A stretch of DNA of 64,000 nt from Cyanobacteriota bacterium (GTDB lineage Bacteria > Cyanobacteriota > Cyanobacteriia > Thermostichales > Thermostichaceae), in contig JANRIL010000020.1 of NCBI GenBank assembly GCA_033764955.1, positions 32,001 through 96,000 of the forward strand, given 5' to 3'. The stretch's first letter is position 1; the number at the start of each line of letters is the position of its first letter. The notes beneath the pieces were generated by a model. The model saw only the letters and a program-made list of their open reading frames with translations, ran no database searches and was not told where the DNA came from. Below, in pieces: positions 1-64,000 of this stretch. The translations under genes were made by a program, and so were the position numbers.

Positions 1-278
1 TCCACCCGAATCGCCTGATAAATTTCTCCTGTGGTAACAAACGGTAACCCCTTGGCTAGTCGCAGCAGATCGCGGCTGGTGGTAAACAGGGTCAACCAGT
101 TGCCGTCTAAAGCATCGGTGGCTGCCGTCGGTATGGGGGTGGGATTGTGGGCTTCTAACCAGGCAACCTGTTGGGTAATGGCCTGCTGTTGGGCATCGCT
201 CACCCGCCGTCCTCGATCCGTGGTGGACAAGAGTTGAACTAAAGCTTGTTTCTGGTCGGCTAGCTCCTGTTGGCTCAT
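1..278 (-). CDS. PAP/fibrillin family protein (N-terminal part, runs off window start)
   Basis: Manual translation from ATG 278: MSQQELADQKQALVQLLSTTDRGRRVS...LEAHNPTP...LDGNWLTLFTTS, matching fibrillin motifs; not in ORF track. Confidence 0.8.
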   Translation of the reverse strand, partial: MSQQELADQKQALVQLLSTTDRGRRVSDAQQQAITQQVAWLEAHNPTPIPTAATDALDGNWLTLFTTSRDLLRLAKGLPFVTTGEIYQAIRV

Positions 279-373
279 CTTGCTCCTTGCTTGCCTGATC
301 CTGAGGATGCCTTCATCCTGCCATGCCAAGGCCAGGTCGCTAAACTCTGGACATTTTCTTGGGTAGTCTGGAA

Positions 374-1282
374 ATGCCCTCCCTCTTTGGGGTCAATCTT
401 GTGCTGCCCTCCCATCCATTTTTGCCAATGCGCGTTCGTACCCTGATAGTTGGGTTCCTAGGGATCCATCTGTTGGCAACACTGCTGGCTCAATTGGGAG
501 CGACAGGGTTGGGGATCCCGCCTCAGGATCCGCTGTTGGTTCACGTCGCCTATTGTCTGACCTTTGGGGGAGTATCGGGCTGGCTGCTGCTGAAAGGCCA
601 ACAGATGGGAATTTCGACCGCTGCCATTTGGGGGGGCTGGCCCCGCCACTATGCCTGGTTGCCCCTCTTTGGCCTCCTAGTGGCACAGTTACTATTTTCC
701 GCCGGATCTACCCTGTTGTGGTTCTACGGATTGTTTCATCTGGCTCCCGATTATCTGACGGATTTGTTAGAGTCGCCTGCCTTTGTGGAACCACCCGCCT
801 CGCAAATGCCCGTTTTGTTTTTGGCATTCCAGATGGTTGCCATTGTGATTGTGGCTCCGATTGCTGAGGAATTTGTCTTTCGCGGCTGGATCTTTCAGCG
901 TTGGGCGGATCAAGCGGGCATTCCCGTTGGCCTATTGGGATCCTCAGTGTTATTTGGTCTGTTGCACCTCAACCCGATTGGTCTGACGGTCTTTGGCCTG
1001 ATCATGACCCTGCTTTATCTGCAAACCCGCAGCCTGATTGTGCCGATTGTGGCTCACATGTTTAACAATGCCCTAGCTTGGACTCTCCAACATCTCTCCA
1101 GTCTCTCCCCTGCAGGATCCGCGCAATCCCCCCTGACCATGAGCGCCGTCGATTGGCAGGTTGGCCTAGCTTATCTGGCTCTGGCTACCCCCATCCTAGT
1201 TTTTTTTATGGTGAAGCAATGGCCGAGTGGCAGCAGTCGGTTGCCCTACTTGCAGAACCTGGATCCTACCCTTAAACAATGA
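374..1282 (+). CDS. CPBP (Abi/CAAX) family intramembrane glutamic endopeptidase
   Basis: EEFVFRG, FGLLH and AHMFNN motifs, multiple TM segments; start uncertain. Confidence 0.85.
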   Translation: MPSLFGVNLVLPSHPFLPMRVRTLIVGFLGIHLLATLLAQLGATGLGIPPQDPLLVHVAYCLTFGGVSGWLLLKGQQMGISTAAIWGGWPRHYAWLPLFGLLVAQLLFSAGSTLLWFYGLFHLAPDYLTDLLESPAFVEPPASQMPVLFLAFQMVAIVIVAPIAEEFVFRGWIFQRWADQAGIPVGLLGSSVLFGLLHLNPIGLTVFGLIMTLLYLQTRSLIVPIVAHMFNNALAWTLQHLSSLSPAGSAQSPLTMSAVDWQVGLAYLALATPILVFFMVKQWPSGSSRLPYLQNLDPTLKQ

Positions 1283-1733
1283 AGCCGCTGGCTTGGCTTT
1301 GTTCCGCTTGCCAACTGCGGGCATCGTAGTAAAGATCCTCCAGGGTAATTTCCTGCAAAACCTGCTGCACTTTTTGGCTAATCCGCTGCCAGACGGAGGT
1401 GGTTACCCAGGCTTCCGCTAGTGCAGTGGTAGGGGGATCCCCTGTGGTTGAGTCGGGGGGATCCAGCACCTCTAGGGTTTCTCCCACCGCCGCCAAAATA
1501 TCAGCCAAGCAGATGCGCTGGGGGGAACGAGCTAGTTGATAGCCACCCTGTGCCCCCCGATAAGCATGGACAAGACCTGCCTGCCGTAACTCAATCAACA
1601 GTTTTTCCAGGTAGGGCGCGGGAATGTTTTGTCGTTCTGCAATGCGCCGCACTGAAACCGGATGCTGGGATCCCGTCAGAGCCAGATCCAAAAGGGCTTT
1701 GATGCTGTAGTGGGCTTTGGTGGTCAGTTTCAC
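1272..1733 (-). CDS. Rrf2 family transcriptional regulator
   Basis: MKLTTKAHYSIKALLDLA...YLEKLLIELRQAGLV..RGAQGGYQL; no Fe-S cysteines. Confidence 0.9.
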   Translation of the reverse strand: MKLTTKAHYSIKALLDLALTGSQHPVSVRRIAERQNIPAPYLEKLLIELRQAGLVHAYRGAQGGYQLARSPQRICLADILAAVGETLEVLDPPDSTTGDPPTTALAEAWVTTSVWQRISQKVQQVLQEITLEDLYYDARSWQAEQSQASGFIV

Positions 1734-1763
1734 AGGCTTAGCCAGGAAAGAATGGGGGGAAAT

Positions 1764-1848
1764 TTTTAACGGCTAGCATGACGGGCGGCAGACAACATCG
1801 AAACCCAGCTAAAATATTCAATCCGTCCGGTGCAAGCGTTTATTAGGC
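1764..1848 (-). mobile_element. Degenerate integron attC site closing the methyltransferase cassette
   Basis: Minus strand GCCTAAT-aaac-GCTTGCACCGGACGG...CTGCCGCCCGTCATGC-tagcc-GTTAAAA, 85 nt; imperfect arms; shares motifs with attC sites at 45270 and 57268. Confidence 0.65.
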
Positions 1849-1940
1849 ATTCACTATAGGTGATTACGTAAGTTATTTCTATTCTCCAACTAGTTAATTA
1901 GGATGGGTTATGATATCAAGCTATTTTAATACCGAACAGC

Positions 1941-3229
1941 CTAAACAGATGAAGCAATCAACTCCCTCTCAGAAACTTCTTTCTCTAGAGAAACAGAGAT
2001 TTCTTCAATATCGTTGAGTAGCCTTACTAAGGCTCTACCCATAGCAAATGCAAGGTTAACAGGAACAGCATTACCAATTTGCTTATATTGAGATGAAAGT
2101 GATCCGGAAAACAACCAACTGTCTGGAAATGTTTGTATTCTTGCATACTCCCTAACAGTTAACGGTCTTGTTTCTCCGGGATGACATCTTTCTGTTTGTT
2201 TCTGAGCAGGGGCGCAAGTCAAGGTTAAGCTTGGTTCATCCCAGGCTAAACGTCGAGCCATACCTGTTTTGCCTCCACTTAGAAAATAACTCTTTTTCAT
2301 ATATTCACGTTGCAACTCTTCAGGTAAATCACGCCAGTATCTCCAGCGGGCACGTAAGCCATTATCTCTGCTTTGCGCTTGGGATACCTTTGACCTTCCG
2401 AGTCAGGTACATCGTGTGGATAAAGCTCACCCGCTTTCAATGCATCTCTCACAGTCATGATACGTTTATAAGGAGAAGGCCATTGAAACACCATATCTTT
2501 TGCCAAGTCTTTACGTATACAAACTAAAAAAAGGCGCTCTCTCTTCTGTGGCACCTGATAGAAAACAGCTTTAAGAACTTTAGGAGGAACTAATTCATAT
2601 CCAAGTTCATAAATGACATTAACAATAGTTTCCAAAGTTTTCCCGTTATCATACTTCAAAAGACCTCTGACATTTTCTGCGACAAAGACTTTAGGCTCAA
2701 TTTCTTTTACAGCTCTTGCAAACTCAAAAAACAAAGTGCCTCGGATATCCTCAAAACCAAGCTTTTTACCAGCATAAGAAAATACTTGGCAGGGAAACCC
2801 ACCAGAAATCAGATCGATTTTCCCTCGATATTCAGAAAAACTTACGCTTGCAATGTCTCCCTCAATAATATTCCAATGAGGGCGATTTCTGCGTAAAGTA
2901 GCACATGAATCATGGTCTATTTCGTTGAGTAAAATCGATGTAAAACCAGCCTTCTCCATGCCAAGCGCAAGCCCACCACAACCGGCAAATAGCTCAATCA
3001 ATCTAAAGTCTCTGATAGGTTTTGAGAGAAGCTCTTTATCCCAAGAACTGTTAAACAAAAGTTGGGCTTCTTCAAAATCTTCCAACTGAGAACGATGATA
3101 TAGACGATAGTTATTGTCGGGGTGACGCAATGGCACAAGCGTTCCTTTACTGTCCCATTTTCTTAAGGTTTCCTTGGAAACACCCAAAATATCAGCAACT
3201 TGTGCAACAGAATAGTATTCGGGGATCAT
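1941..3229 (-). pseudogene. C5 DNA cytosine methyltransferase with N-terminal MerR-type HTH, split by a 1-nt deletion near 2341
   Basis: ELFAGCGG, GGFPCQ, ENVRG, QKRER in ORF 2297-3229; TRD and YKQIGNAVP in ORF 1941-2315; one added base restores GGYWRDLPEELQREYM; AT-rich. Confidence 0.85.
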
Positions 3230-3393
3230 TACTACCTATACTAAACGTTGTTTGTTCAAGCCAATCTAATCGTTGACTGAAAGTGAACCGCTATAGACTC
3301 AACATCATCTTTAGTTAAGCGTGTTCGGCTCTGCTTTAAGTTGATCACGATAGGATGATTGCATCACGAATCTGACAGCCATTTGGATCCCTT

Positions 3394-4338
3394 TTAGTGG
3401 CCTCGCTCATAAGAATAGATATCCCCCACTTGCTTAAATAAACGGGTGGAAAGCTCCGTCAGCGCTTGCTGATCCTGGGGATCCAAAGTCCAGGTAAAGC
3501 TTTGCAGATTGCTCTGGATTTGTTGCCGATCGAGAGTAAATCCTGTAACCAAAGCCTGCACTCCTGCCTGCTGTTTTACCCAATTAAGAGCGATCTGTCC
3601 AATTGTTTTTTGATATTTTTCGGCCAATGGTGCCAGGGCTTCTAGTAACTGCAAAACTCCTCCCCAACCCCCATGCGCTTGAATCATAGCGTTGTAATAA
3701 AATCCACGGGCATGGGCGGATTCGGGATGAGGGGAGCGCACCCCCCGAAACTTGCCGGATAAAAATCCCCCTGCTAGGGAGCCATAGGCAAGCAGGCCAA
3801 TACGATGGTGCAAACAAAGGGCTTGCATCGATTGTTCTACCCGCCGATCAATCAAACTATATTGCACCTGATGGCTGACAATGGGGGCATGTTGCAGGGC
3901 TTTTTCTAGCATGGGAGTGTTGAAATTTGTAACCCCCAGGGTCTTAATCTTGCCCTGCTCTACGAGAGCATTGAGGGTGGCAAAGGTTGAGGAAAAATCA
4001 AGTTGGGCATCCTGCCAATGCACTTGTACCCGATCCAGACAATCCCGTCCCAAATGACGCAGCGAATTTTCAATCTTGTGGCGAATATGACTGGCGGTAG
4101 GGATCCCGCTAAAAAACACCGCCTTTGTCAAAATAGTGCACTCTCTTCCTTTCAAAAGTCGTCCTAATAGTTGCTCACTCCGCCCATAAATATCCGCCGT
4201 ATCAAAACTGTTCACCCCCAAAGCCAGATAGGTGTCGAGGGTGCGACCAATGTCCGATTCGGAAAGCGGCTTCCAACTGCGGTCGTCCAGTTGCCAACAC
4301 CCGACGATCAAAGGGATGAATGGACTGGGTTCACTCAT
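3394..4338 (-). CDS. Aldo/keto reductase
   Basis: FDTADIYG, LGVTNF, QVQYSLIDRR, AYGSLAGG motifs. Confidence 0.9.
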   Translation of the reverse strand: MSEPSPFIPLIVGCWQLDDRSWKPLSESDIGRTLDTYLALGVNSFDTADIYGRSEQLLGRLLKGRECTILTKAVFFSGIPTASHIRHKIENSLRHLGRDCLDRVQVHWQDAQLDFSSTFATLNALVEQGKIKTLGVTNFNTPMLEKALQHAPIVSHQVQYSLIDRRVEQSMQALCLHHRIGLLAYGSLAGGFLSGKFRGVRSPHPESAHARGFYYNAMIQAHGGWGGVLQLLEALAPLAEKYQKTIGQIALNWVKQQAGVQALVTGFTLDRQQIQSNLQSFTWTLDPQDQQALTELSTRLFKQVGDIYSYERGH

Positions 4339-4604
4339 AAATCAACACAAGCAGGTCATCCATAGGGATCCTGGGCTAGCCATTTGGATAAGCGGCTACT
4401 ATCTTAAATACCACATCTCTCTATTTAGATATCTATGTTAAATAGCTAGCTTCCCGGTACACTTAGTCCCCAATAGCTGGTGGGGGGGATGGCCAGCCCT
4501 AGACTCGCCCTGAATGATTGAGATCACTTATCCCCCGCCCCCCCAATCTTCGGTGTGATGGGATCCGTACTATCGGCAGGACATTGTGAAACGTCAGGAG
4601 GTTC

Positions 4605-5270
4605 ATGATGCAGAGATGGCTTTGGCAAATAGGAACCAGTAGTTTGATGGTGCTAACCCTCGGATCGCTTGCCCACGCCCAGGCGATCACCAGCGCTAAG
4701 GTGGTGGATATTCCGCGAGCGCCTGTTTATTGGCGTCAGCCCCCCGCGGCAGAAATCGTGGCAGAAGTAGGAACCCTGGTTACAGAAGGGGGCTATCTGC
4801 GTACCGAAAAACCGGGTAAAGCCCAACTGGAGTTGAGCAATGGCACAGCCTTTCGCCTAGGGGGGGATGCTATTTTGCAGGTTTCCCCCGATTTGCAACT
4901 GAATCAAGGGCAGATCATTGCCTGGACAAAGCCGCATGGATCGGGATCCCCCCCCAGCCAGTCGATCACAACTCCTGTCGCCACTGCCGCCATCAAAGGC
5001 TCGACGGTGTTTATCGAAATGAGTGAGGCGGAGGGGCGCTTCTTTAGTTGGATCGGGGATGTGGAGATTTCTCTACCCGACGGCAAGGGATCCCTCATTC
5101 TCAAAAGCGGGGAAGAGGTGGTGATCCCCTCCAATGCCCAGCAACTGCCCACCCCCCAAAAAATGTCAGCACAGGCTATCCAAGAGCGGCTGACGGAAAG
5201 TGAGATGATCAACGGCTTCAACCGTGAGATGGACTCGTTGCCACAGATCAAGGAAGAACTGCTGCCGTAG
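4605..5270 (+). CDS. Secreted FecR-domain protein
   Basis: Signal peptide (AHA-QA), LRTEKPGKAQLELSNGTAFRLG, ITTPVATAAIKGS. Confidence 0.8.
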   Translation: MMQRWLWQIGTSSLMVLTLGSLAHAQAITSAKVVDIPRAPVYWRQPPAAEIVAEVGTLVTEGGYLRTEKPGKAQLELSNGTAFRLGGDAILQVSPDLQLNQGQIIAWTKPHGSGSPPSQSITTPVATAAIKGSTVFIEMSEAEGRFFSWIGDVEISLPDGKGSLILKSGEEVVIPSNAQQLPTPQKMSAQAIQERLTESEMINGFNREMDSLPQIKEELLP

Positions 5271-5314
5271 CTTAGCCTTGCTCCGTTACGTCCATCCAGT
5301 CAGAAGCAGGGATA

Positions 5315-7282
5315 GTGGTTATGACTTGGCGAATACCGTGGATCATTGGCACTGGCCTGGGCATGGGGGCACTGATGGCTACCCTCAGCCTGCATCCACT
5401 ACTGGGCTATCCGCTCACGCTGATTGAGGAGGTCTTGACCAGTCAGTTCTTTCTCTGGCGGGGCAGCCGGGATCCCCATCCGGATGTGGTGATCTTGGCT
5501 CTGGATGAAGACAGTTTGCGCCTGCGGGATCTGTTTGAACCGGAAGAGTTGCAGGATCAGCCGGAATTACAGGCGATGGCGCGGGGGGTGCCCTGGCCTC
5601 GTCAAGTCTTTGCTAGTGCGGTCCAGAAACTCACCGACGCGGGAGCAAGCAGGATTGGTTTTGATATTTTGTTTGACGAACCCAGCTTTTTTGGGGAGGC
5701 CGATGATCAGGTCTTTGGAGACGCAGTGGCTGCCTTTCCGGGGAAGACGGTTTTTGCCGTAACCGATACTTTCATTTCCAGCACTCTCAGCTCTGGTCTC
5801 TATAACATCCGTGTTGAACCCACCCTGATCGAAGCCCTGCAGCGGGAGCGGGTTGAGCTGGGGTTGGTACATTTTTATCCGGCTAGCCATCAACAACTGT
5901 TGCGGATCCCTGGCCGTCACACTCTGGCTAACCGTACCACCACCGATATTCCCCCCTTTTCCCTAGTGACCACCGGGGATCCCGTGCCGGAACAGGATAT
6001 CGGCATCAACTATGCCGGAACCACCGGCAGCTACCCCACCTATTCCTTTTGGATGCTGTTCGATCCATTTTTTTGGCAGACCAATCTAGAAAATGGGGCG
6101 GTGTTTCGGGGCAAAACGGTGTTGATCGGCAGTACCGCTCTTTTGGCACAGGATCTCTGGCCGACCCCCTTTACCCCACAAATGCCGGGGGTAGAGATTC
6201 ATGCCCATGCCATTGGCACGTTGTTGGGGAGGCAAGGGCTGCGCTCCCTCCCGACCGCTTATCAGCTTGTTTTGGTGGGCATGACAGGTCTGCTGACGGG
6301 TCTGAGCCTGTTTGGGGTCAAACGCCTAGGGATGAAACTGTTACTGGCAACGACAGGGTTGACCCTGGGGATCGGGCTGGGCTACTGGAGTTTTTTGGCC
6401 TTGTGGATCTTACCGATGGGCGGGATCCTAACCAGCATAGGGCTGACGGGGCTGGTGGATATCACCGCTACGGGACTGCGAGAACAGCGGCAACGACAAC
6501 AACTGCGGCGGATTTTGGATCGACGGGTGGCGGCTTCGGTTTTGCAGGAAATTTTGGCTCAACCCCAAGCCTTTGCTGACTCGTTGGGGGGGAGGCGGTG
6601 TCAGGTGGCCGTTTTATTTTCGGATATTCGCTCCTTCACAACCCTCTCTAGCCAAATTTCCCCAGAGACATTGGTGACATTGCTTAACCGCTATTTTGCC
6701 TGCATGGTGGAGCCAATTTTGCAGCAGAAGGGGGTGGTGGACAAATTTATTGGGGATGCGGTAATGGCGGAGTTTGGTTGTCCGATCTTCCGGGATGCTG
6801 CCACGGAAGCCTTGGCCTCGGTGCGGGCGGCCTTACAGATGCGACGATCCCTGTTAGGTCTGCGGGAGCAACTGCGCCAAGAACAACAACCGTTGATTTT
6901 TCATGGGATTGGCATCAATTTTGGGGAGGTGATTGCCGGGAATCTGGGATCCCCAGAAAAAATTGAGTATACGGTGATTGGGGATGCGGTAAATGTGGCC
7001 TCGCGGATTGAGGGTATGACCAAAGATCTGGGGCACGATATTTTGATCTCGCAAGCGGTTTATCAACTGGTGCAGGATCAGATCGAGGCGGTCAACTTAG
7101 GATCTATTTATTTGAAAGGAAAGCCGGATCCGGTGGTGCTGTATGGAGTAATTGACGAAAAAGGGGGATCCGGGCAGACCCATCGGCAAGTGCAACAGGA
7201 CTACCAAGCCTGGTCGCAGAAAATGATTGGGGATCCCGTTCCTCCCTTTCCAGCCGAACCGGTCAAAGGGATCCCTCAATAA
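5315..7282 (+). CDS. CHASE2-domain class III adenylate cyclase
   Basis: PWPRQVFA, GFDILF and MPGVEIHA (CHASE2); 3 TMs; FSDIRSFT, DKFIGDAVM, YTVIGDAVNVASRIE. Confidence 0.9.
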   Translation: MVMTWRIPWIIGTGLGMGALMATLSLHPLLGYPLTLIEEVLTSQFFLWRGSRDPHPDVVILALDEDSLRLRDLFEPEELQDQPELQAMARGVPWPRQVFASAVQKLTDAGASRIGFDILFDEPSFFGEADDQVFGDAVAAFPGKTVFAVTDTFISSTLSSGLYNIRVEPTLIEALQRERVELGLVHFYPASHQQLLRIPGRHTLANRTTTDIPPFSLVTTGDPVPEQDIGINYAGTTGSYPTYSFWMLFDPFFWQTNLENGAVFRGKTVLIGSTALLAQDLWPTPFTPQMPGVEIHAHAIGTLLGRQGLRSLPTAYQLVLVGMTGLLTGLSLFGVKRLGMKLLLATTGLTLGIGLGYWSFLALWILPMGGILTSIGLTGLVDITATGLREQRQRQQLRRILDRRVAASVLQEILAQPQAFADSLGGRRCQVAVLFSDIRSFTTLSSQISPETLVTLLNRYFACMVEPILQQKGVVDKFIGDAVMAEFGCPIFRDAATEALASVRAALQMRRSLLGLREQLRQEQQPLIFHGIGINFGEVIAGNLGSPEKIEYTVIGDAVNVASRIEGMTKDLGHDILISQAVYQLVQDQIEAVNLGSIYLKGKPDPVVLYGVIDEKGGSGQTHRQVQQDYQAWSQKMIGDPVPPFPAEPVKGIPQ

Positions 7283-7313
7283 GCATAAGCTTCCTTCAAG
7301 ATAGGCTTAGGGT

Positions 7314-8270
7314 TTAGGCCGCTTGAGCCTGCTGATCCGCAAAGCTACTTGTTTCTGCACCCACCTCCAAAGGGGGGTAGAGTTTATAAAATTTCTCGAT
7401 GGTTTCCCGAAAGCCCTCCTCTGGAGTTTCCGACCCCTTCAGTACCTCTGACTCATTGAGGGCAATCATTTTCTCCACTTCGTCGAGACTGCTGAGAGCT
7501 TCCTGCTTGAGAAGGCTGAGCAGATCATTGGAACGTACCAATCGCAGCTCATCTTCCGCTTGGCGAAGGGATTGGGTGACAGCTTGCAGTTGGGCTTGCT
7601 GCTGCTGCCAGATGGACTCAGCTTGCTTAGCACGGGCTTCGGCTCGCAGTTGCGCTTGTAGGGCATCATCCCGTTGATTGCTGATCCGCAGGATTTCCGC
7701 TTGGGCTTGTTGCAGTTGGGCTTGCAGGTTGGTTTGTTCGGCTTCACTGCGGCTGAGGGCGGCTTCGGCACGATGGGCACGATTTTCGGCAGCTTGGTGC
7801 AATTGGCGAGATTCCAGCAGTTGCAAACGCAAGACCGCAATTTCATCCTCCAGTTGACCCAACCGTTGCAGTTGCTGGTGGAGCTGGGTGTTTTCCTCTT
7901 CTAGTCGTGCGACAAGTTGCTGGCTGCTTTCCAGGGCGGCTTGAGTCGTGGTGGCTTGAGCCACAAGCTGATCGTAGTTGCTGATCATCTCCCCCAAGCT
8001 ATCGGCTTGGCTGGCCAATTCTGCCTTGAGGGTTTCGATCCGTTGATCGGTGGATTCCAGTTGTTTTCTTAGGCGTTCCGCTTGCTGCACCTGCTCGTGC
8101 AGAGGCTGCATCTGTTTGAACAAATAAATAAATTTTCGTTGCAAATCAGAATGAGAAATATCGAGGCGAGCGTAAGCATCATTGAGGGTTAAATACGCAT
8201 CGCAGAGCTTGGTATAGCGGTTCGCTACAGAATCAGAATGGGTCATGGCGGTGGCGGGTGGGGTTTGCAC
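7314..8270 (-). CDS. Coiled-coil hypothetical protein
   Basis: 318-aa Q/E/A/L-rich heptad pattern; no recognisable domain. Confidence 0.7.
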   Translation of the reverse strand: MQTPPATAMTHSDSVANRYTKLCDAYLTLNDAYARLDISHSDLQRKFIYLFKQMQPLHEQVQQAERLRKQLESTDQRIETLKAELASQADSLGEMISNYDQLVAQATTTQAALESSQQLVARLEEENTQLHQQLQRLGQLEDEIAVLRLQLLESRQLHQAAENRAHRAEAALSRSEAEQTNLQAQLQQAQAEILRISNQRDDALQAQLRAEARAKQAESIWQQQQAQLQAVTQSLRQAEDELRLVRSNDLLSLLKQEALSSLDEVEKMIALNESEVLKGSETPEEGFRETIEKFYKLYPPLEVGAETSSFADQQAQAA

Positions 8271-8580
8271 TTATTCTAGACAAAGCAAGCCAGAATCAAG
8301 CATTGAGAATCGCAAAACTATTAGGGAGAATATGAAGATTTGAGGGGTAGAAAGCCGAAATTCTTCTAAAGAGAAGCTTGCCTAGGCAGATTTAGTGGGG
8401 GGAATCGGGTAAAGCAATCGAGAAAAACTTGTCACCATTTCGTCAGCATCTCATCACAATCTAGAAAAGGTAAAAATAGGGATCCCCAACATTTTGACGG
8501 GGGTTTTAGTTGGGTATAGCGTGATCTAATCTTCAAAAGGTCGATTGACACTACAGGTTGATTTTTGGGCAGGGTGGAGG

Positions 8581-9990
8581 CTAAGGGATGCGCTGGGGGA
8601 GAGGGGCGGCACAGATGCCCTGGGCTTCCAAAAAGGCCGCTACCCGCAACAGGGATCCCTCGCGGTAGGGGGCGGCGATCAGTTGTACCCCCACCGGTAA
8701 GCCCCCTGACTGGCTGGCCGGAACGGGAGCCGAGAGGGCTGGCAGGCCAATAAAGGAGATAGGCTGAGTATAAAGACCTAAATTAGGGCGCGTCAAGACC
8801 TCTTGTCCGTCGATCGGCATGGTCTCTTGCCCAATCAGGGGAGCGGAACAGGGGGTGGTGGGGGTGATGATCACATCCACCTCTTCCCACAACGCCTGCA
8901 CCTGCTGGCGATACCAAGCCCGAAATCGTTGAGCCTGTTGCACCCAGAGAGCAGGGATCAAGGCTCCGGCTAAAAAGCGATCCCGTGTGGCCGGATCGTA
9001 GTCGTGGGGGCGGGTTTTCAGGTCGGCCAGATGCAGGTTGGCTCCTTCGGCGGCAGTAATCACAAAGGCAGCGGCTCTGGCGGTGGCAGCCTGCGGGATC
9101 CTGATAAACTGGCTCACCCCCAAGGCTTGAGCTACTTGAGCCACAGCCGTGAAAACCGCAGGTTCGGCACCACGGGCAAAATAGTCATCCGCCAGCGCGA
9201 TTTTTAAGCCGTCGATCCCTCTCTCCAGTTGGGGCAAGGTGGTGTCACCGGGGCGATCGCTGGCAACGGGATCGCGGCTATCTGTCCCCTGCATAAGATC
9301 AAAGCTGAGAGCCAAATCGCGCACCGATCGAGAAAACGGGCCAATATGGTCAAAACTGCCCGCAAACAAAAAAGCCCCTGCCCGCGACAAGCGGCCATAG
9401 GTCGGTTTGAGTCCCCAGATACCGCAGAGGGAGGCGGGTACGCGGATCGAGCCGTTGGTGTCGGATCCCAACGAAAAGGGCACCAATCCCGCCGCCACCG
9501 CTGCCGCCGATCCGCCGGAGGATCCCCCAGCCACCCGTGCCGGATCATGGGGGTTGCGCGTCGGGCCGTAGTGGCTGTTTTCGGTGACAAACCCATAGGC
9601 AAACTCATCCATATTGAGTGCCCCCAGCAAAATAGCCCCGGCTTGCTTGAGGCGGGTAACGGCGGTGGCATCTTGTCGGGCGGGGGGGGCTGTTTGGCGA
9701 ATTTTAGATCCCGCCAGGGTAGGGATCCCTTCGATATCAAAGAGGTTTTTCACGGCAAAAGGGACTCCTGCCAGGGGGCCAGGGTCTTGACCGCGCCCTA
9801 GTTGCTGGTCAATCTGATCGGCAGTGGCGAGGGCAGAGTCGGCTAGAACGGCTGTGAAGCAGTTGAAGGTGCTGTCCTGCTCGGCAATTTGGCTAAGAGC
9901 CGCCGTCACCACCTGACGGGCGCTAGTTTGACCGGAACGAATGGCGGCGGCAATGGCAATGGCATCGCGGTGATGGGGATGAACGGTCAT
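8581..9990 (-). CDS. AtzE-family amidohydrolase (amidase signature)
   Basis: [40 protein letters not shown]. Confidence 0.9.
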
Positions 9991-10005
9991 GGCTGGCTCG
10001 CGGAG

Positions 10006-10200
10006 TTAGGGGTGAAAGACGGGTGCCGCTTCGATCTCTGGAGGGAGCGGAAACTCCATCACTAACGCGGCGATCCCCTGGATCCGCTCAAAGTTGGCGA
10101 TCACCCCTGCTCGATATTCGGTATCCAACGGTAGGCCAATCAGCTCGGCCATCTGGTCAACATAGGCCACTAGGGATCCCTCTGCTTCTGCCATCGACAT
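10006..10200 (-). CDS. DUF4089 / AtzG-like small partner of AtzE
   Basis: YVDQMAELIGLPL...AAPVFHP, directly upstream of the amidase. Confidence 0.8.
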   Translation of the reverse strand: MSMAEAEGSLVAYVDQMAELIGLPLDTEYRAGVIANFERIQGIAALVMEFPLPPEIEAAPVFHP

Positions 10201-10253
10201 GCCCCAACGCTCTGGCTATGCTATCACCCTCTTTGCCCGATTCTGCCCACAGC

Positions 10254-11678
10254 CTAACCATCTCTATCCGAATCCTCCGCTTGCTCCATCGGGGATGCGG
10301 GGGGGATCGCCAAAATCAAGGCATCCAAAACCCGACTGACCGGACTAAGGCGCATCCCCAAATCCGCCAAACGACTGAGGGAACTGCTCTGGGGAATGAT
10401 GGCATGACTAAAGCCCAACTTAGCGGCTTCCTTGAGGCGTTGCTCCAGTTGTCCCACCGGGCGTACCTGTCCCCCCAAGCCCACCTCCCCGATCAGCACC
10501 GTCTGGGGATCCATGACCCGATCCCGAAAGCTGGCAGCAATCGCCACCGCCACCCCCAGGTCAGCAGCAGGTTCGGCAACGTGGATCCCCCCGGCGGAGG
10601 CAATGTAGGCGTCATATTTGGAGAGGGGGATCCCAACCCGTTTTTCCAAAACCGCCAAGATCTGGTGAAAACGATTGGCTTCGATGCCGGTGCTACTGCG
10701 CCGTGGCGAACTGTAGCTAGTCGGGCTGACTAGGGCTTGCACCTCCACCAGGAGAGGTCGGGATCCCTCACAGGCAACGATGGTAGCGGTGCCAGGGGAA
10801 AGGGAGTCGCGGCTGATAAATAGCTCGGATGGATTGTCAATTTCCATCAATCCTCCCCCCCCCATGTCAAAGATCCCCAATTCTTGACTGGCTCCAAAGC
10901 GGTTTTTTACCGACCGCAGTAGGCGATGGCTTTGAAATCGATCTCCCTCAAAATAAAGCACAGTATCCACTAAATGCTCCAAGACTTTTGGGCCAGCAAT
11001 CGCCCCGTCTTTCGTGACATGCCCCACGATCAGCAAACTGATATTTAGCTTTTTCGCCGCCCGCATCAGAGCGCCTGTGCATTCCCGCACCTGAGAAACC
11101 GACCCCGCCGCCGAGGTGATCTGCGACCAAAAGATCGACTGAATACTGTCAATCACCGCCACTTTGGGTAGGAGGGATTGCAGCTCTAACAAAATGGCCT
11201 CCAGATCGGTTTCGGCTAACAAATAAAGCTGAGCAGAATCCACACCCAACCGTTCGGCCCGCAGTTTAATTTGTTGGGCAGATTCCTCCCCTGACACATA
11301 CAGCAGGCGGTTCGCCTCGGCTAAGTGCTGACAGGTTTGCAGCAGCAGCGTACTTTTGCCAATTCCAGGATCCCCCCCAATCAGCACCAGGGATCCCGGC
11401 ACAATCCCTCCCCCCAAGACCCGATCAAACTCGCCAAAACCAGAGGTCAAGCGGGGCTGAGGATCGGGGCGCACCTCCGGTAGAGGAACAGCCAACTGAG
11501 GCGAGCCAGGGCTGAGTTTGGCGATAGATCCCACCTGAGGACGGGTGGATTTAGTCGCTACCGCGAGAGCCACCTCCGTCAGGGATCCCCAACTATCGCA
11601 GTTGGAACAACGCCCCAAATAGCGGACAAACTTTTCTCCGCAGTTGTTACAAACCCACTCTGACTTGGCTTTTGCCAT
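10254..11678 (-). CDS. radA: DNA repair protein RadA
   Basis: C4 zinc finger, GGDPGIGKST, KNRFG motif, Lon-like C-terminus. Confidence 0.97.
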   Translation of the reverse strand: MAKAKSEWVCNNCGEKFVRYLGRCSNCDSWGSLTEVALAVATKSTRPQVGSIAKLSPGSPQLAVPLPEVRPDPQPRLTSGFGEFDRVLGGGIVPGSLVLIGGDPGIGKSTLLLQTCQHLAEANRLLYVSGEESAQQIKLRAERLGVDSAQLYLLAETDLEAILLELQSLLPKVAVIDSIQSIFWSQITSAAGSVSQVRECTGALMRAAKKLNISLLIVGHVTKDGAIAGPKVLEHLVDTVLYFEGDRFQSHRLLRSVKNRFGASQELGIFDMGGGGLMEIDNPSELFISRDSLSPGTATIVACEGSRPLLVEVQALVSPTSYSSPRRSSTGIEANRFHQILAVLEKRVGIPLSKYDAYIASAGGIHVAEPAADLGVAVAIAASFRDRVMDPQTVLIGEVGLGGQVRPVGQLEQRLKEAAKLGFSHAIIPQSSSLSRLADLGMRLSPVSRVLDALILAIPPASPMEQAEDSDRDG

Positions 11679-11896
11679 TGGTAAAATCGGCCAGCCCGCC
11701 TACCAGAATTATCTCAAAGGCTCAATGTTTAGGATTTCATGTTTAGGAGCCGATTTCTAGGATCCCATGGCATGGGATGCCTAGCATCTGCCTGTTGCGC
11801 GCTCCTATCATTTGAAGGTTATCTGTTCAACTGACAAACCAGCTAGATTAGAATTTCTACTCCACACTCTAGCCTTCTTCATCTCTGCACAGCACC

Positions 11897-13015
11897 ATGA
11901 TTTCTACCTCTGCTGCTCCGGTGGCTTCCAGCCTGCCCATCAAACCCCCGATTGTTGCCGCTCTCTCTGGTGGAGTGGATAGTTCGACGGTGGCGGGATT
12001 GCTCCACCAAGAGGGCTATGCCGTAGTAGGGGTGACCCTCTGGCTGATGCAGGGCAAAGGCCAGTGCTGTACCGATGGCTTAGTGGATGCCGCCACCATT
12101 TGTGAGCAATTGGGGATCCCCCATCACGTGGTGGATAGTCGGGAGGTTTTTCAGACCCAGATCATCGACTATCTGGTGACAGGCTACGCCGATGGCGTCA
12201 CCCCCCTACCCTGTTCTCAGTGCAATAAAACCGTCAAATTTGGCCCCCTGCTCACCTATGCCCGTGAAACCCTCGGAATTGACCGGATCGCCACCGGACA
12301 CTACGCCCGTATCCAACGGGATCCCCAAACCGGACGGTATCAACTGCGGCGCGCCCTGGATCGCAGCAAAGACCAGTCCTATTTCCTCTACGATCTCAGC
12401 CAGGATCATCTGGCGGGATCCCTATTTCCTCTGGGGGACTTTACGAAAGCCGAAACCCGTCGGATCGCCGCTCAATTAGGACTCGCCACCGCCGCCAAAC
12501 CCGAAAGCCAGGATCTCTGTTTAATCGAAACCCACGGCTCGATGCAGAAGTTCCTGGATCACTACATTCCGGCGGGCAAAGGCCAGATTGTCGATACCCA
12601 AGGTCACGTCCTGGGAGAACACGACGGCATTCACCATTACACCGTCGGACAACGCAAAGGGTTGGGAATTGCTGCCCCTCACCCCCTCTACGTGGTGCGT
12701 CTGGATCGAGCCATGAACCGTGTGGTAGTGGGAGAACGGCAGGAAGCGACCCAAAGCGCAGCCACGGTGCGGCAGGTCAACTGGGTGTCGATCCCCTGCC
12801 CCGGTGAAGCCATCCCCGCTAGCGTACAGGTGCGCTACCGAACGGATCCTGTCCCCGCCTTAGTCACCCCCATGCCAGATGCCCAGGGATCCCTGACCCG
12901 TGCCCATCTTCAGTTTGCCGAGCCGCAATTTGGCGTCACCCCCGGACAGGCGGCTGTTTGGTATGACGGGGATTGTGTTTTGGGAGGCGGCTTGTTAGAA
13001 CGACTGGTAGAGTAA
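11897..13015 (+). CDS. mnmA: tRNA 2-thiouridine(34) synthase
   Basis: SGGVDSS, ATGHYAR, KDQSYFL, TPGQAAV. Confidence 0.97.
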
Positions 13016-13046
13016 GGATGTCAGACCGATCCAGTAGGAGTGTTTT

Positions 13047-13928
13047 GTGTTTAGCATCACTACCCATCAACAGCAATACACCACCTACGTACTATCGGAT
13101 CTGTTCGCCCAGTCGCAGGTGGAAGTGGTGCCGGAGCGAGGGGGGATCCTCACCCAGTGGCGAATTCAGGATCAAGAGCTTCTCTACCTCGATCATGAAC
13201 GATTTACCCACCCAGAATTAACCGTGCGGGGGGGGATCCCGGTACTGTTTCCCATCTGTGGCAATCTGCCCAATGATACGTACCACTATCAAGGCAAGCC
13301 CTACACCCTCAAACAACACGGGTTTGCCCGTAACCTCCCTTGGCAGGTGGTGGATCAAGACAGTGATGGCGTAGCCAGCTTGACGGTGATGCTCGACAGT
13401 AGCCAAGAAACCCTCTTGTACTATCCTTTTGAGTTTACTCTGGCGCTTACCTATCAACTGATGGGTCAAACCTTAACCGTCCGGCAACACCTCACCAATC
13501 GCTCAGAGCAACCCATGCCCTTCGTTCTGGGGTTTCATCCCTACTTTGCCGCTCCCAACAAATCTCAGTTAAAGTTTGGGATCCCAGCGAAAGCCTTCTA
13601 CGATCACCTCAGCCAAACCTCCCGTCCCTTTGACGGCTCCTTCGATCTGACTCAGCCAGAAATCGATGTAGCCTTCAAGCAACCCTCCAGCCAATCGGCA
13701 ACCGTCAGCGATCCTAGCCTTAACCGCCAACTTACCCTCAAATATGGGGATCCCTACTCCACCCTTGTCTTCTGGACAGTCCTGGGCAAAGACTTTTACT
13801 GCCTAGAACCGTGGACGGCTCCGCGCAATGCCCTCAATACCGGAGAGCAACTCATTACGCTGTCCAGTGGAGAAAGCTTTGAGTCCCAGTTTTCGCTAAC
13901 GGTTAGTCTGCTCAACCCCTCTGCCTAA
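13047..13928 (+). CDS. Aldose 1-epimerase family protein
   Basis: RGGIPVLFP, QHGFAR, GFHPYF, CLEPW. Confidence 0.9.
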   Translation: MFSITTHQQQYTTYVLSDLFAQSQVEVVPERGGILTQWRIQDQELLYLDHERFTHPELTVRGGIPVLFPICGNLPNDTYHYQGKPYTLKQHGFARNLPWQVVDQDSDGVASLTVMLDSSQETLLYYPFEFTLALTYQLMGQTLTVRQHLTNRSEQPMPFVLGFHPYFAAPNKSQLKFGIPAKAFYDHLSQTSRPFDGSFDLTQPEIDVAFKQPSSQSATVSDPSLNRQLTLKYGDPYSTLVFWTVLGKDFYCLEPWTAPRNALNTGEQLITLSSGESFESQFSLTVSLLNPSA

Positions 13929-14073
13929 TCGAGAGAGGAACTCCCCATCCCTCAGCTCAGCCCAAGAGAATCACCCCAAAGATAGGCAACAGGTACATAC
14001 CACTGCTCTCATTCCCACCTAAAGAAGTGATAGGAATGAGAGAGGGACAGGAGATGGGGATCCCCTACCTTGA

Positions 14074-14181
14074 TTACATGTCGGCTCCCCGCAGATAGAG
14101 GGCAAAGATCACCAGCGGACCTGCCAACACGATCAGCGCCAACAAAGCCAGTTGAATAAACACTTCGTATTGTCCGAACAT
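14074..14181 (-). CDS. psb30: Photosystem II reaction centre protein Psb30 (Ycf12)
   Basis: Manual translation MFGQYEVFIQLALLALIVLAGPLVIFALYLRGADM (35 aa); below ORF-track cutoff. Confidence 0.85.
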   Translation of the reverse strand: MFGQYEVFIQLALLALIVLAGPLVIFALYLRGADM

Positions 14182-14286
14182 AGTTTCTAATCCTGCACAA
14201 TCTTGCCAACGCCCGTTATCTTAAGGGATCGCGGTTGCCCCAGATGAGAGAGTCGAAACAAAAGTTGATATTTTTACCCTTCCTGT

Positions 14287-15582
14287 TTACCGTTCCTGCT
14301 GGGGCTGGAGGTGCAGGGGATCCAGGTTGAACAGTTCCTGTAGGGTGCGCATAGCGGCTCGCCGAGCTTCGATATCCCGCTTTGCCCGCAGTTGCACCAT
14401 CGGATCGTGCAAAATTTTGTTGACAATGCCACGGGTCAGGGCATCAATCACTTCCATATGCTTATCGGCAAAATCTTTCCCCAAGCGAGAAAGCGCCTTT
14501 TCCATCTCCTGCTCTCGGATCGTTTCTACTTTATGGCGGAGGCTGTTGATCGTAGGCACCGTTTCCAAAGAACGCCACCATTCGTGAAACTGTTCTCCCT
14601 CCTCCTCAAGCAGGGCTTCGGCGGCCACCGCCAAGCGTTGCCGATAAGCGCGGTTTTCTTCAACAATCACGGAGAGGTGATCGACGTTAAACACTTTGAC
14701 ACCACCCAACTGCTCGACATCGGCAGCAATATTGCGGGGGACGGAAATATCTACCATCAAAAGGGGCTGATCGATTTGCAGCAACGGCTCTAGGTGATGG
14801 CAGGTCAAAATTGGTTCGGTGGCTCCCGTGCTGGTAAACACCAACTGTGACTCACTCACGCAGGAAAGGAGAGCCTCCCAAGGCTGGATTTGAATCGGAT
14901 GATCAAACTGGCTGACCATCTCTTGGGCGCGCTCTTGGGAACGATTGACCACCGTAATATCCACGGCTCCTTTAGCCAAGAGGTGCTGCACCAGCAGACG
15001 GGACATTTTGCCCGCTCCCACCACGGTAATTTTGCCCTGAGCCAAATTGCCTTGGGTTTGGATGGCTAACTCCACAGCCGCCGAGCTGATGGACATCGCT
15101 CCCGTGCCGATCTCGGTTTCTGTGCGTACTCGTTTACCCGCCGTGATCGCGCCTTTGAACAAGCGGTTGAGGATGCGATCCATACCATGGCAGGCTTGCC
15201 CAAGCCGCTGGGCTGTTTTGACCTGAGCCAAGATCTGACCTTCTCCCAAAACAAGGCTATCCAGACCCGCCGCCACCCGTAGCAGGTGCATCACCGCGTC
15301 ATGGTAGATCAGGGTAAACAGGTGAGGGCGAATCACCGCTAGGTTAATTTGCTTAAACTCCGCCAAAAATTGCATGGTTTCCCGTACCCCACTTTCCACG
15401 TCAGGGGTGACAATGTAGACCTCCAGCCGATTGCAGGTACTCAGAATCGTGGCTTCATCAACATGAGGATAGCTGCATAACTGGGTAATAGCGGCTTCTA
15501 CCTGAGCTTCGGGAATGCTCAGTTGTTCCCGGACTTCCACCGGAGCGGTGCGATGGCTTAAACCCACAACGGCAATAAACAT
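14287..15582 (-). CDS. hemA: Glutamyl-tRNA reductase
   Basis: [31 protein letters not shown]. Confidence 0.97.
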
Positions 15583-16010
15583 GTCTCTCCCTAATGTCTG
15601 CTACTGACGGTCTGAATCTGTGGCAGGAATTAATTCGGATCAAAAGCAAAATAAAAAATTGCTCAAGCTGATGGATGACGGCGGGGAAGGATTTGGATCC
15701 CCAAGCGAACGCTAGTGACTTCACCACAACCCTTCCATCCATCCATAAAAATGTCTTGATCTCAGCCTATCCGAGCAATAACAACAGTATCGGTCTCTGT
15801 CTGGCCGATTTTGCTGAAGAGTTGTTACGTTTTCCGGTGCCAGGATGGGTCATATTCTGTAATATTTGCGGCTCTTTCCCCCAGATGAGTTAATGGAGGA
15901 TCATCAGGATCCCAGCGTTGCTAGCCCCACGCTGAATGACTGAGGATAGCCCAAGAAAAGGGATCCCCCAGCCAGAGAGGATCCCAATGGATAGGCTTGA
16001 CCTCGTGGGT

Positions 16011-17051
16011 TTAGCGCAGTTGCAGGTTTTTGGGTTGACCATTGCTCATATGGATGGTGTCCACAAAGCGCACGGTTTTGGATTGGCTGGAGATAACGAG
16101 AGTTTCGGTGCGCGCCCCGCCGCCAAAAAAGCGAACCCCCTTCATCAAATCACCATCGGTGATGCCGGCGGCGGCAAACAGCACCTCTTTGCCACTGGCC
16201 AGTTCTTCACACTCAAAAATCTTGTCAGGATCTTGGATGCCCTTTTCTTGCAATTCACGGCGAGTTTCTTCTACAGGAGGCAAATAGGTTCCCGCTTGCA
16301 CCACCTCAGGGTCATAGATCAATCGCCCTTGGAAATGCGCCCCTAAACAGCGCAGGGCGGCGGCGGAAATCACCCCCTCCGGTGCTGCCCCAATCCCCAT
16401 CAGGGCATGAACCCCTGTGCCACTAAAGCCCGCCGAAAGAGCCGCCGAAATATCGCCATCGGAGATGAGCTTGACCCGTGCACCAGTGCCGCGAATTTCT
16501 TTGATTAATTCTGTGTGACGCTTGCGATCCATGACAATCACCACCAGATCAGCCACCTCCCGATCCAGGCACTCCGCAATGATTTTCAGGTTTTCGGTGG
16601 CAGATTTATCAATGTGGACTTTTCCTTTGGCTTCGGGAGGAGCCGCCAATTTTTGCATATAGATATCGGGGGCATTGAGCAACCCTCCCTTCTCTGAGAT
16701 CGCTAGCACCGCCATCGAGCCATTTTTTCCCCCTGCTACCAAGTTGGTGCCTTCGCAGGGATCCACAGCGATGTCAATCTCGGCCAATTCATCGAGCCGA
16801 CAAAACTGCTCGGCTTGAGGATGAGTGCAAATGCCTACTTCTTCTCCGATATAGAGCATGGGAGCCTCGTCCCTGGTCCCTTCCCCGATCACAATCCGCC
16901 CCCGCATATTGATGCGATTCATCCGTTCCCGCATGGCCTCTACCGCCACCTGGTCAGCCGTATGGTTATCCCCCTTTCCCATCCAACGCGCTGAGGCAAT
17001 AGCGGCTTGCTCAACCACTTCAATAATCTCTAGCCCCAAACTGTTATCCAC
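16011..17051 (-). CDS. glpX: Class II fructose-1,6-/sedoheptulose-1,7-bisphosphatase
   Basis: [33 protein letters not shown]; start set at GTG 17051 (MDNSLGLE). Confidence 0.95.
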
Positions 17052-17286
17052 GGTTGTCTCCCATTTGCTTGGTAGTTTTTCCTGTTTGACCATTAGTTTA
17101 CCAGGGTGAGGAGCCTCTCCCGTTGATCCTCCAAAGTAATTCTTAAGCAAACATAAAGAAGCCTAAAATCTAGACAGGATGAGCGATCCCCGGATCTGAT
17201 GTCGCCTATTGTCGATGGGGATCACGAGTGGTAAGCTAGGCGTAAAGCTTGATAAGTTTTTCTTAACTAATTCGTCTCAATACGCA

Positions 17287-17601
17287 ATGAAAAGATACGT
17301 CTTTACGAATGACTCAGACCGTGTTCAGGTGATCAAAACCCGAATCCGGCACTGGGAAAGAACTCTCTTTCCGGGGCAAGCCGCAACGTTTGAGGCGAAT
17401 CCAGAGGATTTTCTGGAGATCTATACCTATCAGGTGTCGAGTGCCCTCTTGGCGGATCGCACCCCTTGTTCTCGCCTGCCTACGCCTGACGAAGCGCGTG
17501 TTGGGGAACCCAGTGAAGCGTGCTCTGAGCTGCTTACCTTTGCCGGATCCCCACTGACAGCGGCTCTCAGCGATGGGCTGCGAGGGCGAGGTAGAGGGTG
17601 A
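17287..17601 (+). CDS. DUF1830-like protein
   Basis: WERTLFPGQ..FEA....LEI......LADR.PC pattern. Confidence 0.65.
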   Translation: MKRYVFTNDSDRVQVIKTRIRHWERTLFPGQAATFEANPEDFLEIYTYQVSSALLADRTPCSRLPTPDEARVGEPSEACSELLTFAGSPLTAALSDGLRGRGRG

Positions 17602-17602
17602 C

Positions 17603-18748
17603 ATGGATGCTGGAGGGCTGGATCGCTATTGGATGCAGCACTGTCTATTTTTGGCTCAACAGGTCGAACGGCCTCCTTCTCCCAATCCGCGGGTGGGATC
17701 CGTGGTGGTGGCCGGGAGCCGCAGGGTAGGGGTCGGGTTTCATCCGGGGGCGGGTCAGCCTCATGCGGAGGTGTTCGCCCTGCGGCAGGCAGGCGGGTTG
17801 GCGCTAGGAGCCACCCTTTATGTCAACCTAGAACCCTGTGATCACTATGGGCGAACGCCCCCTTGTACCGACGCCATCCTGCGGGCGGGGGTGGGGCGGG
17901 TGGTAGTGGGCATGGGGGATCCCAATCCACGGGTGGCGGGGCGGGGGATCGCCCACTTGCGGCAGGCGGGGGTAGAGGTGACGGTGGGGGTGGAGGAGGC
18001 AGCCTGTCGGCAACTCAATGAGGCTTTTGGGTTTGCGATCCTGCAGCAACGCAGCTTTGGCATTCTTAAATATGCCATGACCTTGGATGGCAAAATTGCC
18101 ACGGCCACAGGCGATAGTCGCTGGGTTAGTGATCCCCTGTCGCGGCAATGGGTGCATCGTCTGCGCTCCCAGGTAGATGCCGTGGTGGTGGGGAGTGGTA
18201 CAGTCTGGCGAGATGATCCCCAACTCACCGCCCGCTGGGCAGGGATCCCGGAGGATGCTTACCAACCGTTGCGGGTGGTGGTGAGTCGCCGTTTGCATCT
18301 GCCTCGACAGGCTCAGATCTGGGATCCCCAGGTAGCCCCCACGCTGGTTTTTACCGAAGCCCCTGCGGATGGGGAGATGCAAGGTTTTTTGCAGGATCGG
18401 GGGATCGAGGTGGTGGAGCTACCCCAGCTTACCCCTGAGCAGGTACCCCAATGGCTTTATCGGCAGAAGGGCTGTTTAGCCTTGTTATGGGAATGTGGCG
18501 GAACCCTGGCCGCCGCCGCTCTGCAAGCCGGAGCCATTCAAAAAGTCGCGGCCTTTATTGCCCCGAAACTGGTGGGGGGATCCACGGCGGCTACTCCCCT
18601 AGCTGGAGAAGGGATCCCTGTGATGGCAAATGCCCTTGGTTTGCAGGGGGTGACGGTTCAAGCCATCGGCAGCGATTGGTTAATGGAGGGCTACCTACCG
18701 GAGTTTTTATCTGCAAAAGAATCGGGTGGGGGAGACTCCACTCCCTAA
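17603..18748 (+). CDS. ribD: Riboflavin biosynthesis deaminase/reductase
   Basis: PNPRVG, HAE, LEPCDHYGRTPPC, KYAMTLDGKIA. Confidence 0.95.
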   Translation: MDAGGLDRYWMQHCLFLAQQVERPPSPNPRVGSVVVAGSRRVGVGFHPGAGQPHAEVFALRQAGGLALGATLYVNLEPCDHYGRTPPCTDAILRAGVGRVVVGMGDPNPRVAGRGIAHLRQAGVEVTVGVEEAACRQLNEAFGFAILQQRSFGILKYAMTLDGKIATATGDSRWVSDPLSRQWVHRLRSQVDAVVVGSGTVWRDDPQLTARWAGIPEDAYQPLRVVVSRRLHLPRQAQIWDPQVAPTLVFTEAPADGEMQGFLQDRGIEVVELPQLTPEQVPQWLYRQKGCLALLWECGGTLAAAALQAGAIQKVAAFIAPKLVGGSTAATPLAGEGIPVMANALGLQGVTVQAIGSDWLMEGYLPEFLSAKESGGGDSTP

Positions 18749-18856
18749 CCGAGGGATCCCCACAACTGGGATCCTTTCCCTACTGGTAGTAGTGTGGGTA
18801 AAATCTTAAAACACTAGATATATTAATTGGATAGAGATCGCCGGGGGAGATATCCC

Positions 18857-19663
18857 ATGTTGGATGGAGCGAAACCTGCGATGGTGATCACCGTCGTCTG
18901 CTTGAGTGGCGGCTCGGGCAAAACCACCACCGCCTTGAACCTGGCAACCATGTTGTCCCATTATGGCAAGACCCTCGCGGTGGATTTTGATCCGCAGGGC
19001 AACCTCAGTCAGTGGATGGGACATACCGATCTTTCCGATTCAGCCACCATGGCAGAAACCGTTTTAACCGGAACGGATCGGGTCAGTATTAGTGACATTA
19101 TTCGCCCGCCCCTCAACGAAGATCGGCAAGAACGCCTGTGGCTAGCCCCCAGTGACTATAGTTTATCGCGGGCGATGGATGGGGTTGCCCTAGAGCCGGG
19201 ACGAGAGTTGTTTCTGCGACGTGCCCTCAAACCCATCCTGAAAAATTATCAATTTTTGGTGATTGATAGTCCCCCAGCCAAAGGATTGCTCACCTACAAC
19301 ACCATCTTGGCCGCCGATTATCTGGTGGTGCCCACAGAATGTACTCAAAAGGGGGTGATGGGTGCCCTCAGCACGATGATCTTGGTCAAGGAACTGGCCG
19401 AACTGGATTTTGATGTGCCGGAGGTGCTGGGCATCCTACCCACCCGCGAGCAGTGGGCAGGCAACAAACGCACCAAGATGTCGAAGGCTGCCTTAGAAGC
19501 CCTTGGGGAATTGTTGCAAGGGATCCGGATTTTCCCCTCCCTCAAACAAAGTACGGTGGTGCAGCAAACCAACAGCATGGGTTGGTCGCTGGCGGAGGCG
19601 GGGGAAGAGTTGCTGGCCGAACCCTATCGAGACGTGGTGAACCTTGTTTTGTCCAAACGCTAA
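18857..19663 (+). CDS. ParA-family ATPase, McdA-like (signature Lys replaced by Ser)
   Basis: LSGGSGKTTTAL, DFDPQGNL, IDSPP, PTECTQKG, LGILPTREQW. Confidence 0.85.
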   Translation: MLDGAKPAMVITVVCLSGGSGKTTTALNLATMLSHYGKTLAVDFDPQGNLSQWMGHTDLSDSATMAETVLTGTDRVSISDIIRPPLNEDRQERLWLAPSDYSLSRAMDGVALEPGRELFLRRALKPILKNYQFLVIDSPPAKGLLTYNTILAADYLVVPTECTQKGVMGALSTMILVKELAELDFDVPEVLGILPTREQWAGNKRTKMSKAALEALGELLQGIRIFPSLKQSTVVQQTNSMGWSLAEAGEELLAEPYRDVVNLVLSKR

Positions 19664-19675
19664 GGGATCCCTGGG

Positions 19676-20260
19676 ATGAAACCACCCCGCAAAAAAATTC
19701 CAACTGGCCCTACCAAAGCTGATCTACTGGCTCGTCTGGGATCCCCTGCCTTACCTGCCGCGGATCCCACCCCTAGCCCAGAGAATGTTGTCCCAAGCCT
19801 GGAGGATCCTTCTCCACCTGCGGATGCCTGTCCTACCCCTCAGCCTGCTCCCCAACCAGAAATAGTTGCCAGCCCCGTTGAGGGTGTGGATTCCGGGGGA
19901 GCCGGCCACCCACCCACCCAACAACCATCCGCCAGCCCGTCCGAACATGGCATCCTTTCCCAGGCGGCGGAAACCAAGCTGTCTAGTCTGGCCAGTCAGA
20001 CCAACCTACCCCCTGAGATCTGGTTGCACGTCCTCATCCTGGCCTGGGATCGCCTGGATCCGGCTATGCAGGAAACCTTGATTTTAGAGGCTCACCGCGT
20101 CAGGGTTGAACGATTGCTGGCGGGTCAAAGCAAAACCCTGGCGGCCATTGAGCGGCTTTTACAAGGGCACGCAGATAGCAACGGAGCTGCCCTCCCCCCC
20201 GTTCGGGATGGGCTTAGGCCGCCAGAGGGGCTGGACGAGCCTGCCGCACCGCCTCGATAA
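19676..20260 (+). CDS. ParA partner protein, possibly McdB-like
   Basis: 12 nt after the ParA stop; basic N-terminus, Pro-rich disordered region, helical C-domain (EAHRVRVERLLAGQSK). Confidence 0.6.
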   Translation: MKPPRKKIPTGPTKADLLARLGSPALPAADPTPSPENVVPSLEDPSPPADACPTPQPAPQPEIVASPVEGVDSGGAGHPPTQQPSASPSEHGILSQAAETKLSSLASQTNLPPEIWLHVLILAWDRLDPAMQETLILEAHRVRVERLLAGQSKTLAAIERLLQGHADSNGAALPPVRDGLRPPEGLDEPAAPPR

Positions 20261-20945
20261 ACGCAGCAAATAGAGCTTGATGACCCGGTTCATCCATAGA
20301 AAATTCGGGATGCCACTGAATCGCCATCGCCCAGGGATGCTGCTGATGTTCAATGGCCTCAATCAATCCATCGGGGGCGTAGGCCACCGCCTGCCAGCCC
20401 GGAGGGGCAAACTGGATCCCTTGATGATGCCATGACACGACCGAAAGGGTTTCGCCCTGAATCATCTTCGCCAAACGGGATCCTTTGCTCACCTGCACAT
20501 CATGACGGATGGGAACCAGATCCACGGGACAAAAATGATGCACCTCCCCAAACTGTTCCGGTACATGGGGAAACAATTTGCCACCGCTCACAACACTCAA
20601 AACCTGCATTCCCCGACAGATCCCCAAAATGGGCTTAGACTGCTGCATAGCGATCTGCGCCAGATCCAACTCAAACTGATCTCGCTCCGAACAGACGTAG
20701 CGCACCATCGGATGATCATCCCCGCCATAGGTCATCGGATCGAGATCCCCTCCCCCTGACAGCACCAATCCATCCACCAGCTCAAGCAGGGGGTGTAGCT
20801 GATCTTCTCCGGGGGTCAACAGGATGGGCAGTCCGCCCGCCCCCAGTAGCGCGTCAACATATTTGCCAGCCAAGGCATAATCATCCGTTTCGTTGCGATG
20901 GCGGGTGGTAATCCCAATTAAGGGGCGAGAATTGGACAGACTCAT
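20214..20945 (-). CDS. Gamma-glutamyl-gamma-aminobutyrate hydrolase family (peptidase C26)
   Basis: LSGGGDLDP, LGICRGMQ, SWHHQ, IQWHPE. Confidence 0.9.
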   Translation of the reverse strand: MSLSNSRPLIGITTRHRNETDDYALAGKYVDALLGAGGLPILLTPGEDQLHPLLELVDGLVLSGGGDLDPMTYGGDDHPMVRYVCSERDQFELDLAQIAMQQSKPILGICRGMQVLSVVSGGKLFPHVPEQFGEVHHFCPVDLVPIRHDVQVSKGSRLAKMIQGETLSVVSWHHQGIQFAPPGWQAVAYAPDGLIEAIEHQQHPWAMAIQWHPEFSMDEPGHQALFAAFIEAVRQARPAPLAA

Positions 20946-21186
20946 CCGTGCTGAGGGTAAGAAGCGTGAAAGGGAATTCAGTTAGGGGAAAGTTAGGGTG
21001 AGATTTTAATAATAAGGAATATTTCTAACACACCCGACGGGTTAAAACCACTTTTCCTATTTTCCCGTTCGCAAAATCGGGGGATCCCCATTGGGTGGTC
21101 TCCTTTTTTGGAGGGGAGTAGCTTGAGAAGATAAAGATTTGTGGAGACTGCCGATAGACTAGAGAAGCATTTCTGTTTTTTGCTCC

Positions 21187-22833
21187 GTGCCTGTTTCTAG
21201 CCCCACCTCTGCCTTTACCGCCGAACAAATTCTATTTGAGCGAGCCATTCCCCAAGCCGACGCCATTCCCGTTATTTTTGCCTTTCCCAATACCTACGCC
21301 GTCGGGATCACTAGCTTGGGTTATCAGGTGATTTGGGGGATGCTAGCCAGCCGCTGCGATGTGGCGGTGGCACGGCTATTTACCGACATCGCGGAACCCT
21401 TACCCCGTCATCCTGAGTTGCTGGGGTTTTCGGTGTCTTGGGAACTGGATTATGTGAATATCCTCAACCTCCTAGAAGCCCACGGGATCCCCCTGCACAG
21501 TCAGGATCGTCAGGATACGGATCCCCTCATTTTTGGGGGAGGCCCCGTGTTGAGTGCCAACCCCGAACCGTTTGCGGATTTTTTTGATGTGATAGTGCTG
21601 GGGGATGGCGAGGGAGCGATGGATGCCTTGATCGAGACCTATCAATCGGTTCGCGGGGCAACGCGGCGGGAAAAACTGCTTCAGCTTGCCAGGGTCTCCG
21701 GCATGTATGTCCCCCGTTTCTATCAGCCGATCTATCACGGGAAAGGGGATCCCTTCTACAAGCTGGAGGTGACGGAGACAGGGATCCCCTTTCCGGTGGA
21801 GCGACGCACCTATCGGGGACGGCAGCTTTCGGTATCAACGGTGGTCACCCCCCAAGCCGCCTGGGAAAACATTTTTATGGTGGAGGTAGCACGCAGTTGC
21901 CCGGAGATGTGCCGCTTTTGTCTGGCCAGTTATCTGACCTTACCCTTCCGCGCGGCGGCGGTGCCCGATCATTTGATTCCGGCGGTGGAATGGGGGTTGC
22001 GCCACACTGATCGGATTGGGCTGCTGGGAGCTTCCGTCACTCAACACCCGCAGTTTTCGGAGCTTTTGGACTATCTGGCTCAAGACTGTTTTGATCACGT
22101 TCGCCTGAGTTTGGCTTCGGTTCGCACCGGAACGGTTACCCCACGGCTGGCGGAAGTCTTGAGGCGGCGGGGTAGCCAGTCGATCACGGTGGCGATTGAG
22201 AGTGGATCGGAGCGATTGCGCCAGATCATCAACAAAAAGCTCAGTAATCCCGAAATTCTGGCCGCGGCGGCGGCGGCGCAAATGGGGGGACTATCCAGCA
22301 TTAAGTTTTATGGGATGGTGGGGATCCCTGGAGAAATCGACCCAGATTTACAAGACACCCTTGACTTGTTGGTTCACCTCAAAAAAGTGGCTCCCCGTCT
22401 ACGCTATAGCCTAGGGTGCAGCACCTTCGTTCCCAAAGCCCACACACCGTTTCAGTGGTATGGGGTTGACCCCAGCGCCGAAAAAAAGCTGTCATCCTTC
22501 GCCAAACATTTGCGACCTTTAGGGGTGGAGTTTCGCCCGGAGAGCTACAACTGGTCGGTGATCCAAGCCCTGATCGCCCGCGGGGATCGGCGGGTAGGAC
22601 GGGTGCTGGAATTGGCACGCGGTTTCGGGGATTCTTTAGGCAGCTATCGACGCGCTTTCAAAGCCCTACGAGGAGAACTCCCTCCCCTCGATCACTACGT
22701 GTTTGCCCACTGGTCAACCGACGATCCGCTACCGTGGGGACATGTGCAGGGATCCCTTAGCCCAGAGCGCCTGATCGACCATCAACAGCAGTCTGCCCAA
22801 CTCATGGGGATCCCGCAAAATCGGCATGAGTGA
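21187..22833 (+). CDS. B12-binding-domain radical SAM protein
   Basis: RSCPEMCRFC, FPNTYAVGITSLG, FVPKAHTPFQW. Confidence 0.9.
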   Translation: MPVSSPTSAFTAEQILFERAIPQADAIPVIFAFPNTYAVGITSLGYQVIWGMLASRCDVAVARLFTDIAEPLPRHPELLGFSVSWELDYVNILNLLEAHGIPLHSQDRQDTDPLIFGGGPVLSANPEPFADFFDVIVLGDGEGAMDALIETYQSVRGATRREKLLQLARVSGMYVPRFYQPIYHGKGDPFYKLEVTETGIPFPVERRTYRGRQLSVSTVVTPQAAWENIFMVEVARSCPEMCRFCLASYLTLPFRAAAVPDHLIPAVEWGLRHTDRIGLLGASVTQHPQFSELLDYLAQDCFDHVRLSLASVRTGTVTPRLAEVLRRRGSQSITVAIESGSERLRQIINKKLSNPEILAAAAAAQMGGLSSIKFYGMVGIPGEIDPDLQDTLDLLVHLKKVAPRLRYSLGCSTFVPKAHTPFQWYGVDPSAEKKLSSFAKHLRPLGVEFRPESYNWSVIQALIARGDRRVGRVLELARGFGDSLGSYRRAFKALRGELPPLDHYVFAHWSTDDPLPWGHVQGSLSPERLIDHQQQSAQLMGIPQNRHE

Positions 22834-22933
22834 CCCAGAGAATATGACAAAGTAGGAAGTTAACCTTGTCGAGACATCCACAACTACTTATAGTGGTGAA
22901 AAAAGAACAGTATCTTCTAATCACACTAAATAT

Positions 22934-23968
22934 ATGAAAGTGCTGACGGGATCCCGATCTGATCTTGGCAAAGATCCAGGGTCGCTCAACCGTTCCCTTC
23001 CGCTCCTGCCACTGATTTTGTTGGGGATGGTGGCTCTCGGCTGGGGGATAGTGGTGGGGTGGAGCGATTTTTTTGGGCACAGTTGGGCGTTGCAGCTATT
23101 AGGACTGCCACAGATAATCGCAGCCGGCACACTGATTCTATTGGCTGCTTTTGGGCTGGGCTTCTGGGCACATCCCCCTCGCAACGCCGTTTTTTTGCCA
23201 GTTTTCGTAGCTGGCTTGTCTGGCCTCCTGTTAGTGGGTTTTGCGGGTGCGGGGGTTCTCATGCAAGCCTTTTTGACAGCTTCCCTTTACGCATTTAGCC
23301 TGTTAGCAACCCGCCTCTTGGGGGGATTTGAGCCTGTGCAGCCTACCCTCACCCAGGCAGTGAGTAGCTACGCCAGCCACACTTTTGTCTTTACGAGTCA
23401 GTTGGCCGCCTGGATATCAGGATTACTGTTGGTGGGAACCTTGGCGGGGGTAAGTTTGCGAGCTTTGCAACAGCGGGGGTGGCTGCTCAGTGGAGCCAGT
23501 TGGCTAGTGTTGGTCATCTTGGGAGGAGGGATTAGCTTGGGCTGGCATCGGCTGGAGATTTTGGGCTTGGGGTTGGCGGCGGCAGCGATAGTGGCAATGC
23601 CGTTGTGGATTTTTGAGCAAATGCAGGGATCCCCCTGGGGAAAAAGTGGGGCATCTCTTGTGTCTATGGGGGTAGCTACGATTGGCGTGAGTTGTCTGGC
23701 TGCCGGATGGTGGGGAATCAGCCACGTTTTGCCCTGGACAGGACTAGCCACGGCTTTATTATTACTGGTGGCTCCGTTGGTCGTGATGTTTGAGCAAGCG
23801 CAGCGGCGGGGACTTGCCCAAGAGGTGGCGGTTTTGCTCAGTTTGATGACCTCCGTGATTCCTGCCTTGGGGCTGGCTCTAGGGATTGCCACAGCGCAGC
23901 CCTCCCCCAATAGCCCCATCCAAAAGTCTCACCAGCCTTTAGCTGATCAATCCGCCCACTTGCCCTAG
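22934..23968 (+). CDS. Multi-pass membrane protein, unknown function
   Basis: About 10 hydrophobic segments. Confidence 0.6.
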   Translation: MKVLTGSRSDLGKDPGSLNRSLPLLPLILLGMVALGWGIVVGWSDFFGHSWALQLLGLPQIIAAGTLILLAAFGLGFWAHPPRNAVFLPVFVAGLSGLLLVGFAGAGVLMQAFLTASLYAFSLLATRLLGGFEPVQPTLTQAVSSYASHTFVFTSQLAAWISGLLLVGTLAGVSLRALQQRGWLLSGASWLVLVILGGGISLGWHRLEILGLGLAAAAIVAMPLWIFEQMQGSPWGKSGASLVSMGVATIGVSCLAAGWWGISHVLPWTGLATALLLLVAPLVVMFEQAQRRGLAQEVAVLLSLMTSVIPALGLALGIATAQPSPNSPIQKSHQPLADQSAHLP

Positions 23969-24121
23969 TTTCTCCTCGAACAAGCTGAGTGAGAAGTCAT
24001 GTGACGTTTTTGGTCAATCCGCTGCACTAGGGTTGTTACAACGAAACTGCATAACCCGTCAAATCCAGACTAGGGAAAGCTTCCTTAATTCCACCCGTTA
24101 TGGTTTCTGGTTAGCTCAGAA

Positions 24122-25225
24122 TTAGGCAAAGGAAATCAGCAAATAGGGTTCTTGAAACTTTGCTCCGGTCACCTGGCGACCTGCCAACGGGGGGGGCAAA
24201 AACAAGTTTCGCCGTTGATCCCCTGCGGTAATAGTCAATTCTGGTCCCGATTGACTCAGTTCGATTTGATTTTTACTAAAGCCAGGAATAAATAACTTAA
24301 CGGTGCGAGCTTGTTCATCAATCGCTACCGCAGGTGGCACATCCGGGATCCCCAGCAGTCCAGCCGCCACCGATTCTAGTTCTGACCAGTCGGATCCCTG
24401 ATAGCGAGGCACTTGCCGCACCAAGAGAGGGCTAAACTCATTCGCGTCCACGTTCCCATTCGCCAAGGGAGAAACCAACAGACTGCCCACCGTCACCCCC
24501 ACCATCTGGGCACTTCCCCAGAGAAATTTAGCGGTTTGGATCGCCATTGGATCCGCCGTCGTTACCAAATGAGCTAAGACCCGCTTCGGATCCGTCAGCG
24601 CCTGTCGTCCTGCTTCCAAAATATCGGTGCCTCCCCTCATTTGATTGGGCAGATCCTCGAGGGAGGAAAAATCCACATTCGTGATGGAGCGCAGTAGCGG
24701 TTCCGCAAAAGGTCGCAGAGTCTTGGCTAAATCCGACTGCAAAAAGGCTTTAGAAGCCCGCCGCCAATACCAACTCGCCACCTCTGGGATCCCTAACATC
24801 CGCAAAACTGTCTGATCCCCAGAGCCGTCATAGATGATGCTGTCATACTGACCACTGGCATCAAATCGGCGCAGGGCATCCAGCGTAATCGCCTGATCCA
24901 TGCCAGGGAGAACGGCTAGCTCCTGACCATAAATTTCTTTAAAAAAAGGTGTCTTCACATACTGAGCTTCCAGCTCTTTCGCCTGTGTCCAACTTTGCTC
25001 CAGCAACAGGGTGGTTTTCAGTTGAACAACATAGAGATTAGCGGCGATGGAAGTGGGTTCTCCAGAGAGAGGGATCCCTCCCAACAGATAGGACAAGCTA
25101 GGGCTAGACTGATGGCTAACCAACAAAACACGTCGCCCCTGTTGCGCGGCAGCTTTAGCGGTGGCGAGGGCGAGAGTGGTGCGTCCCACACCTCCCTTGC
25201 CCAGAAACGTCAGGATTTGACTCAT
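24122..25225 (-). CDS. ArsA/GET3-family ATPase with HSP20-like C-terminus
   Basis: TFLGKGGVGRTT, LPGMD, C-terminal LFIPGF...AGDQRRNLFLP. Confidence 0.85.
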   Translation of the reverse strand: MSQILTFLGKGGVGRTTLALATAKAAAQQGRRVLLVSHQSSPSLSYLLGGIPLSGEPTSIAANLYVVQLKTTLLLEQSWTQAKELEAQYVKTPFFKEIYGQELAVLPGMDQAITLDALRRFDASGQYDSIIYDGSGDQTVLRMLGIPEVASWYWRRASKAFLQSDLAKTLRPFAEPLLRSITNVDFSSLEDLPNQMRGGTDILEAGRQALTDPKRVLAHLVTTADPMAIQTAKFLWGSAQMVGVTVGSLLVSPLANGNVDANEFSPLLVRQVPRYQGSDWSELESVAAGLLGIPDVPPAVAIDEQARTVKLFIPGFSKNQIELSQSGPELTITAGDQRRNLFLPPPLAGRQVTGAKFQEPYLLISFA

Positions 25226-25265
25226 AAAGTAGCAATCTTGTGAAGTGGCAGCTAGGGCAAAAGGG

Positions 25266-25580
25266 CTATGACCGCTCTCGCACCAGGGTAGGACGATCCT
25301 CCCGTGGACGGGATCCCTGGGGTTCATAGAGATCCAGATGAACTTGCTGCTGCACCATTTGAGCAGCGGCGGCTAGGAGTTGGCGAATTGCTTGCAGCGT
25401 TCGTCCTCCCCGGCCTAAGACACGCCCTTTATCTTTAGGGTCAAAGGCCACTCGTAACCAGATTTTTGAACCGCCGCAGGTGATTTCCCGATCTACGGTC
25501 AAGGTGGTTAAATCCTCAACCAAAGGCTCCAGCAACAAACGGGTTAAGGCAGCATAGTCGGGTGTTGGCTGGGTTGGCAA
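25266..25580 (-). CDS. khpA: KH-domain RNA-binding protein
   Basis: DKGRVLGRGGRTLQAIR; downstream of rpsP. Confidence 0.85.
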   Translation of the reverse strand: MPTQPTPDYAALTRLLLEPLVEDLTTLTVDREITCGGSKIWLRVAFDPKDKGRVLGRGGRTLQAIRQLLAAAAQMVQQQVHLDLYEPQGSRPREDRPTLVRERS

Positions 25581-25623
25581 AGCATTTCCCCCTTGCTGTG
25601 GTCAACTCAAAGTTTAGGCTGCT

Positions 25624-26193
25624 TCAGGAGGCTTCGTCACTAACGGTTGTCTCTATAACCGACTCTTCTTCAGCAGAATCGGTAACAGAGTCAGGAACAG
25701 TAACCGTTTCGCCCATTTCAACACCATCAGCCTGGGCTACTGCCTGGATAACTTCATCTTCGGCTTCCGGCTGAATCGCTTCTGTCACAGCATCCTCAAG
25801 GACTTCGGGCAGTCCAATCGGCTCGGATCCCACCGCTTCAGGGGCTAGTTCGCTCTCCACATCGGTGTCCGCCACCGGATCCACAACCGCCGCGATGGTC
25901 TTGACAACCGCCGGGATCCGCACAGTGGCCGCCACCCCTTCGCCACCCGCCTTCAACATCTCGTAGACTCCGGCTTTTTTGAGAATGGCATCCAATGTAT
26001 CGGTGGGCTGTGCCCCATACCGCAGCCACTTCAAGAGGTCTTGGGTTCGCAAAACGGTTTCTTTGGTGCGCGGATTGTAGAACCCTAACTCTTGCAGGGG
26101 ACGGGCTTGGCGGCGGGCATGGCTGTCAATCGCCACAATCCGATAGCTGGGTTCTCTTTTCTTGCCATAGCGCTTAAGCCGCAGTTTTACCAT
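25624..26193 (-). CDS. rpsP: 30S ribosomal protein S16 with acidic C-terminal extension
   Basis: [20 protein letters not shown]...GAQPTDT. Confidence 0.95.
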
Positions 26194-26458
26194 GAGGTGG
26201 ATGCTCCTTAACGTTGTGTGAAATGAGGGATGGGTTGGGATAGAAAAAACCGCACACTTGAGTTCAGAATCTTCAGGCTCAGTTGAGTCGGATAATAGTC
26301 ACAGGCATACTAGTCTAACGCAAAATTCTTGATCACAGAAGCAGGTAAAAATAAGCTGGCTACCCATGACCACTCCCAATATCTGAAGATTGGGTGATGT
26401 CTCACCTACCTAACCTTCACGGTTCGGGATCCCCTCCAATCGCTCTCCCAGTCCCACC

Positions 26459-28372
26459 ATGCCTACCCCGCTTCTAGAACTTTTCCAGCGACTTTTCCCC
26501 AAACTTCTGTCTCGACAGGGGTGGCTGCACCTCCAAACCATTGGTCAGTCCCATTACGGACTACTGATGGTAGCCATAGCTGTGGCGGTGGGCTTAAATC
26601 CGATGGTTAACCAGGGCTACCCCGAAACCCATTCTCTGGAATACAACCTGATCTGGACATTCCAATACGATCAGCAGTTTTTAGCCGGACAATTCTACCC
26701 CCGGTGGCTAGAGCAGTCCTGGGGAAGTTTGGGTAGCCCCAGCTTCTATTTCTACGGCCCGATCTGTATGGTGGCGACTCTGCCTTTTGCCCTGCTGGGC
26801 TGGGATCCTACCTGGCGGATGGTGGGGGCGATGGGTTTGGCAATGGTGGTCATGGGGCTGGGGGCTTATCTCTACAGCAGGCAACTTTTTCAGGGATCCC
26901 CTCCCTGGTTGCACGGCCTTGTGGCGAGTTTGGCGGTGCTATCCCCCTACTTTTTAGAAAATATTTATATCCGTGGGGCGATGGGGGAGGTGTGGGCAAT
27001 GGCCTGCCTGCCTTGGGTTTTAGCCACCATGCATCGAAGTCTTTCCGGCTATCAATCCTGGGGATCCCCTTTTTTAGCCATTGCTTACGCGCTGTTTGCC
27101 CTTTGCCATCCCCCCACCCTACTGCTATTCACCCTGCTTTGGCTGCTGATTCCCTTCATCACCACTCGCCGCTGGTCGCAATGGAAAATTTGGCTGTGGC
27201 GGGTTTATTTCCCGATGATCCTGGGATTGGGGTTGGCGAGTTTTTATCTGTTGCCCGCCGTCATCGACCAAGAGCACATCAGCCTCCACCACATGGGCTT
27301 CGCCAATCCTCTGGGACGCATTTTGGTGAAAGGATTGGGTCAGCTTCAGCCCCAACTCACCCGCGAAACCTACGATGTCAACCTTTTGCCGATTTATTGG
27401 CTAACCATCGCCGTGATGCTGCTGGCCGGATGGACGCTCTGGAAACATCCCCAGCGCTTTAGCCATTCCCTACACATCCAAACCCAGGTTTTGTTAATCG
27501 GCTCAATAGTCGGGCTGATTATGATGACCGATTTAGGTTCGGGTATCTTTCGCCTATTTCCACTACTGCAAAAAATTCAATTTTCCTGGCGATGGATGGC
27601 GATTACTGGGGTCATGTTTCCTTTTTTGTGGGGAATTTTTCTCCAGATAAAACTTGACTCCCTTCAGTCAGAAAAATACACTATCTTCAGAAAAATATTT
27701 TGGCGAAATAGCCTATTACTGATCACAGCTCTGCTCTTAATATTTAGCTTTTCCACTAATCTACAAAAAATACCCTTCAGCCCCAGACGCATGGCCGATC
27801 TTGATTACTATTTTCAAGCCAAGCCTATCTTTCCTCAAGAAGCCGATTTAGAAGCAGAACCCTTCCAACCTCTGGGACGTGCCCTCTTCATCAATGCTGA
27901 TCAACAACTGATCATCGAAGATGTTTGGGAGTATTTACCGGCCTGGATCCCTTCCACCCAGCTAATCAGAAAAAATCATGAGCTAATCGAATCGGATCCC
28001 TCTCCCGTCCAAATTTCCGGCCTGCTTTGGCAATTCGGTCATCGCCAGTTTGTGGTCGAAGCCCGCCGCGAAAGTTTGCTGACTCTGCGGATGTATGCTT
28101 GGCCCTGCTGGGCGGTCAACGTTAATGGTCAACCGACAGATTTATTACGTGCTCCCGACGGACGATTACAGGTGCGGATCCCATCGGGTCGCTCCGCTAT
28201 TCAAGTTACTCTCAAGGGAACAGTTGCCGAGCGCTGGGGATGGATCGATAGCGGGTTATCGCTGATAGTTTGGCTGGTTTTTGTTCTCCAATTTCGTTCT
28301 CGCTCCCCTCGCTTTCGCAGAGATTCAGGGATCCCCAAGGTTGCCACAAGCTGTCGGGAGGGGGATCCCTAA
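26459..28372 (+). CDS. PTPS-related / YfhO-like polytopic membrane protein (putative GT-C glycosyltransferase)
   Basis: YPRWL..GLGSPSFYFY, RGAMGE, IQFSWRW, EYLP. Confidence 0.75.
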   Translation: MPTPLLELFQRLFPKLLSRQGWLHLQTIGQSHYGLLMVAIAVAVGLNPMVNQGYPETHSLEYNLIWTFQYDQQFLAGQFYPRWLEQSWGSLGSPSFYFYGPICMVATLPFALLGWDPTWRMVGAMGLAMVVMGLGAYLYSRQLFQGSPPWLHGLVASLAVLSPYFLENIYIRGAMGEVWAMACLPWVLATMHRSLSGYQSWGSPFLAIAYALFALCHPPTLLLFTLLWLLIPFITTRRWSQWKIWLWRVYFPMILGLGLASFYLLPAVIDQEHISLHHMGFANPLGRILVKGLGQLQPQLTRETYDVNLLPIYWLTIAVMLLAGWTLWKHPQRFSHSLHIQTQVLLIGSIVGLIMMTDLGSGIFRLFPLLQKIQFSWRWMAITGVMFPFLWGIFLQIKLDSLQSEKYTIFRKIFWRNSLLLITALLLIFSFSTNLQKIPFSPRRMADLDYYFQAKPIFPQEADLEAEPFQPLGRALFINADQQLIIEDVWEYLPAWIPSTQLIRKNHELIESDPSPVQISGLLWQFGHRQFVVEARRESLLTLRMYAWPCWAVNVNGQPTDLLRAPDGRLQVRIPSGRSAIQVTLKGTVAERWGWIDSGLSLIVWLVFVLQFRSRSPRFRRDSGIPKVATSCREGDP

Positions 28373-28416
28373 AAGTTGACGGCGAATCTCAGGAGAATCC
28401 CTCCTTGAACTGTGCT

Positions 28417-28704
28417 TTAGCCATTGTGGGATCCCTCCTCTAGCCGTTGAACGATATGGCGAATCTCCCCTAGCAGCACATCAAAGCGCTGATCCTGTTC
28501 TGCTTGCCGTTGCAGGATGGCGGTCTGTTGCTGTTGTATGGCGGCTTGTTGTTGGGCAAGTCGTAGCATCTCCTCAGCCAGAAATCCCATCTGGGTTTGG
28601 GTTGCCAGTTGAGCCTCTGTTAAGCGCCGGATCCCAGTGCTGCTGGCATCCGCCACGCGCTCGATAGCCGCTGCCAATCGGTCAAACTTCTCTTCATCGG
28701 TCAT
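28417..28704 (-). CDS. Small coiled-coil hypothetical protein
   Basis: 95 aa, Q-rich; GGAGG upstream. Confidence 0.6.
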   Translation of the reverse strand: MTDEEKFDRLAAAIERVADASSTGIRRLTEAQLATQTQMGFLAEEMLRLAQQQAAIQQQQTAILQRQAEQDQRFDVLLGEIRHIVQRLEEGSHNG

Positions 28705-28706
28705 GA

Positions 28707-29147
28707 TTAGATATCCTCCGGCAAAAAATCGGGATCCATGATTTGCTCAAAGCGGTAGGGACAGTTGGCTGGGAAAGTAGCTTGATCCAGATTAGTTTCC
28801 CTAACCGCTTGTTGGATCCCTAGTCGATAACCCATAGCCAACAGATCATCCAGGGATCCCTTAAGACTGGGATTGTCTTCTATCAAGATTTCCAGTTGGA
28901 TCCGTTGCTCCTCGATTGTGGCTATCCAACTGCGGCTCCGTAGAGCAGGCTGATACTGCCACTTGAGGAGGTGAGAGAGCAACACCGCTAGACGGTTACG
29001 GAACTCTTGGCGTTGCTGTTTCCCCAAAGACAAGACCTCTTCAATCAGATTTTGGATGTCCAAGGATCCCCATTGCTGGGATCCCAATAGTCGGGCTTGC
29101 TCCTCTGTCCAGGCCAGAAAGTCTTGGTCATAGAGTGGGATAGTCAT
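28707..29147 (-). CDS. DUF29 family protein
   Basis: LYDQDFLAW, LIEEV, HLLKWQYQP, RSWIATIEEQR, NPSLK. Confidence 0.92.
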   Translation of the reverse strand: MTIPLYDQDFLAWTEEQARLLGSQQWGSLDIQNLIEEVLSLGKQQRQEFRNRLAVLLSHLLKWQYQPALRSRSWIATIEEQRIQLEILIEDNPSLKGSLDDLLAMGYRLGIQQAVRETNLDQATFPANCPYRFEQIMDPDFLPEDI

Positions 29148-29161
29148 TGTTAGGATCCCTC

Positions 29162-29296
29162 TCACAAACTGGCAGCGATTCTGAACACAATCCCGACCAC
29201 AGCCACCGTTAACCGCCCGTTATTCACCGCCACATCCTGACGGATCGCTTCGATAGCGGTCAGGATTTGATCGAAACGGTCGTCTGTCTGATCCAT
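29162..29296 (-). CDS. 44-aa hypothetical protein with C-terminal hydrophobic segment
   Basis: MDQTDDRFDQILTAIEAIRQDVAVNNGRLTVAVVGIVFRIAASL preceded by AGGAGG. Confidence 0.5.
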   Translation of the reverse strand: MDQTDDRFDQILTAIEAIRQDVAVNNGRLTVAVVGIVFRIAASL

Positions 29297-29518
29297 CAAA
29301 GACCTCCTGAAAATCTTGGATCCCTCTGGGTTATGAGTCTGAATTTATGAGTCTAGATTTTTCCTTCCCATTTAGCCTAAACCACCACAGTCTTAGCCAC
29401 TGTCTTTACCAGGTTAGAGGCAGAATTTGGCTGGTCACTATTAGACATCGAATCGCTCAAAGCCCCAGCAAATCAGGATTTCTAGGACTTTCCTAGACAC
29501 TATTGGATTATCAAATTA

Positions 29519-29591
29519 TGGAGAGTAGGGAATTCGAATCCCTGACCTCTGCGGTGCGATCGCAGCGCTCTACCAACTGAGCTAACTCCCC
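29519..29591 (-). tRNA. tRNA-Ala (CGC)
   Basis: GGGGAGT/ACTCTCC acceptor stem, CTGCG-ATCGCAC-CGCAG anticodon arm, TTCGAAT T-loop; 73 nt. Confidence 0.97.
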
Positions 29592-29623
29592 GTAGTCCTA
29601 ACACTTTAACAAAATCAAGCCGA

Positions 29624-29655
29624 TAAAAATACCCCCTCCCCGAAGAGAGGGGGGT
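29624..29655 (-). terminator. Probable intrinsic terminator after petF
   Basis: ACCCCCTC/GAGGGGGGT hairpin followed by a T-run on the minus strand. Confidence 0.5.
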
Positions 29656-29737
29656 TATGCAATAACTGGCTTGACCCATACAAGCAGCCAAAAAACAGCC
29701 AAAAATCCATACCCCAACAGGATATAGACCCAGGCAC

Positions 29738-30037
29738 TCAATACAACTCTTCTTCTTGATGGGTCATAATCGTGCAGTCTGACGTGGGATAAGCCACACA
29801 GGTCAGGACATAGCCCGCCTCGATTTGATCATCATCCAAGAAAGATTGGTCACTCTGATCCACGGTTCCGGATGTTAGCTTGCCAGCACAGGTAGAACAA
29901 GCCCCTGCCCGACAGGAATAAGGCAACTCAAGTCCCTGCTCCTCAGCCACATCCAGGATATATTCGTCATCTGGCACTTCAATCGTAGTGTTCAGCCCTT
30001 CTGCTTCATTGATGAGGGTGACTTTGTAGGTAGCCAT
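29738..30037 (-). CDS. petF: Plant-type [2Fe-2S] ferredoxin
   Basis: MATYKVTL...CRAGACSTC...EEELY. Confidence 0.97.
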
Positions 30038-30422
30038 CCTAAAGAAATCTCCAATCAGAAACATCCACTCCTCATCCTGCCACCCTTCGGGCACAGATCA
30101 AGCGGTTTGACTAGGAAAATCTACCGTTAGTTGCAAACTTCTGCAAAGACAAGGGTTGTCCCCCCAGATTTTGCTTCCTCCCCCCTCAGGGAGCTGAGGG
30201 ATCCCGTAGAAAATTCTTCCGCCACTTGCCAACTTAGACCCTCCTGCTTGTATGATCATCTGAGTAAGAAGTAGGGTTGCACTCCCAAAACCTTGCTCTA
30301 AGTCCTATCTAAAGCCACGATCCTTACTTATCAAGGGATCAGTTGCTTTCGATAGAAATATAAGGTAAGTTAACGGGGAGTCTAGCCTAGTCTGGATCAA
30401 TTTTTTGGTAAGAGGAGTAAGA

Positions 30423-32501
30423 ATGAACGGAAACAGTCCGAAGTGGCTTCTAAAGTCACTCAGCTCTTTGACACTGGCATCCCTAGCTGTTTTGCTGCCA
30501 GTTGCTCTAGTTGGTTGCGGCTCTGATGACAGCACTACTGCTGTAACCCCCACACCCACACCCACGCCCACACCTACCCCGGCTCCCACACCTACCCCAA
30601 CTCCGGTTCCTGTAACCGCGTTCGACGTTGTCTTCACTCCTGGAGACATCGTTGCAAGTAGTGATGTCATCACCTCCTTTATCAACGGAGATGGAGCTGA
30701 CGTTGATGAGGATGGTGTTATTGAAGTTGGTTTAGAGCCTGGTATTTACCCCGAAGCCATCCTGATCGAAGTTGATGATGTCTTGATAGCTTCTACCACC
30801 GGCTCTTCTAACGATGTTCGAATTATCGGTGCCGGTTCTGGCAGCATCACTGGAACAACTGCTCCTGTTACCATTGCTTCCAACAATCTTGGAATTGTCA
30901 TTGAAAATCTGAGCTTGGTCAACGACACCCAAGATGACTCTACTGAGTACTGCATTGATGCTACTGAGGCAAGAGAGCTAACTGTAGATGGTATCCAGTG
31001 CTTCGTTGCTCCTTCTTTTGCAACTCCTGCTCAACGCGGCGTGGGGATTGGATTTGGATCTGATGCCGCCGCGATTGAGAATGACAACCTGAATGTCATC
31101 AACAGCCAATTCTATATCGGTGGTGGTGAAGATTCTGCTGCTATCGCCATTGATGGCAACGTAAGTGGAATTGTGTTGAGTGCCGAAGGTAACGGTTTCT
31201 TCCTTGGCTACATCGATGCTGACCAAAACCTTGAAACTGGATTAGATCCTGAATTCGTTGGTTCTATCGGTTCTGGTTCTGCTCCCATCTATGTTGGTGA
31301 TACTGTCACTGGCTTGGTCATTGATGCTGTTGATGGGAACCTCTTTGCTGGTGGTGACTATGTCATCCGTGACCCTAATGGTTTGGGAACCACTGCTTTA
31401 GAGCGTGAAGACATTATTCGCTCTGGTGAATTTGAAAAGGCCGTGGGTGATGGTTTCACCGATGGAGCCGTGATCAACAGCAGCACTGGCAACATCTACT
31501 ACCTGATTCAAGATGCCATTGACGAAGTTGATGGTCTCAACCCCTCTGTTGTGGTTGGCCCTGGCGACTTCACTGTCGAAGGCAACATTGTGATGGATGT
31601 GGACGGTCTAACCTTAACTGCTCTGGACGGTCCTTCCGAAACTGAGATTGACTCTGTCAAGATCCTTGCCTCTAACACCACCCTGGGTGGAACTCCCACT
31701 TCAGGTGCTGGTAACGGCTTTACTATCTCTGGTATCTTCACTGGCGATTCCTTTGCTGGTGATTACCAAGTTGCTTTGGGTGAGTGTGATAACAACTTTG
31801 CTCCTGTTATCAATGTCACAGTTGCCTACAACGACTTCTTGACCCCATCCACCACCGATGTTTACTCCAGCTTGGTGTTCTGTGATGGTGCGGCTGGTGA
31901 AGCTTACAAGAATAACTTCTTTGCTGATCCTAGCTTTGCTGGAATTTTCATCTTCGAAGCGGCTATCCGTAGCGTCTTCATTACTGAAAACGTATTCCAG
32001 TACAACGTCACTGGCGGTGAAGGCTTCATTGTTGATGCTCAGACTGGTGAACTTGGACAAAATACTCCTTTCGATGTTGGTTCCATTTCTGGCAACCTCT
32101 TCATTGATACAGGAGCCTATGTCGCTGGTGACACCCCTGTTTACCTGAATACCTTTGTCAACCTAGCTCCTGCCTCTGGACCAGGACCTTTTGCTAGTGC
32201 TTTAGAAGGTGAAGGAACTATCTTGGTTGCTTTCCGTAACAACGTGATTGAGCCAAATGGTGCTTTCATTACTCCAGCTGAGCAATTCCCTGCCACTGGC
32301 TTCTGCGGACGTGATGAAATAATTGATATCAACGTAGCTGGCACTCAGTTGCTTAACTTTGTTGATACTGCTGGATTCTTTACTACTCCTCAGATTGTGT
32401 GGGGTAACCCTGAATCTGCTCTTTGTACTGAGTTGAGCCAAGGAACTGCTCCTGCTGTCTTCCTACAGCCTTTCCCAGAAGGTATCATGTTCCAACCTTA
32501 A
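30423..32501 (+). CDS. Large acidic lipoprotein with PT linker and probable parallel beta-helix domains
   Basis: Lipobox LVGC, (TP)n linker, beta-helix cap-like motifs LEPGIYPEAILI and IQDAID...VGPGDF. Confidence 0.75.
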   Translation: MNGNSPKWLLKSLSSLTLASLAVLLPVALVGCGSDDSTTAVTPTPTPTPTPTPAPTPTPTPVPVTAFDVVFTPGDIVASSDVITSFINGDGADVDEDGVIEVGLEPGIYPEAILIEVDDVLIASTTGSSNDVRIIGAGSGSITGTTAPVTIASNNLGIVIENLSLVNDTQDDSTEYCIDATEARELTVDGIQCFVAPSFATPAQRGVGIGFGSDAAAIENDNLNVINSQFYIGGGEDSAAIAIDGNVSGIVLSAEGNGFFLGYIDADQNLETGLDPEFVGSIGSGSAPIYVGDTVTGLVIDAVDGNLFAGGDYVIRDPNGLGTTALEREDIIRSGEFEKAVGDGFTDGAVINSSTGNIYYLIQDAIDEVDGLNPSVVVGPGDFTVEGNIVMDVDGLTLTALDGPSETEIDSVKILASNTTLGGTPTSGAGNGFTISGIFTGDSFAGDYQVALGECDNNFAPVINVTVAYNDFLTPSTTDVYSSLVFCDGAAGEAYKNNFFADPSFAGIFIFEAAIRSVFITENVFQYNVTGGEGFIVDAQTGELGQNTPFDVGSISGNLFIDTGAYVAGDTPVYLNTFVNLAPASGPGPFASALEGEGTILVAFRNNVIEPNGAFITPAEQFPATGFCGRDEIIDINVAGTQLLNFVDTAGFFTTPQIVWGNPESALCTELSQGTAPAVFLQPFPEGIMFQP

Positions 32502-32552
32502 TCGTTCTATCTAGCCTCACTCTTTGATGTGTAGCTAAATAGGTTTTCAGGT

Positions 32553-32582
32553 GAGAGGGAGATTTATTCTCCCTCTTTTTTC
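32553..32582 (+). terminator. Intrinsic terminator
   Basis: AGAGGGAGA-tttat-TCTCCCTCT followed by a T-run. Confidence 0.8.
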
Positions 32583-32664
32583 ATGCGTTATTTTAGTTCG
32601 CAAAAGATTGTTGGGTAGACCTATAAATAATTCGAGAAAAGCACTTCTAATATATGTCAAGGTA

Positions 32665-32692
32665 TTGAAAAGCAAAAAATATATGATACTCT
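32665..32692 (+). promoter_or_regulatory. Putative sigma70-type promoter
   Basis: TTGAAA-N16-TACTCT with TG extension; same architecture at 33407. Confidence 0.45.
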
Positions 32693-32814
32693 TCGCTTAA
32701 GAGGATATTTGAATTAAGTCACGATATCTCTCGAAATTCTTAATCCAAGTTAAATGCTTAGGTCTTTACTAAGCCAGCTTCCCTTATCCCAATTTTCATG
32801 GAGTAACTGGGCTC

Positions 32815-33297
32815 ATGTATTTTCAAGAAAAAATAGATAACTATAAAACAAAATCCCTGATTTCTCTAACTAGTCTTGCTGCGGCTTTGGTTATAGCAGG
32901 CTGTAGCTCAGAAACCCTAACTACTCAGATCCCATCTACAGCTTCCACCACTTCTGCTAACCTAGCTGCTCCTCCAATTCAAGCCCCTGTCATTTCTAGC
33001 GTCAGACGTAAGGGAGGCTCCTCATTAAGACCCAATCTGACCATTGAAGTTATTGGGGCTAACTTTACTGCCTGTGAGGGATCTTTTGTAACCTTTGGAG
33101 TTGTTACTCCGGTGGGAGCTGTTAATCAGATTATTGCTGTGCCCGCTGAGGAATTTACTATAGTTAATGACAGCTTAATTATTGTTGATCAGCTTCCAAG
33201 AGGGGCAACTCGTTTTTCTGTGACTGTTACTAACGAGTGTGGATCTGACTCTACTCCTTTCCTACTTTTAGGCATTGCTTCATCCATACTTTTTTGA
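32815..33297 (+). CDS. Lipoprotein with IPT/Ig-like domain
   Basis: Lipobox IAGC; APVISSV...IEVIGANF..C...VTVTNECG. Confidence 0.7.
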   Translation: MYFQEKIDNYKTKSLISLTSLAAALVIAGCSSETLTTQIPSTASTTSANLAAPPIQAPVISSVRRKGGSSLRPNLTIEVIGANFTACEGSFVTFGVVTPVGAVNQIIAVPAEEFTIVNDSLIIVDQLPRGATRFSVTVTNECGSDSTPFLLLGIASSILF

Positions 33298-33406
33298 TTG
33301 CCTCGTTAACTTTGAGACAGCTTATCCCCGCATTTTATCGGTTTTCAATTCCTTCTTAGTGTGCACATAAGTTTTTCTAAAGGCATTCTTAATCGAGACT
33401 CCTATC

Positions 33407-33434
33407 TTGAAAATTTGCCAGCTTATGGTAGTCT
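33407..33434 (+). promoter_or_regulatory. Putative sigma70-type promoter
   Basis: TTGAAA-N16-TAGTCT with TG extension. Confidence 0.45.
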
Positions 33435-33542
33435 TTACTTAGAGGAGATTCCATTAATTTGTGCTTCTTTTCGGGTCAGACTTTAACTGGAACTTCCCTC
33501 ATAAACTCATCACACAAGTGGCTTCTGTTTCTACTTTAAGGA

Positions 33543-34088
33543 GTGAACTTCATGCCCTCTCAAGGAAAATTGACTAGATCCGCAAAACTGGTCGCTTCTC
33601 TAACTGGCCTCAGTGCAGCTTTGGCTATAACTGGATGCTCTACTGGGACTCCAACTGCCAATGCTCCTTCTGTCGCTTCAGAGTCTTCTGTCAGTCTTGT
33701 TTCCCCTGATAGTCTTGCTCCTGTGCTTTCTACTGTTAGTCGGAAGGGCGGATTTTCTGTGCGGCCTGTTCCCCTCCCCACTGAATTGCCCGTGGAATTA
33801 CCTGTTGAAGTGAGATCCCCCATTGTTGTGGAGATTACTGGAAGTAACTTTGAGCAGTGTGGAGGCTCAGTTGTCTCGTTTGGTTTAGTCCGACCTGTTG
33901 TTGCTGATGAAGAAGAGTTTGAAGTTGTTAGCGACAGCATTATTTTGACTGAACTTCCTGGTGGAGGTACTCGGTTTACTATCAATGTCACTAACGGATG
34001 TGGTACAGACAGCACAACCTTCCTCTTAGTTGGTTTAGGCACCCGTGACATTCCACTTCCTACTCCTACTCCTACTGCCGGGAACTAG
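33543..34088 (+). CDS. Lipoprotein with IPT/Ig-like domain, paralogue of 32815-33297
   Basis: Lipobox ITGC; APVLSTV..RKGG, EITGSNF..C, GTRF.INVTNGCG; C-terminal PT repeat. Confidence 0.7.
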   Translation: MNFMPSQGKLTRSAKLVASLTGLSAALAITGCSTGTPTANAPSVASESSVSLVSPDSLAPVLSTVSRKGGFSVRPVPLPTELPVELPVEVRSPIVVEITGSNFEQCGGSVVSFGLVRPVVADEEEFEVVSDSIILTELPGGGTRFTINVTNGCGTDSTTFLLVGLGTRDIPLPTPTPTAGN

Positions 34089-34810
34089 GCTTCTTCAACT
34101 GGCATTTACCAGTAACCTGATAGGTCAAGTTAAAAGCTAATTATTGATATCTCTAACAAAGTCTTCCTAGCACTGATAAGCTGAGATTGTCCCTCGCTTC
34201 TGAAGCTAGATTGGCTCATGTTAGAGATTTCTTTTTAAGAGACTTAATTTCTAAATCTTCTGGATTTTGCTATTTTCCCTTATTTACGCCCTGGTTTCTT
34301 CATTAAAAAAGCTGCTGTATTTTGTGCAGCAAACACTAATTAGTTAGTAGGTAAACTCGGTCACTCCTGGGCACGTTGTAAACCCAACCTTAATTGCCAT
34401 ATTAGCTCCAGCAACGGGATCCCTAAGGATGGCTGACTGTCAATATTTCTAGAGAGATCCTGCCTACATACCTGTTTCAAGAGTTGAGATGAAGTAGAGC
34501 GGTAGCAACAACCCTCGGTTGCTGATCTAGATACAAGATTCCAGCGTTAAATCTACGGTAGAGCTGTCATAGTTTTTAGAGGAGTATCAACCTCTGGCTC
34601 AGGAGGTAAAACTGTTTGCTGAAGGGGGTTTTAGGATTGAGAGTTTGAGAGGGAGAAAACACAAGAATTAGGTGAAGTGGTCATCTATAGACTGGGCACA
34701 CCTGCCGGAAAATTCTGAATATCTAACCAAGGAATCGCCAAAACTATAGTTATTTCGATTCAGCCTCGAACAGTATTAACTCTGAATACCTCTATGCTTG
34801 GAGAAGCTTT

Positions 34811-36007
34811 ATGAATCCTGTTGATTTTCCAGCAAATTTACCAACCATTGCTTCTGGCACTACCACGAATAGCGGATTACAAAAGGTGGATGTGGCGATT
34901 GTCGGGGCTGGTATTGTCGGGCTAGCCTATGCGCTGGCGGCGGCCAAACGGGGATGGAAAGTGACGGTGTTTGAGCGCAATCCTTACGCAGTGGGAGCCT
35001 CCATCCGCAATTTTGGCATGATCTGGCCGATTGGACAGCCAATAGGGAAACTTTTGGAGCGAGCCATGCGTTCCCGCCAGATTTGGTTGGAGGTAGCTGA
35101 GGCGGCAGGAATGGATCTGGAAACTTGCGGATCTTTACATCTGGCCTATCGAACTGATGAATGGGCGGTGATCGAGGAATTTGCGGCAACTCGTCAACAG
35201 GCGGGCTATCAGATTGAGCTGTTCAACCCTGCTCAAACTCTTGAAAAAAGTCCGGCGGTGGTCAGCCAAGGGTTGTTGGGATCCCTGTGGAGCGCAACCG
35301 AGATGACCGTGGATCCCCGCCAGGTTATCCGGCAGTTGCCCCGTTATCTCTCAGAAAATTGGGCGGTGCAGTTTCATTTTGGTCAGGTGGTCAACCGAAT
35401 TGAGGGAGGGCACTTATGGGTGGGTGGGCGGGTTTGGCAGGCTGACCAGATCTTGGTCTGTAGTGGTGCAGACTTTGAGACCCTCTACCCCGAACGGTTT
35501 GCTGCCAGTGGTATCACTAAAGTGAAATTACAAATGATGCGGAGCATCCCCCAGCCCGACAACTTTCGGATTGGACCTTCCCTTTGCGGTGGGTTAACCC
35601 TCACCCACTACGAAGCCTTCAGCCATTGTGCCAGCTTGGGATCCCTGAAAGAGCGTATTCAGGAGGAGACCCCCTTTTTCCCAGAGTGGGGGATCCATGT
35701 TATGGTTTCCCAAAATGCTCAGGGAGAATTAACGATAGGTGATTCCCACGAATACGGGTTGAACCCAGAGCCATTTGATCAGGTTCTAATCAACGATAAA
35801 ATTTTAGACTATCTACAATCTTTTGCTCGATTTCCCGATCTCAAAATTGCTCAACTATGGAATGGAGTTTATCCCAAAATTATTGGCAAAACAGAGTGGA
35901 TTGAATGCCCTGAGCCAGGGGTGACGATCATCAATGCCTTAAGTGGAGCAGGTATGACCCTCTCTTTTGGCTTGGCAGAAGAAGTGATAACCACACAGGT
36001 TAGATAA
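34811..36007 (+). CDS. TIGR03364-type FAD-dependent oxidoreductase
   Basis: GAGIVG, GASIRNFG, KLQMMR, GDSHEYG, SGAGMTLSFG. Confidence 0.85.
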   Translation: MNPVDFPANLPTIASGTTTNSGLQKVDVAIVGAGIVGLAYALAAAKRGWKVTVFERNPYAVGASIRNFGMIWPIGQPIGKLLERAMRSRQIWLEVAEAAGMDLETCGSLHLAYRTDEWAVIEEFAATRQQAGYQIELFNPAQTLEKSPAVVSQGLLGSLWSATEMTVDPRQVIRQLPRYLSENWAVQFHFGQVVNRIEGGHLWVGGRVWQADQILVCSGADFETLYPERFAASGITKVKLQMMRSIPQPDNFRIGPSLCGGLTLTHYEAFSHCASLGSLKERIQEETPFFPEWGIHVMVSQNAQGELTIGDSHEYGLNPEPFDQVLINDKILDYLQSFARFPDLKIAQLWNGVYPKIIGKTEWIECPEPGVTIINALSGAGMTLSFGLAEEVITTQVR

Positions 36008-36103
36008 AACTTAAATAAATGATTGATGGTTGTTCAGCTCAAGCGGGATCGGATCTCGTCGGCTGACCCCAAATAGCCTGACACCACTCCAGGCAAATCA
36101 TGG

Positions 36104-36598
36104 TTACCATCCCCAGGTACCAGCACCGCCCTTAAACGGCCCAACAATTTTAGAGGTGATCCATCCCCCATAAAAATCCCCCGCTTGGGCTTGCACCACT
36201 TCTCCGTTGACCAGGGCGCGATCCACACGGCTGGGATAAAAAGCCAGGTGATCCCGAATCACCGCAAAGGCCGGGGTGGGATCCCGATAGCTCCAGGCGA
36301 TATTCTCGATACGGCGGGATCCCTGCTGCCAATGCCAGTAGCTAGCCACCCCCTTAAATTCGCAAAAGGATGTGCGAGGAGTGGGCTGCAAAAACTCCAT
36401 CAGGATATCGGTGGCAGGAATGTAGTAGACCGGGGGATGGCTAGTCTCCAAAACCCGCCAGGTTTGACAAGAGTTGGCAATCATTTGCTCCCCTATCCAT
36501 ACACAAATCTGATCGGTGCAGGCTTCGACTCTGGGAGGACGAGGATAATCCCAGACAGATTCTTGACCAGGTTGTGGCGAAATACGGTTGGGGAGCAT
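36104..36598 (-). CDS. DUF427 domain protein
   Basis: QESVWDYPRPP, ETSHPPVYYIP, CEFKG, FYGGWIT. Confidence 0.9.
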   Translation of the reverse strand: MLPNRISPQPGQESVWDYPRPPRVEACTDQICVWIGEQMIANSCQTWRVLETSHPPVYYIPATDILMEFLQPTPRTSFCEFKGVASYWHWQQGSRRIENIAWSYRDPTPAFAVIRDHLAFYPSRVDRALVNGEVVQAQAGDFYGGWITSKIVGPFKGGAGTWGW

Positions 36599-36687
36599 GG
36601 TGAGTCAAATGGTGTCAAAAACGATCCTTGCCATCTGCACAATTCCATCCTGTGTGGAGATGCCCTACACAAGAAGATTACAGAAGA

Positions 36688-37491
36688 TTACATAGGAGGC
36701 AGTTGGTCAGGATCGATCCCTTGAGATCGCAAGAATGCCTCCAGACGCTCTGCCCGTTGGTGTTCCTGTTCCGCCCGTTGGTGTTCCTGTTCCGCCCGTT
36801 GGTGTTCCTGTTCTGCCCGTTGGTGTTCCTGTTCCGCCCGTTGGTGTTCCTGTTCCGCCCGTTGTCGTTCTGCCTCTTCCGGCAAAGGAATCAATTCTCC
36901 TGCTGCCGTAAACCAGCGCAGTTGCTCCTCATGGATCCCTAACTGTAACCCCAATTCCTCGCTGGCTAGCCTTCCACCCTCTAGTGGAGCAATAGCCTCA
37001 TACTCACCATTCACCAGGCGAAATCCTGCAAACTCCATCGTCTCAGGATGAAACCAGTAATATTCAGGTAATCGCCACACCTCCTGATAAAGTCTTTTTT
37101 TCGCCCCTTTATCTACCCTGGCAGTGGAATCGGAGAGTAATTCAATCACCACATTGGGATATTTACCCCCCTCTTCCCAAACTGTCCAACTGCGGCGCTC
37201 CTGTTTTGTGGTCGCCAACACAACAAACACATCGGGCCCTAAAAAATCTCTCTGTTTAAGCTGCTGGGTATTGTAATAAACAGTCAAGTTGCCAGAAATA
37301 TAAAAATCTTGTCGTTCCCACCACCAATAATTGAGCAGACGAATTAATAGATCAATCTGGCTGCGGTGAAAGTCGGTTTCCAAGTTCGGCTCATCACTAT
37401 AAAGATTACAGGGGGGCCACTCGACAGGGATCCCAGGATCTAGAATGGAGGGACTCTTATCTAAGTAAACCATGACGAAGTTCTCCATCAA
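36688..37491 (-). CDS. Uma2-family endonuclease with C-terminal heptad repeats
   Basis: GPDVFVV, IELLSDST..DK..KK.LY. Confidence 0.9.
   Translation of the reverse strand: MMENFVMVYLDKSPSILDPGIPVEWPPCNLYSDEPNLETDFHRSQIDLLIRLLNYWWWERQDFYISGNLTVYYNTQQLKQRDFLGPDVFVVLATTKQERRSWTVWEEGGKYPNVVIELLSDSTARVDKGAKKRLYQEVWRLPEYYWFHPETMEFAGFRLVNGEYEAIAPLEGGRLASEELGLQLGIHEEQLRWFTAAGELIPLPEEAERQRAEQEHQRAEQEHQRAEQEHQRAEQEHQRAEQEHQRAERLEAFLRSQGIDPDQLPPM
36752..36864. repeat. 21-bp tandem repeat, 5 copies plus a partial (encodes AEQEHQR)
   Basis: GCCCGTTGGTGTTCCTGTTCC units read directly. Confidence 0.95.
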
Positions 37492-37565
37492 GATTAATTA
37501 TTCAGTATAGCTAGCAGAGGCTAGAGAAAGCTGGATTTTTCGACAGGATCCAGACATCTGAACTC

Positions 37566-38258
37566 CTAGGAACATAGCCTGAGTTTCTGAAGCAATTGTT
37601 CATGCTCAGATGACTGGATCCCTTGTTGCAAAACCCTCAGAACTTGAGGCATATCATCGTGAATCAGAGCATTCATATCTAACCACAGTCCAGGAAAAAT
37701 CCGGCTATGAAGGATCCCGTTTTCGTCTGGAACTTGTTGAATATAGTCACCTTCGATCAGCTCAAACCAGCTTAATTTTTGCTCTAAGACTTGCCAGACA
37801 ATATATTCTTGAACCCCATTGCGACGGTAAACGGTTTTCTTTTCATACAAATCATTCGATACACTACTCGCTGCCACTTCTGCCACAAGTTCTGGGGCAC
37901 CTTCAATGTACCCCTCTTGACTGAGGCGAGATTGTCCCCCAGTTGAAATAAGCAAAACAGCATCCGGTTGAAGTTCATTATCCAAATCTAACTGAACCGT
38001 GGGGTTGTCTCCCATTTTGAGTCCCTTGGTATAAGCTTCATAAGTTCCCAACCAAGTCATGATCTGACCATGAGGTCTGGCATGAGGATCCAGTCTGAGC
38101 GGTGAAGCCACGAAAACGACTCCTTCAATTAGTTCGGCTTTCTTGAGGTGAGGCATGGCGTGATACCGTCGCTCAAATTCGCTCCTCGACAGGTGATCCC
38201 CGCTTTCGAGAGGGGGGGGTGAGGGAGATCGGGAAGTAGCTCTAAGTGTCTGCGGCAT
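37566..38258 (-). CDS. Uma2-family endonuclease
   Basis: LESGDHLSR.EF, QPDAVL, GAPELVAEV, YRRNGVQEY. Confidence 0.92.
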   Translation of the reverse strand: MPQTLRATSRSPSPPPLESGDHLSRSEFERRYHAMPHLKKAELIEGVVFVASPLRLDPHARPHGQIMTWLGTYEAYTKGLKMGDNPTVQLDLDNELQPDAVLLISTGGQSRLSQEGYIEGAPELVAEVAASSVSNDLYEKKTVYRRNGVQEYIVWQVLEQKLSWFELIEGDYIQQVPDENGILHSRIFPGLWLDMNALIHDDMPQVLRVLQQGIQSSEHEQLLQKLRLCS

Positions 38259-38365
38259 CGGGATCCCTAAGTAGTGACCTATGCGCTCAGCTTAACAAAC
38301 CCCTGCTCCTCAGCCCTGAGGAGTGGAGAAAACCTGGCCACTCATTATTTGCTATCTCTTGAACC

Positions 38366-38379
38366 GTAACAAATGCTAC
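38366..38379. promoter_or_regulatory. NtcA-binding site upstream of gdhA
   Basis: GTA-ACAAATGC-TAC matches GTA-N8-TAC with adjacent A-tract. Confidence 0.6.
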
Positions 38380-38473
38380 AAAAATTACTATTCCGCCACC
38401 GCAGACGATAGGGTAGGAACAGCAAGAACAAGAACTGACTCGCTCCCCTGCTTACTCCTCTCCCCCCTTGACT

Positions 38474-39763
38474 ATGACGGCTTTATCCACCTTGCCCTCA
38501 GCTTCTCCTTCTCCCGCCTATATTTGTCCTCTCGATCAAACCTGTAGCTATCTACAGCAGGCCACGCAAGAATTGGGTCTGGATCCAGGTATCCTGGCTA
38601 TTTTAAGTGCCCCGCGCAAGGTGATCACCGTCTCCATTCCGATTCATCGAGAAAGCGGACAGATTCAGGTGTTGGCGGGGCATCGGGTGCAGCACTGCGA
38701 CGTCCTTGGCCCGTATAAAGGGGGCATCCGCTACCATCCAGCGGTCACCCTAGCGGAGGTGTCTGCCTTGGCAATGTTGATGACTTGGAAGTGTTCGCTC
38801 TTGGGCTTACCCTACGGTGGCGCAAAAGGGGGAATTGCCATGGATCCCAGCCATTACACAGTTGGGGAATTGGAGCGCATCACCCGCCGCTATGCCAGCG
38901 AATTGAGCAAAGATATTGGCCCTTCTACAGATATTCCTGCCCCTGATATGGGAACCTCGGCTCGTGAAATGGCCTGGGTGATGGATACCTATTCTGTGAA
39001 CGTGGGTCATGCCGTACCCGGAGTGGTAACAGGCAAGCCGATCTCAATTGGCGGTTCCTATGGGCGGGAACTGGCCACTGGACGGGGGGTGATGATAGCG
39101 GTGCGAGAAGCCCTGCAAGATCGCGGTCACAGCCTAGCGGGATCCCGTATTGTCATTCAAGGATTTGGCAATGTGGGGGCAGCAGCGGCACTGTTGATGC
39201 ATCAAGCCGGCGCCAAAATTCTAGCGGTTTCCAAAGGAGGGGGGGGACTTTACCATCCCGATGGACTCGATATTCCCGCCCTTAAGCAGTATGTCAAGCT
39301 TCACCACGGCCAATGGACAGGGTTCGCAGGATCCCAGCCCATCAGCAATGCGGAGTTGTTGACATTGCCCTGTGAAGTTCTAGTTCCGGCAGCCCTTGAA
39401 AATCAAATCACCGACCAGAATTGCCAGCAAATTCAGGCACAGATTGTGGCAGAAGCCGCCAATGGACCGGTCACCCTCCCGGCAGATATGAGTTTGACGG
39501 CACGGGGTATTACGGTCTTACCGGATATTTTGACCAACGCGGGTGGTGTGGTGGTCAGTTATCTAGAGTGGGTACAGGGCATTTCCTACTTGTTTTGGGA
39601 TGAAGAACGGGTGAATCACCAAATGGAAGAACTGATGGTGCGAGCCTATCGACGAGTGGTCAAAGAGTCTCAGCAACGGCGGATCCCCTTACGGTTAGCG
39701 GCTTACACCTTGGGTGTCGGCAGAGTCGCTCAGGCTCTCACTGACCGTGGCTTATACCCCTAG
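38474..39763 (+). CDS. gdhA: Glutamate dehydrogenase
   Basis: GPYKGGIRYH, GGAKGG, DIPAPD, QGFGNVG, EAANGP. Confidence 0.92.
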   Translation: MTALSTLPSASPSPAYICPLDQTCSYLQQATQELGLDPGILAILSAPRKVITVSIPIHRESGQIQVLAGHRVQHCDVLGPYKGGIRYHPAVTLAEVSALAMLMTWKCSLLGLPYGGAKGGIAMDPSHYTVGELERITRRYASELSKDIGPSTDIPAPDMGTSAREMAWVMDTYSVNVGHAVPGVVTGKPISIGGSYGRELATGRGVMIAVREALQDRGHSLAGSRIVIQGFGNVGAAAALLMHQAGAKILAVSKGGGGLYHPDGLDIPALKQYVKLHHGQWTGFAGSQPISNAELLTLPCEVLVPAALENQITDQNCQQIQAQIVAEAANGPVTLPADMSLTARGITVLPDILTNAGGVVVSYLEWVQGISYLFWDEERVNHQMEELMVRAYRRVVKESQQRRIPLRLAAYTLGVGRVAQALTDRGLYP

Positions 39764-41232
39764 CTAGGCCAATGCAACCACTCCGCTAGAAAGGGTGGCA
39801 TGGGCAGCAAGATCATGATCATCAAAAACAGAGCCACCAATACCCAAATCTCACGACTATCATCAATCTCGGTGATTTCATTCAAAGGAGGGCGTTCCGG
39901 TTCTCGCACCAAAAATAAAATCAACAAAGCCCAATAGAGCGCCACAATATTACTCAGGGAGGCAATGGCTAAAAAGATTAAGCTGACCACAGTTGTCCGT
40001 CCGGCAGTTTTGCGACCATAGACCGCCTGAACCAAGCGCCCTCCATCCAACTGTCCGGCAGGTAACAGGCTCAACGCCGTGATGCCCAATCCAATCCACC
40101 CCACCGCTACCAGAGGATGGATGCCAATAACATCGGACTGAAGAGCGGATCCCATGACCATCTGGGCTAGTGTACCCACTAAAATTGAGCTGCGAAACAA
40201 AACGGTGGGTAGATAAATCTCTCCCATCTGACCAGACCAAAGCAGTCCCACCAATAGCAGACCCAGGGATAAAAGACCTCCCACCGCAGGCCCTGCCAGC
40301 GCGATATCGAATAGAGCGCGTCGATCAGGAAGTGGAGATTCGATACGGTTAAGGGATCCCAATGTGCCGATGCCCGTGGTGGGAATGAGAAAGAGCGGGC
40401 TAAGGCGCACCCCATAGCGCTTCGCCATCAGATGATGCCCTAATTCATGCCCCAGCAAAGTCGCCAAAATCCCGATCGCAATGGGCAGCGCTTCCCACCA
40501 CCGCCCGGCTGCCTCCATCAGGCGAAAGCCCAGCAAATTTGCCCCAACTTCTAAAGTCGTCAAACAACTTGCTAACCCTAACCCCGTCGCCAACGCCCAA
40601 ATTCCGTAGGAGGTGGGTTGATTCACCACCGATGCGGGCAACACCACCACGGCAGGCTTCTCCTGAGTATCCTCCACCAAAAACAGGCAAAACCCTTCCC
40701 CGATTACCTGCCGCAATCGCTCCGTCAGCCGCTCCAAAGCGACTTGGGGATCCAGCCGTAAATTTCCCTTAAAGATTGCCCCCTGTCCATAGGGGATCCG
40801 TTCCGTGACAAAAAAGCTATCCACCCCAAAAATAGCCTCTATCGCCTCTCGATCTTGAGCGGTCAGGCTGGTTTTGGTTTGGCTCTGACCAGAGTCTCCC
40901 TCCTCTCTGGCTAGCTCCAAGTCTAGAGAAAGCGACTCGCCTGAGTGTCCCTGGTTAGCTAGCTCCTCCTTTGCCAAGCGCCGTACCCAGCCACCCAACA
41001 AAATATAAAGTCCGGTAAAGAGCAACAGACTAAATATGAATCCTGCCACATTCCAAGAAATGCCCAAAGCTGGCAAGCCCAAAGACAACACCCAAGGCAG
41101 GATCAGCAGGAGGCTTTGCAGCCATGCTAAGAGAGCCACCCGTCCCCGCTTCCAGGCTCGTCGCAATCCCCAGCCCAAAAAGGCCAGCGCTGCCACCATC
41201 AAGAGTGGGGTGATTTCATTGACAATGTTCAT
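39760..41232 (-). CDS. Site-2 protease (M50) family
   Basis: HELGH, AGP, LPAGQLDGG. Confidence 0.9.
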   Translation of the reverse strand: MNIVNEITPLLMVAALAFLGWGLRRAWKRGRVALLAWLQSLLLILPWVLSLGLPALGISWNVAGFIFSLLLFTGLYILLGGWVRRLAKEELANQGHSGESLSLDLELAREEGDSGQSQTKTSLTAQDREAIEAIFGVDSFFVTERIPYGQGAIFKGNLRLDPQVALERLTERLRQVIGEGFCLFLVEDTQEKPAVVVLPASVVNQPTSYGIWALATGLGLASCLTTLEVGANLLGFRLMEAAGRWWEALPIAIGILATLLGHELGHHLMAKRYGVRLSPLFLIPTTGIGTLGSLNRIESPLPDRRALFDIALAGPAVGGLLSLGLLLVGLLWSGQMGEIYLPTVLFRSSILVGTLAQMVMGSALQSDVIGIHPLVAVGWIGLGITALSLLPAGQLDGGRLVQAVYGRKTAGRTTVVSLIFLAIASLSNIVALYWALLILFLVREPERPPLNEITEIDDSREIWVLVALFLMIMILLPMPPFLAEWLHWPS

Positions 41233-41330
41233 GGTTGAGCAGAGTGACAGGGCAAAAGGGGTGCATCCTTCAGCTTATCAAACCCCTTCTCCTCTCTTGT
41301 TGGCAGGTTGGTTGGCTTAACCGGGCTGGC

Positions 41331-42434
41331 CTAGCCGAGGGCGGGTTGTCCGACCGCCGCCGCGGATGGGGTTTGCTGCATCCGGCGCGTGATAGGGCTG
41401 GGGAGAGGTTTGATCAGGAATAAGCGCAGAAACTCCAGGGCATTGGCGGCGTAAAAAGGTAGCTTGCGGAGGGTTTTCAGGGATCCCTCTCCACGGGCAA
41501 TGGCTCTGAGGCGGTGATTGTTGGCGACACAGCGATCCAGCGCCGCCACAAACTCGGGATGCTCGACATGCAAAACCACCGGGAACACCTTGCCAGCATC
41601 CGCATTCGTTTTGCGGATCACTTCCAGATCATAGGTTTTCGGATCTAACCCCAGTAGTTGGTAAAACTCAGGTCGCTCCGCCACATCATTCAGATACATC
41701 GTGGCAAACACCGACAACAAAAAGAAGCGACACCAGAGGTGAGCCGCCAGCCCTCGCAACAGCTTCGGCTGACTCGAGAGCATCAACGAAAAGAAATCCC
41801 CATGCCGACTTTCGTCCTGGCACCAGTTCTTGAAGAAATTAAAGATGGGGTAAACCCGATGTTCGGGATGGGCTTCTAGGTGACGATAGATCAAGATATA
41901 GCGCCAGTAGCCAATCTTCTCAGACAGATAGGTGGCGTAGAAAATAAAGCGGGGGGCAAAGTAGGTATAAGACTTGTTTTTGGTCAAAAAGCCCAAATCC
42001 AGAGCCAAATCAAAGTCACTCATGGCTCGATTGAGGAACCCAGCATGACGAGCTTCATCTCGGCTCATCAGATTAAAACACTCCGCCAAGACCGGACTGC
42101 TCTGCTTCAGCTTACGGGATAGTTCCTTATAGAGCAGAAAGCCAGAGAACTCAGCGGTGCAGGAGCGCTCCAAAAACTCCACAAACAACCGCCTCACCTC
42201 TGGATCTAGGTGATCCCACGATTGCTCAAACTCGGATCCCCGCACAAAGTGGTGTTGGTTATAGTCGGTGCGAAACTCCTTGAGCATCGCCTCAAACTCA
42301 GCCGCTGAGCCACCGATATCCATCCGGGCAATCGCCTCAAAATCAGTGGTGTAAAAACGCGGGGTCAAGATATTCTCGCTGGGAACACGAGCTTGAGTAT
42401 CAGCAGGTTTGGGGGAGAGGGTAGCAGAGGTCAT
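41331..42434 (-). CDS. acsF: Mg-protoporphyrin IX monomethyl ester oxidative cyclase
   Basis: [36 protein letters not shown]. Confidence 0.95.
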
Positions 42435-42926
42435 AAGTTCATCAAGGTAAAAAACGCAGATAGTAGGGAGCGCAAGCCCTAAATTGAGGAAAGGAAACTC
42501 AGTTTAGTTAGGATAGCCCCATACCTAAGCATTGGGCTGAGGAGAAACAAAGGCTGACTGCCCCCTCAGCAGTTTACCAGTTGCCTTGTGACTCGTTAGA
42601 TAAGAAGTGTTACCTACCCACGGGCTGTTGTTGCCCCATTCGGCCAGTTAGCCATTCTCTGCTGAAAACCTCCTACTCTGGGGCTGCTTGCCTCGCAGTC
42701 AAAGAATCTCAAATCTGAAATCTGGTCAGACCCAGATCCCTGGTGTAAAGTTATGATTATTGGGATAGACATCTTCTGCTGCCACGTAGCCATCTGCAAT
42801 TGAGTCTTATGCAGAATATGTGTAAAGTGGTAGACGATATGCGTTATGGCTGTATCATGTCTTTCCAGGATTAACTGCTGACTTTGGCAGAGTAATATCT
42901 GAAAGCCCAAGGTACGGTTCTAATCG

Positions 42927-42935
42927 GTGTGAGGA
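42927..42935 (+). promoter_or_regulatory. Putative Yfr1 sRNA pairing site in porin 5' UTR
   Basis: GTGTGAGGA is complementary to the Yfr1 core ACUCCUCACAC; about 20 nt before the ATG. Confidence 0.55.
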
Positions 42936-42954
42936 AAAGAACAAGGAGAGAAAC

Positions 42955-44556
42955 ATGTCCGCGAATCATGCGAACCATTGGAAAACCCTGCTGGCTGGCA
43001 CCCTGGGTGCGGCGGCAGTTTTGACCCCAGGCATCGCTCAGGCACAACAAGTTGCCCAAGCCTCTGGCCCTGTGACAGCGATTTCTGAACTGTCTGATGT
43101 TCAGCCCACAGACTGGGCGTTTCAAGCTTTACAATCTCTGGTCGAGCGTTACGGTTGTATTGCTGGTTATCCTGACCGCACCTACCGTGGCAACCGAGCC
43201 ATGACTCGTTTTGAGTTTGCGGCAGGGATGAACGCTTGCTTAGACCGCATCAACGAATTGATTGCGGCTGGTTTGGCTGACAAAGTATCGAAAGAAGATT
43301 TGGCTACTCTGCAGCGCTTGCAAGAGGAATTTGCGGCTGAGTTGGCAGCACTAAAGGGTCGGGTTGACCAACTAGAAGCTGATGTTGCCGATCTGCAAAG
43401 CAAAGTCTTTAACCCCGTCACCAAGCTAAGAGCTGCCGTGATCACCGCTTTGGTGGGTAGTGCCTTGTCGGATGATCGCGTCATTGATGGTGAGACTGTG
43501 GTGGCTAGCGATCAAGCCAACATGACCTTGCCCTACCGCGTCCGGATGAACTTTGATGCTTCCTTCACCGGAAGTGATCGTTTAAGAATTCGTTTGCAGG
43601 CTCGTAACGCTAACACCCAGTTCTTCGATGGCGACCCTGGCTTGGGCTTTGGCGGTGGCGGTGGTGGAACTTTCACCCTAGCCAAGTTGTTTTATCAGTT
43701 CAACACCTTTAACGATGCCGTCACTGTCTTAGCAGGGATTGAGGGTACCGGTAACTTTGACCTCTACAACTACGGTACTCCTTTTGATTCTCTCTCTGAC
43801 TTTGCTGATGCCCCTAATAGCACCGGCGACTTTGGAGATGCTTTGCTTGGTTTCAAAATTCAACCGGGTGAGCAATTCTCCCTCTCCTACTTCTATGGAA
43901 CCGGTGGAAATGCTTCCAGCCTCGGAGATGGATTTGGGGATGCCGGTGTCACCGGTGGTGACACAGCTCACGGTGTGGAACTGGGCTTCACCCCTACCGA
44001 CACGATTGAGCTTTATCTGCAATTCCAAACCACCTATGTGCAGGATGCTACTACTGCGGGTGATTACCTAGCCAGTGGAACGACTTTGTTCCGTGGTCCT
44101 CTCTTCGTGGGTGAAGAGCCTGTTTCGGGAACCAGTGCCCGCACCAATGCCTTCTCCTTTGCGGCTAACTGGGAAATCACTCCTCGTGTTATCCTGTCTG
44201 GCTGGTTTACCACGGGTAACATTGACTATTCCCTCCCCAACGTGATCCCTGCCGGTACTGTGGATCCTGGAGATGAAGACTTCAATGGCTTCTTGATTGG
44301 TTTGGCTTTCCCTGACTTGTTTATCGAGGGTGCTCAGGGTGGAGTTGTCTTTGGTCAACCCATTGTGACCACCAGCAATGATGGAGTTTGGGATACTCGC
44401 CCCTTCATCTTTGACATCTACTACAGCTTCCCAGTCAATGACTACATCACCTTGACTCCGGCTGCTTATTTTGTCAGCAACCCCAACGGTGCCCTGCCTG
44501 GTGACAATGACCCCACCATTGGTGTTGGCGCTCTGAGAGCAACCTTCAGCTTCTAA
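42955..44556 (+). CDS. SLH-domain OprB-type outer-membrane porin (Som family)
   Basis: DVQPTDWAFQALQSLVERYGCIAGYPD, coiled coil, terminal RATFSF. Confidence 0.95.
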   Translation: MSANHANHWKTLLAGTLGAAAVLTPGIAQAQQVAQASGPVTAISELSDVQPTDWAFQALQSLVERYGCIAGYPDRTYRGNRAMTRFEFAAGMNACLDRINELIAAGLADKVSKEDLATLQRLQEEFAAELAALKGRVDQLEADVADLQSKVFNPVTKLRAAVITALVGSALSDDRVIDGETVVASDQANMTLPYRVRMNFDASFTGSDRLRIRLQARNANTQFFDGDPGLGFGGGGGGTFTLAKLFYQFNTFNDAVTVLAGIEGTGNFDLYNYGTPFDSLSDFADAPNSTGDFGDALLGFKIQPGEQFSLSYFYGTGGNASSLGDGFGDAGVTGGDTAHGVELGFTPTDTIELYLQFQTTYVQDATTAGDYLASGTTLFRGPLFVGEEPVSGTSARTNAFSFAANWEITPRVILSGWFTTGNIDYSLPNVIPAGTVDPGDEDFNGFLIGLAFPDLFIEGAQGGVVFGQPIVTTSNDGVWDTRPFIFDIYYSFPVNDYITLTPAAYFVSNPNGALPGDNDPTIGVGALRATFSF

Positions 44557-44585
44557 GATCTCTACTTAGGTTCTTAAATTTAGCT

Positions 44586-44616
44586 AAAGAGCTTTCCTGC
44601 GGGGAAGCTCTTTTTT
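44586..44616 (+). terminator. Intrinsic terminator
   Basis: AAAGAGCTTTCC...GGGAAGCTCTTTTTT. Confidence 0.8.
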
Positions 44617-44779
44617 GATGTATGTGGTTTGGGGATCCCATCCGCTCTTGATCACGGAAGTTCAGCCTGCCAACAGAAAGGCTTAATCAGCCTGGGATTT
44701 TGTCAATGGATCCCGCCTGCAAATGAGGCAGATCTTGGGGGTGTAGCCTGATTGCCGTGGGTGATTGGGAACGTTAGAC

Positions 44780-44973
44780 CTCCCAATCTGACTGCTGCTC
44801 AATTAGCGAGTTTGTATCGTATTAGCTATCAACTGACTTTTACGATGCTTCAACCTATTCATTTAATTTGTGTTGATGCGCGAACTCAAAATGTGTACGT
44901 CCTCGCTGGATATGACGAAGAGCTTGAGTTTCAAATTCTGCTCAATGGGGAGCCATCTGATGAGCCAGACTAA
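44780..44973 (+). pseudogene. DUF6888-like small protein (start codon apparently degraded)
   Basis: TAAQLASLYRISYQLTFTMLQPIHLICVDARTQNVYVLAG..EFQI..NGE. Confidence 0.6.
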
Positions 44974-45300
44974 TTATTCTGCAATGACTGATGCTGAATT
45001 AAAGCAATATTTTCTTAAACATCGTGGAGATCAAGCTGCTTTTCAACCATATAGTCATTCCAAATAAGAATGCGACCACCTAAATCTTGATATCCAAGCT
45101 TTGAGAGATTTTGGGTTTCTCAAACTAAATTGGAACAACTATATCTAGACAGAATTAATCAACGTCCACACAGGATTATTGCTAGTCCTGATGATCCTGA
45201 TTTTGATGAAAAAGTGCAAGCAGCAATTCGGCAAAAACTAAAAGCAGCAAGAAGCCGCCGCAATCAGCAGGCTAATAATTCAAATGCAGCGGACGGTTGA
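44960..45300 (+). pseudogene. DUF6887-like protein interrupted by a MITE
   Basis: MSQTNYSAMTDAELKQYFLKHRGDQAAFQPY|LDRINQRP...; removing 92 nt restores an 82-aa ORF. Confidence 0.75.
45052..45141. mobile_element. 90-bp MITE with imperfect TIRs and TA duplication
   Basis: TATAGTCATTCCAAATAAG vs reverse complement TATAGTTGTTCCAATTTAG (15/19 including TA); TA at 45050-51 and 45142-43. Confidence 0.75.
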
Positions 45301-45357
45301 GAACTGCTGGTGCTGAGTTCGAGGTCATCTACCGCCGCTGATTTGAGGCGGTTATCA
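45270..45357 (+). mobile_element. Integron attC site (solitary)
   Basis: GGCTAAT..CAAATgCAGCGGaCGG...CCGCCGCTGATTTG..GTTATCA; arms pair with two unpaired bases. Confidence 0.7.
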
Positions 45358-45366
45358 AAAAATGGG

Positions 45367-46875
45367 TTAGAGATCATCTAGGTGGATCCCGTCTGGCCAC
45401 GGGCGATCCCGATAGGGATACCAATAGTTCTTGCGCTCCATGATGTAGTCGATATGCACATGCTTGGGTTCGCGGAAAGCATCTAACCCTTCTTCCCCCA
45501 GTTCTCGCCCATTGCCACTCCAGCGCATTCCTCCAAACGGGGCGGCATCGTTGTCCGTTAAGGGATCATTCACCCAAAAAGTTCCCGCTTTGATGTTCTC
45601 CATCGCTTTCAGAGCATATTCCAAGCTGCGGGTATAGACGGAAGCCCCCAATCCAAACCGAGAATCGTTAGCCATCATAATCGCCTGATCCGCATCTTCG
45701 GCTTCGATGAGAGCAATCACCGGCCCAAAAATTTCTTCGGTGGTGGGCAGGCTACCGTGGCGGACGTTGGTTAACACCGTTGGCTCAAAAAAATGTCCGC
45801 ACCAATCCGGGATCCGTTGACCGCCCCGCAGCAGGGTGGCTCCCTCCTGGCAGGCTTGCCACACCTGTTTTTCCACTTTCTCCACAGCGTCGGCGGAAAT
45901 GAGTGGGCCAATGTCGGTTTCGGGGAGGAGGGGATCCCCCACCTTGAGGGAATGCACATGCTCCAGGAGTCGCTCACAAAACTCCTGAGCAATCGATTTG
46001 ACCAGATAGATGCGCTTAGAAGAGGTACAGACCTGTCCGGCGTTGAGAAGCCGTGCCCAGGCTACCCCCCGCACCGCTACCTCCAGATCCGCATCTTCAA
46101 AGACGATAAATGGATCGACTCCCCCCAGTTCCAGGTTGACCTTTTTCAGGTGTTGTCCGGCTACGGAGGCGATATGGCGACCCACCGCCGTCGATCCGGT
46201 AAAAGCAATCAGATCCACATCGGGGTGTTGAATCAGCGCCTCTCCGGTGGAGCCATCTCCGGTAATCACATTGACGACTCCCGGCGGCAAGATATCGTAG
46301 GCTTTCGCCATCAGGAGATTGGAAAGGGGATTTTGGTGAGGAGGCTTGCAAACTAGCGTATTGCCAGCGGCGAGTGCGGGGGCAACCTTCCAGGCCATCA
46401 GCAGGAGGGGAAAGTTGAAGGGCACGATCGCCGCCACTACCCCATATGGCTCTTTGATGGTGAAATTCAGTTGATGGGGAGCCACGGGAGGAATCGAGTT
46501 GCCCCGGCTGGCGCGTCCCACTTCGGCATAGTATTCAAAGCAAGCCGCCACCCACTCCACACAGTCCAGCGACTCGATCAAGGGCTTACCGGATTCACGG
46601 GTCAAGAGGAGGGCTAACTCATGCTCCATCCCCCGAATGCGGGATCCCACCTCCCGTAACAAGGCGGCTTTCTCTAGCCCCGGCATTTTCCACCAATCCC
46701 GTTGAGCTTGGCGAGCGGCTCGCACCGCCCCATCCACATCTTCAGCAGAACAGTCTGGTACGGTACTGAGGGTTTCTAGGGTAGCGGGATTGTGGATAGA
46801 ACGGCTTTGCTGGCTCTGTGAGGGGATCCACTGCCCATTGATATAAATCAGCTCCACACTCCCTATCCCCCGCAT
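45367..46875 (-). CDS. Aldehyde dehydrogenase
   Basis: PFNFP, FTGST, LELGG, NAGQVC, EEIFGP. Confidence 0.93.
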   Translation of the reverse strand: MRGIGSVELIYINGQWIPSQSQQSRSIHNPATLETLSTVPDCSAEDVDGAVRAARQAQRDWWKMPGLEKAALLREVGSRIRGMEHELALLLTRESGKPLIESLDCVEWVAACFEYYAEVGRASRGNSIPPVAPHQLNFTIKEPYGVVAAIVPFNFPLLLMAWKVAPALAAGNTLVCKPPHQNPLSNLLMAKAYDILPPGVVNVITGDGSTGEALIQHPDVDLIAFTGSTAVGRHIASVAGQHLKKVNLELGGVDPFIVFEDADLEVAVRGVAWARLLNAGQVCTSSKRIYLVKSIAQEFCERLLEHVHSLKVGDPLLPETDIGPLISADAVEKVEKQVWQACQEGATLLRGGQRIPDWCGHFFEPTVLTNVRHGSLPTTEEIFGPVIALIEAEDADQAIMMANDSRFGLGASVYTRSLEYALKAMENIKAGTFWVNDPLTDNDAAPFGGMRWSGNGRELGEEGLDAFREPKHVHIDYIMERKNYWYPYRDRPWPDGIHLDDL

Positions 46876-46914
46876 GTTCTTGGCTCGATTGTAATCTGGA
46901 AAATTCTGAGAGAG

Positions 46915-48111
46915 TTAGCGATTGGCTCGATAGAGGAGGGCTAATCCCACCAGACAGCCAACCGTGTTGGGCAACCAAGCGGCAAGGGCTGGGCCTAAGG
47001 CTCCCGTTTGTCCGAGCGCCTGCATGACAAAGGAAAAAACGTAGTAGCCAAAAATAATCAACACACTGATCCCCAATCCCAGGGAGGAACTGGTACGCTG
47101 AGGCCGCAATCCCAAAGGGGATCCCACCAAAGCAAAGGTCAGGCAGGCAAAGGGGATCGCATATTTCAGATGCAGATGAACCTGCAACCGCCTCACCTGT
47201 TGCAGATCTCCAGAACTGGCCATCACCTGAATATGCCGACTCAGCTCACGGATATTCATCTCTTCAGGACTACGGGCTTCTTGCGCCAGATCGAGGGGGG
47301 CACGGGAGAGGGAGATGTCTTGGCGGGTGAAGGTGGCGATGTTGCTGTAGGTGCCATCCGGGGAGACGATATAGTTGGTGCCATCCAAAAACAGCCACGT
47401 GTTGGTTTCGGGCTGCCATTCTCCGGTGGCGGCTAACAAAATTTGGTTCAGCGATTCATTAGAAAAATCCAGGACAATAATGCCCCGCATAGTGCGTCCG
47501 TCAAAGCTGCGGGCATAAAACTGGCGGGTGAGTCCTTGGCGGCGGGTAACGGCTCCGTTGCTGTCTTGGCCGGTGATGTTGCCAAATTCCTGGTAGAGAA
47601 TGTTTTCCCGCCGAAATTGGGGATCCCGGTCAAGGGCGCGGTTGAGGGTAATCGCCGATTGGCGATTGGCGGAAGGAACCACCCACTCATTCAGGGCAAA
47701 AGTCAGGCTGGTCACCAGCAGGCTGAGGGCAATCGCCGGAACCACCAAACGATAGATGCTCACCCCGCAACTGCGGAGGGCAGTCATTTCACTATCCCCA
47801 GACAGTCGCCCATAGGCTAAGAGAGTGGCCAAAAGCATCGACATGGGAAAGGTCAGCACGATGATCCCCGGTGCTCGCAACGCAAACACCTGCAACGCGG
47901 CGGGGATGGGCAACCCCGATTCCGCTACCAGGCGAACTAACTCAAACAAAGAGCCAATCGCCATGACCAAACCCGTAAAAGCCCCTACCCCAAAGAAAAA
48001 GGGAAGCGCCATTTCCGAGATCAAATAGCGATCCATCATGCCTAGCGAAGTCCAGGCAGAAATCTTGGGGATCTTTGGGGTTGAGGGAAGGGAAGCTTTG
48101 ACAGGGATCAC
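46915..48111 (-). CDS. LptF/LptG family LPS export permease
   Basis: [26 protein letters not shown]; start uncertain. Confidence 0.9.
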
Positions 48112-48842
48112 AGACGAAAATTTTCTCCCAGGTAGTATTTGCGAACCAAGGGATCCGCCGTTAACTCGGTGGAGGATCCTTTAGCAAGAATGGCTCCATC
48201 GTTGAGGATATAGGCTCGATCCGTAATTTCCAGAGTCTCCCGTACATTGTGATCGGTGATCAAGACGCCGATGCCACGGTGTTTGAGTTTAGCCACCACC
48301 TCTTGAATATCGGCGACGGCAATCGGATCCACCCCGGCAAACGGCTCATCTAGCAACAAAAACTGTGGGCCATGAAATCCGGCAGCCAGGGCACGGGCAA
48401 TTTCGGCGCGCCGTCGTTCTCCCCCCGACACCTGTAACCCCAGACTGGCGGCTACATGGGTGATGCGAAATTCTTCCAGTAGCTGGGTGAGGCGCTGTTG
48501 CCAGAGGCGGCGGGGTACGCCGGTTTGCTCCATGATCAGGAGGAGGTTGTCTTGAATGCTGAGACGGCGAAAAATGCTGGGTTCCTGGGCGAGATAGCCG
48601 ATGCCCAGTTGCGCGCGTCGGTGCATCGGCAGGTTGGTGATATCCTGCTGATCGAGCCAAACATGCCCCCGATTGGGTTGCACCAGCCCCGTCATGATGT
48701 AGAAGGTGGTAGTTTTACCGGCTCCGTTGGGACCCAATAAGCCGACGATTTCCCCCTGTTCGATGTGCAGGCTGACATCACTCACCACTTCCCGCCGACC
48801 ATAGCGCTTACAAATATTCTCCAGACGAACTTTCATGGGCAT
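48108..48842 (-). CDS. lptB: LPS export ABC transporter ATPase
   Basis: [37 protein letters not shown]. Confidence 0.95.
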
Positions 48843-49029
48843 CCTCTAGGCTGGCAAGGATAACTGGCTAGGGGTTGGGAGGGTGGTCGGCGTTGCCGTA
48901 TCCACGTGACAGGAAACTCTGTTGATTATGGCGGTGATGAATCCGGGTTGGCTAGGGCATTTTTAGCATAGAACACCGTCGCCTCCCGTCTTAACTTCTG
49001 TTTTTAGGGATTTTTAGGAATTGACTGTC

Positions 49030-49863
49030 ATGGTGGATATTCACTCGCTGTTGAATCAGATCGCCCAGCAGGAACACCACGTCACGGATCAGCCGTTCTT
49101 AGCACCCTGCTTAGCGGGTGGCTCGGTTTGTACCCGCCTCAAGGGGTTGGTCTATACCTTTCGGGTAGAGCCAGCCGATTTTGCTGGTTGGGGGATCCTG
49201 CAAGCCGTGAATGCTCAGGTTGCCCGTTGGGTAGCCGAGCCGACCCTCATGCAAATCAGCGAGTATCTAAAATTGTGGCGACCTTTGCGCCTCTGGTTGG
49301 TGAAACCGTTATCGGGATCCGCTTGGTTGGGCTATCCCGTTAATGCCGGGGATATGCGGCAACGCTGGGGGTGGGTGAAACCGTTACCCGTGCATCTGGT
49401 TGAGGGAGGGGGACAGTTTGAGGGGATTGTGGCGCGCTGGGATGGCAAAACCTGTTGGTTTGCTGAGGCAGATCGGCGGGCGGATCCCCAGATCAGCCAG
49501 CAGTTGCAGGCACACTACCGCCGCTTCACCCCTCCGCAGCAGTTGGCCTTCCCAGGATTAACACCAGAGATGCGAGCCGCCTATCAACTGGCTAGCCAGG
49601 GATCCCAGGGTTTTGTCAAACACCAGCCGCCAGAGGATCGGCTAGCCGCTGCTCTGCGGATGGGGGGAGGGCAGTTGCAACACTACCGCGATCAGGGGGA
49701 CTATTGGCAGGTGAGCTGGTTGACTGCCGATGGAGAACCGCACATGAGCGCTATCGATCCCCAGGATCTGACGGTGATCAGCGCGGGCATTTGCTTGAGT
49801 GGGCGGGATCAAGATTTTGACCTGACATCGCTGGTAGGAGTTATGGAGGGCAAAAATGAATGA
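49030..49863 (+). CDS. Conserved hypothetical protein
   Basis: Clean ORF with FLAPC..GG, GWG and SAGICLSGRDQDFDLTSLVGV motifs; function unknown. Confidence 0.7.
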   Translation: MVDIHSLLNQIAQQEHHVTDQPFLAPCLAGGSVCTRLKGLVYTFRVEPADFAGWGILQAVNAQVARWVAEPTLMQISEYLKLWRPLRLWLVKPLSGSAWLGYPVNAGDMRQRWGWVKPLPVHLVEGGGQFEGIVARWDGKTCWFAEADRRADPQISQQLQAHYRRFTPPQQLAFPGLTPEMRAAYQLASQGSQGFVKHQPPEDRLAAALRMGGGQLQHYRDQGDYWQVSWLTADGEPHMSAIDPQDLTVISAGICLSGRDQDFDLTSLVGVMEGKNE

Positions 49864-49899
49864 AATGGGTCTTAATGACGGTTGAGAACACGGATCAAC

Positions 49900-51036
49900 A
49901 TGCTCTATCGCCGCTTTGGTCAAACCAATATCCATATCTCGGTTTTTTCGCTGGGGCTGATGCGGCTGGTGTATGAAAGTCGAGCAGTGGCTCACCAAAC
50001 CCTGAAAGTGGCTTTAGCCGCAGGCATCAATCACTTAGAAACCGCTCCATCCTACGGAAATAGTGAAGTTCAATTGGCAGAACTGTTGCCGGAAGTATGT
50101 GCCGAATTGGGATTACAGCGCCCACAATTGGTCATCACCAGTAAACTCTTGCCAACCGGATCCGCGGCAGCGGTGCAGGATCGTTTACAGGGATCCCTAA
50201 CCCGCCTCAGGCTCAATTATTTGGATCTGTTGGCGTGGCATGGCATCAATTTGCCCGAGCATTTGGAGTGGGTGTTAGAGGTGGGGTTACCCGCCGTGCA
50301 GCCATTCATTGAGCAGGGAAAAATTCGCTTTGTCGGATTTTCTAGCCATGCTCCCTTAAGCCTACTGTTAGAAACTGTGCAGACGGGGGCTTTTGCTTTT
50401 GTCAATTTGCACTATTACTATTTTCATCAGCGGAATCAGCCCGTTTTAGCAGCAGCCCAACACCAAGATATGGGCGTGTTTATTATTTCTCCAGCGGACA
50501 AAGGAGGGATGCTTTATCGACCGCCCCTGCTCCTCCAGCAACTGTGTCACCCCTTCAGCCCCTTAGAATTTGGCTATCGGTTTCTCCTGGCGGATCCACG
50601 CATTCATACCCTCAGTGTCGGGCTGGCTCACCCCCAAGAAATTACCCCCGCCTTGACCGCTTTAGAATCTAGCCAGGACTGGCAACACTGGGGATCCCTG
50701 ATTGAGCAGCGTTTAGCGGATCAGATGCACCGTCGCCTCGGACCTGATCGTTGTGCCCAGTGCTACGCCTGCCTGCCCTGTCCGCAGGGGATCCCGATTC
50801 CCGAAGTTCTCCGCCTCCGCAACGGCGCAGTGGCTCTGGATATGACCGATTATGCCCAATATCGTTACAACATGTTGGGGCAAGCCGGCCATTGGTTCCC
50901 TGGGGAAAAAGCGGATAGCTGCCAAACCTGTGGAGACTGTCTGCCCCGTTGCCCTGAGCAATTGCGGATCCCGGATCTGCTGGCGGATGCCCATCAACGG
51001 CTGCAACAATCTCCGATTCGCCGCCTCTGGGAATAA
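49900..51036 (+). CDS. Aldo/keto reductase with C-terminal Fe-S domain
   Basis: INHLETAPSYG, VGFSSH, CAQCYACLPCP, CQTCGDCLPRCP. Confidence 0.9.
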   Translation: MLYRRFGQTNIHISVFSLGLMRLVYESRAVAHQTLKVALAAGINHLETAPSYGNSEVQLAELLPEVCAELGLQRPQLVITSKLLPTGSAAAVQDRLQGSLTRLRLNYLDLLAWHGINLPEHLEWVLEVGLPAVQPFIEQGKIRFVGFSSHAPLSLLLETVQTGAFAFVNLHYYYFHQRNQPVLAAAQHQDMGVFIISPADKGGMLYRPPLLLQQLCHPFSPLEFGYRFLLADPRIHTLSVGLAHPQEITPALTALESSQDWQHWGSLIEQRLADQMHRRLGPDRCAQCYACLPCPQGIPIPEVLRLRNGAVALDMTDYAQYRYNMLGQAGHWFPGEKADSCQTCGDCLPRCPEQLRIPDLLADAHQRLQQSPIRRLWE

Positions 51037-51116
51037 CACCATTCACCCGCTAACCATAGCAAGCCGCAGCGAAAGGTGTAGAGTAAGAGATTAAGAGAGT
51101 GCAAGCAACCGTCGTC

Positions 51117-52376
51117 ATGGCTTGGTCGCGTCGTCATTTTTTGAGCAGTAGTGCGGCTTTGGCGCTTGGTTCTTGTGCGGCTCGCCGTACGGCTCCTGCT
51201 GTGGCTTCCTCCATCCGTTTTTGGACGATGCAGCTCAAGCCTACCTTTGATGCCTATATGCAGGAGCGGCTGACCGCCTTCGCCGGCATGGCGGAAGGTG
51301 TTCCTGTCGAGTGGGTGGATGTTCCTTGGGGGGACATGGAAAACAAGATTCTCACGGCGGTAGCAGCCAACACAGGGCCGGATGTCGTGAATCTCAATCC
51401 CCAATTTGCCTCCCGCCTCGCCGAAAAAAACGCCCTCGTCGATCTGGCTCCCCTACTTAGCCCCTCCCAGCAAGCCGTTTATTTCCCTAACCTCTGGCGA
51501 GCCAACCAATTGGGATCCGTCACCTTTGGCTTGCCTTGGTATGTCGCCACCGATATCACCCTTTACAACCGCGACCTGCTCCGTCAAGCGGACTGGGATC
51601 CCGATCAGCCCCCCCAAACCTACAGCCAGCTAGCCAGTGCCGCCATTCAGATCCGGCAAAAGACCGGCAAGCCTGGTTTTATGTTGACAATGGATGGCAG
51701 CCAGATGTTAGAGGCGATGGTGCTGATGGATATGGCCCTGCTGGATGAGGAGGGTCAAGCCGCCTTTGACGATGCCATCGGGCGAGAAGCTTTTGCCTAT
51801 TGGGTGGATCTGTTGCAGGCGGGCGGGATCCCACGGGAAACCCTGACGGAAAGCCACCGCCGTGCTATCGAGCTTTATCAGGCGGGAGAACTGGCCATGC
51901 TCTTGACGGGACCGCAGTTGCTCACGCAGATCGTGGAGAATGCCCCTCAGATCGCTCAGGTTTCTGATGTTGCCCCCCAAATCGCCGGCAGCCAGGGACG
52001 GAAAAGCGCCAGTGTCATGAATCTAGTGATTCCCCAAAAATCCCAAAATATCCCCGCCGCCCTTCAGTTTGCCCTGTTTCTCACCAACAGTCCCAATCAA
52101 TTGGCCTTTGCTCAGATCGCCAATACCCTCCCTTCCACCATCGCCACCGTCTCGGATCCCTATTTCACCCAGTCCACCTCCGACAGTCTGCTGGAGAAAG
52201 CCCGCCTTCTCAGTGCCGCTCAACTCAGTCAATCGGAAGTGCTGATCCCGCCCATGCAGGGTCTCGATGATCTCCGCAAAATTATCTATGAAGAACTGCA
52301 ACTGGCGATGCTGCAACAAAAAACAGTTGATCAAGCCGTTACCGATGCCGCCACTCGTTGGAACCAACGCCTCTAA
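51117..52376 (+). CDS. Sugar ABC transporter substrate-binding lipoprotein
   Basis: Tat-like SRRHFL, LGSC lipobox, WVDVPW, PDVVNLNP. Confidence 0.85.
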   Translation: MAWSRRHFLSSSAALALGSCAARRTAPAVASSIRFWTMQLKPTFDAYMQERLTAFAGMAEGVPVEWVDVPWGDMENKILTAVAANTGPDVVNLNPQFASRLAEKNALVDLAPLLSPSQQAVYFPNLWRANQLGSVTFGLPWYVATDITLYNRDLLRQADWDPDQPPQTYSQLASAAIQIRQKTGKPGFMLTMDGSQMLEAMVLMDMALLDEEGQAAFDDAIGREAFAYWVDLLQAGGIPRETLTESHRRAIELYQAGELAMLLTGPQLLTQIVENAPQIAQVSDVAPQIAGSQGRKSASVMNLVIPQKSQNIPAALQFALFLTNSPNQLAFAQIANTLPSTIATVSDPYFTQSTSDSLLEKARLLSAAQLSQSEVLIPPMQGLDDLRKIIYEELQLAMLQQKTVDQAVTDAATRWNQRL

Positions 52377-52521
52377 CCGAGAGTGTTCTCAAAAAATCTT
52401 GGAACCAACCGTTGAAAAAATAGTCTTAAAAAAGTAGTCAAAGAAACCGTTTTCCGAAGTTTTTTCGACTCAACAGATGAGTGTTTAATACTTAACCATC
52501 CCCAAACAGCGGAGAGCCACA

Positions 52522-53529
52522 GTGAGGAAGATGCTCATGACGTTGTCAAAATCAGTCATCGCCTGTCTCCTTTTGGGACTATTGACAACCGCCTGTCAAC
52601 CCCAATCCTCTGATAACTCCCAGAGCACCCCTTCCGAAACCACCCCCCCTGCTTCCTCCCCCACCCCCCAACCCTCTCTTGATCCGGCAGGGGATCCCTC
52701 ACTCCCCCCTTCCCCCCAGGTTGAGGCAAGCCCTGAACTAACCACTGAACCAATAGCAATGGGGGATAGCAGTCAAACCTCCCTCGATTGGGCAGGAGTC
52801 TATCAAGGGGTTGTGCCCTGTGCCAGTTGCTCCGGCATTGAAACTACCCTCACCCTCAATCCCGATCGTTCCTACCGCCTGACCCTCCGCTATCTGGGTG
52901 AGTCGGATGAGGAGATAGAAAGGAGCGGAACGTTTAGCTGGAATGAGCAAGGCAATACCATCACCCTCAGCAATAGTGACAATGCCCCTAGCCAATATCT
53001 CGTGGGAGAAAATCAGTTGATTCAACTGGATCAGCAAGGGGAACGGATTACGGGGGGGCTAGCCGACCAATACATCCTCAGCAAAATGGATAGTTCCAGT
53101 GAGAGTTCCAGTGACAGCTCCAGTCGCTTATCCCAGGCTAGTCCGTTGGGTGAGGAGCCATCCACAACTTCTAAAAATCCTCTGTTTGATACCCGCTGGC
53201 AACTGATTGAGCTAAGAGGGGAACCGATAGAAGTTCGTTCCGATGCCCAAGCGGTACCATTTCTTCTCTTCAACACTAAGGACAATGCCTTACAAGGCTC
53301 TGGCGGCTGTAACCAATTGCGAGGATCCTATCAACGGCAAGCGGGCAACCGTCTGAGTTTCTCGCAGGTGGCTACCACCCAAAAAGCCTGTGCCGATATG
53401 GCTCTGGAATCTGCTTTTTTGGAGGTATTGGGGATGGTGGACAACTACACCCTCAGCAATGACCAGCTCAGTTTGCATAAAGCTAAAATGGCTCCTCTCA
53501 TGCGTCTTCAGGCGGTAGAAGCTCCGTAA
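52522..53529 (+). CDS. NlpE-N plus META domain lipoprotein
   Basis: LTTAC lipobox, LDWAGVYQGVVPCASCSGI, GSGGCN, TQKAC. Confidence 0.85.
   Translation: MRKMLMTLSKSVIACLLLGLLTTACQPQSSDNSQSTPSETTPPASSPTPQPSLDPAGDPSLPPSPQVEASPELTTEPIAMGDSSQTSLDWAGVYQGVVPCASCSGIETTLTLNPDRSYRLTLRYLGESDEEIERSGTFSWNEQGNTITLSNSDNAPSQYLVGENQLIQLDQQGERITGGLADQYILSKMDSSSESSSDSSSRLSQASPLGEEPSTTSKNPLFDTRWQLIELRGEPIEVRSDAQAVPFLLFNTKDNALQGSGGCNQLRGSYQRQAGNRLSFSQVATTQKACADMALESAFLEVLGMVDNYTLSNDQLSLHKAKMAPLMRLQAVEAP
53477..53529 (+). repeat. Left copy of diverged 53-bp direct repeat (3' end of META gene)
   Basis: 43/53 identical to 57929-57981 by manual alignment. Confidence 0.85.
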
Positions 53530-53599
53530 ACCGCCCTTATTCACGACCTATCCACAACATTCTCAGGGATCCAAGAGGCCGAAGATGCCTGATTACGCC

Positions 53600-54413
53600 A
53601 CCCTGCCGTTTTCCGCCGCATGGGTTTGGCTGTCGGACAATCTCTCTGAGCGAGCGCCAGGTGACTGAGCGAGGACTGACGGTGGAGAGCCTCAAGTTGG
53701 GGTGGGGGATGGTGTTTGTTACCAAGACCCAGGCTCCGGCAAGGAGACGCTGATCCGCTTGGAGGCTGAGCGGGGATTTGAAGGGATCCCTGGGGCTAGT
53801 AGGTCGCAGCAACGCTCGGAGATGATGCGCCAGATTTTGCGGCGATTGGATCTGGTGAATGCCGCTTGGGTGCGGCAGGAGATGGCAGCGATTGATCAGG
53901 GAATTAAGGAGCGGCGTTCACCTCCAAGCTGGGTGCAAAGTGCGATGGGACAGGCAGAGACCCTGGATCAGGTGGAGACCGAAGATCCGCAATAAGGTAG
54001 ATCGAGAGCGGGCTTACGTGGTGGATGCCGATGGCACGGTAGTCCTGACTAAAGACGGTGAGGCCTTGTCGGTGGACTTCACCTACGAGGAGATGCAATT
54101 GATTCGGGGCAAGGTGTTTACCCACAATCATCCCAAAGGGGGATCCTTTTCTCGTGAAGATATCAACTTTTTGCTAACCGTCTACCCATCAGAGATGAGA
54201 GCAGTGAGTCGAGATTACCGATACTCAATGAAACTGCCCGATAATCCTATCGACGCATTCTTCGAGATCAGAAAGATATTTGACCGGGTTAAAGAGTCTG
54301 TGCGACTGGAACTGGTAGAGCGAGTCAGGTCTGGCGAATCAACCCTTATTGCAGCCGAGCAGCAGTTTATGCACTTGTTAGCTGGCTTAGTTACGGGTGG
54401 TGATTGTAGTTGA
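53600..54413 (+). pseudogene. Phage MuF head-morphogenesis protein remnant with C-terminal JAB/MPN-like domain, frameshifted and cut by cassette insertion
   Basis: FPPHGFGCR.ISLSERQV.ERGL (53610 frame), GFEGIPG, then HNHPKGGSFSREDI. Confidence 0.65.
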
Positions 54414-54518
54414 AAGGTTACTGGTTGGGATTCGATGCTCTAGCCAACCTTCAAGACAGCGGCTATTCAGAAAATAAGGCGCTATACTGACAGATATTTG
54501 ACCATCGAAGATAAAACT

Positions 54519-56168
54519 ATGTTGAGAATTCAAGATTTAAACCTTGGTTTTAATGATGCTGAAAACTATAAAAGAAGTGAGAATAAGAGCCTTTTAAATA
54601 AAGTGTTTTTTAGGACAGACGAGCTTGATAGGCTTTGCGAGAGAAGCACGTTTTTCCTGATTGGTGAGAAAGGAACTGGAAAAACTGCTTGTGCTGTCTA
54701 CTTATCGAATAACGATTACAAAGATACACTATCATCAATTAATTATATTAGAGAGACGGACTATCAAAAGTTTGTTCAGATGAAGAAGAGAGAGCATCTT
54801 GCTCTTTCTGATTATGTAGATATTTGGAAAGTAATTCTATATCTACTGATCAGCAAAAACGTTAGTGAAAATGAGCCAAATAGTTTACTATTACCTAAAG
54901 CTATTAAGTTTCGCAATATTAATTCGGCTGTAGATGAGTATTATGCAAGAGCATTTTCTCCAGAAATCATAAATGCAATTAAGTTTGTAGAGAAATCCAA
55001 AATAGCTGCTGAACTTGTATCAAAATATGCCAAAGCTAGCGGAGAAGAAAGCGAAGAAATAGCGTTTTCTGAAAGCCTTTTTCAAATCAATCTCATGTAT
55101 GTCCAGAAGAAATTTGAAGAAGCATTCTCATCTCTAAAACTACAGAAGAATCATCTGCTGTTCATAGATGGAATTGATATTAGACCATCACGAATTGATT
55201 ATGAAGACTATCTTGAATGCGTTAAAGGCTTAGCAAACGCAGTATGGGCAATCAATAACGATGTATTTCCCAAAATAAAAGATTCAAAAGGACGGCTTAA
55301 AGTTGTGCTTCTAGTAAGACCTGATATTTTTGATTCCATAGGTTTGCAAAATCGGAATAATAAGATTAGAGATAACTCTGTTCTATTAAATTGGAATACA
55401 ACTTATAAAAATTACAGAAACTCCAAGTTGTTTGAAATGGCTGGAAAGTTGGTGGGGACTCAGCAAAATCCGCAAGTTCAGTATGATAAGGCTTGGGATT
55501 ACTATTTTCCCTACACAATCGAAAATAAAGCTAATAACAAGCAAAGCGAAAATGATCCATCATTTATTGGTTTCTTGAGATATTCTCTTTATCGCCCTAG
55601 AGATATTGTCACAATGCTCTCTATTCTTAAAGAAAATTTTATTGAGCAGAGACAAGATCCTAATAGAGTATTTTCTGAAGCGGATTTCTTTAACGCTGAG
55701 TTTGTCAGAAAGTATTCGGAATATCTGTTAGGTGAAATAAAGGATCAGTTGTCTTTTTACTACACGGAAAATGATTATCAACTTTTCCTTAAATTCTTCG
55801 AGTACTTGAAAGGAAAGAGCCAGTTTTCGTATGATGATTATCTCAGTGCTTATCAAGCGTTTGTAGGATATCTAGATTCAAATTCAATTAGAAGACCAAA
55901 ATTTTCTGAAGCGCCTGACGTATTTCTTCAATTTCTCTATGAGTTGAACGTCATTTTTTATATTGAGAAAGTATCGGGCGGAAACTTCATAAGACTATGC
56001 CTTCGAGAGCGAAACCCAACTAACATTTCTCCAAAAGTTAAAACACATCAAACATATCAAATTCACTACGGACTAATCGAAGAGCTTAACGTAGGTAAGA
56101 AATACACTACGCTTGAAGTAGCGTTTCGGCAGGCTTTCAATAGACCTCAGAAAATTGAGAATCAATAA
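54519..56168 (+). CDS. Sll1717/FunZ-type P-loop ATPase (cassette 1)
   Basis: LNLGFNDAE, GEKGTGKT, LFIDGID, RPDIF, RPRDI; very AT-rich; alternative TTG start 54498. Confidence 0.75.
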   Translation: MLRIQDLNLGFNDAENYKRSENKSLLNKVFFRTDELDRLCERSTFFLIGEKGTGKTACAVYLSNNDYKDTLSSINYIRETDYQKFVQMKKREHLALSDYVDIWKVILYLLISKNVSENEPNSLLLPKAIKFRNINSAVDEYYARAFSPEIINAIKFVEKSKIAAELVSKYAKASGEESEEIAFSESLFQINLMYVQKKFEEAFSSLKLQKNHLLFIDGIDIRPSRIDYEDYLECVKGLANAVWAINNDVFPKIKDSKGRLKVVLLVRPDIFDSIGLQNRNNKIRDNSVLLNWNTTYKNYRNSKLFEMAGKLVGTQQNPQVQYDKAWDYYFPYTIENKANNKQSENDPSFIGFLRYSLYRPRDIVTMLSILKENFIEQRQDPNRVFSEADFFNAEFVRKYSEYLLGEIKDQLSFYYTENDYQLFLKFFEYLKGKSQFSYDDYLSAYQAFVGYLDSNSIRRPKFSEAPDVFLQFLYELNVIFYIEKVSGGNFIRLCLRERNPTNISPKVKTHQTYQIHYGLIEELNVGKKYTTLEVAFRQAFNRPQKIENQ

Positions 56169-56202
56169 TTGGAGTGAAGTTGAAATCTACTGAGTTTTCG
56201 CC

Positions 56203-56289
56203 AGCTAACAACCCGGTTGGAGCGGACGTGCATAGTTCTTTTGTCTATCGTTCTAGTTTTCTGGTTGCCGCTCAACCGGAACGTTGAGC
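56203..56289 (+). mobile_element. attC site 1
   Basis: AGCTAAC..CCGGTTGgAGCGG...CCGCTCAACCGG..GTTGAGC, 87 nt. Confidence 0.88.
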
Positions 56290-56342
56290 CTAGGACGGTC
56301 GTGCTGAGACACTGAAGTGGATCATTCAACGGGAGGTATTTT

Positions 56343-56711
56343 ATGTCCGTATTTCGCAAAGATCAGAACGAGGTACACAGCCTTCACGGCAACCACATCG
56401 TCGGTGTTGCCACGCCTACCAGCGGCGCAAAGCAAGTTGAGATGTGGCACGGTCGCATGGATGCAAACTCCGCTACCCCACCGCACAGCCACGACACCGA
56501 AGAAGTTGTCCTGTTCCTGAAAGGCAGTGGTCGAGCCACGGTTGCCGACGCGGAAGTTCGCTACCACGCAGGGGACACACTGATCCTGCCGGCTGGCCAT
56601 GTGCACCAAATCTTCGCCGACACCGACAGTGAGTTCGTTTCAGCCAGTCCAAGCGGTGGCACGGTCAAACTTCCAGATGGTGTGGTTCTGGATCTTCCAT
56701 GGCGCAAGTAG
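56343..56711 (+). CDS. Cupin domain protein (cassette 2)
   Basis: PHSHDTEEVV, GDTLILPAGHVH; GGAGG RBS; GC-rich. Confidence 0.88.
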   Translation: MSVFRKDQNEVHSLHGNHIVGVATPTSGAKQVEMWHGRMDANSATPPHSHDTEEVVLFLKGSGRATVADAEVRYHAGDTLILPAGHVHQIFADTDSEFVSASPSGGTVKLPDGVVLDLPWRK

Positions 56712-56716
56712 CTTCG

Positions 56717-56785
56717 GCCCAACAACAGGTTCCAGTGCGACGTCCTCGCCTTCGGCGAGGACGCGCCTGAACCTGGGCGTTATAC
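56717..56785 (+). mobile_element. attC site 2
   Basis: GCCCAAC..CAGGTTcCAGtGCG-a-CGTCCTCGCC-TTC-GGCGAGGACG-CGCCTGAACCTG..GTTATAC, 69 nt. Confidence 0.92.
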
Positions 56786-56845
56786 GGCACAATAAATGAT
56801 GGTTTATGCAGATGAAGAATAGTCTATGTCGGTAAAAGAAGAAGT

Positions 56846-57253
56846 ATGTCGATAGAGGAAGAAGCCAAAGCGGTAGTGCGTCACTACGTCGAAGCATTTA
56901 ACCAAGGTGATTTAGATACACTGAAGGCACTGCTCACTGAGGATGCTGAGATTCAGGGTGTAATGGGCAAAGGTCTTATTGAGAAGATTGAGCCTATTTG
57001 GCGACAACTCATCGAGGGCTACGGTATGCAACTTAAGATCGAGGAGTTAATCGCGGAAGGCAATATCGTGGCAGCAAGGTATGTTGAGACAGGAGTTTTC
57101 AGATCACCAGCGTTTGGGAATCAGCCAACGGGAAAATCTTACGAGCTTGTTGCAATGGAATGGTTTGAAATAGAAGGGGGTAAAGTTAAACGCCGTTGGG
57201 GCGCTAGGGATGCTGCATCGCAGGCACGGCAACTAGGCATTCCTCTGCTTTAG
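56846..57253 (+). CDS. SnoaL-like ester cyclase / NTF2-fold protein (cassette 3)
   Basis: VVRHYVEAFNQGD, IEELIAEGNIVAAR, PTGKS, GKVKRRWG. Confidence 0.88.
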   Translation: MSIEEEAKAVVRHYVEAFNQGDLDTLKALLTEDAEIQGVMGKGLIEKIEPIWRQLIEGYGMQLKIEELIAEGNIVAARYVETGVFRSPAFGNQPTGKSYELVAMEWFEIEGGKVKRRWGARDAASQARQLGIPLL

Positions 57254-57267
57254 CCTGAATACATGCC

Positions 57268-57356
57268 GTATAACATAATTCGCTTGGAGTGGACGGAACA
57301 GAGGTTATCTGTGGGTGTTCAAGGTTATCTACCGCCGCAAGACTTCACCGTTGGGC
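57268..57356 (+). mobile_element. attC site 3 (degenerate arms)
   Basis: GTATAAC..GCTTGGAGTGGACGG...GTTCAAGGTTATCTACCGCCGCAAG..GTTGGGC. Confidence 0.75.
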
Positions 57357-57463
57357 TGCTCAGTTCATATACTCAGTTCGTATAAGTTCATATAATGGAG
57401 AGGTAGTTCATTGGCTCTCTCCCAATACTTAGGGAATATCTGATATGAACAATATTCAGATGA

Positions 57464-57913
57464 ATGGTCAAGCTCATCACCACTGTCACTGACACTGACC
57501 TCTGGCAACTCTTTGCTCGGATCGATACAACTTTACGTAACCCTCAGCCCCTCTACCAAGCCTGAGCCAATCACCTCAAATCCCGCGTCGTCGCCGCCTT
57601 CAAACAAGAAACCTCACCCGCTGATCAAGCATGGCCGGAACTTAAGAGCGCCACCATCCATCGCAAAAGCCGGAACTCCCGCAGTATCAACAAGAAGCTT
57701 CGAGATACAAGAACTCTCTATGACTCAATAGCTGCTCGTGCGATGCCCGATGGCGCGGCAATCGGCACCAATCAGCGAGTGGGATCCTACAGTCTGGGGG
57801 CAATCCACCAATACGGCGCGCCCCGCCAACGGATCCGGCTGCGTCCGTTTTTGCCTGTGGACGCAAATGGCAACCTTCTGGAGAAAGACATTTTAAAGAG
57901 GCGGTTGGTTTGA
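57464..57913 (+). pseudogene. Phage virion morphogenesis protein (Mu gpG-like) with internal TGA at 57563
   Basis: Manual translation: F.QETSP.DQAW.EL..AT, LRDT.TLYDSI, IGTN, AIHQYG, RPFLP. Confidence 0.8.
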
Positions 57914-57928
57914 CTCAAGACTGGCTGA

Positions 57929-57981
57929 ATAAAGCGAAGATAGCTCCTCTCATGTCTTTTGAAGTGGTAGAAGCTCCCTAA
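57929..57981 (+). repeat. Right copy of diverged 53-bp direct repeat
   Basis: Encodes KAKIAPLMSFEVVEAP* vs KAKMAPLMRLQAVEAP* in the left copy. Confidence 0.85.
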
Positions 57982-58077
57982 TTGGCTCTTATCACCTATC
58001 CATCCTCAAAACATCCTCAAACAATTGCAAATCCTTCTAAGCTAGGGGAGGATTGGTCAAGAAAGGGATCCCGGATC

Positions 58078-58713
58078 ATGGTGAGGGTGTTGCTGCCTTT
58101 GGTGGATGGCTTTGAAGAGATTGAAGCGGTGACGGTGATCGATATTCTGCGGCGGGCTGAGATAGAGGTGGTGGTGGCAGCACTAGGGGAGATCTGGGTA
58201 ACGGGCAGTCATGGCATAGTGCTCAAAGCGGATACAGGGTTGGGGGATCTCCTGAATGCATGTGGGGGATCCCTGGCGGCGGACTGTCAACAGCTAGCTA
58301 AGCAGTTTGATGGATTGGTGTTGCCGGGTGGCCCTGGCACAGCCACCTTGCAAGCAGACGGGCAGGTTGGGGAATTGGTGCGGGCTTTTGCTGACCAGAA
58401 TCGCTGGCTAGCCGCCATCTGCGCGGCTCCCATGGTCTTGGCTCAACAGGGGATCCTCCAGCAAAAAGCCGCCACTAGCTACTTCAGCCGCGAGGTTTAT
58501 CAGCAAGCCAGGGCAGGGCAGATCACCTTGAATGTGGTGACAGGACCTATTGCCGACTATCAACTGGATCCCGTCGTGGTGGATGGCAACGTGATCACCA
58601 GCCGAGGGGCAGGTACGGCGGTAGCCTTTGCGCTGGCATTGGTGCAGGCATGGTTAGGCGAATCACGGGCGCTAGCAATTGCTCAATCCATTCACGCCCC
58701 TTGGCCGATCTAG
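58078..58713 (+). CDS. DJ-1/PfpI (YajL-like) family protein
   Basis: GFEEIEAVTVIDILRRA, LPGG, AICAAP, ITSRGAGT. Confidence 0.92.
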   Translation: MVRVLLPLVDGFEEIEAVTVIDILRRAEIEVVVAALGEIWVTGSHGIVLKADTGLGDLLNACGGSLAADCQQLAKQFDGLVLPGGPGTATLQADGQVGELVRAFADQNRWLAAICAAPMVLAQQGILQQKAATSYFSREVYQQARAGQITLNVVTGPIADYQLDPVVVDGNVITSRGAGTAVAFALALVQAWLGESRALAIAQSIHAPWPI

Positions 58714-59039
58714 GATGGATCGATGGCTTGCGGCGAATCGATAGGGGGTGAAGCAGTGGAGGAGGATCCCTGTTGATCCACCGCTTGCTTAAAGCCAAAC
58801 GCCACTAACAGATTGGAAACGGTTAAAAAGGCTTCCGCCCCCCCGTGCAAGACATCTACGTTAGCGAGAGAGGTGCCCAGGCGGAGTTGAGCATAAATTC
58901 CGGCGGGAATTGTCACAGCCACAAACACCAACAAGACATAAAAGCCGATCAGTGCCAAGCGAGGGGTGTTGGGGGTCTTGCTCAAAAACCACAAGAAAGC
59001 CAAATAGGGGAATAGAGATAGGGCAAACAAATTGCTCAT
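58710..59039 (-). CDS. DUF3593 membrane protein
   Basis: LFALSLFPYLAFL, LANVDVLHGGAE. Confidence 0.85.
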   Translation of the reverse strand: MSNLFALSLFPYLAFLWFLSKTPNTPRLALIGFYVLLVFVAVTIPAGIYAQLRLGTSLANVDVLHGGAEAFLTVSNLLVAFGFKQAVDQQGSSSTASPPIDSPQAIDPS

Positions 59040-59383
59040 CACTTCTCCCCCCCTTCAAGTGTGGGATCCCCCTGACCGGATCGATAACTCCGCCAAATGC
59101 GATAGGCGGCGATAGCCAGGGTGATATTACCAATTAGCGTAGCCGTGGCTTGGGTGGTGACGATCCACGCTAGGCTCGGATCATTCTCAAAAAAGTGCCA
59201 GGTGAGGGCACACATGGCTCCAACCAAAGCGGGCAACATCCCCCAACACAGCCAACGCCACTCTCGCTGCTCTGCCGGACGGCTAAATTGCCAAACCCAG
59301 AAGATAGCGGCTATCCACTCCACGACACTTGCCAGATGGATCCACCAGGTCGGCAGAGAGAGGGCATTCATGGGGTTAGCCAA
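59039..59383 (-). CDS. DUF2499 / Ycf49-like protein
   Basis: ALSLPTWWIHLASVVEW, AMCALTWHFF. Confidence 0.88.
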   Translation of the reverse strand: MANPMNALSLPTWWIHLASVVEWIAAIFWVWQFSRPAEQREWRWLCWGMLPALVGAMCALTWHFFENDPSLAWIVTTQATATLIGNITLAIAAYRIWRSYRSGQGDPTLEGGEK

Positions 59384-59558
59384 TCAAAGAACTGCGTAGC
59401 AGATTACGATAGGTTGCCTCTTGCAGCAACATCTGTTTGTGTAACTTGACCAAAAATTCTTGAGCTTGTTCGGGACTCATCCGTTCCACCATCGTCTCAA
59501 AAGCTCGTTGACGAAATTGCTGCTCCAACGAAAGTCCCTCAAAATCATCCATAGCCAT
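59376..59558 (-). CDS. nblA: Phycobilisome degradation protein
   Basis: LSLEQQF..RAF..MS.EQAQEFLVKL.KQM. Confidence 0.9.
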   Translation of the reverse strand: MAMDDFEGLSLEQQFRQRAFETMVERMSPEQAQEFLVKLHKQMLLQEATYRNLLRSSLIG

Positions 59559-59635
59559 AACTCCTCAAAAGGTCAGAAGATTTTTCGTGCTAGTAGTGCG
59601 ACCAGGTGCGATGCGAGTGTTATGCAAGTTCTATC

Positions 59636-59653
59636 AATGTAACAAATTGTAAG
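59636..59653 (-). promoter_or_regulatory. HLR1 (RpaB) motif upstream of nblA
   Basis: Minus strand CTTACAAT-TT-GTTACATT direct repeat. Confidence 0.55.
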
Positions 59654-59989
59654 CAAATGACAAGGCGGGGTCAGATGGTGGTAGAGGAGTTGTGGACAAG
59701 CTTACCCAAAAATTGTGAAAACGGATCGTGGTTCCAAGAAAGCGTAGAAGAGTGCTACAAAGCGTAGCGGCTATTGGATACTGCCCTACGCAGGAGGGAG
59801 GTTCTGATCACTATAAACTTTTTTTGCGGAATTGCCGCTATGACGGCTGACCCGATAGAGAAGGGATCCCTGAGTCAAGACCCCAAAAACCCGCCCAGAT
59901 TGACCGGACGGGCAAAGGGATCCCTTTGAGGAGAAGAAAAATCTACGGAAAGGCTTAATCCTGGTTTTTTCTGCCTTTAGTGAGGGGCT

Positions 59990-61837
59990 CTAGCGGGTGA
60001 GGCGGGTCAGCAGGTCATTAGAGCGCTGCACAAAGGTACGGGCGGTGGCGGCATCAAAGCTCTTTTGAGAGATCAGCGCCAGATCATAGATGTGGTTACA
60101 GATTTGCTGCACCAAATCGGGATCCCGACCAGCATCCACCATCGATTGCAGATTTTGCACCAACGGATGAGCGGTGTTGACCACCAGCGTATGCTCTTCC
60201 AGAAATTCCATTGGCTTTTGCTGCATCAGGGCATTGAGTTCTTGCAGGCGACGGAGCGCCTCCGGCAAGAGAATGATCGCGGGAACAGACTCCGATTTGA
60301 GGGCTTCCGCCTTGACTTGCAGCTTGTCTTTGCCAAGGGAGCGCTTGAAGAGATCAACGAGCATCTCAGAGCGGGTTTTCTGGGTGGTGGGATCCACAAT
60401 ATCAGCCGCTCTATCTTTGTTGACTAACGATTCATCCAGCTCCGAATCTACCCGCTTAAACTTGAGGTCGGGGTATTTTTGTTCAAGGAAACTACTAAAG
60501 TGACTATCAATCCAATTATCAAACACTAACACCTCTAAACCCTGGGCTTGGTGCAGATCAATATAGGAACTTTGAGCCGCCTCATCGGTAGCATAGTAAA
60601 CGCGCTGACCTTGTTTTTCCTGATTGCGATCCAAATAGGTTTGGAGGGTCACATACTCCGACTCAGCTAAGCCTTGCTTGGCTACTCGAAAGAGCAAAAT
60701 ATCTTTGACCTGCTCATAAAATTTGTCACTGTTCATCACTCCAAATTTGGTGAAGAGGCTGATATCTGGCCATACCTTCACATATTGGGCATAATCTTCT
60801 TTGAACAACTCATTGAGGCGATCCCCGACTTTTTTGGCCACATGATCCCCAATCCGCCGCACCGTTCGATCATTTTGCAAAAAGCTACGGGAGACATTCA
60901 AGGGGATGTCGGGGCTATCCACGGCTCCCCGTAAAGGCAGAAGAAACTTAGGGATCACTTCCTCACAATTATCTTGAACAAATACCTGATTGCAGAAAAG
61001 TTTAACCTGCCCCTTGGTGGGATCAATATCCGGTCTCAGCTTAGGAAAATAAAGGATCCCTTGCACCATAAACGGGTAATCGGTGTTGATATGTACCCAA
61101 AACAAAGGATCTTCTTGAAAGGGATAAAGATAGCGATAAAACTCCAGATAGTCTTCCTCCTTGAGTTCGGAAGGAGAAGTTCGCCAGAGGGGTTTTTGTT
61201 TGTTAGCGACTTCCCCATTCAACTTGATGGGAACCGCAATAAAATCACAATATTTGCGAATCAGTTCCCGCAGACGCGACACTTCTAAATATTCCTCTTC
61301 CCCATCAGCAATGTGCAGGGTGATGGTGGTTCCTACAGTGCCGCGATCGGAATCGGAGAGGGTAAACGCAGTGGTTCCATCACAAGACCAATGAACCGCT
61401 GCACTGTTGGCCTGATAAGAAAGAGTATCGATTTCTACGGTTTTTGCCACCATAAAGGAAGAATAAAACCCCAGGCCAAAATGCCCAATGATAGCCTGAT
61501 TACTATCCGTGCCCTTATATTTTTGAACAAACTCTTCAGCGCTAGAAAAAGCAACTTGATTAATATATTTTTTGACCTCATCCGCCGTCATACCCAGGCC
61601 ATTATCGCTGACGGTGATCAAGCGTTTGTCTTTATCCACGGTGACCACAATTTCAGGATCCCCGCTGGTGGAGGTTTCTCCAGCCAAGTGAGCCATTTTT
61701 AATTTGGAAATCGCATCCGCCGCGTTAGAAATTAACTCCCGCAAGAAAATCTCACGATCCGAATAGAGGGATTGCTTGATGATCGGAAAAATATTTTCGG
61801 TATGAATCGTAATGTTTCCTTGTTCTTGCATGGCCAC
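59990..61837 (-). CDS. htpG: Chaperone HtpG (Hsp90)
   Basis: IFLRELISNA, DNGLGM, IGHFGLGFYS, PLNVSRS. Confidence 0.96.
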   Translation of the reverse strand: MAMQEQGNITIHTENIFPIIKQSLYSDREIFLRELISNAADAISKLKMAHLAGETSTSGDPEIVVTVDKDKRLITVSDNGLGMTADEVKKYINQVAFSSAEEFVQKYKGTDSNQAIIGHFGLGFYSSFMVAKTVEIDTLSYQANSAAVHWSCDGTTAFTLSDSDRGTVGTTITLHIADGEEEYLEVSRLRELIRKYCDFIAVPIKLNGEVANKQKPLWRTSPSELKEEDYLEFYRYLYPFQEDPLFWVHINTDYPFMVQGILYFPKLRPDIDPTKGQVKLFCNQVFVQDNCEEVIPKFLLPLRGAVDSPDIPLNVSRSFLQNDRTVRRIGDHVAKKVGDRLNELFKEDYAQYVKVWPDISLFTKFGVMNSDKFYEQVKDILLFRVAKQGLAESEYVTLQTYLDRNQEKQGQRVYYATDEAAQSSYIDLHQAQGLEVLVFDNWIDSHFSSFLEQKYPDLKFKRVDSELDESLVNKDRAADIVDPTTQKTRSEMLVDLFKRSLGKDKLQVKAEALKSESVPAIILLPEALRRLQELNALMQQKPMEFLEEHTLVVNTAHPLVQNLQSMVDAGRDPDLVQQICNHIYDLALISQKSFDAATARTFVQRSNDLLTRLTR

Positions 61838-62043
61838 TTACTCCAGCCCGTTGATAGATAACCGCCCGCACGCCCCCAGGATATTCACCCATTCATTCCC
61901 AAGTTTCGTGCCAGCCTAGTGACCAGCATAAGAGCTGGGGGGAGTGTGCCTCTATGCCAGAAATCCGTACTGCTGGGTAGGGATCCCTGACGGGTTATAA
62001 CCAATGAAAAGCGCGAGCAATGGCTTGAGTGGCTGGGATCCAA

Positions 62044-62757
62044 ATGGCGAATGAGATTCTGTTGGTCGAAGATGATGCGGAGATTGCGGAGTTAGTCCGT
62101 CTTTATCTCGCGAAAGATGGGTTTAACTGCCACTGGATTCAGGATGGGGCGATGGCGGTGGCAGCCTTTCAAGACCATCCGGTTCCGTTGATCATTTTGG
62201 ATTTGATGCTGCCCCATCTAGACGGGCTAGAGATCTGCACGCAAATTCGGCAAAGTCCTGGCGGAAAAGCCCCCTACATTTTGATGTTGACGGCGCGGGG
62301 AGAAGAAATGGACCGGATTATCGGACTTTCGACGGGGGCAGATGACTATATTGTCAAACCCTTTAGCCCCCGCGAGTTGGTCGCCAGGGTACGGGCACTG
62401 TTGCGGCGATCCCTGCGGCAAACTGCCCCTGTCAATACCCTCCAAACCTGCCATTTTTGGGTCGATCTCGATCAACGGCTGGCCAAACGGGCGGGGGATC
62501 CCCTGGACTTAACGACGCTGGAGTTTGAACTGTTGGCGGTGTTGATGCGGCATCCCGGACGAGTTTGGACACGCTCCCAACTCATTGATCGGCTGTGGGG
62601 GCATGATTTTTTTGGTGATGAGCGGGTAGTAGATACCCATGTGGCTCGCCTCCGCAAAAAAATTGAATGGGATCCCTCCCAGCCCAGCTTCATCAAGACC
62701 GTGATCGGCGTAGGCTACAAATTTGAAGACGAAGAGGGCGATCGGAGCGGATCCTAG
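62044..62757 (+). CDS. OmpR-family response regulator
   Basis: LVEDD, LDLMLP, GADDYIVKPF, VDTHVARLRKK, TVIGVGY. Confidence 0.93.
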   Translation: MANEILLVEDDAEIAELVRLYLAKDGFNCHWIQDGAMAVAAFQDHPVPLIILDLMLPHLDGLEICTQIRQSPGGKAPYILMLTARGEEMDRIIGLSTGADDYIVKPFSPRELVARVRALLRRSLRQTAPVNTLQTCHFWVDLDQRLAKRAGDPLDLTTLEFELLAVLMRHPGRVWTRSQLIDRLWGHDFFGDERVVDTHVARLRKKIEWDPSQPSFIKTVIGVGYKFEDEEGDRSGS

Positions 62758-63184
62758 CCATTGTGACCGGCATCAGTCGAAGGACTTCACGGCCAATGGG
62801 GGATCCCTTGCTCTCTCGATCCAAAATTCTCTCCTCCCTGGCAATAAACAAAAACTAATCCAAGTTTAATCAGCGAATAAAGTCCCGGTAATCCACAAAA
62901 AATATTATCTCATCCTCGTTTTTTCTCTTGTCTTTATTGGATTCAGGGTGCAGCGTTATGCTGAGGAGCAGTCAGTTTTGTCTCTCTCCTATGCCGCAAG
63001 ATTTGGATAGGTGAGTTGAGGGATCCCTAACTATTCCTGACGATTTTGGTTGGGATCTGACTCCATTCGATGAGACCCCTTTCGTGACAGCAAAATCAAT
63101 GATCAACCTCTCGGAAGAAGAGTATAGTTTTAGCAAAAGCTGTCGCTTTTCAGGATTGCCCGCTAGTCTCGGAGATACTTGACC

Positions 63185-64000
63185 ATGCTGGATCATCGGA
63201 CTCAGAAGATTACGGCTCCGGCTACTCCGGTCAATGCCACTAGTCCCGAACAATTCATGGAAAAGATCCTGGAGGCAACCCGTCTCGAACAAGCGGGGGA
63301 TTTGGCGGAGGCGCAAACCATCTACGAACAGGTTGTTGCTCAGGATCCCCAAGGCAACTACGGCAAAATGGCTCGCAAAGCCCTGAATGCCCTCACTCCC
63401 AACCTGCCCGCCGCGCTTACCCTGGCAACTCCTACTCAAGCCTCTGCTCCCTCCCCTCCTGTCAAAGTGGGTCGGTTCCAGTGGCAAAATCTCAGCCTGC
63501 GAACCAAACAAACCCTGCTGCTGACGGCGGCGGCGGCGGTGCCGATTGTCAGCCTGACGGCGGTCAACCTGATCATTGCTCAAGAGAGTGCTGGCAGAAG
63601 CTTTGACGGCATTTTGACGCAAGCTGAGGCCGCCCTGCGCGAGGAATATATCGAATGGATCCGCGATGAGAGCTTAACGCAGGCGGATGCCTTAGCCCGC
63701 TTGATCGAAGACTCCGGCATCAACCTGAACAACCCAGAAGTTGTGAACCAAAACCGTGTTCTGCTGCAATCGATCACCTACAACGCATTTGGGGCTTTTG
63801 ACAACGTTAACCCCGAACTCACCAAAAGCTTTCGTCTGATTACCGATGCGAAGGGGACGACGGTTGTTCAATACACCCAGATTTATGATGATGACTATAG
63901 TAACTACCCTCCTCTGCCCACCGAAGAGTTTAATACACGGTTTTCCCTGGCTTCCTCCCGTCCCGGTACCAATATCAGCGATCTGCCCATCTTTCAAGCA
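63185..64000 (+). CDS. Membrane sensor, probably a methyl-accepting chemotaxis protein (N-terminal part, runs off window end)
   Basis: Manual translation: TPR-like EQAGDLAEAQTIYEQVV, WQNLSLRTK plus TM, then extracytoplasmic domain; open to window end. Confidence 0.6.
   Translation, partial: MLDHRTQKITAPATPVNATSPEQFMEKILEATRLEQAGDLAEAQTIYEQVVAQDPQGNYGKMARKALNALTPNLPAALTLATPTQASAPSPPVKVGRFQWQNLSLRTKQTLLLTAAAAVPIVSLTAVNLIIAQESAGRSFDGILTQAEAALREEYIEWIRDESLTQADALARLIEDSGINLNNPEVVNQNRVLLQSITYNAFGAFDNVNPELTKSFRLITDAKGTTVVQYTQIYDDDYSNYPPLPTEEFNTRFSLASSRPGTNISDLPIFQA

Follow-up and report, generated by a model that had tools for sequence, protein, structure and literature searches.

This locus raises the question of whether three related repeats, dispersed over a 64-kb window (the whole 64,000-nucleotide stretch of cyanobacterial DNA analysed here), are integron recombination sites and, if so, how gene cassettes came to lie beside them. 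A first-pass annotation had read them as attC sites of one family from which a trans-acting integrase scatters cassettes across the chromosome. The positions and strands that it gave are exact, each range spanning R'' to R' (Table 1), and the motifs that it reported, GGACGG and TTC.A.GT..TCT.CCGCC, are real and invariant in a three-way alignment of sites 1–3. Using a covariance model (R2) whose 12 attC sites all come from arrays adjoining the two full-length integron integrase genes (intI) of the genome, and which contains no window sequence, we searched the 64-kb window with filters off and recovered site 2 at 68.6 bits (E 7e-19), site 3 at 49.1 bits (E 1e-12), and site 1 at 43.3 bits (E 6e-11); the top unrelated match reached 12.7 bits. 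The model is independent of the window in sequence but not in the discovery of its members, because the array sites were first located with model R1, which contains the window sites. Locus 3, presented earlier as a single site, carries three, as R2 adds two attC sites at 35.2 and 22.9 bits; with these scores all five window sites belong to the family of the intI-adjacent arrays. The three repeats are genuine integron attC recombination sites of one family.

The architecture of the sites was then compared with their folding. GTT is present at R' in all three claimed sites and both additional ones, and AAC at R'' in site 3 and the additional pair. Sites 1 and 2 have AAT at R'', which pairs as G.T in the top strand and is mismatched (C.A) in the bottom strand, a variant also found in array members (e.g. 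C9:6460 and C30:21358; C numbers denote contigs of the genome). The inverse core of R'' and R' reads ..TAAC / GTT.., the R–L spacers are unequal (5 versus 6 nt), and in the L stem GG(A)CGG faces CCGCC, the bracketed A being bulged and conserved. The outer L pairs covary (GC/AU/CG), and 5 of 19 pairs show compensatory changes; paired cells amount to 86.5%, compared with 78.7% in shuffles (none of 500 reaching this value), and sliding the pairing partners lowers them to 25–63%. When folded singly, site 2 stands out from its shuffles (z −4.0 for the top and −5.6 for the bottom strand), while sites 1 and 3 do not surpass theirs (z 0.05 to 0.81; bottom strand 0.05 and 0.44), so that the bottom-strand fold proposed as a check is clear for site 2 and no better than shuffled sequence for the other two. 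Bottom-strand hairpins with the R box enforced gave −5.4, −16.6, and −2.5 kcal/mol for sites 1, 2, and 3, and the additional sites fold at −14.2 (56203–56289) and −24.1 kcal/mol (56717–56785). Sites 1 and 3 thus fold weakly, and may have lost the capacity to recombine.

Weak folding of sites 1 and 3 would also suit some other family of structured repeats that lie at gene ends (REP-like elements, terminators, or small non-coding RNAs, for example), as would the very wide spread of the family (33 of 41 genomes of the class) and the Rfam search of the window, which returned no matching family for the repeats and a tRNA as its sole match. This explanation is contradicted by tandem arrays of one ORF and one site beside intact intI, in integron orientation, in this genome and in three other genomes of the study (G014, G019, and G035), and the R/L box geometry is that of attC. 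We therefore regard it as very improbable.

Table 1. Features of the three cassette loci in the window
Locus	Feature	Position	Strand	Evidence or remarks
1	attC site 1, solitary	1764..1848	-	R'' GCCTAAT, R' GTTAAAA; R2 43.3 bits
1	Cassette 1, ~1.53 kb, GC 0.41	1770..3302	-	Pfam, PADLOC MTase_II, reading frames; left end putative
2	160-bp duplicate of fmt 3' end and downstream hairpin	44632..44792	+	90% identical to C39:14283-14441
2	Cassette 2 remnant, GC 0.41	44792..45351	+	Pfam DUF6888 (to 44973), DUF6887 (from 44984)
2	MITE-like repeat, ~95 bp, within DUF6887	45050..45143	.	28 genome blastn hits including its own copy
2	attC site 2	45270..45357	+	R'' GGCTAAT, R' GTTATCA; R2 68.6 bits; −16.6 kcal/mol
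3	Left conserved module arm	53613..53916	+	78–82% identical to C11:40116-40409, C34:48801-49093
3	Cassette 3a, GC 0.35, left boundary undefined	54430..56283	+	Sll1717-family P-loop ATPase, 556 aa (54498-56168)
3	Additional attC	56203..56289	+	R'' AGCTAAC, R' GTTGAGC; R1 28.6, R2 35.2 bits (E 2e-8)
3	Cassette 3b, cupin (56343-56711)	56284..56785	+	Pfam Cupin_2
3	Additional short attC of cassette 3b	56717..56785	+	R'' GCCCAAC, R' GTTATAC; R2 22.9 bits, E 1.6e-4
3	Cassette 3c, SnoaL-like protein (56846-57253)	56780..57356	+	Pfam SnoaL
3	attC site 3 of cassette 3c	57268..57356	+	R'' GTATAAC, R' GTTGGGC; R2 49.1 bits; −2.5 kcal/mol
3	Fourth cassette start, truncated	57352..57460	+	Leader GTTGGGCTGCT.AGTTC, as after C11:36513
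3	Right conserved module arm	57460..57930	+	Phage gene for virion morphogenesis (tail completion S-like), disrupted in the window copy

The units closed by the sites had been described as AT-rich, each with a co-oriented ORF. The ORF is present at all three loci, and the GC contents of 0.41 and 0.41 at sites 1 and 2 agree with the description against a genome value of 0.515; the unit of site 3 reaches only 0.46. At locus 1, the crossover point G|TT lies at 1770|1769, ~35 nt upstream of the start codon of an Rrf2 gene (1733). The cargo is a fusion of a MerR-type HTH with a C-5 cytosine DNA methyltransferase (Pfam; PADLOC MTase_II), which a single-base frameshift near 2338 divides into two ORFs (2297–3229 and 1941–2315). 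The left end of the cassette is probably the G|TT at 3303|3302 (GTTGAGT), judging by the ~75 nt to the ATG and the likeness to the cassette start after 56283. Between this putative left end and the attC, no endonuclease was found and no other ORF of at least 124 aa has a family match; what had been taken for a restriction–modification system is only an orphan, frameshifted HTH–C5 methyltransferase.

At locus 2, the crossover (45351|45352) is 14 nt from the stop codon of a convergent aldehyde dehydrogenase gene, and the cargo, earlier called toxin–antitoxin-like, is actually a DUF6888/DUF6887 pair to which Pfam assigns no function. Compared with a homologue in another genome (G007:C392), the cassette lacks its 5' end, the break falling where the start codon of DUF6888 would be. 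The MITE-like repeat divides DUF6887, one ORF ending at 45067 and the next starting at 45130, and the G007 homologue lacks this insert. The left flank is a duplicated fragment of fmt, which starts at a GGGATCC motif and whose ‘GTTAGAC’ at 44773 sits in a hairpin loop; the join of this fragment to the cassette does not fall at a G|TT, and the left end is not an att junction.

Locus 3 has the classical organization, each ORF being followed by one attC, with G|TT-to-G|TT spacings of 496 and 571 bp. Cupin, SnoaL-like, and P-loop ATPase proteins are cargo types common in chromosomal cassettes. The 556-aa protein, once labelled defence-like, matches NCBIfam NF047389 at 208.6 bits (cut-off 75), a Sll1717-family P-loop ATPase, and has no credible PADLOC match. 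The locus extends beyond its last G|TT into a fourth cassette, whose leader is common to array cassettes elsewhere in the genome and which is cut short; no further attC was found by R1 or R2 after site 3 up to 58000. The cassettes occupy the variable middle of a three-copy module with conserved arms, and the C11 copy of the right-arm gene scores 35.7 bits against TIGR01635, slightly below the cut-off of 37.65. The truncated fourth cassette and the repeated module are explained by rearrangement no less well than by insertion. Clean GTT junctions, as first described, are thus not the rule, since the left end of locus 2 is of another type and locus 3 runs on past its last site. Taken together, the window cassettes are mostly decayed relics.

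As to the source of a recombinase, two full-length intI genes free of stops are predicted in the genome by TIGR02249 (curated cut-off 265 bits), at C9:19-960 (463 bits) and C38:63588-64529 (451 bits); none of 14 control genomes passes this cut-off. Residues 4–313 of the C38 IntI align with VchIntIA (PDB 2A3V, E 6e-87), with 46–50% likeness over the full length, and the alignment covers the R/H-x-x-R/H/Y motifs and the IntI-specific insertion. Candidates for the trans-acting integrase therefore exist on other contigs, and the absence of an integrase nearby was borne out: no intI match at E ≤ 0.001 was found on the 168-kb contig that carries the window, the window included. Both intact genes adjoin arrays of the same attC family as the window sites, one of eight sites in the orientation opposite to intI (C9:1689-8480) and one of four (C38:54043-61836). 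Four further intI fragments occur in the genome, and one of them (C38:182627-182934) is 2 kb from a single attC, which would suit each locus being what is left of a separate integron that lost its own intI through deletion or through decay in place. We consider such an origin improbable, as the contig of the window is free of intI matches, the solitary cassettes are flanked directly by host genes on both sides, and the 48 clusters of attC sites in the genome (see below) far exceed the six intI genes and fragments. Very probably, then, the window sites are attC sites of the host chromosomal integron, each ending a cassette that lies outside the integron platforms.

To place the window in its genome, we took a census of the 3.8-Mb draft (48 contigs, 89% complete). 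With 150 of 756 first-look candidates scored, it yielded at least 79 attC sites in 48 clusters on 27 of the 48 contigs, which upholds the idea of a scatter across the chromosome. Thirty-three sites are single (6 of them within 4 kb of a contig end) and 15 clusters hold two or more, the largest having 8. The two arrays at intact intI account for 12 of the 79 sites, leaving 67 elsewhere. Because the genome has classical arrays of eight and four sites, and other multi-site clusters, as well as the 33 single sites, cassettes lie off-platform in addition to arrays and not, as had been supposed, instead of one array. The off-platform pattern recurs across the class, closed genomes included: in G035 one intI accompanies 28 attC sites in 17 clusters, and the 9 sites of G037 form 7 clusters.

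The junctions at single sites bear on how such cassettes were placed. The right junction is G|TT at both solitary loci. Their ends, GTTAAAA and GTTATCA, exist as annotated but are not as peculiar to solitary sites as had been implied, since members of intI-adjacent arrays end in GTTAAAC, GTTATCT, and GTTATAA. Across the genome, R' carries C or T at position 7 in 30 of 31 array-internal sites versus 21 of 33 single sites (Fisher p=0.0013), and the same test on sites with intact GTT and at least 40 bits gave 22 of 23 versus 8 of 16 (p=0.0015). GAT replaces GTT at R' in single sites only (3 of 33). The loss of the attC consensus after G|TT at single sites fits crossovers with non-att partners, and the proposal of insertion at non-classical GTT-like sites agrees with these statistics. 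The median score is 43.7 bits for single sites and 59.5 bits for internal ones, and the weaker R' consensus of the former could in part be an effect of age.

In the reading that we favour, IntI acting in trans would recombine a folded attC with a secondary chromosomal G|TT (GWT) site, by the attC × attG route described in the accessible text of Loot et al. (bioRxiv 10.1101/2022.09.11.507474), where GWT is the attG target consensus. The solitary cassettes would then decay and rearrange at their new places, by a frameshift at locus 1 and by 5' truncation, fusion to a duplicated host fragment, and the hit of a small repeat at locus 2; locus 3 would be an array fragment within a phage-derived module. 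More tentatively, the integron of this lineage may be a distributed system, in which most cassettes (67 of 79 attC sites here) are off-platform at dozens of loci and were placed by IntI crossovers at ordinary G|TT or G|AT positions. As an alternative to insertion, the off-platform sites may be pieces of former large arrays moved by general rearrangement, through recombination at repeats, at the hyper-abundant GGGATCCC palindrome, at MITEs, or at phage-derived modules, without off-target insertion by IntI. Consistent with this, locus 3 is multi-cassette, ends in a truncated cassette, and lies inside a three-copy module, locus 2 has on its left a non-att junction with duplicated host DNA, and 15 of the 48 clusters hold two or more sites. 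Nor is the neighbourhood of the loci conserved among relatives: in 30 of them the flanking genes lack synteny, and no empty site was found there for the window loci. In contrast, loci 1 and 2 each consist of one cassette with a canonical G|TT right end 14–35 nt from a host gene, and it is specifically the single and terminal sites that lose the attC consensus after G|TT; random breakage would not coincide with the crossover point. The GAT junctions, moreover, agree with the published GWT target. We thus think that rearrangement as the sole agent is rather unlikely.

What is remarkable here is the scale, about 79 attC sites in 48 loci of one cyanobacterial genome of 3.8 Mb, a scatter that closed genomes of the class share. 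Our literature search found no paper on integron scatter in cyanobacteria, and the accessible text of IntegronFinder 2.0 makes no mention of the phylum. If the distributed reading is true, these genomes would display in nature, and on a large scale, what the attG result showed in the laboratory, and such an integron would be a setting for the pickup of host fragments beside attC, such as the 160-bp fmt piece. The junction statistic is a simple, sequence-only signature of non-att crossovers that is applicable to any genome set.

Sedentary chromosomal integrons include the Vibrio superintegron with its VCR family of attC sites. The present system resembles it in having a homogeneous, species-specific attC family, an intact chromosomal IntI, and cassettes mostly of unknown function; it differs in having no single large array, its largest cluster holding 8 sites and 67 of 79 lying away from intact intI. 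SALIN and CALIN patterns have both been published (Cury 2016; Loot et al., bioRxiv 10.1101/2022.09.11.507474; accessible text in each case). Like a CALIN in the sense of Cury 2016, locus 3 has three attC in 1.2 kb, each preceded by one ORF, and lacks an integrase within 4 kb; it departs from one in lying inside a phage-tail-like module present in three copies and in breaking off within a fourth cassette. Loci 1 and 2 resemble SALINs, with one cassette and one attC, no att partner or nearby integrase, a right junction G|TT within the GWT consensus, and IntI elsewhere in the genome, whereas the left junction at locus 2 differs from the att junction that SALIN formation by attG insertion would give. 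The accessible text of Loot et al. counts a single SALIN in 1847 of 2469 SALIN-bearing genomes, compared with ~33 single sites in this 3.8-Mb draft; the host here is also cyanobacterial, a group that text does not mention, and insertion in this genome is putative. Since SALINs, CALINs, and an attG origin have already been described, the window adds no new principle: its cassettes are elements of a known kind, which this cyanobacterial genome holds in unusual abundance.

All three attC sites proposed by the first-pass annotation (sites 1–3, marking loci 1–3) were found at its coordinates and strands. As it had noted, the blocks GGACGG and TTC.A.GT..TCT.CCGCC are invariant across the three sites in a three-way alignment; mean column identity in their mutual alignment is 69%, and each site ends 3′ in CCGTT or CGGTT. 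A strict regular expression of the two blocks matched nine places in the 3.8-Mb genome, three in the window and six on six other contigs, most of the latter having textbook ends (5′ GCTAAC; 3′ GTTAGGC, GTTAGAC or GTTATCG). The nine aligned sites have an inverse core formed by the outer core boxes (R'' ..TAAC and R' GTT..), spacers of 5 columns on the left and 6 on the right, an inner stem with covarying outer pairs (GC/AU/CG) and, in GG(A)CGG across from CCGCC, a bulged A that is conserved; this predicted geometry is that of integron attC sites. When the structure was written by hand on these nine sites, 86.5% of cells were paired versus 78.7% in shuffles (0 of 500 reached the observed value) and 25–63% with the partner slid by 1–3 columns.

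An Rfam scan of the window at gathering thresholds returned one tRNA only and no attC family. A covariance model built from the nine regular-expression sites (R1) gave 78 genome matches at E ≤ 1, including tandem runs directly beside both intact integron integrase genes (intI), in the divergent orientation expected of an integron. To remove circularity, a second model (R2) was built solely from 12 sites in two intI-adjacent stretches; it is independent in sequence, not in the discovery of its members, as these 12 array sites were first located with R1. Run over the window with filters off, R2, built without window sequence, recovered sites 1–3 and two further attC sites at locus 3, the next best window match being not significant (12.7 bits). 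Folded as single strands, site 2 is the only one of the three that clearly outdoes shuffled sequence (z -4.0 for the top strand and -5.6 for the bottom), z being 0.05 to 0.81 for sites 1 and 3, which fold no better than their shuffles; bottom-strand hairpin energies were computed with the R box enforced. Given these weak folding results, sites 1 and 3 are family members by sequence and architecture yet poor folders, and we read them as drifting sites.

Table. Positions of attC sites, integrase genes and neighbouring features (window coordinates unless a contig is named; bit scores from R2 for attC and from TIGR02249 for intI; hairpin, bottom-strand energy in kcal/mol).
Feature	Position	Strand	Bits	E	Hairpin	Remark
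Rrf2 regulator gene	1272-1733	minus				locus 1 flank
attC site 1	1764-1848 (match 1754-1853)	minus	43.3	6e-11	-5.4	closes locus 1
Aldo/keto reductase gene	3394-4338	minus				locus 1 flank
fmt copy	44632-44792					left of locus 2 pair
MITE-like repeat	45050-45143					in DUF6887
attC site 2	45270-45357 (match 45265-45367)	plus	68.6	7e-19	-16.6	closes locus 2
Aldehyde dehydrogenase gene	45367-46875	minus				beside site 2
Direct repeat, left	53474-53554					
Module left arm	53613-53916					
Sll1717-family P-loop ATPase	54498-56168					GC 0.35; then next attC
attC, locus 3	56203-56289 (match 56198-56300)		35.2	2e-8	-14.2	
Cupin	56343-56711					then next attC
attC, locus 3	56717-56785 (match 56712-56795)		22.9	1.6e-4	-24.1	
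SnoaL-like protein	56846-57253					then site 3
attC site 3	57268-57356 (match 57263-57366)	plus	49.1	1e-12	-2.5	
Module right arm	57460-57930					phage virion-morphogenesis-like (tail completion S-like) gene, broken in window copy
Direct repeat, right	57926-58002					
Module copy	C34:48801-50221					
Module copy	C11:40116-41547					
intI	C9:19-960		463			full-length, open frame
intI	C38:63588-64529		451			full-length, open frame

The genome carries an integron system. A search with the NCBIfam integron-integrase model TIGR02249 (cut-off 265 bits) found the two full-length intI genes and four shorter or broken matches (C36, C4, C30 and C38:182.6 kb), with none on the contig of the window, confirming that no integrase lies near the sites; among 14 control genomes, none rose above the cut-off. 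Residues 4–313 of the C38 integrase align with the solved Vibrio cholerae IntI4/VchIntIA (2A3V; E 6e-87) over the catalytic motifs and the segment setting IntI apart from Xer recombinases. Close IntI relatives (64–76% identity) belong in overwhelming majority to cyanobacteria, with many orders represented; this and the gene content put the genome among the filamentous cyanobacteria. Of the six intI matches, four (C36:180-860, C4:4-123, C30:655-831 and C9:19-960) lie <1 kb from a contig end; breaks in the assembly therefore fall at intI copies, and complete integrons beyond the two seen may exist in the genome.

R2 gave at least 78 genome matches at E ≤ 0.01, or 79 with the fifth window site added, the count being a minimum, as scoring covered 150 of 756 first-look candidates. 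Grouped by the 4-kb rule of IntegronFinder, these at least 79 sites form 48 clusters on 27 of the 48 contigs: 33 singles, six pairs, six triples, two clusters of four and one of eight. An intact intI is adjacent to the cluster of eight and to one of the clusters of four, and to no others. The earlier suggestion that scattered cassettes take the place of one array is thus not supported, since these arrays exist alongside the off-platform sites. Six singles lie <4 kb from a contig end and some are followed by a cassette-type leader, which makes it probable that a few ‘singles’ belong to arrays. The window's contig itself holds five separate attC loci. Across the class, 33 of 41 genomes matched the attC family at E ≤ 1e-4, with 0 to 95 matches per genome (71 in the present genome under the stricter filters of this count). 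The same scatter is seen in closed or nearly closed genomes, namely G035 (28 sites in 17 clusters, one intI over cut-off), G019 (24 in 10, one intI over cut-off plus fragments), G014 (24 in 7, one intI over cut-off) and G037 (9 in 7, intI fragments only), and assembly fragmentation is therefore not the explanation.

Locus 1 is an AT-rich unit of 1.5 kb (GC 0.41 versus 0.515 for the genome) between the aldo/keto reductase and Rrf2 genes, and the crossover point (G/TT of R') of site 1 lies ~35 nt from the Rrf2 start. Its cargo is a C-5 cytosine methyltransferase with a fused MerR-type HTH; the methyltransferase is split into two overlapping frames, and the second frame, read upstream, is the expected conserved continuation, indicating a single-base frameshift near 2338. 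No endonuclease was found at the locus, which thus carries an orphan, broken methyltransferase and not the restriction–modification system it had been labelled; the first-pass cargo labels (restriction–modification, toxin–antitoxin-like, defence-like) were not supported. A plausible left end of the cassette is G/TTGAGT at 3303/3302, ~75 nt before the ATG and resembling the cassette start after the attC at 56283. Neither model found an attC in the upstream spacer (3240-3330) at E ≤ 10.

Locus 2 is a DUF6888/DUF6887 gene pair (GC 0.41) downstream of an OprB/SLH porin gene and its terminator-like hairpin, and the G/TT of its closing site lies 14 nt from the stop of the convergent aldehyde dehydrogenase gene. 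DUF6887 is interrupted by the ~95-bp MITE-like repeat, which has 28 blastn matches in the genome counting the window copy (89–98% identity among the matches listed) and which a homologue of the gene pair from a different genus (G007) lacks. The 160 bp left of the pair duplicate, at 90% identity, the fmt 3′ end and downstream hairpin on contig C39; the C39 homology ends where the G007 gene-pair homology starts, at the position of the DUF6888 start codon. The repeat and the fmt copy show that locus 2 has decayed. Two candidates within the copy were rejected: the segment 44660-44779, with a 3′ part like the L'-spacer-R' of other sites, is not a decayed upstream attC but a duplicate of the fmt 3′ end and hairpin, and GTTAGAC at 44773, considered as the left boundary of the cassette, is part of the duplicated hairpin's loop, so that the left end of cassette 2 is not an IntI-type junction.

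The left end of the duplicated fmt fragment starts at a GGGATCCC-type motif. This palindrome is by far the commonest octamer, with 4,915 genome copies versus ~65 expected from base composition (window examples at 44633-44640 and 45386-45393); the classical cyanobacterial HIP1 word GCGATCGC has only 109. In G007 (locus L033, contig C392, ~570-680), the DUF6888/DUF6887 pair is followed by the same R'' word, GGCTAAT, and then by a shorter, different palindrome ending in GTTGTGA, which has no R2 match at E ≤ 1 and may belong to another attC subtype. The aldehyde dehydrogenase gene, unlike its neighbours, has no DNA-level match (E ≤ 1e-8) in 22 same-family genomes and may itself be accessory.

At locus 3, site 3 is real; instead of the one site first reported, the locus holds a small array of three attC. 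Past the last G/TT, the sequence opens like other cassettes of the genome (GTTGGGCTGCT.AGTTC) and breaks off ~100 nt on, indicating a truncated fourth cassette. No attC was found with R1 or R2 near 54380-54440 or in 57400-58000 (E ≤ 10). The block occupies the variable middle of a module present three times in the genome, with conserved arms and a middle that is unrelated in each copy and only ~700 bp long in the C34 and C11 copies. The product of the left arm has a conserved N-terminus (..QILRRLD.V.AAWVRQEMAAIDQ..) that leads into different C-terminal parts, and the module looks like a polymorphic cassette system derived from a phage tail. The whole 4.4-kb region between the NlpE/META and DJ-1/PfpI genes is flanked by an 81-nt direct repeat (75% identity), whose two copies look like the ends of an inserted island.

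Cassette starts, compared over their first 32 nt, were too heterogeneous for a position matrix predicting left ends and yielded a subset motif only: about ten cassettes open after R' with the common leader GTT...C.GCTT.GT.CT.GGTGG (for example C9:5779, C11:36513, C11:12919, C12:18163, C27:112979 and window 57350-57375). Immediately after R', four attC on different contigs (C4:15557, C11:33788, C27:18905 and C27:112546) have the same ~25-nt word (GTTATCGAATTGAT.ACAGAC.), which is also present at C7:103493 and, 250 nt beyond the 3′ end of the intact C38 intI, at C38:64780. The DNA past it is unrelated between copies, the 3-kb downstream stretches sharing only ~29 nt, and the word may mark either a favoured secondary target or the border of some other element. 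Several R' sites are followed by a 12-nt word, for which a fuzzy scan gave 303 matches, too loose a search to be informative.

Three routes to off-platform attC clusters were listed by Cury et al., as cited in Ghaly et al. 2021: off-target insertion by a distant IntI, intI loss and rearrangement. Loot et al. (10.1101/2022.09.11.507474), who gave single sites the name SALINs, showed by experiment that chromosomal sites having no more than a GWT consensus receive cassettes from IntI, and that flanking DNA can be taken along when a cassette is later excised. A prediction was tested on this basis: an attC × attC event, which brings in the bases 3′ of G/TT from another attC, should keep the consensus there, and an event with a non-att partner should not. 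Position 7 of R' was C or T in 30 of 31 array-internal sites versus 21 of 33 singles (Fisher p 0.0013), and the full A[GT][ACG]Y motif was present in 23/31 versus 11/33 (Fisher p 0.0013); among sites of ≥40 bits with GTT intact, position 7 was C or T in 22/23 versus 8/16 (Fisher p 0.0015). Cluster-terminal sites had C or T there in 10 of 15, and GAT replaced GTT in singles only (3/33). These statistics, in which related sites are not independent observations, favour crossovers with ordinary DNA at the canonical point. Singles also score lower than array-internal sites (median 43.7 versus 59.5 bits), so age may contribute to the difference.

The window evidence on insertion versus rearrangement is mixed. 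Loci 1 and 2 have canonical right junctions hard against host genes; signs of later rearrangement are seen at the left end of locus 2 and at both ends of locus 3. No empty site was found in 30 relatives and 22 family genomes, a comparison in which the genus is represented by the present genome alone and the flanking genes of loci 1 and 2 are far apart or on separate contigs. Metagenomes scanned for a 24-nt word of the lptB-like gene gave one contig, which has only 62 nt in common with the window and is therefore not a close relative. The first-pass proposal that a trans-acting integrase scatters the cassettes is a plausible mechanism, already published.

In summary, one attC family is indeed present at the three loci, and the integrase, the attC family and the array organisation are those of an integron. 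By the features testable here, all read from sequence, the window elements are SALINs and attC clusters lacking an integrase (CALINs). Our literature search returned nothing specific on cyanobacterial integron scatter, and cyanobacteria are absent from the text of IntegronFinder 2.0; such genomes may be listed in the supplements of these papers. In the survey by Loot et al., most SALIN-bearing genomes have one SALIN (1847 of 2469), whereas the present genome has ~33 single sites, and the difference from the published elements is one of density and host.

Follow-up and report, generated by a model that had tools for sequence, protein, structure and literature searches.

The DNA analysed, hereafter the window, is a stretch of 64,000 nucleotides from a member of the Cyanobacteriota (GCA_033764955.1, JANRIL010000020.1:32001-96000), and positions are counted from its first letter. 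PsaA/B and phycobilisome genes served as cyanobacterial markers, psbA not having been found. Between 54378 and 57350 on the plus strand, the window contains three integron gene cassettes and the stump of a fourth, which can with high confidence be described as a CALIN. The array sits within a decayed phage-derived gene pair, termed the host unit below, and the following features are distinguished:

53613..53916, plus strand: left module of the host unit, conserved, covering the N-terminal portion of a polymorphic-toxin-like ORF
53859..54413, plus strand: host ORF of 184 aa, the last 12 codons and stop codon of which derive from cassette 1
54375..54377, plus strand: left junction, CACTTG|TT, with the crossover base G at 54377
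54378..56283, plus strand: cassette 1, 1906 bp, both boundaries set by homology breakpoints
56201..56291, plus strand: attC1, with R'' AGCTAAC at 56203-56209 and R' GTTGAGC at 56283-56289
56284..56779, plus strand: cassette 2, 496 bp, start matching R'' at 7/8 positions
56715..56787, plus strand: attC2, with R'' GCCCAAC at 56717-56723 and R' GTTATAC at 56779-56785
56780..57350, plus strand: cassette 3, 571 bp, boundaries matching at 11/11 positions
57266..57358, plus strand: attC3, with R'' GTATAAC at 57267-57273 and R' GTTGGGC at 57350-57356
57351..57366, plus strand: fourth-cassette stump, a leader-type start that breaks off after ~16 nt
57359..57394, plus strand: tandem repeat of three 13-nt units (CTCAGTTCATATA), located where the fourth cassette breaks off
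57464..57913, plus strand: host unit, right module: a pseudogenised Mu gpG-like gene (Phage_tail_S)

Each cassette comprises a single ORF followed by an attC site, which begins 5-35 nt past the stop codon, and all three ORFs were found to be intact by ORF calling. The preliminary description of this DNA had recognised three cassettes ending at 57356; the number of complete cassettes stands, but the right edge must be shifted, as the three are followed by the ~16 further bases of the truncated fourth. Cassette 1 carries a conserved 5' leader and an ORF (54498/54519-56168) whose product belongs to the Sll1717-family P-loop ATPases (NF047389; 208.6 bits, cutoff 75), the match spanning positions 1-453 of the 454 in the model. 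Searches of four proteins with PADLOC gave nothing usable, the best match of the ATPase being Cas8a (E 0.004, 13.7 bits), which was disregarded, and no defence-system role is therefore claimed for it. The ORF of cassette 2 (56343-56711) encodes a cupin (PF07883 Cupin_2, E 3.5e-12), for which the sole DNA homologue found, in genome G298 (73%), is confined to the coding sequence, has no attC and is not evidently cassette-borne. Cassette 3 encodes a SnoaL-like protein (56846-57253; PF07366 SnoaL, E 1.8e-16), with no homologues past the attC core found among 400 genomes. The sharp differences in cargo GC content reported earlier are evident (~0.32-0.35, 0.57-0.60 and 0.46 for cassettes 1, 2 and 3, respectively), with values of ~0.33, ~0.58 and ~0.46 in the cassettes as against 0.48-0.54 in the contigs of this genome. 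Derivation from different donors, as proposed on that occasion, is plausible, and is borne out for cassette 1 only, which is common to other cyanobacterial families.

The attC sites were evaluated using a covariance model (R1) seeded by nine sites, none of them in the window (five from an intI-adjacent array on contig C9, two from an array on C38, and one each from C11 and C12). The seed sites were picked by a crude AAC...GTT stem scan, which gave many false positives. The R1 hairpin has 91% of cells paired, compared with 23-52% in slid controls, and compensatory changes in 9/15 pairs of the L stem provide covariation support for it. Searching the whole window with filters off yielded 16 matches at E<=10, including the three array sites (51.9, 18.3 and 27.1 bits), all on the plus strand, which is the strand of the cassette ORFs. 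The lack of any attC model match had been named in advance as evidence against an array; the genome-specific R1 instead finds 3/3 sites in the right orientation. According to the available text of PMC4889954, a CALIN has a minimum of two attC sites on the same strand inside 4 kb and lacks a neighbouring intI, and this search of the window places three sites on the plus strand within 4 kb. The reported absence of intI from the window is correct, and a TIGR02249 search of the whole genome showed that it extends to all 168,620 bp of the array contig, C42.

The three sites differ in quality. The first, attC1, matches R1 with 51.9 bits (E 7e-11) on the plus strand and 22.2 bits on the minus strand, and belongs by this model to the family of intI-adjacent sites; its bottom strand folds at -15.4 kcal/mol (z -1.87; 12/200 shuffles equally good). 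A short type, as previously noted, is represented by attC2, which is GC-rich and 73 nt in length compared to 91-93 nt for the others. Its 18.3 bits correspond to an E of only 0.045, R1 being a family-specific model, and the fold of its bottom strand has a free energy of -25.4 kcal/mol (z -6.33; 0/200 shuffles equally good), with bulges read off the fold as G, A and T, separated by 2 and 3 bp. The match of attC3 (27.1 bits, E 2e-4) includes several non-standard pairs. Its bottom strand reaches -6.5 kcal/mol (z +1.16; 176/200 shuffles equally good), the minimum-energy fold of this strand contains no hairpin, and its 67-nt core recurs in 20/400 other genomes of the phylum at 80-91% identity. It is thus a family member by sequence, with the boxes present and a broken L stem, and such a degenerate site is probably impaired, as judged from the modelled fold. 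The statement that the arms pair with extrahelical bases accordingly holds for attC1 and attC2, and fails for attC3. According to the consulted part of PMC5027507, the R and L boxes of a functional attC must be accompanied by a spacer that remains unpaired, by additional bases in the L'' arm and by 6 bp of stem from the first to the last bulge. All of these are present in attC1 and in the family alignment, in which the bulges lie on the L'' arm at the 6-bp spacing demanded there. The first bottom-strand bulge of the cyanobacterial family is a C, whereas a G is usual.

The cassette boundaries bear the imprint of recombination. The start of cassette 1 (GTTAGCTGGC, 54377-54386) and its end (GCCAGCTAAC, 56200-56209) are reverse complements at 10/10 positions, exactly as first described, and a repeat search places the two strings within a longer inverted repeat of 12 nt without mismatches (54375-54386 / 56200-56211). 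For cassette 3, GTTATACGGCA (56779-56789) complements TGCCGTATAAC at the 11/11 positions previously given, the latter string beginning at 57263 and not at 57264, while the complementary ends of cassette 2, GTTGAGCC (56283-56290) and GGCCCAAC (56716-56723), agree at 7/8 positions instead of 6/7. Beyond the obligatory GTT/AAC, 7 and 8 more bases match exactly in the two perfect pairs (~4^-7 and ~4^-8 by chance), and the boundary complementarity exceeds chance. When the 7 nt distal to R'' are compared with the start of their own cassette, 7/7, 5/7 and 7/7 positions agree for cassettes 1 (counted by eye), 2 and 3 (both from a direct control), compared with just 0/7, 2/7 and 3/7 against R' of the same attC. 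The same holds genome-wide, with means of 5.4/7 against the own cassette start and 2.8/7 against the same-site R' (26 pairs of successive sites from 12 clusters; three sites without locatable boxes were dropped). R'' hence complements the first bases of its own cassette and not the R' of its own attC, which is the signature of crossover.

Copies of cassette 1 occur in four other cyanobacterial MAGs, with 82-94% protein identity and ~87% DNA identity. Homology to locus L024 starts exactly at 54377 (blastn), and the corresponding base in L024 falls in the R' of an attC (R1 34.8 bits), while homology to L025 stops exactly at 56283, L025 retaining the attC (R1 34.9 bits). Locus L033 presents a third context, with homology from 54374 onwards, and the DNA upstream of the cassette is unrelated among the window, L024 and L033. 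A short metagenome contig furthermore diverges just past the GTT at 56283-56285, which is weak evidence given its low depth in one run. By sequence comparison, cassette 1 forms a separate mobile unit that occurs in other contexts in other cyanobacteria, with both breaks at G|TT. Homologues that are never cassette-borne had been put forward as a second ground for doubt; the copies of cassette 1 adjoin attC sites in both L024 and L025.

In the available text of PMC4889954, about half of CALINs lie on replicons encoding IntI. Here intI is absent from the window, as stated, yet the genome encodes two intact copies, on contigs C9 and C38 (TIGR02249 scores of 463 and 451 bits, the cutoff being 265). 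Both are full length, contain no stops and are 88% identical to each other (309/352), and each belongs to a complete chromosomal integron, with an attI that is conserved between them and a divergent array whose attC sites are of the family seen in the window. TIGR02249 matches are distributed over C9, C38, C36, C4, C30 and C27, several of these being intI fragments. The genome (3.8 Mb) contains ~45 other attC loci. Solitary attC sites number ~33 and small clusters about twelve, some of the clusters standing at contig ends. The intI-adjacent arrays are short (~5-8 sites found), and most attC sites are dispersed, occupying 24 contigs or more. The class was sampled in 150 further genomes, of which 105 (~70%) possess the attC family; it extends across many taxonomic families, and it also occurs in 61/102 sampled genomes that lack a full intI. 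The attC model, the genome's own intI, attI and arrays, the R''/own-start signature and the breakpoints of cassette 1 all agree with the integron-cassette interpretation advanced in the preliminary description.

The left module of the host unit is 78-82% identical to C34:48801-49093 and C11:40116-40409 (blastn), making it a three-copy unit. The toxin-like ORF is frameshifted here, and the tail_S pseudogene has an in-frame TGA (57563-57565) where both paralogues, which match PF05069 (E 1.6e-16 and 3.6e-16), have TGG. The C-terminal part of the host ORF (~54003-54377) has no match in Pfam, NCBIfam or PADLOC, and a search of 5.8 billion proteins for homologues of 101-322 aa matched only the ORF itself, which leaves no basis for recovering the 3' end that it once had. 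The paralogous units on C34 and C11 were considered as internal empty sites and rejected, the middles being unrelated in all three copies. A search of 30 relatives for a syntenic empty site, with 6.25 kb of DNA as query, found none and matched only a DJ-1 gene and attC cores. A 4.4-kb segment is flanked by imperfect direct repeats of ~95 nt, corresponding to the 3' end of an NlpE/META gene.

The DNA left of 54377 is coding sequence belonging to the host unit's variable domain, and is neither attC nor attI. A copy of attI was rejected for this junction, visual comparison with two attI sites showing ~7 identical bases in 14. A degenerate attC was likewise rejected: TGCAGCCGAG resembles the L'' consensus by eye at 8/10 positions, and R1 gave no match at E<=10 at 54200-54400. 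The junction, G|TT, fits the GWT motif given for genomic insertion in the available text of bioRxiv 10.1101/2022.09.11.507474, so that on this side a 5'-GWT-3' junction lies in DNA of non-integron origin, as for attG. On the right side, the G|TT of attC3 is followed by the start of a cassette and not by target DNA, which speaks against a simple one-step attG insertion and means that an origin by the attG route would require a later deletion. The stump, GTTGGGCTGCTCAGTTC, agrees at 16/17 positions with the start of the cassette that follows C11:36521-36612(-), and the C11 cassette that shares this start ends in the matching GCAGCCCAAC. A metagenome contig runs on from the point of the stump with leader-type sequence.

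An origin by insertion along the attG route, with leftward stacking and a later deletion, is a proposition for which belief and doubt are evenly balanced. The bottom strand of an attC is able to form an imperfect hairpin, which integron integrases recombine at the G|TT of the R' box. By the attG route, IntI would have inserted the first cassette at a G|TT that was neither attC nor attI, at the 3' end of the phage-derived toxin-like ORF, and later cassettes would have joined at the same junction, the newest being leftmost. A deletion not due to IntI would afterwards have removed most of the oldest (fourth) cassette together with the original right junction.

That the structure is no integron at all, the hairpins being terminators or REP-/MITE-like palindromic repeats and the end complementarity a product of chance, is extremely improbable. 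The sites do lie directly past stop codons, as terminators also do, repeats of this family abound in the class, and Rfam, which seems to hold no attC family, returned no match for 44000-59000 at E<=1. However, a terminator scan found no terminators at the attC sites, which lack T-tracts, and the family adjoins both intI genes in the canonical divergent layout. R1 and intI matches also lie within a few kb of each other on contigs of several other genomes (for example G109:C25, G530:C8, G517:C5, G030:C5, G321:C47 and G524:C23), and the preference of R'' for its own cassette start, the spacing of the L''-arm bulges and the breaks of homology exactly at G|TT likewise argue for attC sites.

It is possible, though rather unlikely, that the array is a piece of a former intI-linked array, brought here by rearrangement or imported by horizontal transfer with the phage-derived island, so that IntI made neither end at this site. 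Rearrangement is among the routes to CALINs listed in the available text of Cury et al. 2016 (PMC4889954), and the intI fragments and many dispersed clusters imply that arrays have been broken up in this genome. The right end is a truncated cassette and not a crossover, and the NlpE/META direct repeats around the 4.4 kb are as expected of an imported island. Against this stands the left end, which is base-exact at the crossover of cassette 1 as seen in two other genomes, where a random break would rarely fall; moreover, the DNA to its left is host-unit variable domain and not integron DNA, and the 168-kb contig has no intI remnant. Somewhat easier to credit, if still on the doubtful side, is a decaying relic, genuine in origin, now neither mobile nor expressed, lying in pseudogenised DNA and with a terminal attC that has ceased to be usable. 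The degenerate attC3, the truncated fourth cassette, the in-frame stop in tail_S and the frameshift in the toxin-like ORF are in keeping with decay, as are a promoter signal not above chance and the lack of a left partner attC for the excision of cassette 1. The three intact cassette ORFs, the well-formed attC1 and attC2 and the two apparently intact IntI genes speak against a relic, and the ~87% DNA identity of cassette 1 to its copies elsewhere argues against long neutral decay.

The integrases encoded on C9 and C38 could work on the array in trans, and cassette 2 could be excised via attC1 x attC2 and then re-inserted at attI; cassette 3 would be less likely to be mobile owing to the degeneracy of attC3. 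As there is no Pc, any expression would be expected to depend on co-oriented read-through from upstream or on cassette-internal promoters; promoter-like matches in a scan showed no excess (6, compared with 6.7 +/- 2.8 in shuffles). A search for an excision product or presence-absence variant found no joints in one sequencing run (0.05 word share; seven short contigs of relatives).

As an element the array is unremarkable and of a type already known, and cyanobacterial integrons and CALINs have already been published. In the literature found, cyanobacterial integrons receive only passing mentions. It is of the same kind as the CALINs in the available text of PMC4889954, which it resembles in its small cassettes of non-resistance or unknown function and in the complete integron elsewhere in the genome. 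It differs in being nested in a decayed phage-derived pair, with a left end that is a crossover with non-integron DNA and a right end that is a truncated cassette. The attG/SALIN work of Loot et al. (bioRxiv 10.1101/2022.09.11.507474) is, in its available text, experimental and concerned with E. coli and IntI1, IntI2 and IntI3. The locus agrees with it in the joining of a cassette to ordinary DNA of the chromosome through a G|TT conforming to 5'-GWT-3', and the genome in its ~33 lone attC sites and small clusters, the pattern there ascribed to genomic insertion. In contrast, the insertion is here only inferred and the right junction is missing, and several cassettes are stacked at a single site, a situation that the available text of that work does not mention. 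As in the Vibrio cholerae VCR integrons (PMC5027507, available text), attC sites are similar within the genome, the family tracks intI across relatives, and the attC anatomy is canonical in its boxes, spacer, L'' bulges and 6-bp stem. In place of the one large array of sedentary VCR integrons, there are short intI-adjacent arrays and scattered sites, and where the VCR family is lineage-wide, the cyanobacterial attC family spans many families of the class.

Taken alone, the array is one more CALIN, and its value is that of a clean natural specimen. With its base-exact boundaries, its end formed by crossover with non-integron DNA and its known cognate integrases and attI, it therefore provides a convenient test case for whether the chromosomal IntI of non-Proteobacteria insert cassettes at attG-like sites and keep adding to them. 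A side result may be weightier than the array itself: a single attC family occurs very commonly, together with its integrase, in the class as sampled. A further reading, rather unlikely as it stands, is that a natural attG event at an ordinary G|TT in a phage-derived toxin gene created a cassette-recruiting point, at which at least four cassettes stacked without an attI. If such a recruiting point is real, and taken together with the ~45 loci and the class-wide family, cyanobacterial integrons would be largely dispersed, genome-wide systems and not single-platform ones, and would draw on a cassette pool shared across the class and marked by an attC family with C, not G, as the first bulge.

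The segment at 54378-57350 is very probably an array of integron cassettes belonging to the attC family of the genome itself, as argued by its anatomy, cassette ends and attC sites. The latter were scored with R1, an attC covariance model built in this analysis without sequence from the window; contig prefixes denote other contigs of the source genome.

Features of the cassette array
54498/54519-56168, forward strand: cassette 1 ORF, Sll1717-family P-loop ATPase (208.6 bits with NF047389, cutoff 75)
56201-56291, forward strand: attC1 (R1, 51.9 bits, E 7e-11)
56343-56711, forward strand: cassette 2 ORF, cupin
56715-56787, forward strand: attC2 (R1, 18.3 bits, E 0.045)
56846-57253, forward strand: cassette 3 ORF, SnoaL-like protein
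57266-57358, forward strand: attC3 (R1, 27.1 bits, E 2e-4)

An imperfect palindrome starting with ..AAC and ending with GTT.. lies 5-35 nt downstream of each ORF, and the GC contents of cassettes 1, 2 and 3 are about 0.33, 0.58 and 0.46, respectively, against 0.48-0.54 for the contigs. The boundary strings quoted in the preliminary description are all present in the window. Those of cassette 1, given there as GTTAGCTGGC at 54377 and GCCAGCTAAC at 56200, lie within an inverted repeat that is perfect over 12 nt (54375-54386/56200-56211), while GTTATACGGCA (56779) and TGCCGTATAAC of cassette 3 match at 11/11 positions as described, with the second placed at 57263, one base from the position reported earlier. 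The cassette 2 ends, GTTGAGCC at 56283 and GGCCCAAC at 56716, match at 7/8 positions. Strand exchange in integron recombination takes place at G|TT in R', so that the bases beyond GTT belong to the next cassette and R'' is complementary to the start of its own cassette. For the three window cassettes, the 7 nt on the distal side of R'' agree with the start of their own cassette at 7, 5 and 7 of 7 positions, versus 0, 2 and 3 of 7 for R' of the same site. For the genome as a whole, taking 26 pairs of consecutive sites from 12 clusters and leaving out three sites with boxes that the script did not locate, the corresponding means are 5.4/7 and 2.8/7, and the own-start signature also occurs in the first cassettes adjoining both attI sites.

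The R1 model was seeded with nine attC sites from the source genome, all outside the window: the C9 array supplied five and the C38 array two, and C11 and C12 contributed a single site each. In its hairpin 91 % of cells are paired, versus 23-52 % after shifting the partners by 1-3 columns; both sides change in 9/15 pairs of the L stem, and the covariation score was reached by 0/500 shuffles. The hairpin proposed for this attC family is supported by covariation. An unfiltered R1 search of the entire window gave sixteen matches at E<=10. On its reverse strand attC1 reaches just 22.2 bits, and the orientation of this site thus agrees with that of the ORFs. Single-strand folding of the bottom strands gave the expected bulged hairpin for attC1 (-15.4 kcal/mol; z -1.87) and attC2 (-25.4 kcal/mol; z -6.33). 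The earlier statement that the attC arms pair with extrahelical bases therefore holds for these two sites, but not for attC3, which did not form the expected hairpin (-6.5 kcal/mol; z +1.16) and has lost the L' bases needed for pairing with L''. The first L'' bulge is a top-strand G, giving a bottom-strand C, in eight of the nine seed sites, as also found in attC1, and a top-strand T in the ninth. In attC sites as described by Nivina et al. (PMC5027507), the first bulged bottom-strand base is "usually a G". Relative to the sites described there, the R1 family is canonical in its second bulge (bottom T) and 6-bp spacing, but carries a C instead of a G at the first bulge. The attC2 site is of another attC type and has the usual G.

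Scanning one genome per species gave twelve loci that encode relatives of the cassette 1 ATPase. The closest four (82-94 % protein identity) are in metagenome-assembled genomes whose records are titled Thermosynechococcaceae cyanobacterium, Nostoc, Phormidesmis and 'uncultured bacterium', while the remainder (50-61 %) occur in Bacteroidota and Pirellulales. Three of the twelve loci carry an R1 attC, located 38 nt 3' of the ATPase gene at L025, just 5' of it at L024 and, as a weaker match, 3' of it at L026. In blastn comparisons, homology between the window and L024 starts exactly at 54377, this G being that of R' of the L024 upstream attC, and the DNA upstream is unrelated. With L025, homology spans attC1 and stops precisely at the R' G, position 56283, while a further locus, L033, provides a third, likewise unrelated, upstream context. 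Through these breaks in homology, independent genomes thus place cassette 1 at 54378-56283 with base-exact ends. On these sequence comparisons, cassette 1 is a mobile unit that different cyanobacteria share. Homologues borne on cassettes, on which the preliminary description had let its reading hinge, thus exist for cassette 1 in other genomes. Among 400 genomes of the phylum, the sole DNA homologue of cassette 2 (G298; 73 %) covers the CDS alone and has no attC, and cassette 3 has no homologue besides the attC core. This core occurs at 78-86 % identity in 10/30 relatives and at 80-91 % in 20/400 other genomes of the phylum. Separately, a far larger segment on C12 is bounded by the strings found at the ends of cassette 3: an attC with 78 % identity to attC1 (C12:19394-19484) is followed by GTTATACGGCAC (C12:19476), equal to the cassette 3 start, with its TGCCGTATAAC partner about 5 kb further on (C12:24445).

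To the left of 54377, no attC (R1, E<=10) and no attI-like sequence, by comparison with the attI sites of the genome, was found. The left junction cuts a 184-aa ORF (53859-54413) 12 codons before its end, and cassette 1 provides the stop codon. The right end of the array had been placed at 57356, wrongly, as a cassette start, GTTGGGCTGCTCAGTTC, continues at 57350-57366 after the G|TT of attC3. It shares 16/17 positions with the start of a C11 cassette which terminates in a matching GCAGCCCAAC, and a metagenome contig matching R' of attC3 runs on into the leader where the window diverges (weak evidence from one low-depth run), so a fourth cassette has been truncated after about 16 nt. Exactly at this break, three tandem 13-nt units, CTCAGTTCATATA (57359-57394), are found, the unit containing the final bases of the cassette leader. 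This loose leader of ~50 nt (GTTRnnCnnC-TtAGTtctcGGTGGGGcAG...CTGTT), to which the start of the fourth cassette belongs, was recognised by eye, without statistics, in some 9-12 of the 62 cassettes, among them cassette 1 (54377-54410) and those at C11:36521(-), C9:5771(+) and C27:112987(-), and the cassette 1 copy at L024 carries it too.

The array sits inside one of three genomic copies of a phage-derived host unit of ~1.5 kb.

Modules and copies of the host unit
53613-53916: left module, 78-82 % identity to the C34 and C11 copies
57460-57930: right module, 78-82 % identity to the C34 and C11 copies
C34:48801-50221: paralogous host unit
C11:40116-41547: paralogous host unit

In the C34 and C11 copies the modules are about 700 bp apart, and the middles are unrelated among all copies. 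The right module corresponds to a Phage_tail_S gene (Mu gpG-like; PF05069 matches in both paralogues), and is broken in the window by a TGA versus TGG in the paralogues. A toxin-like ORF makes up the left part. Its N-terminal stretch is conserved and its C-terminal domain varies, being a PBECR1 nuclease on C34 and weakly GNAT-like on C11; in the window the ORF is frameshifted and this domain has no family assignment. Each copy is wedged among housekeeping genes and has no recombinase of its own. An imperfect direct repeat (53474-53540/57926-57992; about 75-78 % identity, ~95 nt aligned), comprising the last ~45 nt of an NlpE/META gene and downstream DNA, flanks the whole 4.4-kb window segment, much as an integrated island would be flanked. 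No such repeats were found at the C34 and C11 copies.

The left end of the array is an exact crossover joined to non-integron DNA at G|TT, and thus fits insertion by IntI at a genomic site. In Loot et al. (bioRxiv 10.1101/2022.09.11.507474), where IntI-catalysed insertion of this kind is described as the attG route and given a GWT motif, small CALINs (cassette clusters without a nearby intI) and lone attC sites are proposed to originate from it. We infer, with about an even chance of being right, that the array arose by insertion at a genomic G|TT, stacking and later deletion. Cassettes would have been inserted repeatedly at this junction, the newest being leftmost, and a deletion would then have taken most of the oldest cassette along with the original right junction. 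This is the simplest such history because the DNA beyond attC3 is a cassette start and not target DNA. Arrival of the array piece through rearrangement, or along with an island, is a possible but less probable origin: the truncated right end and the ~95-nt repeats around the 4.4-kb segment favour it, but it leaves the base-exact left end unexplained.

Judged by sequence, the two IntI of the genome could excise cassette 2 in trans via attC1 x attC2, while mobility of cassette 3 would require the damaged attC3, and a left attC is missing from cassette 1. The array has no Pc promoter, and its promoter-like matches show no excess over chance.

The source assembly (48 contigs; 3.8 Mb; 89 % complete) is cyanobacterial, encoding PsaA/PsaB and 11 phycobilisome-family matches; psbA, searched as a further cyanobacterial marker, was not found in the genome. 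A whole-genome TIGR02249 search bore out the earlier observation that the window has no intI, and extended it to the entire 168-kb contig, C42, of which the window covers 32001-96000.

Integron integrase genes of the source genome
C9:19-960, reverse strand: full-length intI (TIGR02249, 463 bits against a cutoff of 265)
C38:63588-64529, forward strand: full-length intI (TIGR02249, 451 bits against a cutoff of 265)
C36:180-860, C4:4-123, C30:655-831 and C38:182627-182934: intI fragments or pseudogenes, with stops or at contig ends

The two full-length proteins share 88 % identity (309/352) and retain the C-terminal catalytic region, and after each gene come a conserved attI-like region (...TTTCCGTATAnTAnnTA|GTTAG) and a run of attC-like sites in divergent orientation. 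Given the fragments beside two intact genes, either the genome once held more integrons or some have been split by assembly gaps.

Further attC sites are found in the window.

Other attC sites in the window
45268-45359, forward strand: lone attC (top R1 score of the window, 73.3 bits)
1762-1850, reverse strand: attC (R1, 35.5 bits)

The first stands after a small DUF6888 ORF (44752-44973), and with a candidate cassette start, GTTCAGCCTGC, near 44660, directly after an OprB porin gene, the segment 44660-45359 looks like a single-cassette insertion (SALIN). The second lies directly 3' of a C-5 DNA methyltransferase gene split over two frames (2297-3229 and 1941-2315, reverse strand), and no cassette start matching this attC was found. 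With 150/595 candidates scored, and with other attC types such as attC2 missed by the model, R1 has at least 77 genomic matches at E<=1 and at least 60 at E<=1e-3, on 24 contigs. Under the 4-kb rule of IntegronFinder, the sites among these scored candidates group into two intI-linked arrays (8 and 5 sites), 12 more clusters of 2-4 and 33 lone sites. The same sequence (GTTATCGAATTGATrAyAGAC...) follows four attC sites (C27:18913, C11:33780(-), C4:15565 and C27:112538(-)), which suggests a recurrent cassette or a conserved array-terminating element.

Among 150 other sampled genomes of the class, which include kin that are not independent and for each of which 28 candidates were scored, R1 matches at E<=1e-6 were found in 105. 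An above-cutoff intI occurs in 48/150, with R1 matches in 44 of these, and matches are also found in 61 of the 102 genomes with no such intI, some having about 20. The attC family is thus not peculiar to the source genome, and the sequence matches point to an integron lineage widespread in the class. Integrons have been reported in Cyanobacteria since 2007-2008 (PMC2426708), and a 2016 paper (PMC4889954) described CALINs as a class, along with how they may originate and the fact that they co-occur with complete integrons; in the parts of the integron literature considered here, Cyanobacteria receive passing mention only. As both are in print, the array belongs to an already known kind. The observation of the preliminary description is confirmed and its integron reading supported, with corrections. 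The array is an ordinary element for this bacterial class and of modest interest, which lies mainly in a base-exact natural junction with non-integron DNA and, as a side result, in the class-wide integron lineage.

Follow-up and report, generated by a model that had tools for sequence, protein, structure and literature searches.

A 4.4 kb islet in a cyanobacterial chromosome holds three integron cassettes together with about 1.4 kb of phage debris. The interval, part of a 64,000-nucleotide (nt) stretch of DNA analysed here as a whole (hereafter, the window), is a genuine three-cassette array without an integrase (CALIN). We favour, as the probable explanation, an array taken from the cyanobacterial cassette pool that joined a phage-derived gene by an attG crossover and whose right end was rearranged later.

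The cassette array

The three cassettes follow one another on the + strand at 54378–56283, 56284–56779 and 56780–57350, with GC contents of 0.355, 0.581 and 0.464 compared with 0.518 for the window. Their attC sites, attC1 (56200–56289; R′′ GCCAGCTAAC, R′ GTTGAGC), attC2 (56716–56785; R′′ GGCCCAAC, R′ GTTATAC) and attC3 (57265–57356; R′′ GCCGTATAAC, R′ GTTGGGC), all lie on the + strand within 1.2 kb. The first 10 nt of cassettes 1, 2 and 3 match the reverse complement of their own R′′ boxes at 10/10, 8/10 and 10/10 positions, respectively, and a search of both strands of the window finds two exact copies of GTTAGCTGGC, at 54377 (+) and in the attC1 R′′ box (56200–56209).

attC1 and attC2 share the layout R′′-AAC-stem...stem-AAC/GGC-R′, their 5′ arms carrying extra bases, and fold into imperfect hairpins with extrahelical bases on the R′′/L′′ arm. 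They rank at the top of the 2642 AAC..GTT pairs in the window, with attC2 in first place; its bottom strand folds at −25.4 kcal/mol (z −5.0), a value equalled by none of 200 shuffles. attC3 folds poorly by itself (−6.5 kcal/mol) and qualifies as an attC site through homology and stem covariation, being 81–86% identical to attC copies on the Kovacikia plasmids pB and pA and to three Synechocystis plasmid copies; the similarity ends at the GTT in four of these five copies and extends 10 nt further in pA. An attC model of our own (R1), with attC1 and attC2 outside its training set, scored 23.7 bits on attC1 (E 7.5e-5) and 22–33 bits on the untrained pB sites c, d and e, and its score for attC2 (8.7 bits, E 7.9) is not significant alone. 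A search of Rfam returned no hits. No tyrosine recombinase was found among the 45 other open reading frames (ORFs) of at least 120 amino acids in the 64 kb window, and tblastn with the pB IntI against the window (best E 2.5) revealed neither intI nor the trace of an intI pseudogene.

All three cassette ORFs are intact. The ORF of cassette 1 (54498–56168, probable ATG at 54519) encodes a P-loop ATPase of the Fun(Z)/Sll1717 family, with 58% identity to phage P2 Fun(Z) over 95% of the query, 208.6 bits on NF047389 (cutoff 75) and a match to phrog_13260 (E 4.9e-124); no PADLOC model matches it. Cassettes 2 and 3 contain a cupin ORF (56343–56711; Cupin_2, E 3.5e-12) and a SnoaL-like ORF (56846–57253; SnoaL, E 1.8e-16). 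If these genes are expressed, as we presume, the array would now provide accessory functions: a predicted abortive-infection ATPase of the Fun(Z) type, together with the cupin and the SnoaL-like protein. The sources consulted (note to the P2 record; bioRxiv 10.1101/2021.03.08.434280) say that T5-like phages, T-even phages and others are blocked by P2 Fun/Z, and give its mechanism as unknown. The cassette 1 gene resembles P2 fun(Z) in being an AT-rich accessory gene in a phage-related setting, but differs in being an integron cassette with an attC site, and its anti-phage role in a cyanobacterium is putative; by eye, no attC-like site is seen beside P2 fun(Z).

A close comparison is offered by the integron annotated on plasmid pB of Kovacikia minuta CCNUW1 (NZ_CP083584.1), whose integrase reaches 468 bits against TIGR02249, where the cutoff is 265. 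In three of the four pB sites a–d (a, b and c) the R boxes and stems pair, and AAC spacers of the window type occur in b, c and d, not in a. The window array and pB have in common the attC architecture, one attC sequence family (81% identity to attC3) and the R box GCCAGCTAAC/GTTAGCTGGCTT found at cassette 1, whereas pB differs in having intI, an attI that contains two direct repeats, and other cassette genes. No similarity was found between one pB cassette ATPase and the window proteins, and the methyltransferases in this comparison are only 37% identical.

Phage-derived flanks

To the left of cassette 1, positions 53991–54377 (+) encode a JAB/RadC-like domain with an HNHP..S..D motif, identified by homologues, alignment and predicted fold. 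The original prediction had called this flank a MuF remnant, which our searches do not confirm: Pfam profiles run on 53531–54410 in either frame match neither PF04233 (Phage_Mu_F) nor any other family at E ≤ 1, PBECR and toxin families included, and the 460 nt upstream of the domain have no MuF homology (best profile E 1.4; no database hits). A profile built from 34 full-length relatives for the MuF search matches the C-terminal domain only. The domain itself has 1529 homologues at E ≤ 1e-3, and its predicted structure (pLDDT 89) has RadC 2qlc, JAMM1 and AMSH as top fold matches. The domain can also form a protein by itself; in 14 of 30 scanned relatives the upstream partner is PF04233 MuF (13) or PF06152 Phage_min_cap2 (1). 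The left flank is thus a JAB/RadC-like domain of the kind found C-terminally in MuF-type phage head proteins and in polyvalent proteins. Variable enzymatic domains have been described at the C-terminus, behind the MuF domain of head proteins, and RadC/JAB is listed among polyvalent-protein domains (PMC5576092, BMC Biol 2017; PMC5512222, J Bacteriol 2017); unlike MuF polymorphic toxins and polyvalent proteins, the islet gene is broken and has no surviving MuF domain. A genome scan for relatives gave only sequences of at most 46% identity, none of them cyanobacterial.

Further left, 53566–53990 (+, GC 0.59) has no assignment. It contains an ORF (53702–53995) for which a search among longer proteins gave no homologue and whose frame differs from that of the next domain; the stretch may be an upstream portion of the same phage gene, put out of frame by a frameshift. 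The next gene upstream is an NlpE/META lipoprotein gene (52522–53529), not a portal gene.

On the right, the predicted gpG-like pseudogene is confirmed, and it shares its strand with the left flank. Read through one in-frame TGA, 57464–57913 (+) matches PF05069 (Phage_tail_S) with E 2.4e-13 and 50.7 bits (cutoff 24.3) over profile positions 3–137 of 148; TIGR01635 gives 29.4 bits, under its cutoff of 37.65, and an alignment of relatives agrees, with 78–79% identity to two proteins from cyanobacteria that bear the name ‘phage virion morphogenesis protein’. The pseudogene as a whole (57464–57930) has two lesions, the TGA at codon 34, where six of seven aligned relatives have Trp, and a frameshift near 57890–57897. 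Its last three codons are replaced by a repeat described below, and ...LTQDWLN is found in another frame at 57910–57930.

No phage-like ORF was detected among the 45 others in the window, nor any further phage gene (transposase, portal, protease/scaffold, major head or tail) in the islet. The phage DNA is about 1.4 kb of debris, two gene fragments and not a prophage, and the proposed setting within a Mu-like prophage head module is not borne out. Placement between F and G draws on the usual partners of the left domain (14/30), because the MuF domain is absent.

A diverged direct repeat, D1, marks both ends of the islet, with 84 nt at 74% identity and a spacing of 4452; the alignment reaches about 53565/58019. 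The left copy (53474–53565, +) comprises the last 56 nt of the lipoprotein gene and about 37 nt past it, and the right copy (57926–58019, +) is a displaced, diverged META gene 3′ end that reads KAKIAPLMSFEVVEAP followed by a stop. The end of gpG runs in frame into the right copy; by eye, the fusion lies at a short microhomology, TGNATAAAGC.

A clean left junction and a probably rearranged right end

The start of cassette 1, G54377|TTAGCTGGC, interrupts the reading frame as ..FMH L|LAG. The coding frame at this start was correctly predicted, but its attribution to MuF itself was not (no PF04233). Coding homology to the JAB/RadC-like domain reaches the conserved His128 (54372–54374), 3 nt from G54377, and stops within 3 nt of the G54377|TT boundary. 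All six relatives checked extend 17–24 residues beyond the break, as do the stand-alone relatives, so that the gene is truncated about 17–24 codons short of its relatives’ end. The 11 residues now present as a tail raise the score by 2.2 bits, which lies within the variation among 504 control joins (mean 170.7, s.d. 1.4) and counts as noise; homology past 54377, which would have spoken against a break at this point, was thus not detectable. Also as predicted, there is no attI or attC site to the left of cassette 1, where the stretch folds no better than shuffles (z +0.52) and is coding up to His128. The junction, GTTAGCTGGCTT, is the same over 12 nt as the pB attI/first-cassette junction. Judged from its sequence, it fits an integron-integrase crossover at a secondary non-att (‘attG’) site in a phage-derived gene, with the integrase as the presumed enzyme. 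A lone clean junction of this kind is equally compatible with an integrase-mediated deletion (attC × nearby secondary site).

The right end has a different character. A 19-nt exact match to the Kovacikia pA copy (57342–57360) spans the attC3 R′ box GTTGGGCTGCT, and the 10 nt after G57350 (TTGGGCTGCT, 57351–57360, +) are the same as the bases following the pA attC; they are therefore cassette DNA, the start of a fourth cassette, and not target DNA. No AGCAGCCCAAC-like R′′ box lies to the right of this start. The 103 nt that follow (57361–57463, +) are without known origin, with no homology found; they hold three short repeats of the AGTTCATA/AGTTCGTA type, with a possible fourth by eye, and 57351–57463 (113 nt) has a GC content of 0.37. 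The tail of the interrupted JAB gene was not found at 57351 or elsewhere in 57255–57470, a weak test given that this tail of about 20 residues is poorly conserved. The right end is not the reciprocal junction of the left crossover, as it has a cassette-derived R′ and no gene tail was found, where an attG insertion should show (W)T and the rest of the target after the G of the last attC; a simple one-step insertion does not account for the present structure. The predicted integrase insertion at a secondary site thus holds up at the left junction, but not as a reciprocal pair of junctions.

Motif density offers an indication of relative age. GGATCC, an iterated motif of the host, occurs 195 times in the window compared with 16.7 expected from composition, and the phage flanks, with three and two copies, are at host density, whereas the 2983-nt array has none against about 9.1 expected at that density. 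This contrast suggests that the array came later than the phage flanks.

Origin of the islet

In the favoured explanation, the array would be drawn from the cyanobacterial integron cassette pool, and its left end would have arisen when an integron integrase recombined (G|TT) an attC site with a secondary non-att site in the gene for the JAB/RadC-like domain. Because the array occupies the place of the 3′ end of that gene and a short spacer before gpG, it would have entered phage DNA between an F-like gene and G. Afterwards, the right end would have been rearranged: a fourth cassette, the last attC site and the interrupted gene's tail would have been lost, so that only 10 nt of cassette 4 and the 103 nt without known origin are present; this order of events is the one that we infer. 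Such a course has parallels in the account by Loot et al. (bioRxiv 10.1101/2022.09.11.507474) of attC × genome-site insertion with a GWT consensus, followed by excision at or outside the insertion point that causes chromosomal modifications. Like the attG CALINs and SALINs described there, the islet has no platform or nearby integrase and a target...G|TT-cassette boundary without att structure, and rearrangement beside the insertion is also among their reported outcomes. It differs from them in the absence of the reciprocal right junction, in its target, a cyanobacterial phage-derived gene, and in having three cassettes where that account places its emphasis on single- and two-cassette cases.

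Could the array instead have been part of a Mu-like temperate cyanophage already, as superinfection-exclusion cargo occupying a moron slot between the F and G genes? Phage-derived genes stand on both sides, in F-then-G order and on one strand, and cassette 1 is homologous to a phage-borne lysogenic-conversion gene. Integrons and CALINs are also reported from phage and prophage genomes (PMC9892861, Front Microbiol 2023), including the Shewanella cryptic prophage M16-3, cited there to a study of Mu-like prophages, in which a complete integron, together with a CALIN, is flanked by tail, scaffold and terminase genes. As described for M16-3, the cassettes of the islet sit among phage structural genes, but the islet has no integrase, attI or recognisable prophage and its gene is broken at the cassette boundary. 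We nevertheless consider this origin unlikely: the lack of GGATCC in the array, set against host density in the flanks, points to residence times that differ, the interrupted gene has no tail and no other phage gene is left. In the Mu-like phage JD024, F and G do abut, as the original prediction had said of Mu-like phages, but the variable locus follows G rather than separating the two, and none of the three phage records matching the left domain carries cassettes. Nothing here reveals the phage hotspot ferrying cassettes that had been proposed, and the proposed alternative, an insertion that disabled the prophage, would have to be read from about 1.4 kb of surviving phage DNA. Still less probable, indeed very unlikely, is that the array is the remnant of an ordinary chromosomal integron whose intI, attI and upstream cassettes were randomly deleted, with the phage fragments as unrelated neighbours. 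CALINs are thought, in the account by Loot et al., to form through integrase loss, the window has no intI and the right end was clearly hit by an illegitimate event; yet the left break lies no more than 3 nt from G|TT in a 1906-nt cassette, for which a random endpoint has a chance well under 1%, the phage genes on either side are collinear, and tblastn shows no trace of an intI pseudogene.

Another question is how the islet reached its present position. The whole 4.4 kb may have been imported as a block from another cyanobacterium, through homology within the NlpE/META gene at one end and an illegitimate join at the other, in which case the phage would never have been resident here. The islet lies between two copies of the gene 3′ end and about 37 nt beyond it, at 74% identity, and a short microhomology marks the in-frame fusion between gpG and the right copy; in situ duplication of D1 is unlikely because the copies are too diverged when the three cassette ORFs show no damage and gpG no more than two lesions. 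However, an element integrating into the gene 3′ end with its own copy, followed by deletions, would give the same picture, and we regard block import as possible though doubtful. This idea bears on the islet and can stand alongside the explanation preferred for the array.

Implications

The attG insertion mechanism and the presence of cassettes in prophages are both covered by published accounts (10.1101/2022.09.11.507474; PMC9892861), and the islet is a natural example of this recently described cassette spread, not a new kind of element. A broader and quite improbable reading is that integron cassettes and phage morons form one gene pool, with a temperate Mu-like cyanophage taking up the array through an integrase acting at a non-att site between an F-like gene and G and carrying superinfection exclusion of the Fun(Z) type. 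If this were true, phages would be vehicles moving cassettes between integron-bearing and integron-free hosts, and some AT-rich morons, P2 fun(Z) for example, could have been cassettes once and since lost their attC sites.

A cassette array between phage-derived flanks

The interval 53530–57980 is compositionally distinct, with a GC content of 0.34–0.40 at 54–56 kb against 0.52 for the window. On its forward strand lie a pair of open reading frames with no Pfam match (53702–53995 and 53859–54413), a 556-residue P-loop ATPase (54498–56168), a cupin (56343–56711), a SnoaL-like protein (56846–57253) and, 3′ of the last, a short frame with a weak Phage_tail_S match. The ATPase, cupin and SnoaL-like genes occupy cassettes 1, 2 and 3 (54378–56283, 56284–56779 and 56780–57350), ending in sites attC1, attC2 and attC3. 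An Rfam search of 53400–58100 returned zero matches, promoter and terminator scans gave counts not above those of shuffles, and a search of solved structures by sequence yielded no match below E 0.04.

The cassettes follow a chain rule, the bases that start a cassette after the G corresponding to the reverse complement of the box just 3′ of its own reading frame. The two are complementary at 10/10 positions in cassette 1 (GTTAGCTGGC at 54377 and GCCAGCTAAC at 56200), 8/10 in cassette 2 (GTTGAGCCTA at 56283 and TCGGCCCAAC at 56714) and 10/10 in cassette 3 (GTTATACGGC at 56779 and GCCGTATAAC at 57265); the first 10-mer of cassette 1 was not found elsewhere on the two strands of the window. For attC2 the bottom-strand fold has an energy of −25.4 kcal/mol (z −5.0; 0/200 shuffles as good), and for attC1 it has −16.5 kcal/mol (z −1.9; 9/200 shuffles as good). 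Among all 2642 AAC...GTT pairs in the window, the first three ranks (1–3) belong to arms of these two sites. A simple RYYYAAC...GTTRRRY scan missed real attC sites because their boxes deviate from this pattern.

The third site folds poorly alone. As MAFFT and RNAalifold gave a poor consensus on mixed attC types, the structure was written by hand for one family, that of attC3. In its seven copies 83.7% of inner-stem cells are paired, 5/14 pairs have changed on both sides, and 2/500 shuffles reached the covariation score of 0.211. A covariance model of these seven copies (R1), which includes neither attC1 nor attC2, was run over the whole window with filters off and gave six matches at E ≤ 10, three being training copies. 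It recovered attC1 at 23.7 bits (E 7.5e-5), attC2 at 8.7 bits (E 7.9) and a weak match at 12739–12842 (E 3.8). On this evidence attC3 is complete, with its R′ box GTTGGGC at 57350.

The left flank ends in a MuF-associated domain

The original prediction placed the array between a MuF remnant and a gpG-like pseudogene. On the left, the 140 residues encoded by 53991–54410 match no family in Pfam, PHROGs (best E 0.0099), NCBIfam or PADLOC. Among 1.84 billion representatives, 1529 are related to them at E ≤ 1e-3. In these the domain is either C-terminal in proteins of 430–560 residues or stands alone in proteins of 150–220 residues. Among 30 scanned relatives, PF04233 (Phage_Mu_F) lies upstream of the domain in 13 and PF06152 (Phage_min_cap2) in one; two have only other domains or a sub-cutoff Phage_Mu_F match (21.2 bits against 29.6 in P0004), and 14 have no Pfam domain.

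The structure of the domain was predicted with confidence (mean pLDDT 89.3) from 21 sequences. Its best fold match is RadC (2qlc; probability 0.99, E 1.9e-3, TM 0.34–0.43), followed by JAMM1 and AMSH, with none in the fold search at E ≤ 0.001. An invariant E...HNHP.G.SFS..D pattern is compatible with a JAB-type metal site.

MuF itself was not detected upstream by Pfam or PHROGs, nor with a profile built from 34 full-length relatives, nor by phmmer against 150 hits. No homology to MuF or to anything else was seen in the 460 nt that separate the domain from the upstream gene, a search with the 53702–53995 frame among longer database proteins found no homologue, and the space is about 1 kb short of a full MuF gene. 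Because the domain follows MuF in 13 of the 30 scanned relatives and no MuF match occurs here, the left flank is better described as a MuF-associated C-terminal domain than as MuF itself.

The right flank is a gpG pseudogene

The gpG assignment on the other side was borne out. With one in-frame TGA read through, the right-flank frame that opens at ATG 57464 encodes 149 residues. These align with PF05069 (phage virion morphogenesis, gpG family) with an E value of 2.4e-13, covering profile positions 3–137 of 148. The most similar proteins, two intact ones encoded in cyanobacterial assemblies, are 78–79% identical and carry the name ‘phage virion morphogenesis protein’. Three lesions appear in the alignment: codon 34 is TGA instead of the Trp found in 6/7 aligned relatives; the sequence ...LTQDWLN, C-terminal in the closest relative, lies in another frame at 57910–57930, and there is therefore a frameshift near 57890–57897; and the final three codons are replaced by KAKIAPLMSFEVVEAP*.

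In a phage collection the protein matches 82 records at E ≤ 1e-3, none of which reaches 60% identity; Pseudomonas phages account for 62. The Mu-like phage JD024 has the order portal, minor head protein, gpG-type gene, variable anti-CRISPR locus. A search of cyanobacterial plasmids for the same gpG or JAB gene found none.

The left junction coincides with the cassette crossover point

The conserved His128 of the JAB domain is encoded at 54372–54374 and Leu129 at 54375–54377, and cassette 1 begins at 54378. Six relatives that were checked extend 17–24 residues further with a conserved ..VW..V....Y.RE pattern, as do stand-alone relatives; past Leu129 the window reads LAGLVTGGDCS*. The present sequence scores 172.5 bits on the family profile, compared with 170.3 bits when cut at residue 129. 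This tail behaves as noise, because its score lies within the spread of 504 control joins to arbitrary downstream positions (mean 170.7, s.d. 1.4, 95th percentile 173.4). No homology was thus detected beyond 54377, as had been proposed, and the claim that cassette 1 has no att-like structure to its left also held: neither a hairpin nor an att-like feature is present there.

Random deletion would not readily place a break within 3 nt of the crossover point in a 1.9-kb cassette. Integrase crossover at a non-att site would leave such a clean left junction; Loot et al. describe attC × non-att insertion, with a GWT consensus and later excisions at or beside the insertion point (bioRxiv 10.1101/2022.09.11.507474). 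The same single clean junction would also result if an integrase deleted DNA between an attC and a secondary site close by.

The right junction calls for a further event. Directly after G57350 comes TTGGGCTGCT; the 19 nt at 57342–57360 are identical to the attC copy on Kovacikia minuta plasmid pA, after which similarity stops. The bases after G57350 are the start of another cassette, since a target sequence is not expected to share them with pA, and no matching R″ box was found 3′ of them. The following 103 nt (57361–57463), for which no relative was found, hold three short repeats and by eye a possible fourth. A profile scan of all frames right of the array for the missing tail of the JAB gene gave no match, a short variable tail being hard to detect; joins at 57305, 57325 and 57351 score 171.8–172.6 bits, against 170.3 for the truncated domain and 170.7 ± 1.4 for controls. 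With the right-end bases cassette-derived and the tail not found, the present arrangement therefore requires at least one extra event after, or instead of, simple insertion.

Age of the array and origin of the islet

The palindrome GGATCC occurs 195 times in the window against 16.7 expected from composition, 91 of these as GGGATCCC; GCGATCGC has two occurrences. Such an iterated host palindrome serves as a marker separating native from recently acquired DNA. The phage-derived flanks carry it at host density (3 in 848 nt and 2 in 620 nt), whereas the 2983-nt array has 0 against about 9.1 expected at that density. Cassette GC contents differ widely (0.355, 0.581 and 0.464), and the cassette reading frames are intact whereas the phage genes are broken. 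On these three grounds we read the array as younger in this lineage than the surrounding phage DNA.

The roughly 4.4-kb islet is bounded by two copies, 74% identical, of the 3′ end of an NlpE/META gene plus about 37 nt (53474–53565 and 57926–58019); in the right copy the end of gpG runs on in frame. Mu-type transposition was rejected as the origin of the islet. The data fit either an element that integrated into this 3′ end and then decayed, or an imported block with one homologous and one illegitimate join; the 64-kb window contains no further phage gene and no integrase. A genome scan for an empty site or an intact prophage, with the NlpE/META protein as query, gave 11 loci, all at ≤46% identity and none cyanobacterial.

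The stretch 30000–35000 also has low GC (0.42–0.48) and contains reading frames 30405–32501 (698 residues), 32815–33297 and 33543–34088, for none of which Pfam gave a match at E ≤ 1e-5; this stretch may be a further acquired island.

A Fun(Z) homologue in cassette 1

The cassette 1 protein is 58% identical to Fun(Z) of phage P2 over 95% of its length and meets the NCBIfam model NF047389 (Sll1717-family P-loop ATPase); relatives at 77–94% identity in the protein collection are mostly unnamed. Because the Fun(Z) alignment begins at residue 8 of the frame listed from 54498, the gene probably starts at ATG 54519, not TTG 54498. The P2 record notes for Fun(Z) that the ‘cloned gene blocks growth of T5; lysogenic conversion’. 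In the BASEL study, every phage of the Tevenvirinae, Vequintavirinae and Markadamsvirinae that was tested was inhibited by Fun/Z, through a mechanism that the study describes as unknown (bioRxiv 10.1101/2021.03.08.434280). No attC is visible by eye beside P2 fun(Z), ‘funZ’ is absent from the main text of a preprint on defence cassettes in chromosomal integrons, and a literature search on funZ found nothing relevant.

The attC3 family extends to other sites and plasmids

When the islet was compared with plasmids by blastn, only 57284–57360 matched, at 81–86% identity in five cyanobacterial plasmids. On K. minuta plasmid pB the match lies directly after the first cassette of an annotated integron, whose integrase scores 468 bits on TIGR02249 (cutoff 265). 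This copy has a textbook attC fold (−21.6 kcal/mol), and the complement of its R″ box GCCAGCTAAC is found at the attI/first-cassette junction GTTAGCTGGCTT. Of the other attC sites on pB, three (b, c and d) have the R″-AAC-stem...stem-AAC-R′ layout of attC1 and attC2, whereas copy a has a different spacer. With R1, pB sites c, d and e, none of them in its training set, scored 22–33 bits, and site b was missed. A pB cassette ATPase has no similarity to the 30405–32501 product or the Fun(Z)-like protein.

On plasmid pA, within L016 12078–12400, the attC copy is followed after 10 nt by what appears by eye to be an IS200/IS605-type transposase-like gene, and a second family copy lies at L016 3785–3882 on the reverse strand (56.3 bits). 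On Synechocystis plasmids, runs, each on one strand, of dihydrofolate reductase-family, GNAT and ASCH genes (L015 2190–4075, L018 8097–10075 and L017 8190–10075) terminate in unannotated attC sites of the attC3 family and are candidate cassette arrays.

Within the window, a further family site at 45264–45362 (forward strand) was first detected by blastn; it is an R1 training copy and scores 74.3 bits by construction. The 3′ half of another attC, at about 44750–44780 on the same strand, matches pB attC b at about 19/22 nt by eye, and small reading frames without family matches lie between the two. The segment 44750–45362 is a second cassette spot, directly 3′ of an OprB porin gene. On the reverse strand, a third family site at 1758–1855 (also a training copy, 67.1 bits by construction) lies 3′ of a C-5 cytosine DNA methyltransferase gene with a frameshift (2297–3229 and 1941–2315), in a low-GC stretch (0.41), and 1758–3300 is probably a single-cassette insertion. 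This methyltransferase is only 37% identical to that of a pB cassette.

Discussion

Cassette insertion outside att sites is in print, by laboratory demonstration and by inference from genome surveys, in the preprint of Loot et al. (bioRxiv 10.1101/2022.09.11.507474), as are integrons and CALINs (cassette arrays without an integrase) in phages and prophages, including M16-3, cited there to a Mu-like prophage study (PMC9892861), and defence genes carried in cassettes. Literature searches on attC with prophage and integron with cyanobacteria, with non-exhaustive coverage, found no cassette array in a cyanobacterial phage remnant. What is new is this instance, its Fun(Z) cassette and the shared attC family in cyanobacteria. 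The observation is genuine, clean at its left end, less clear at its right and ordinary in kind, and it leaves the accepted view of integron function unaltered. It provides a natural, sequence-resolved junction of an integron cassette array with a non-att site, in cyanobacteria and in phage-derived DNA, and connects two topics, cassettes carrying anti-phage genes and cassettes within phage DNA: the gene in the first cassette is closely related to P2 Fun/Z, whose abortive-infection effect is broad and of unknown mechanism. At least two more attC-bearing spots lie in the same window (1758–1855 and 45264–45362), and the attC family common to Kovacikia and Synechocystis plasmids is a possible probe for cyanobacterial cassettes.
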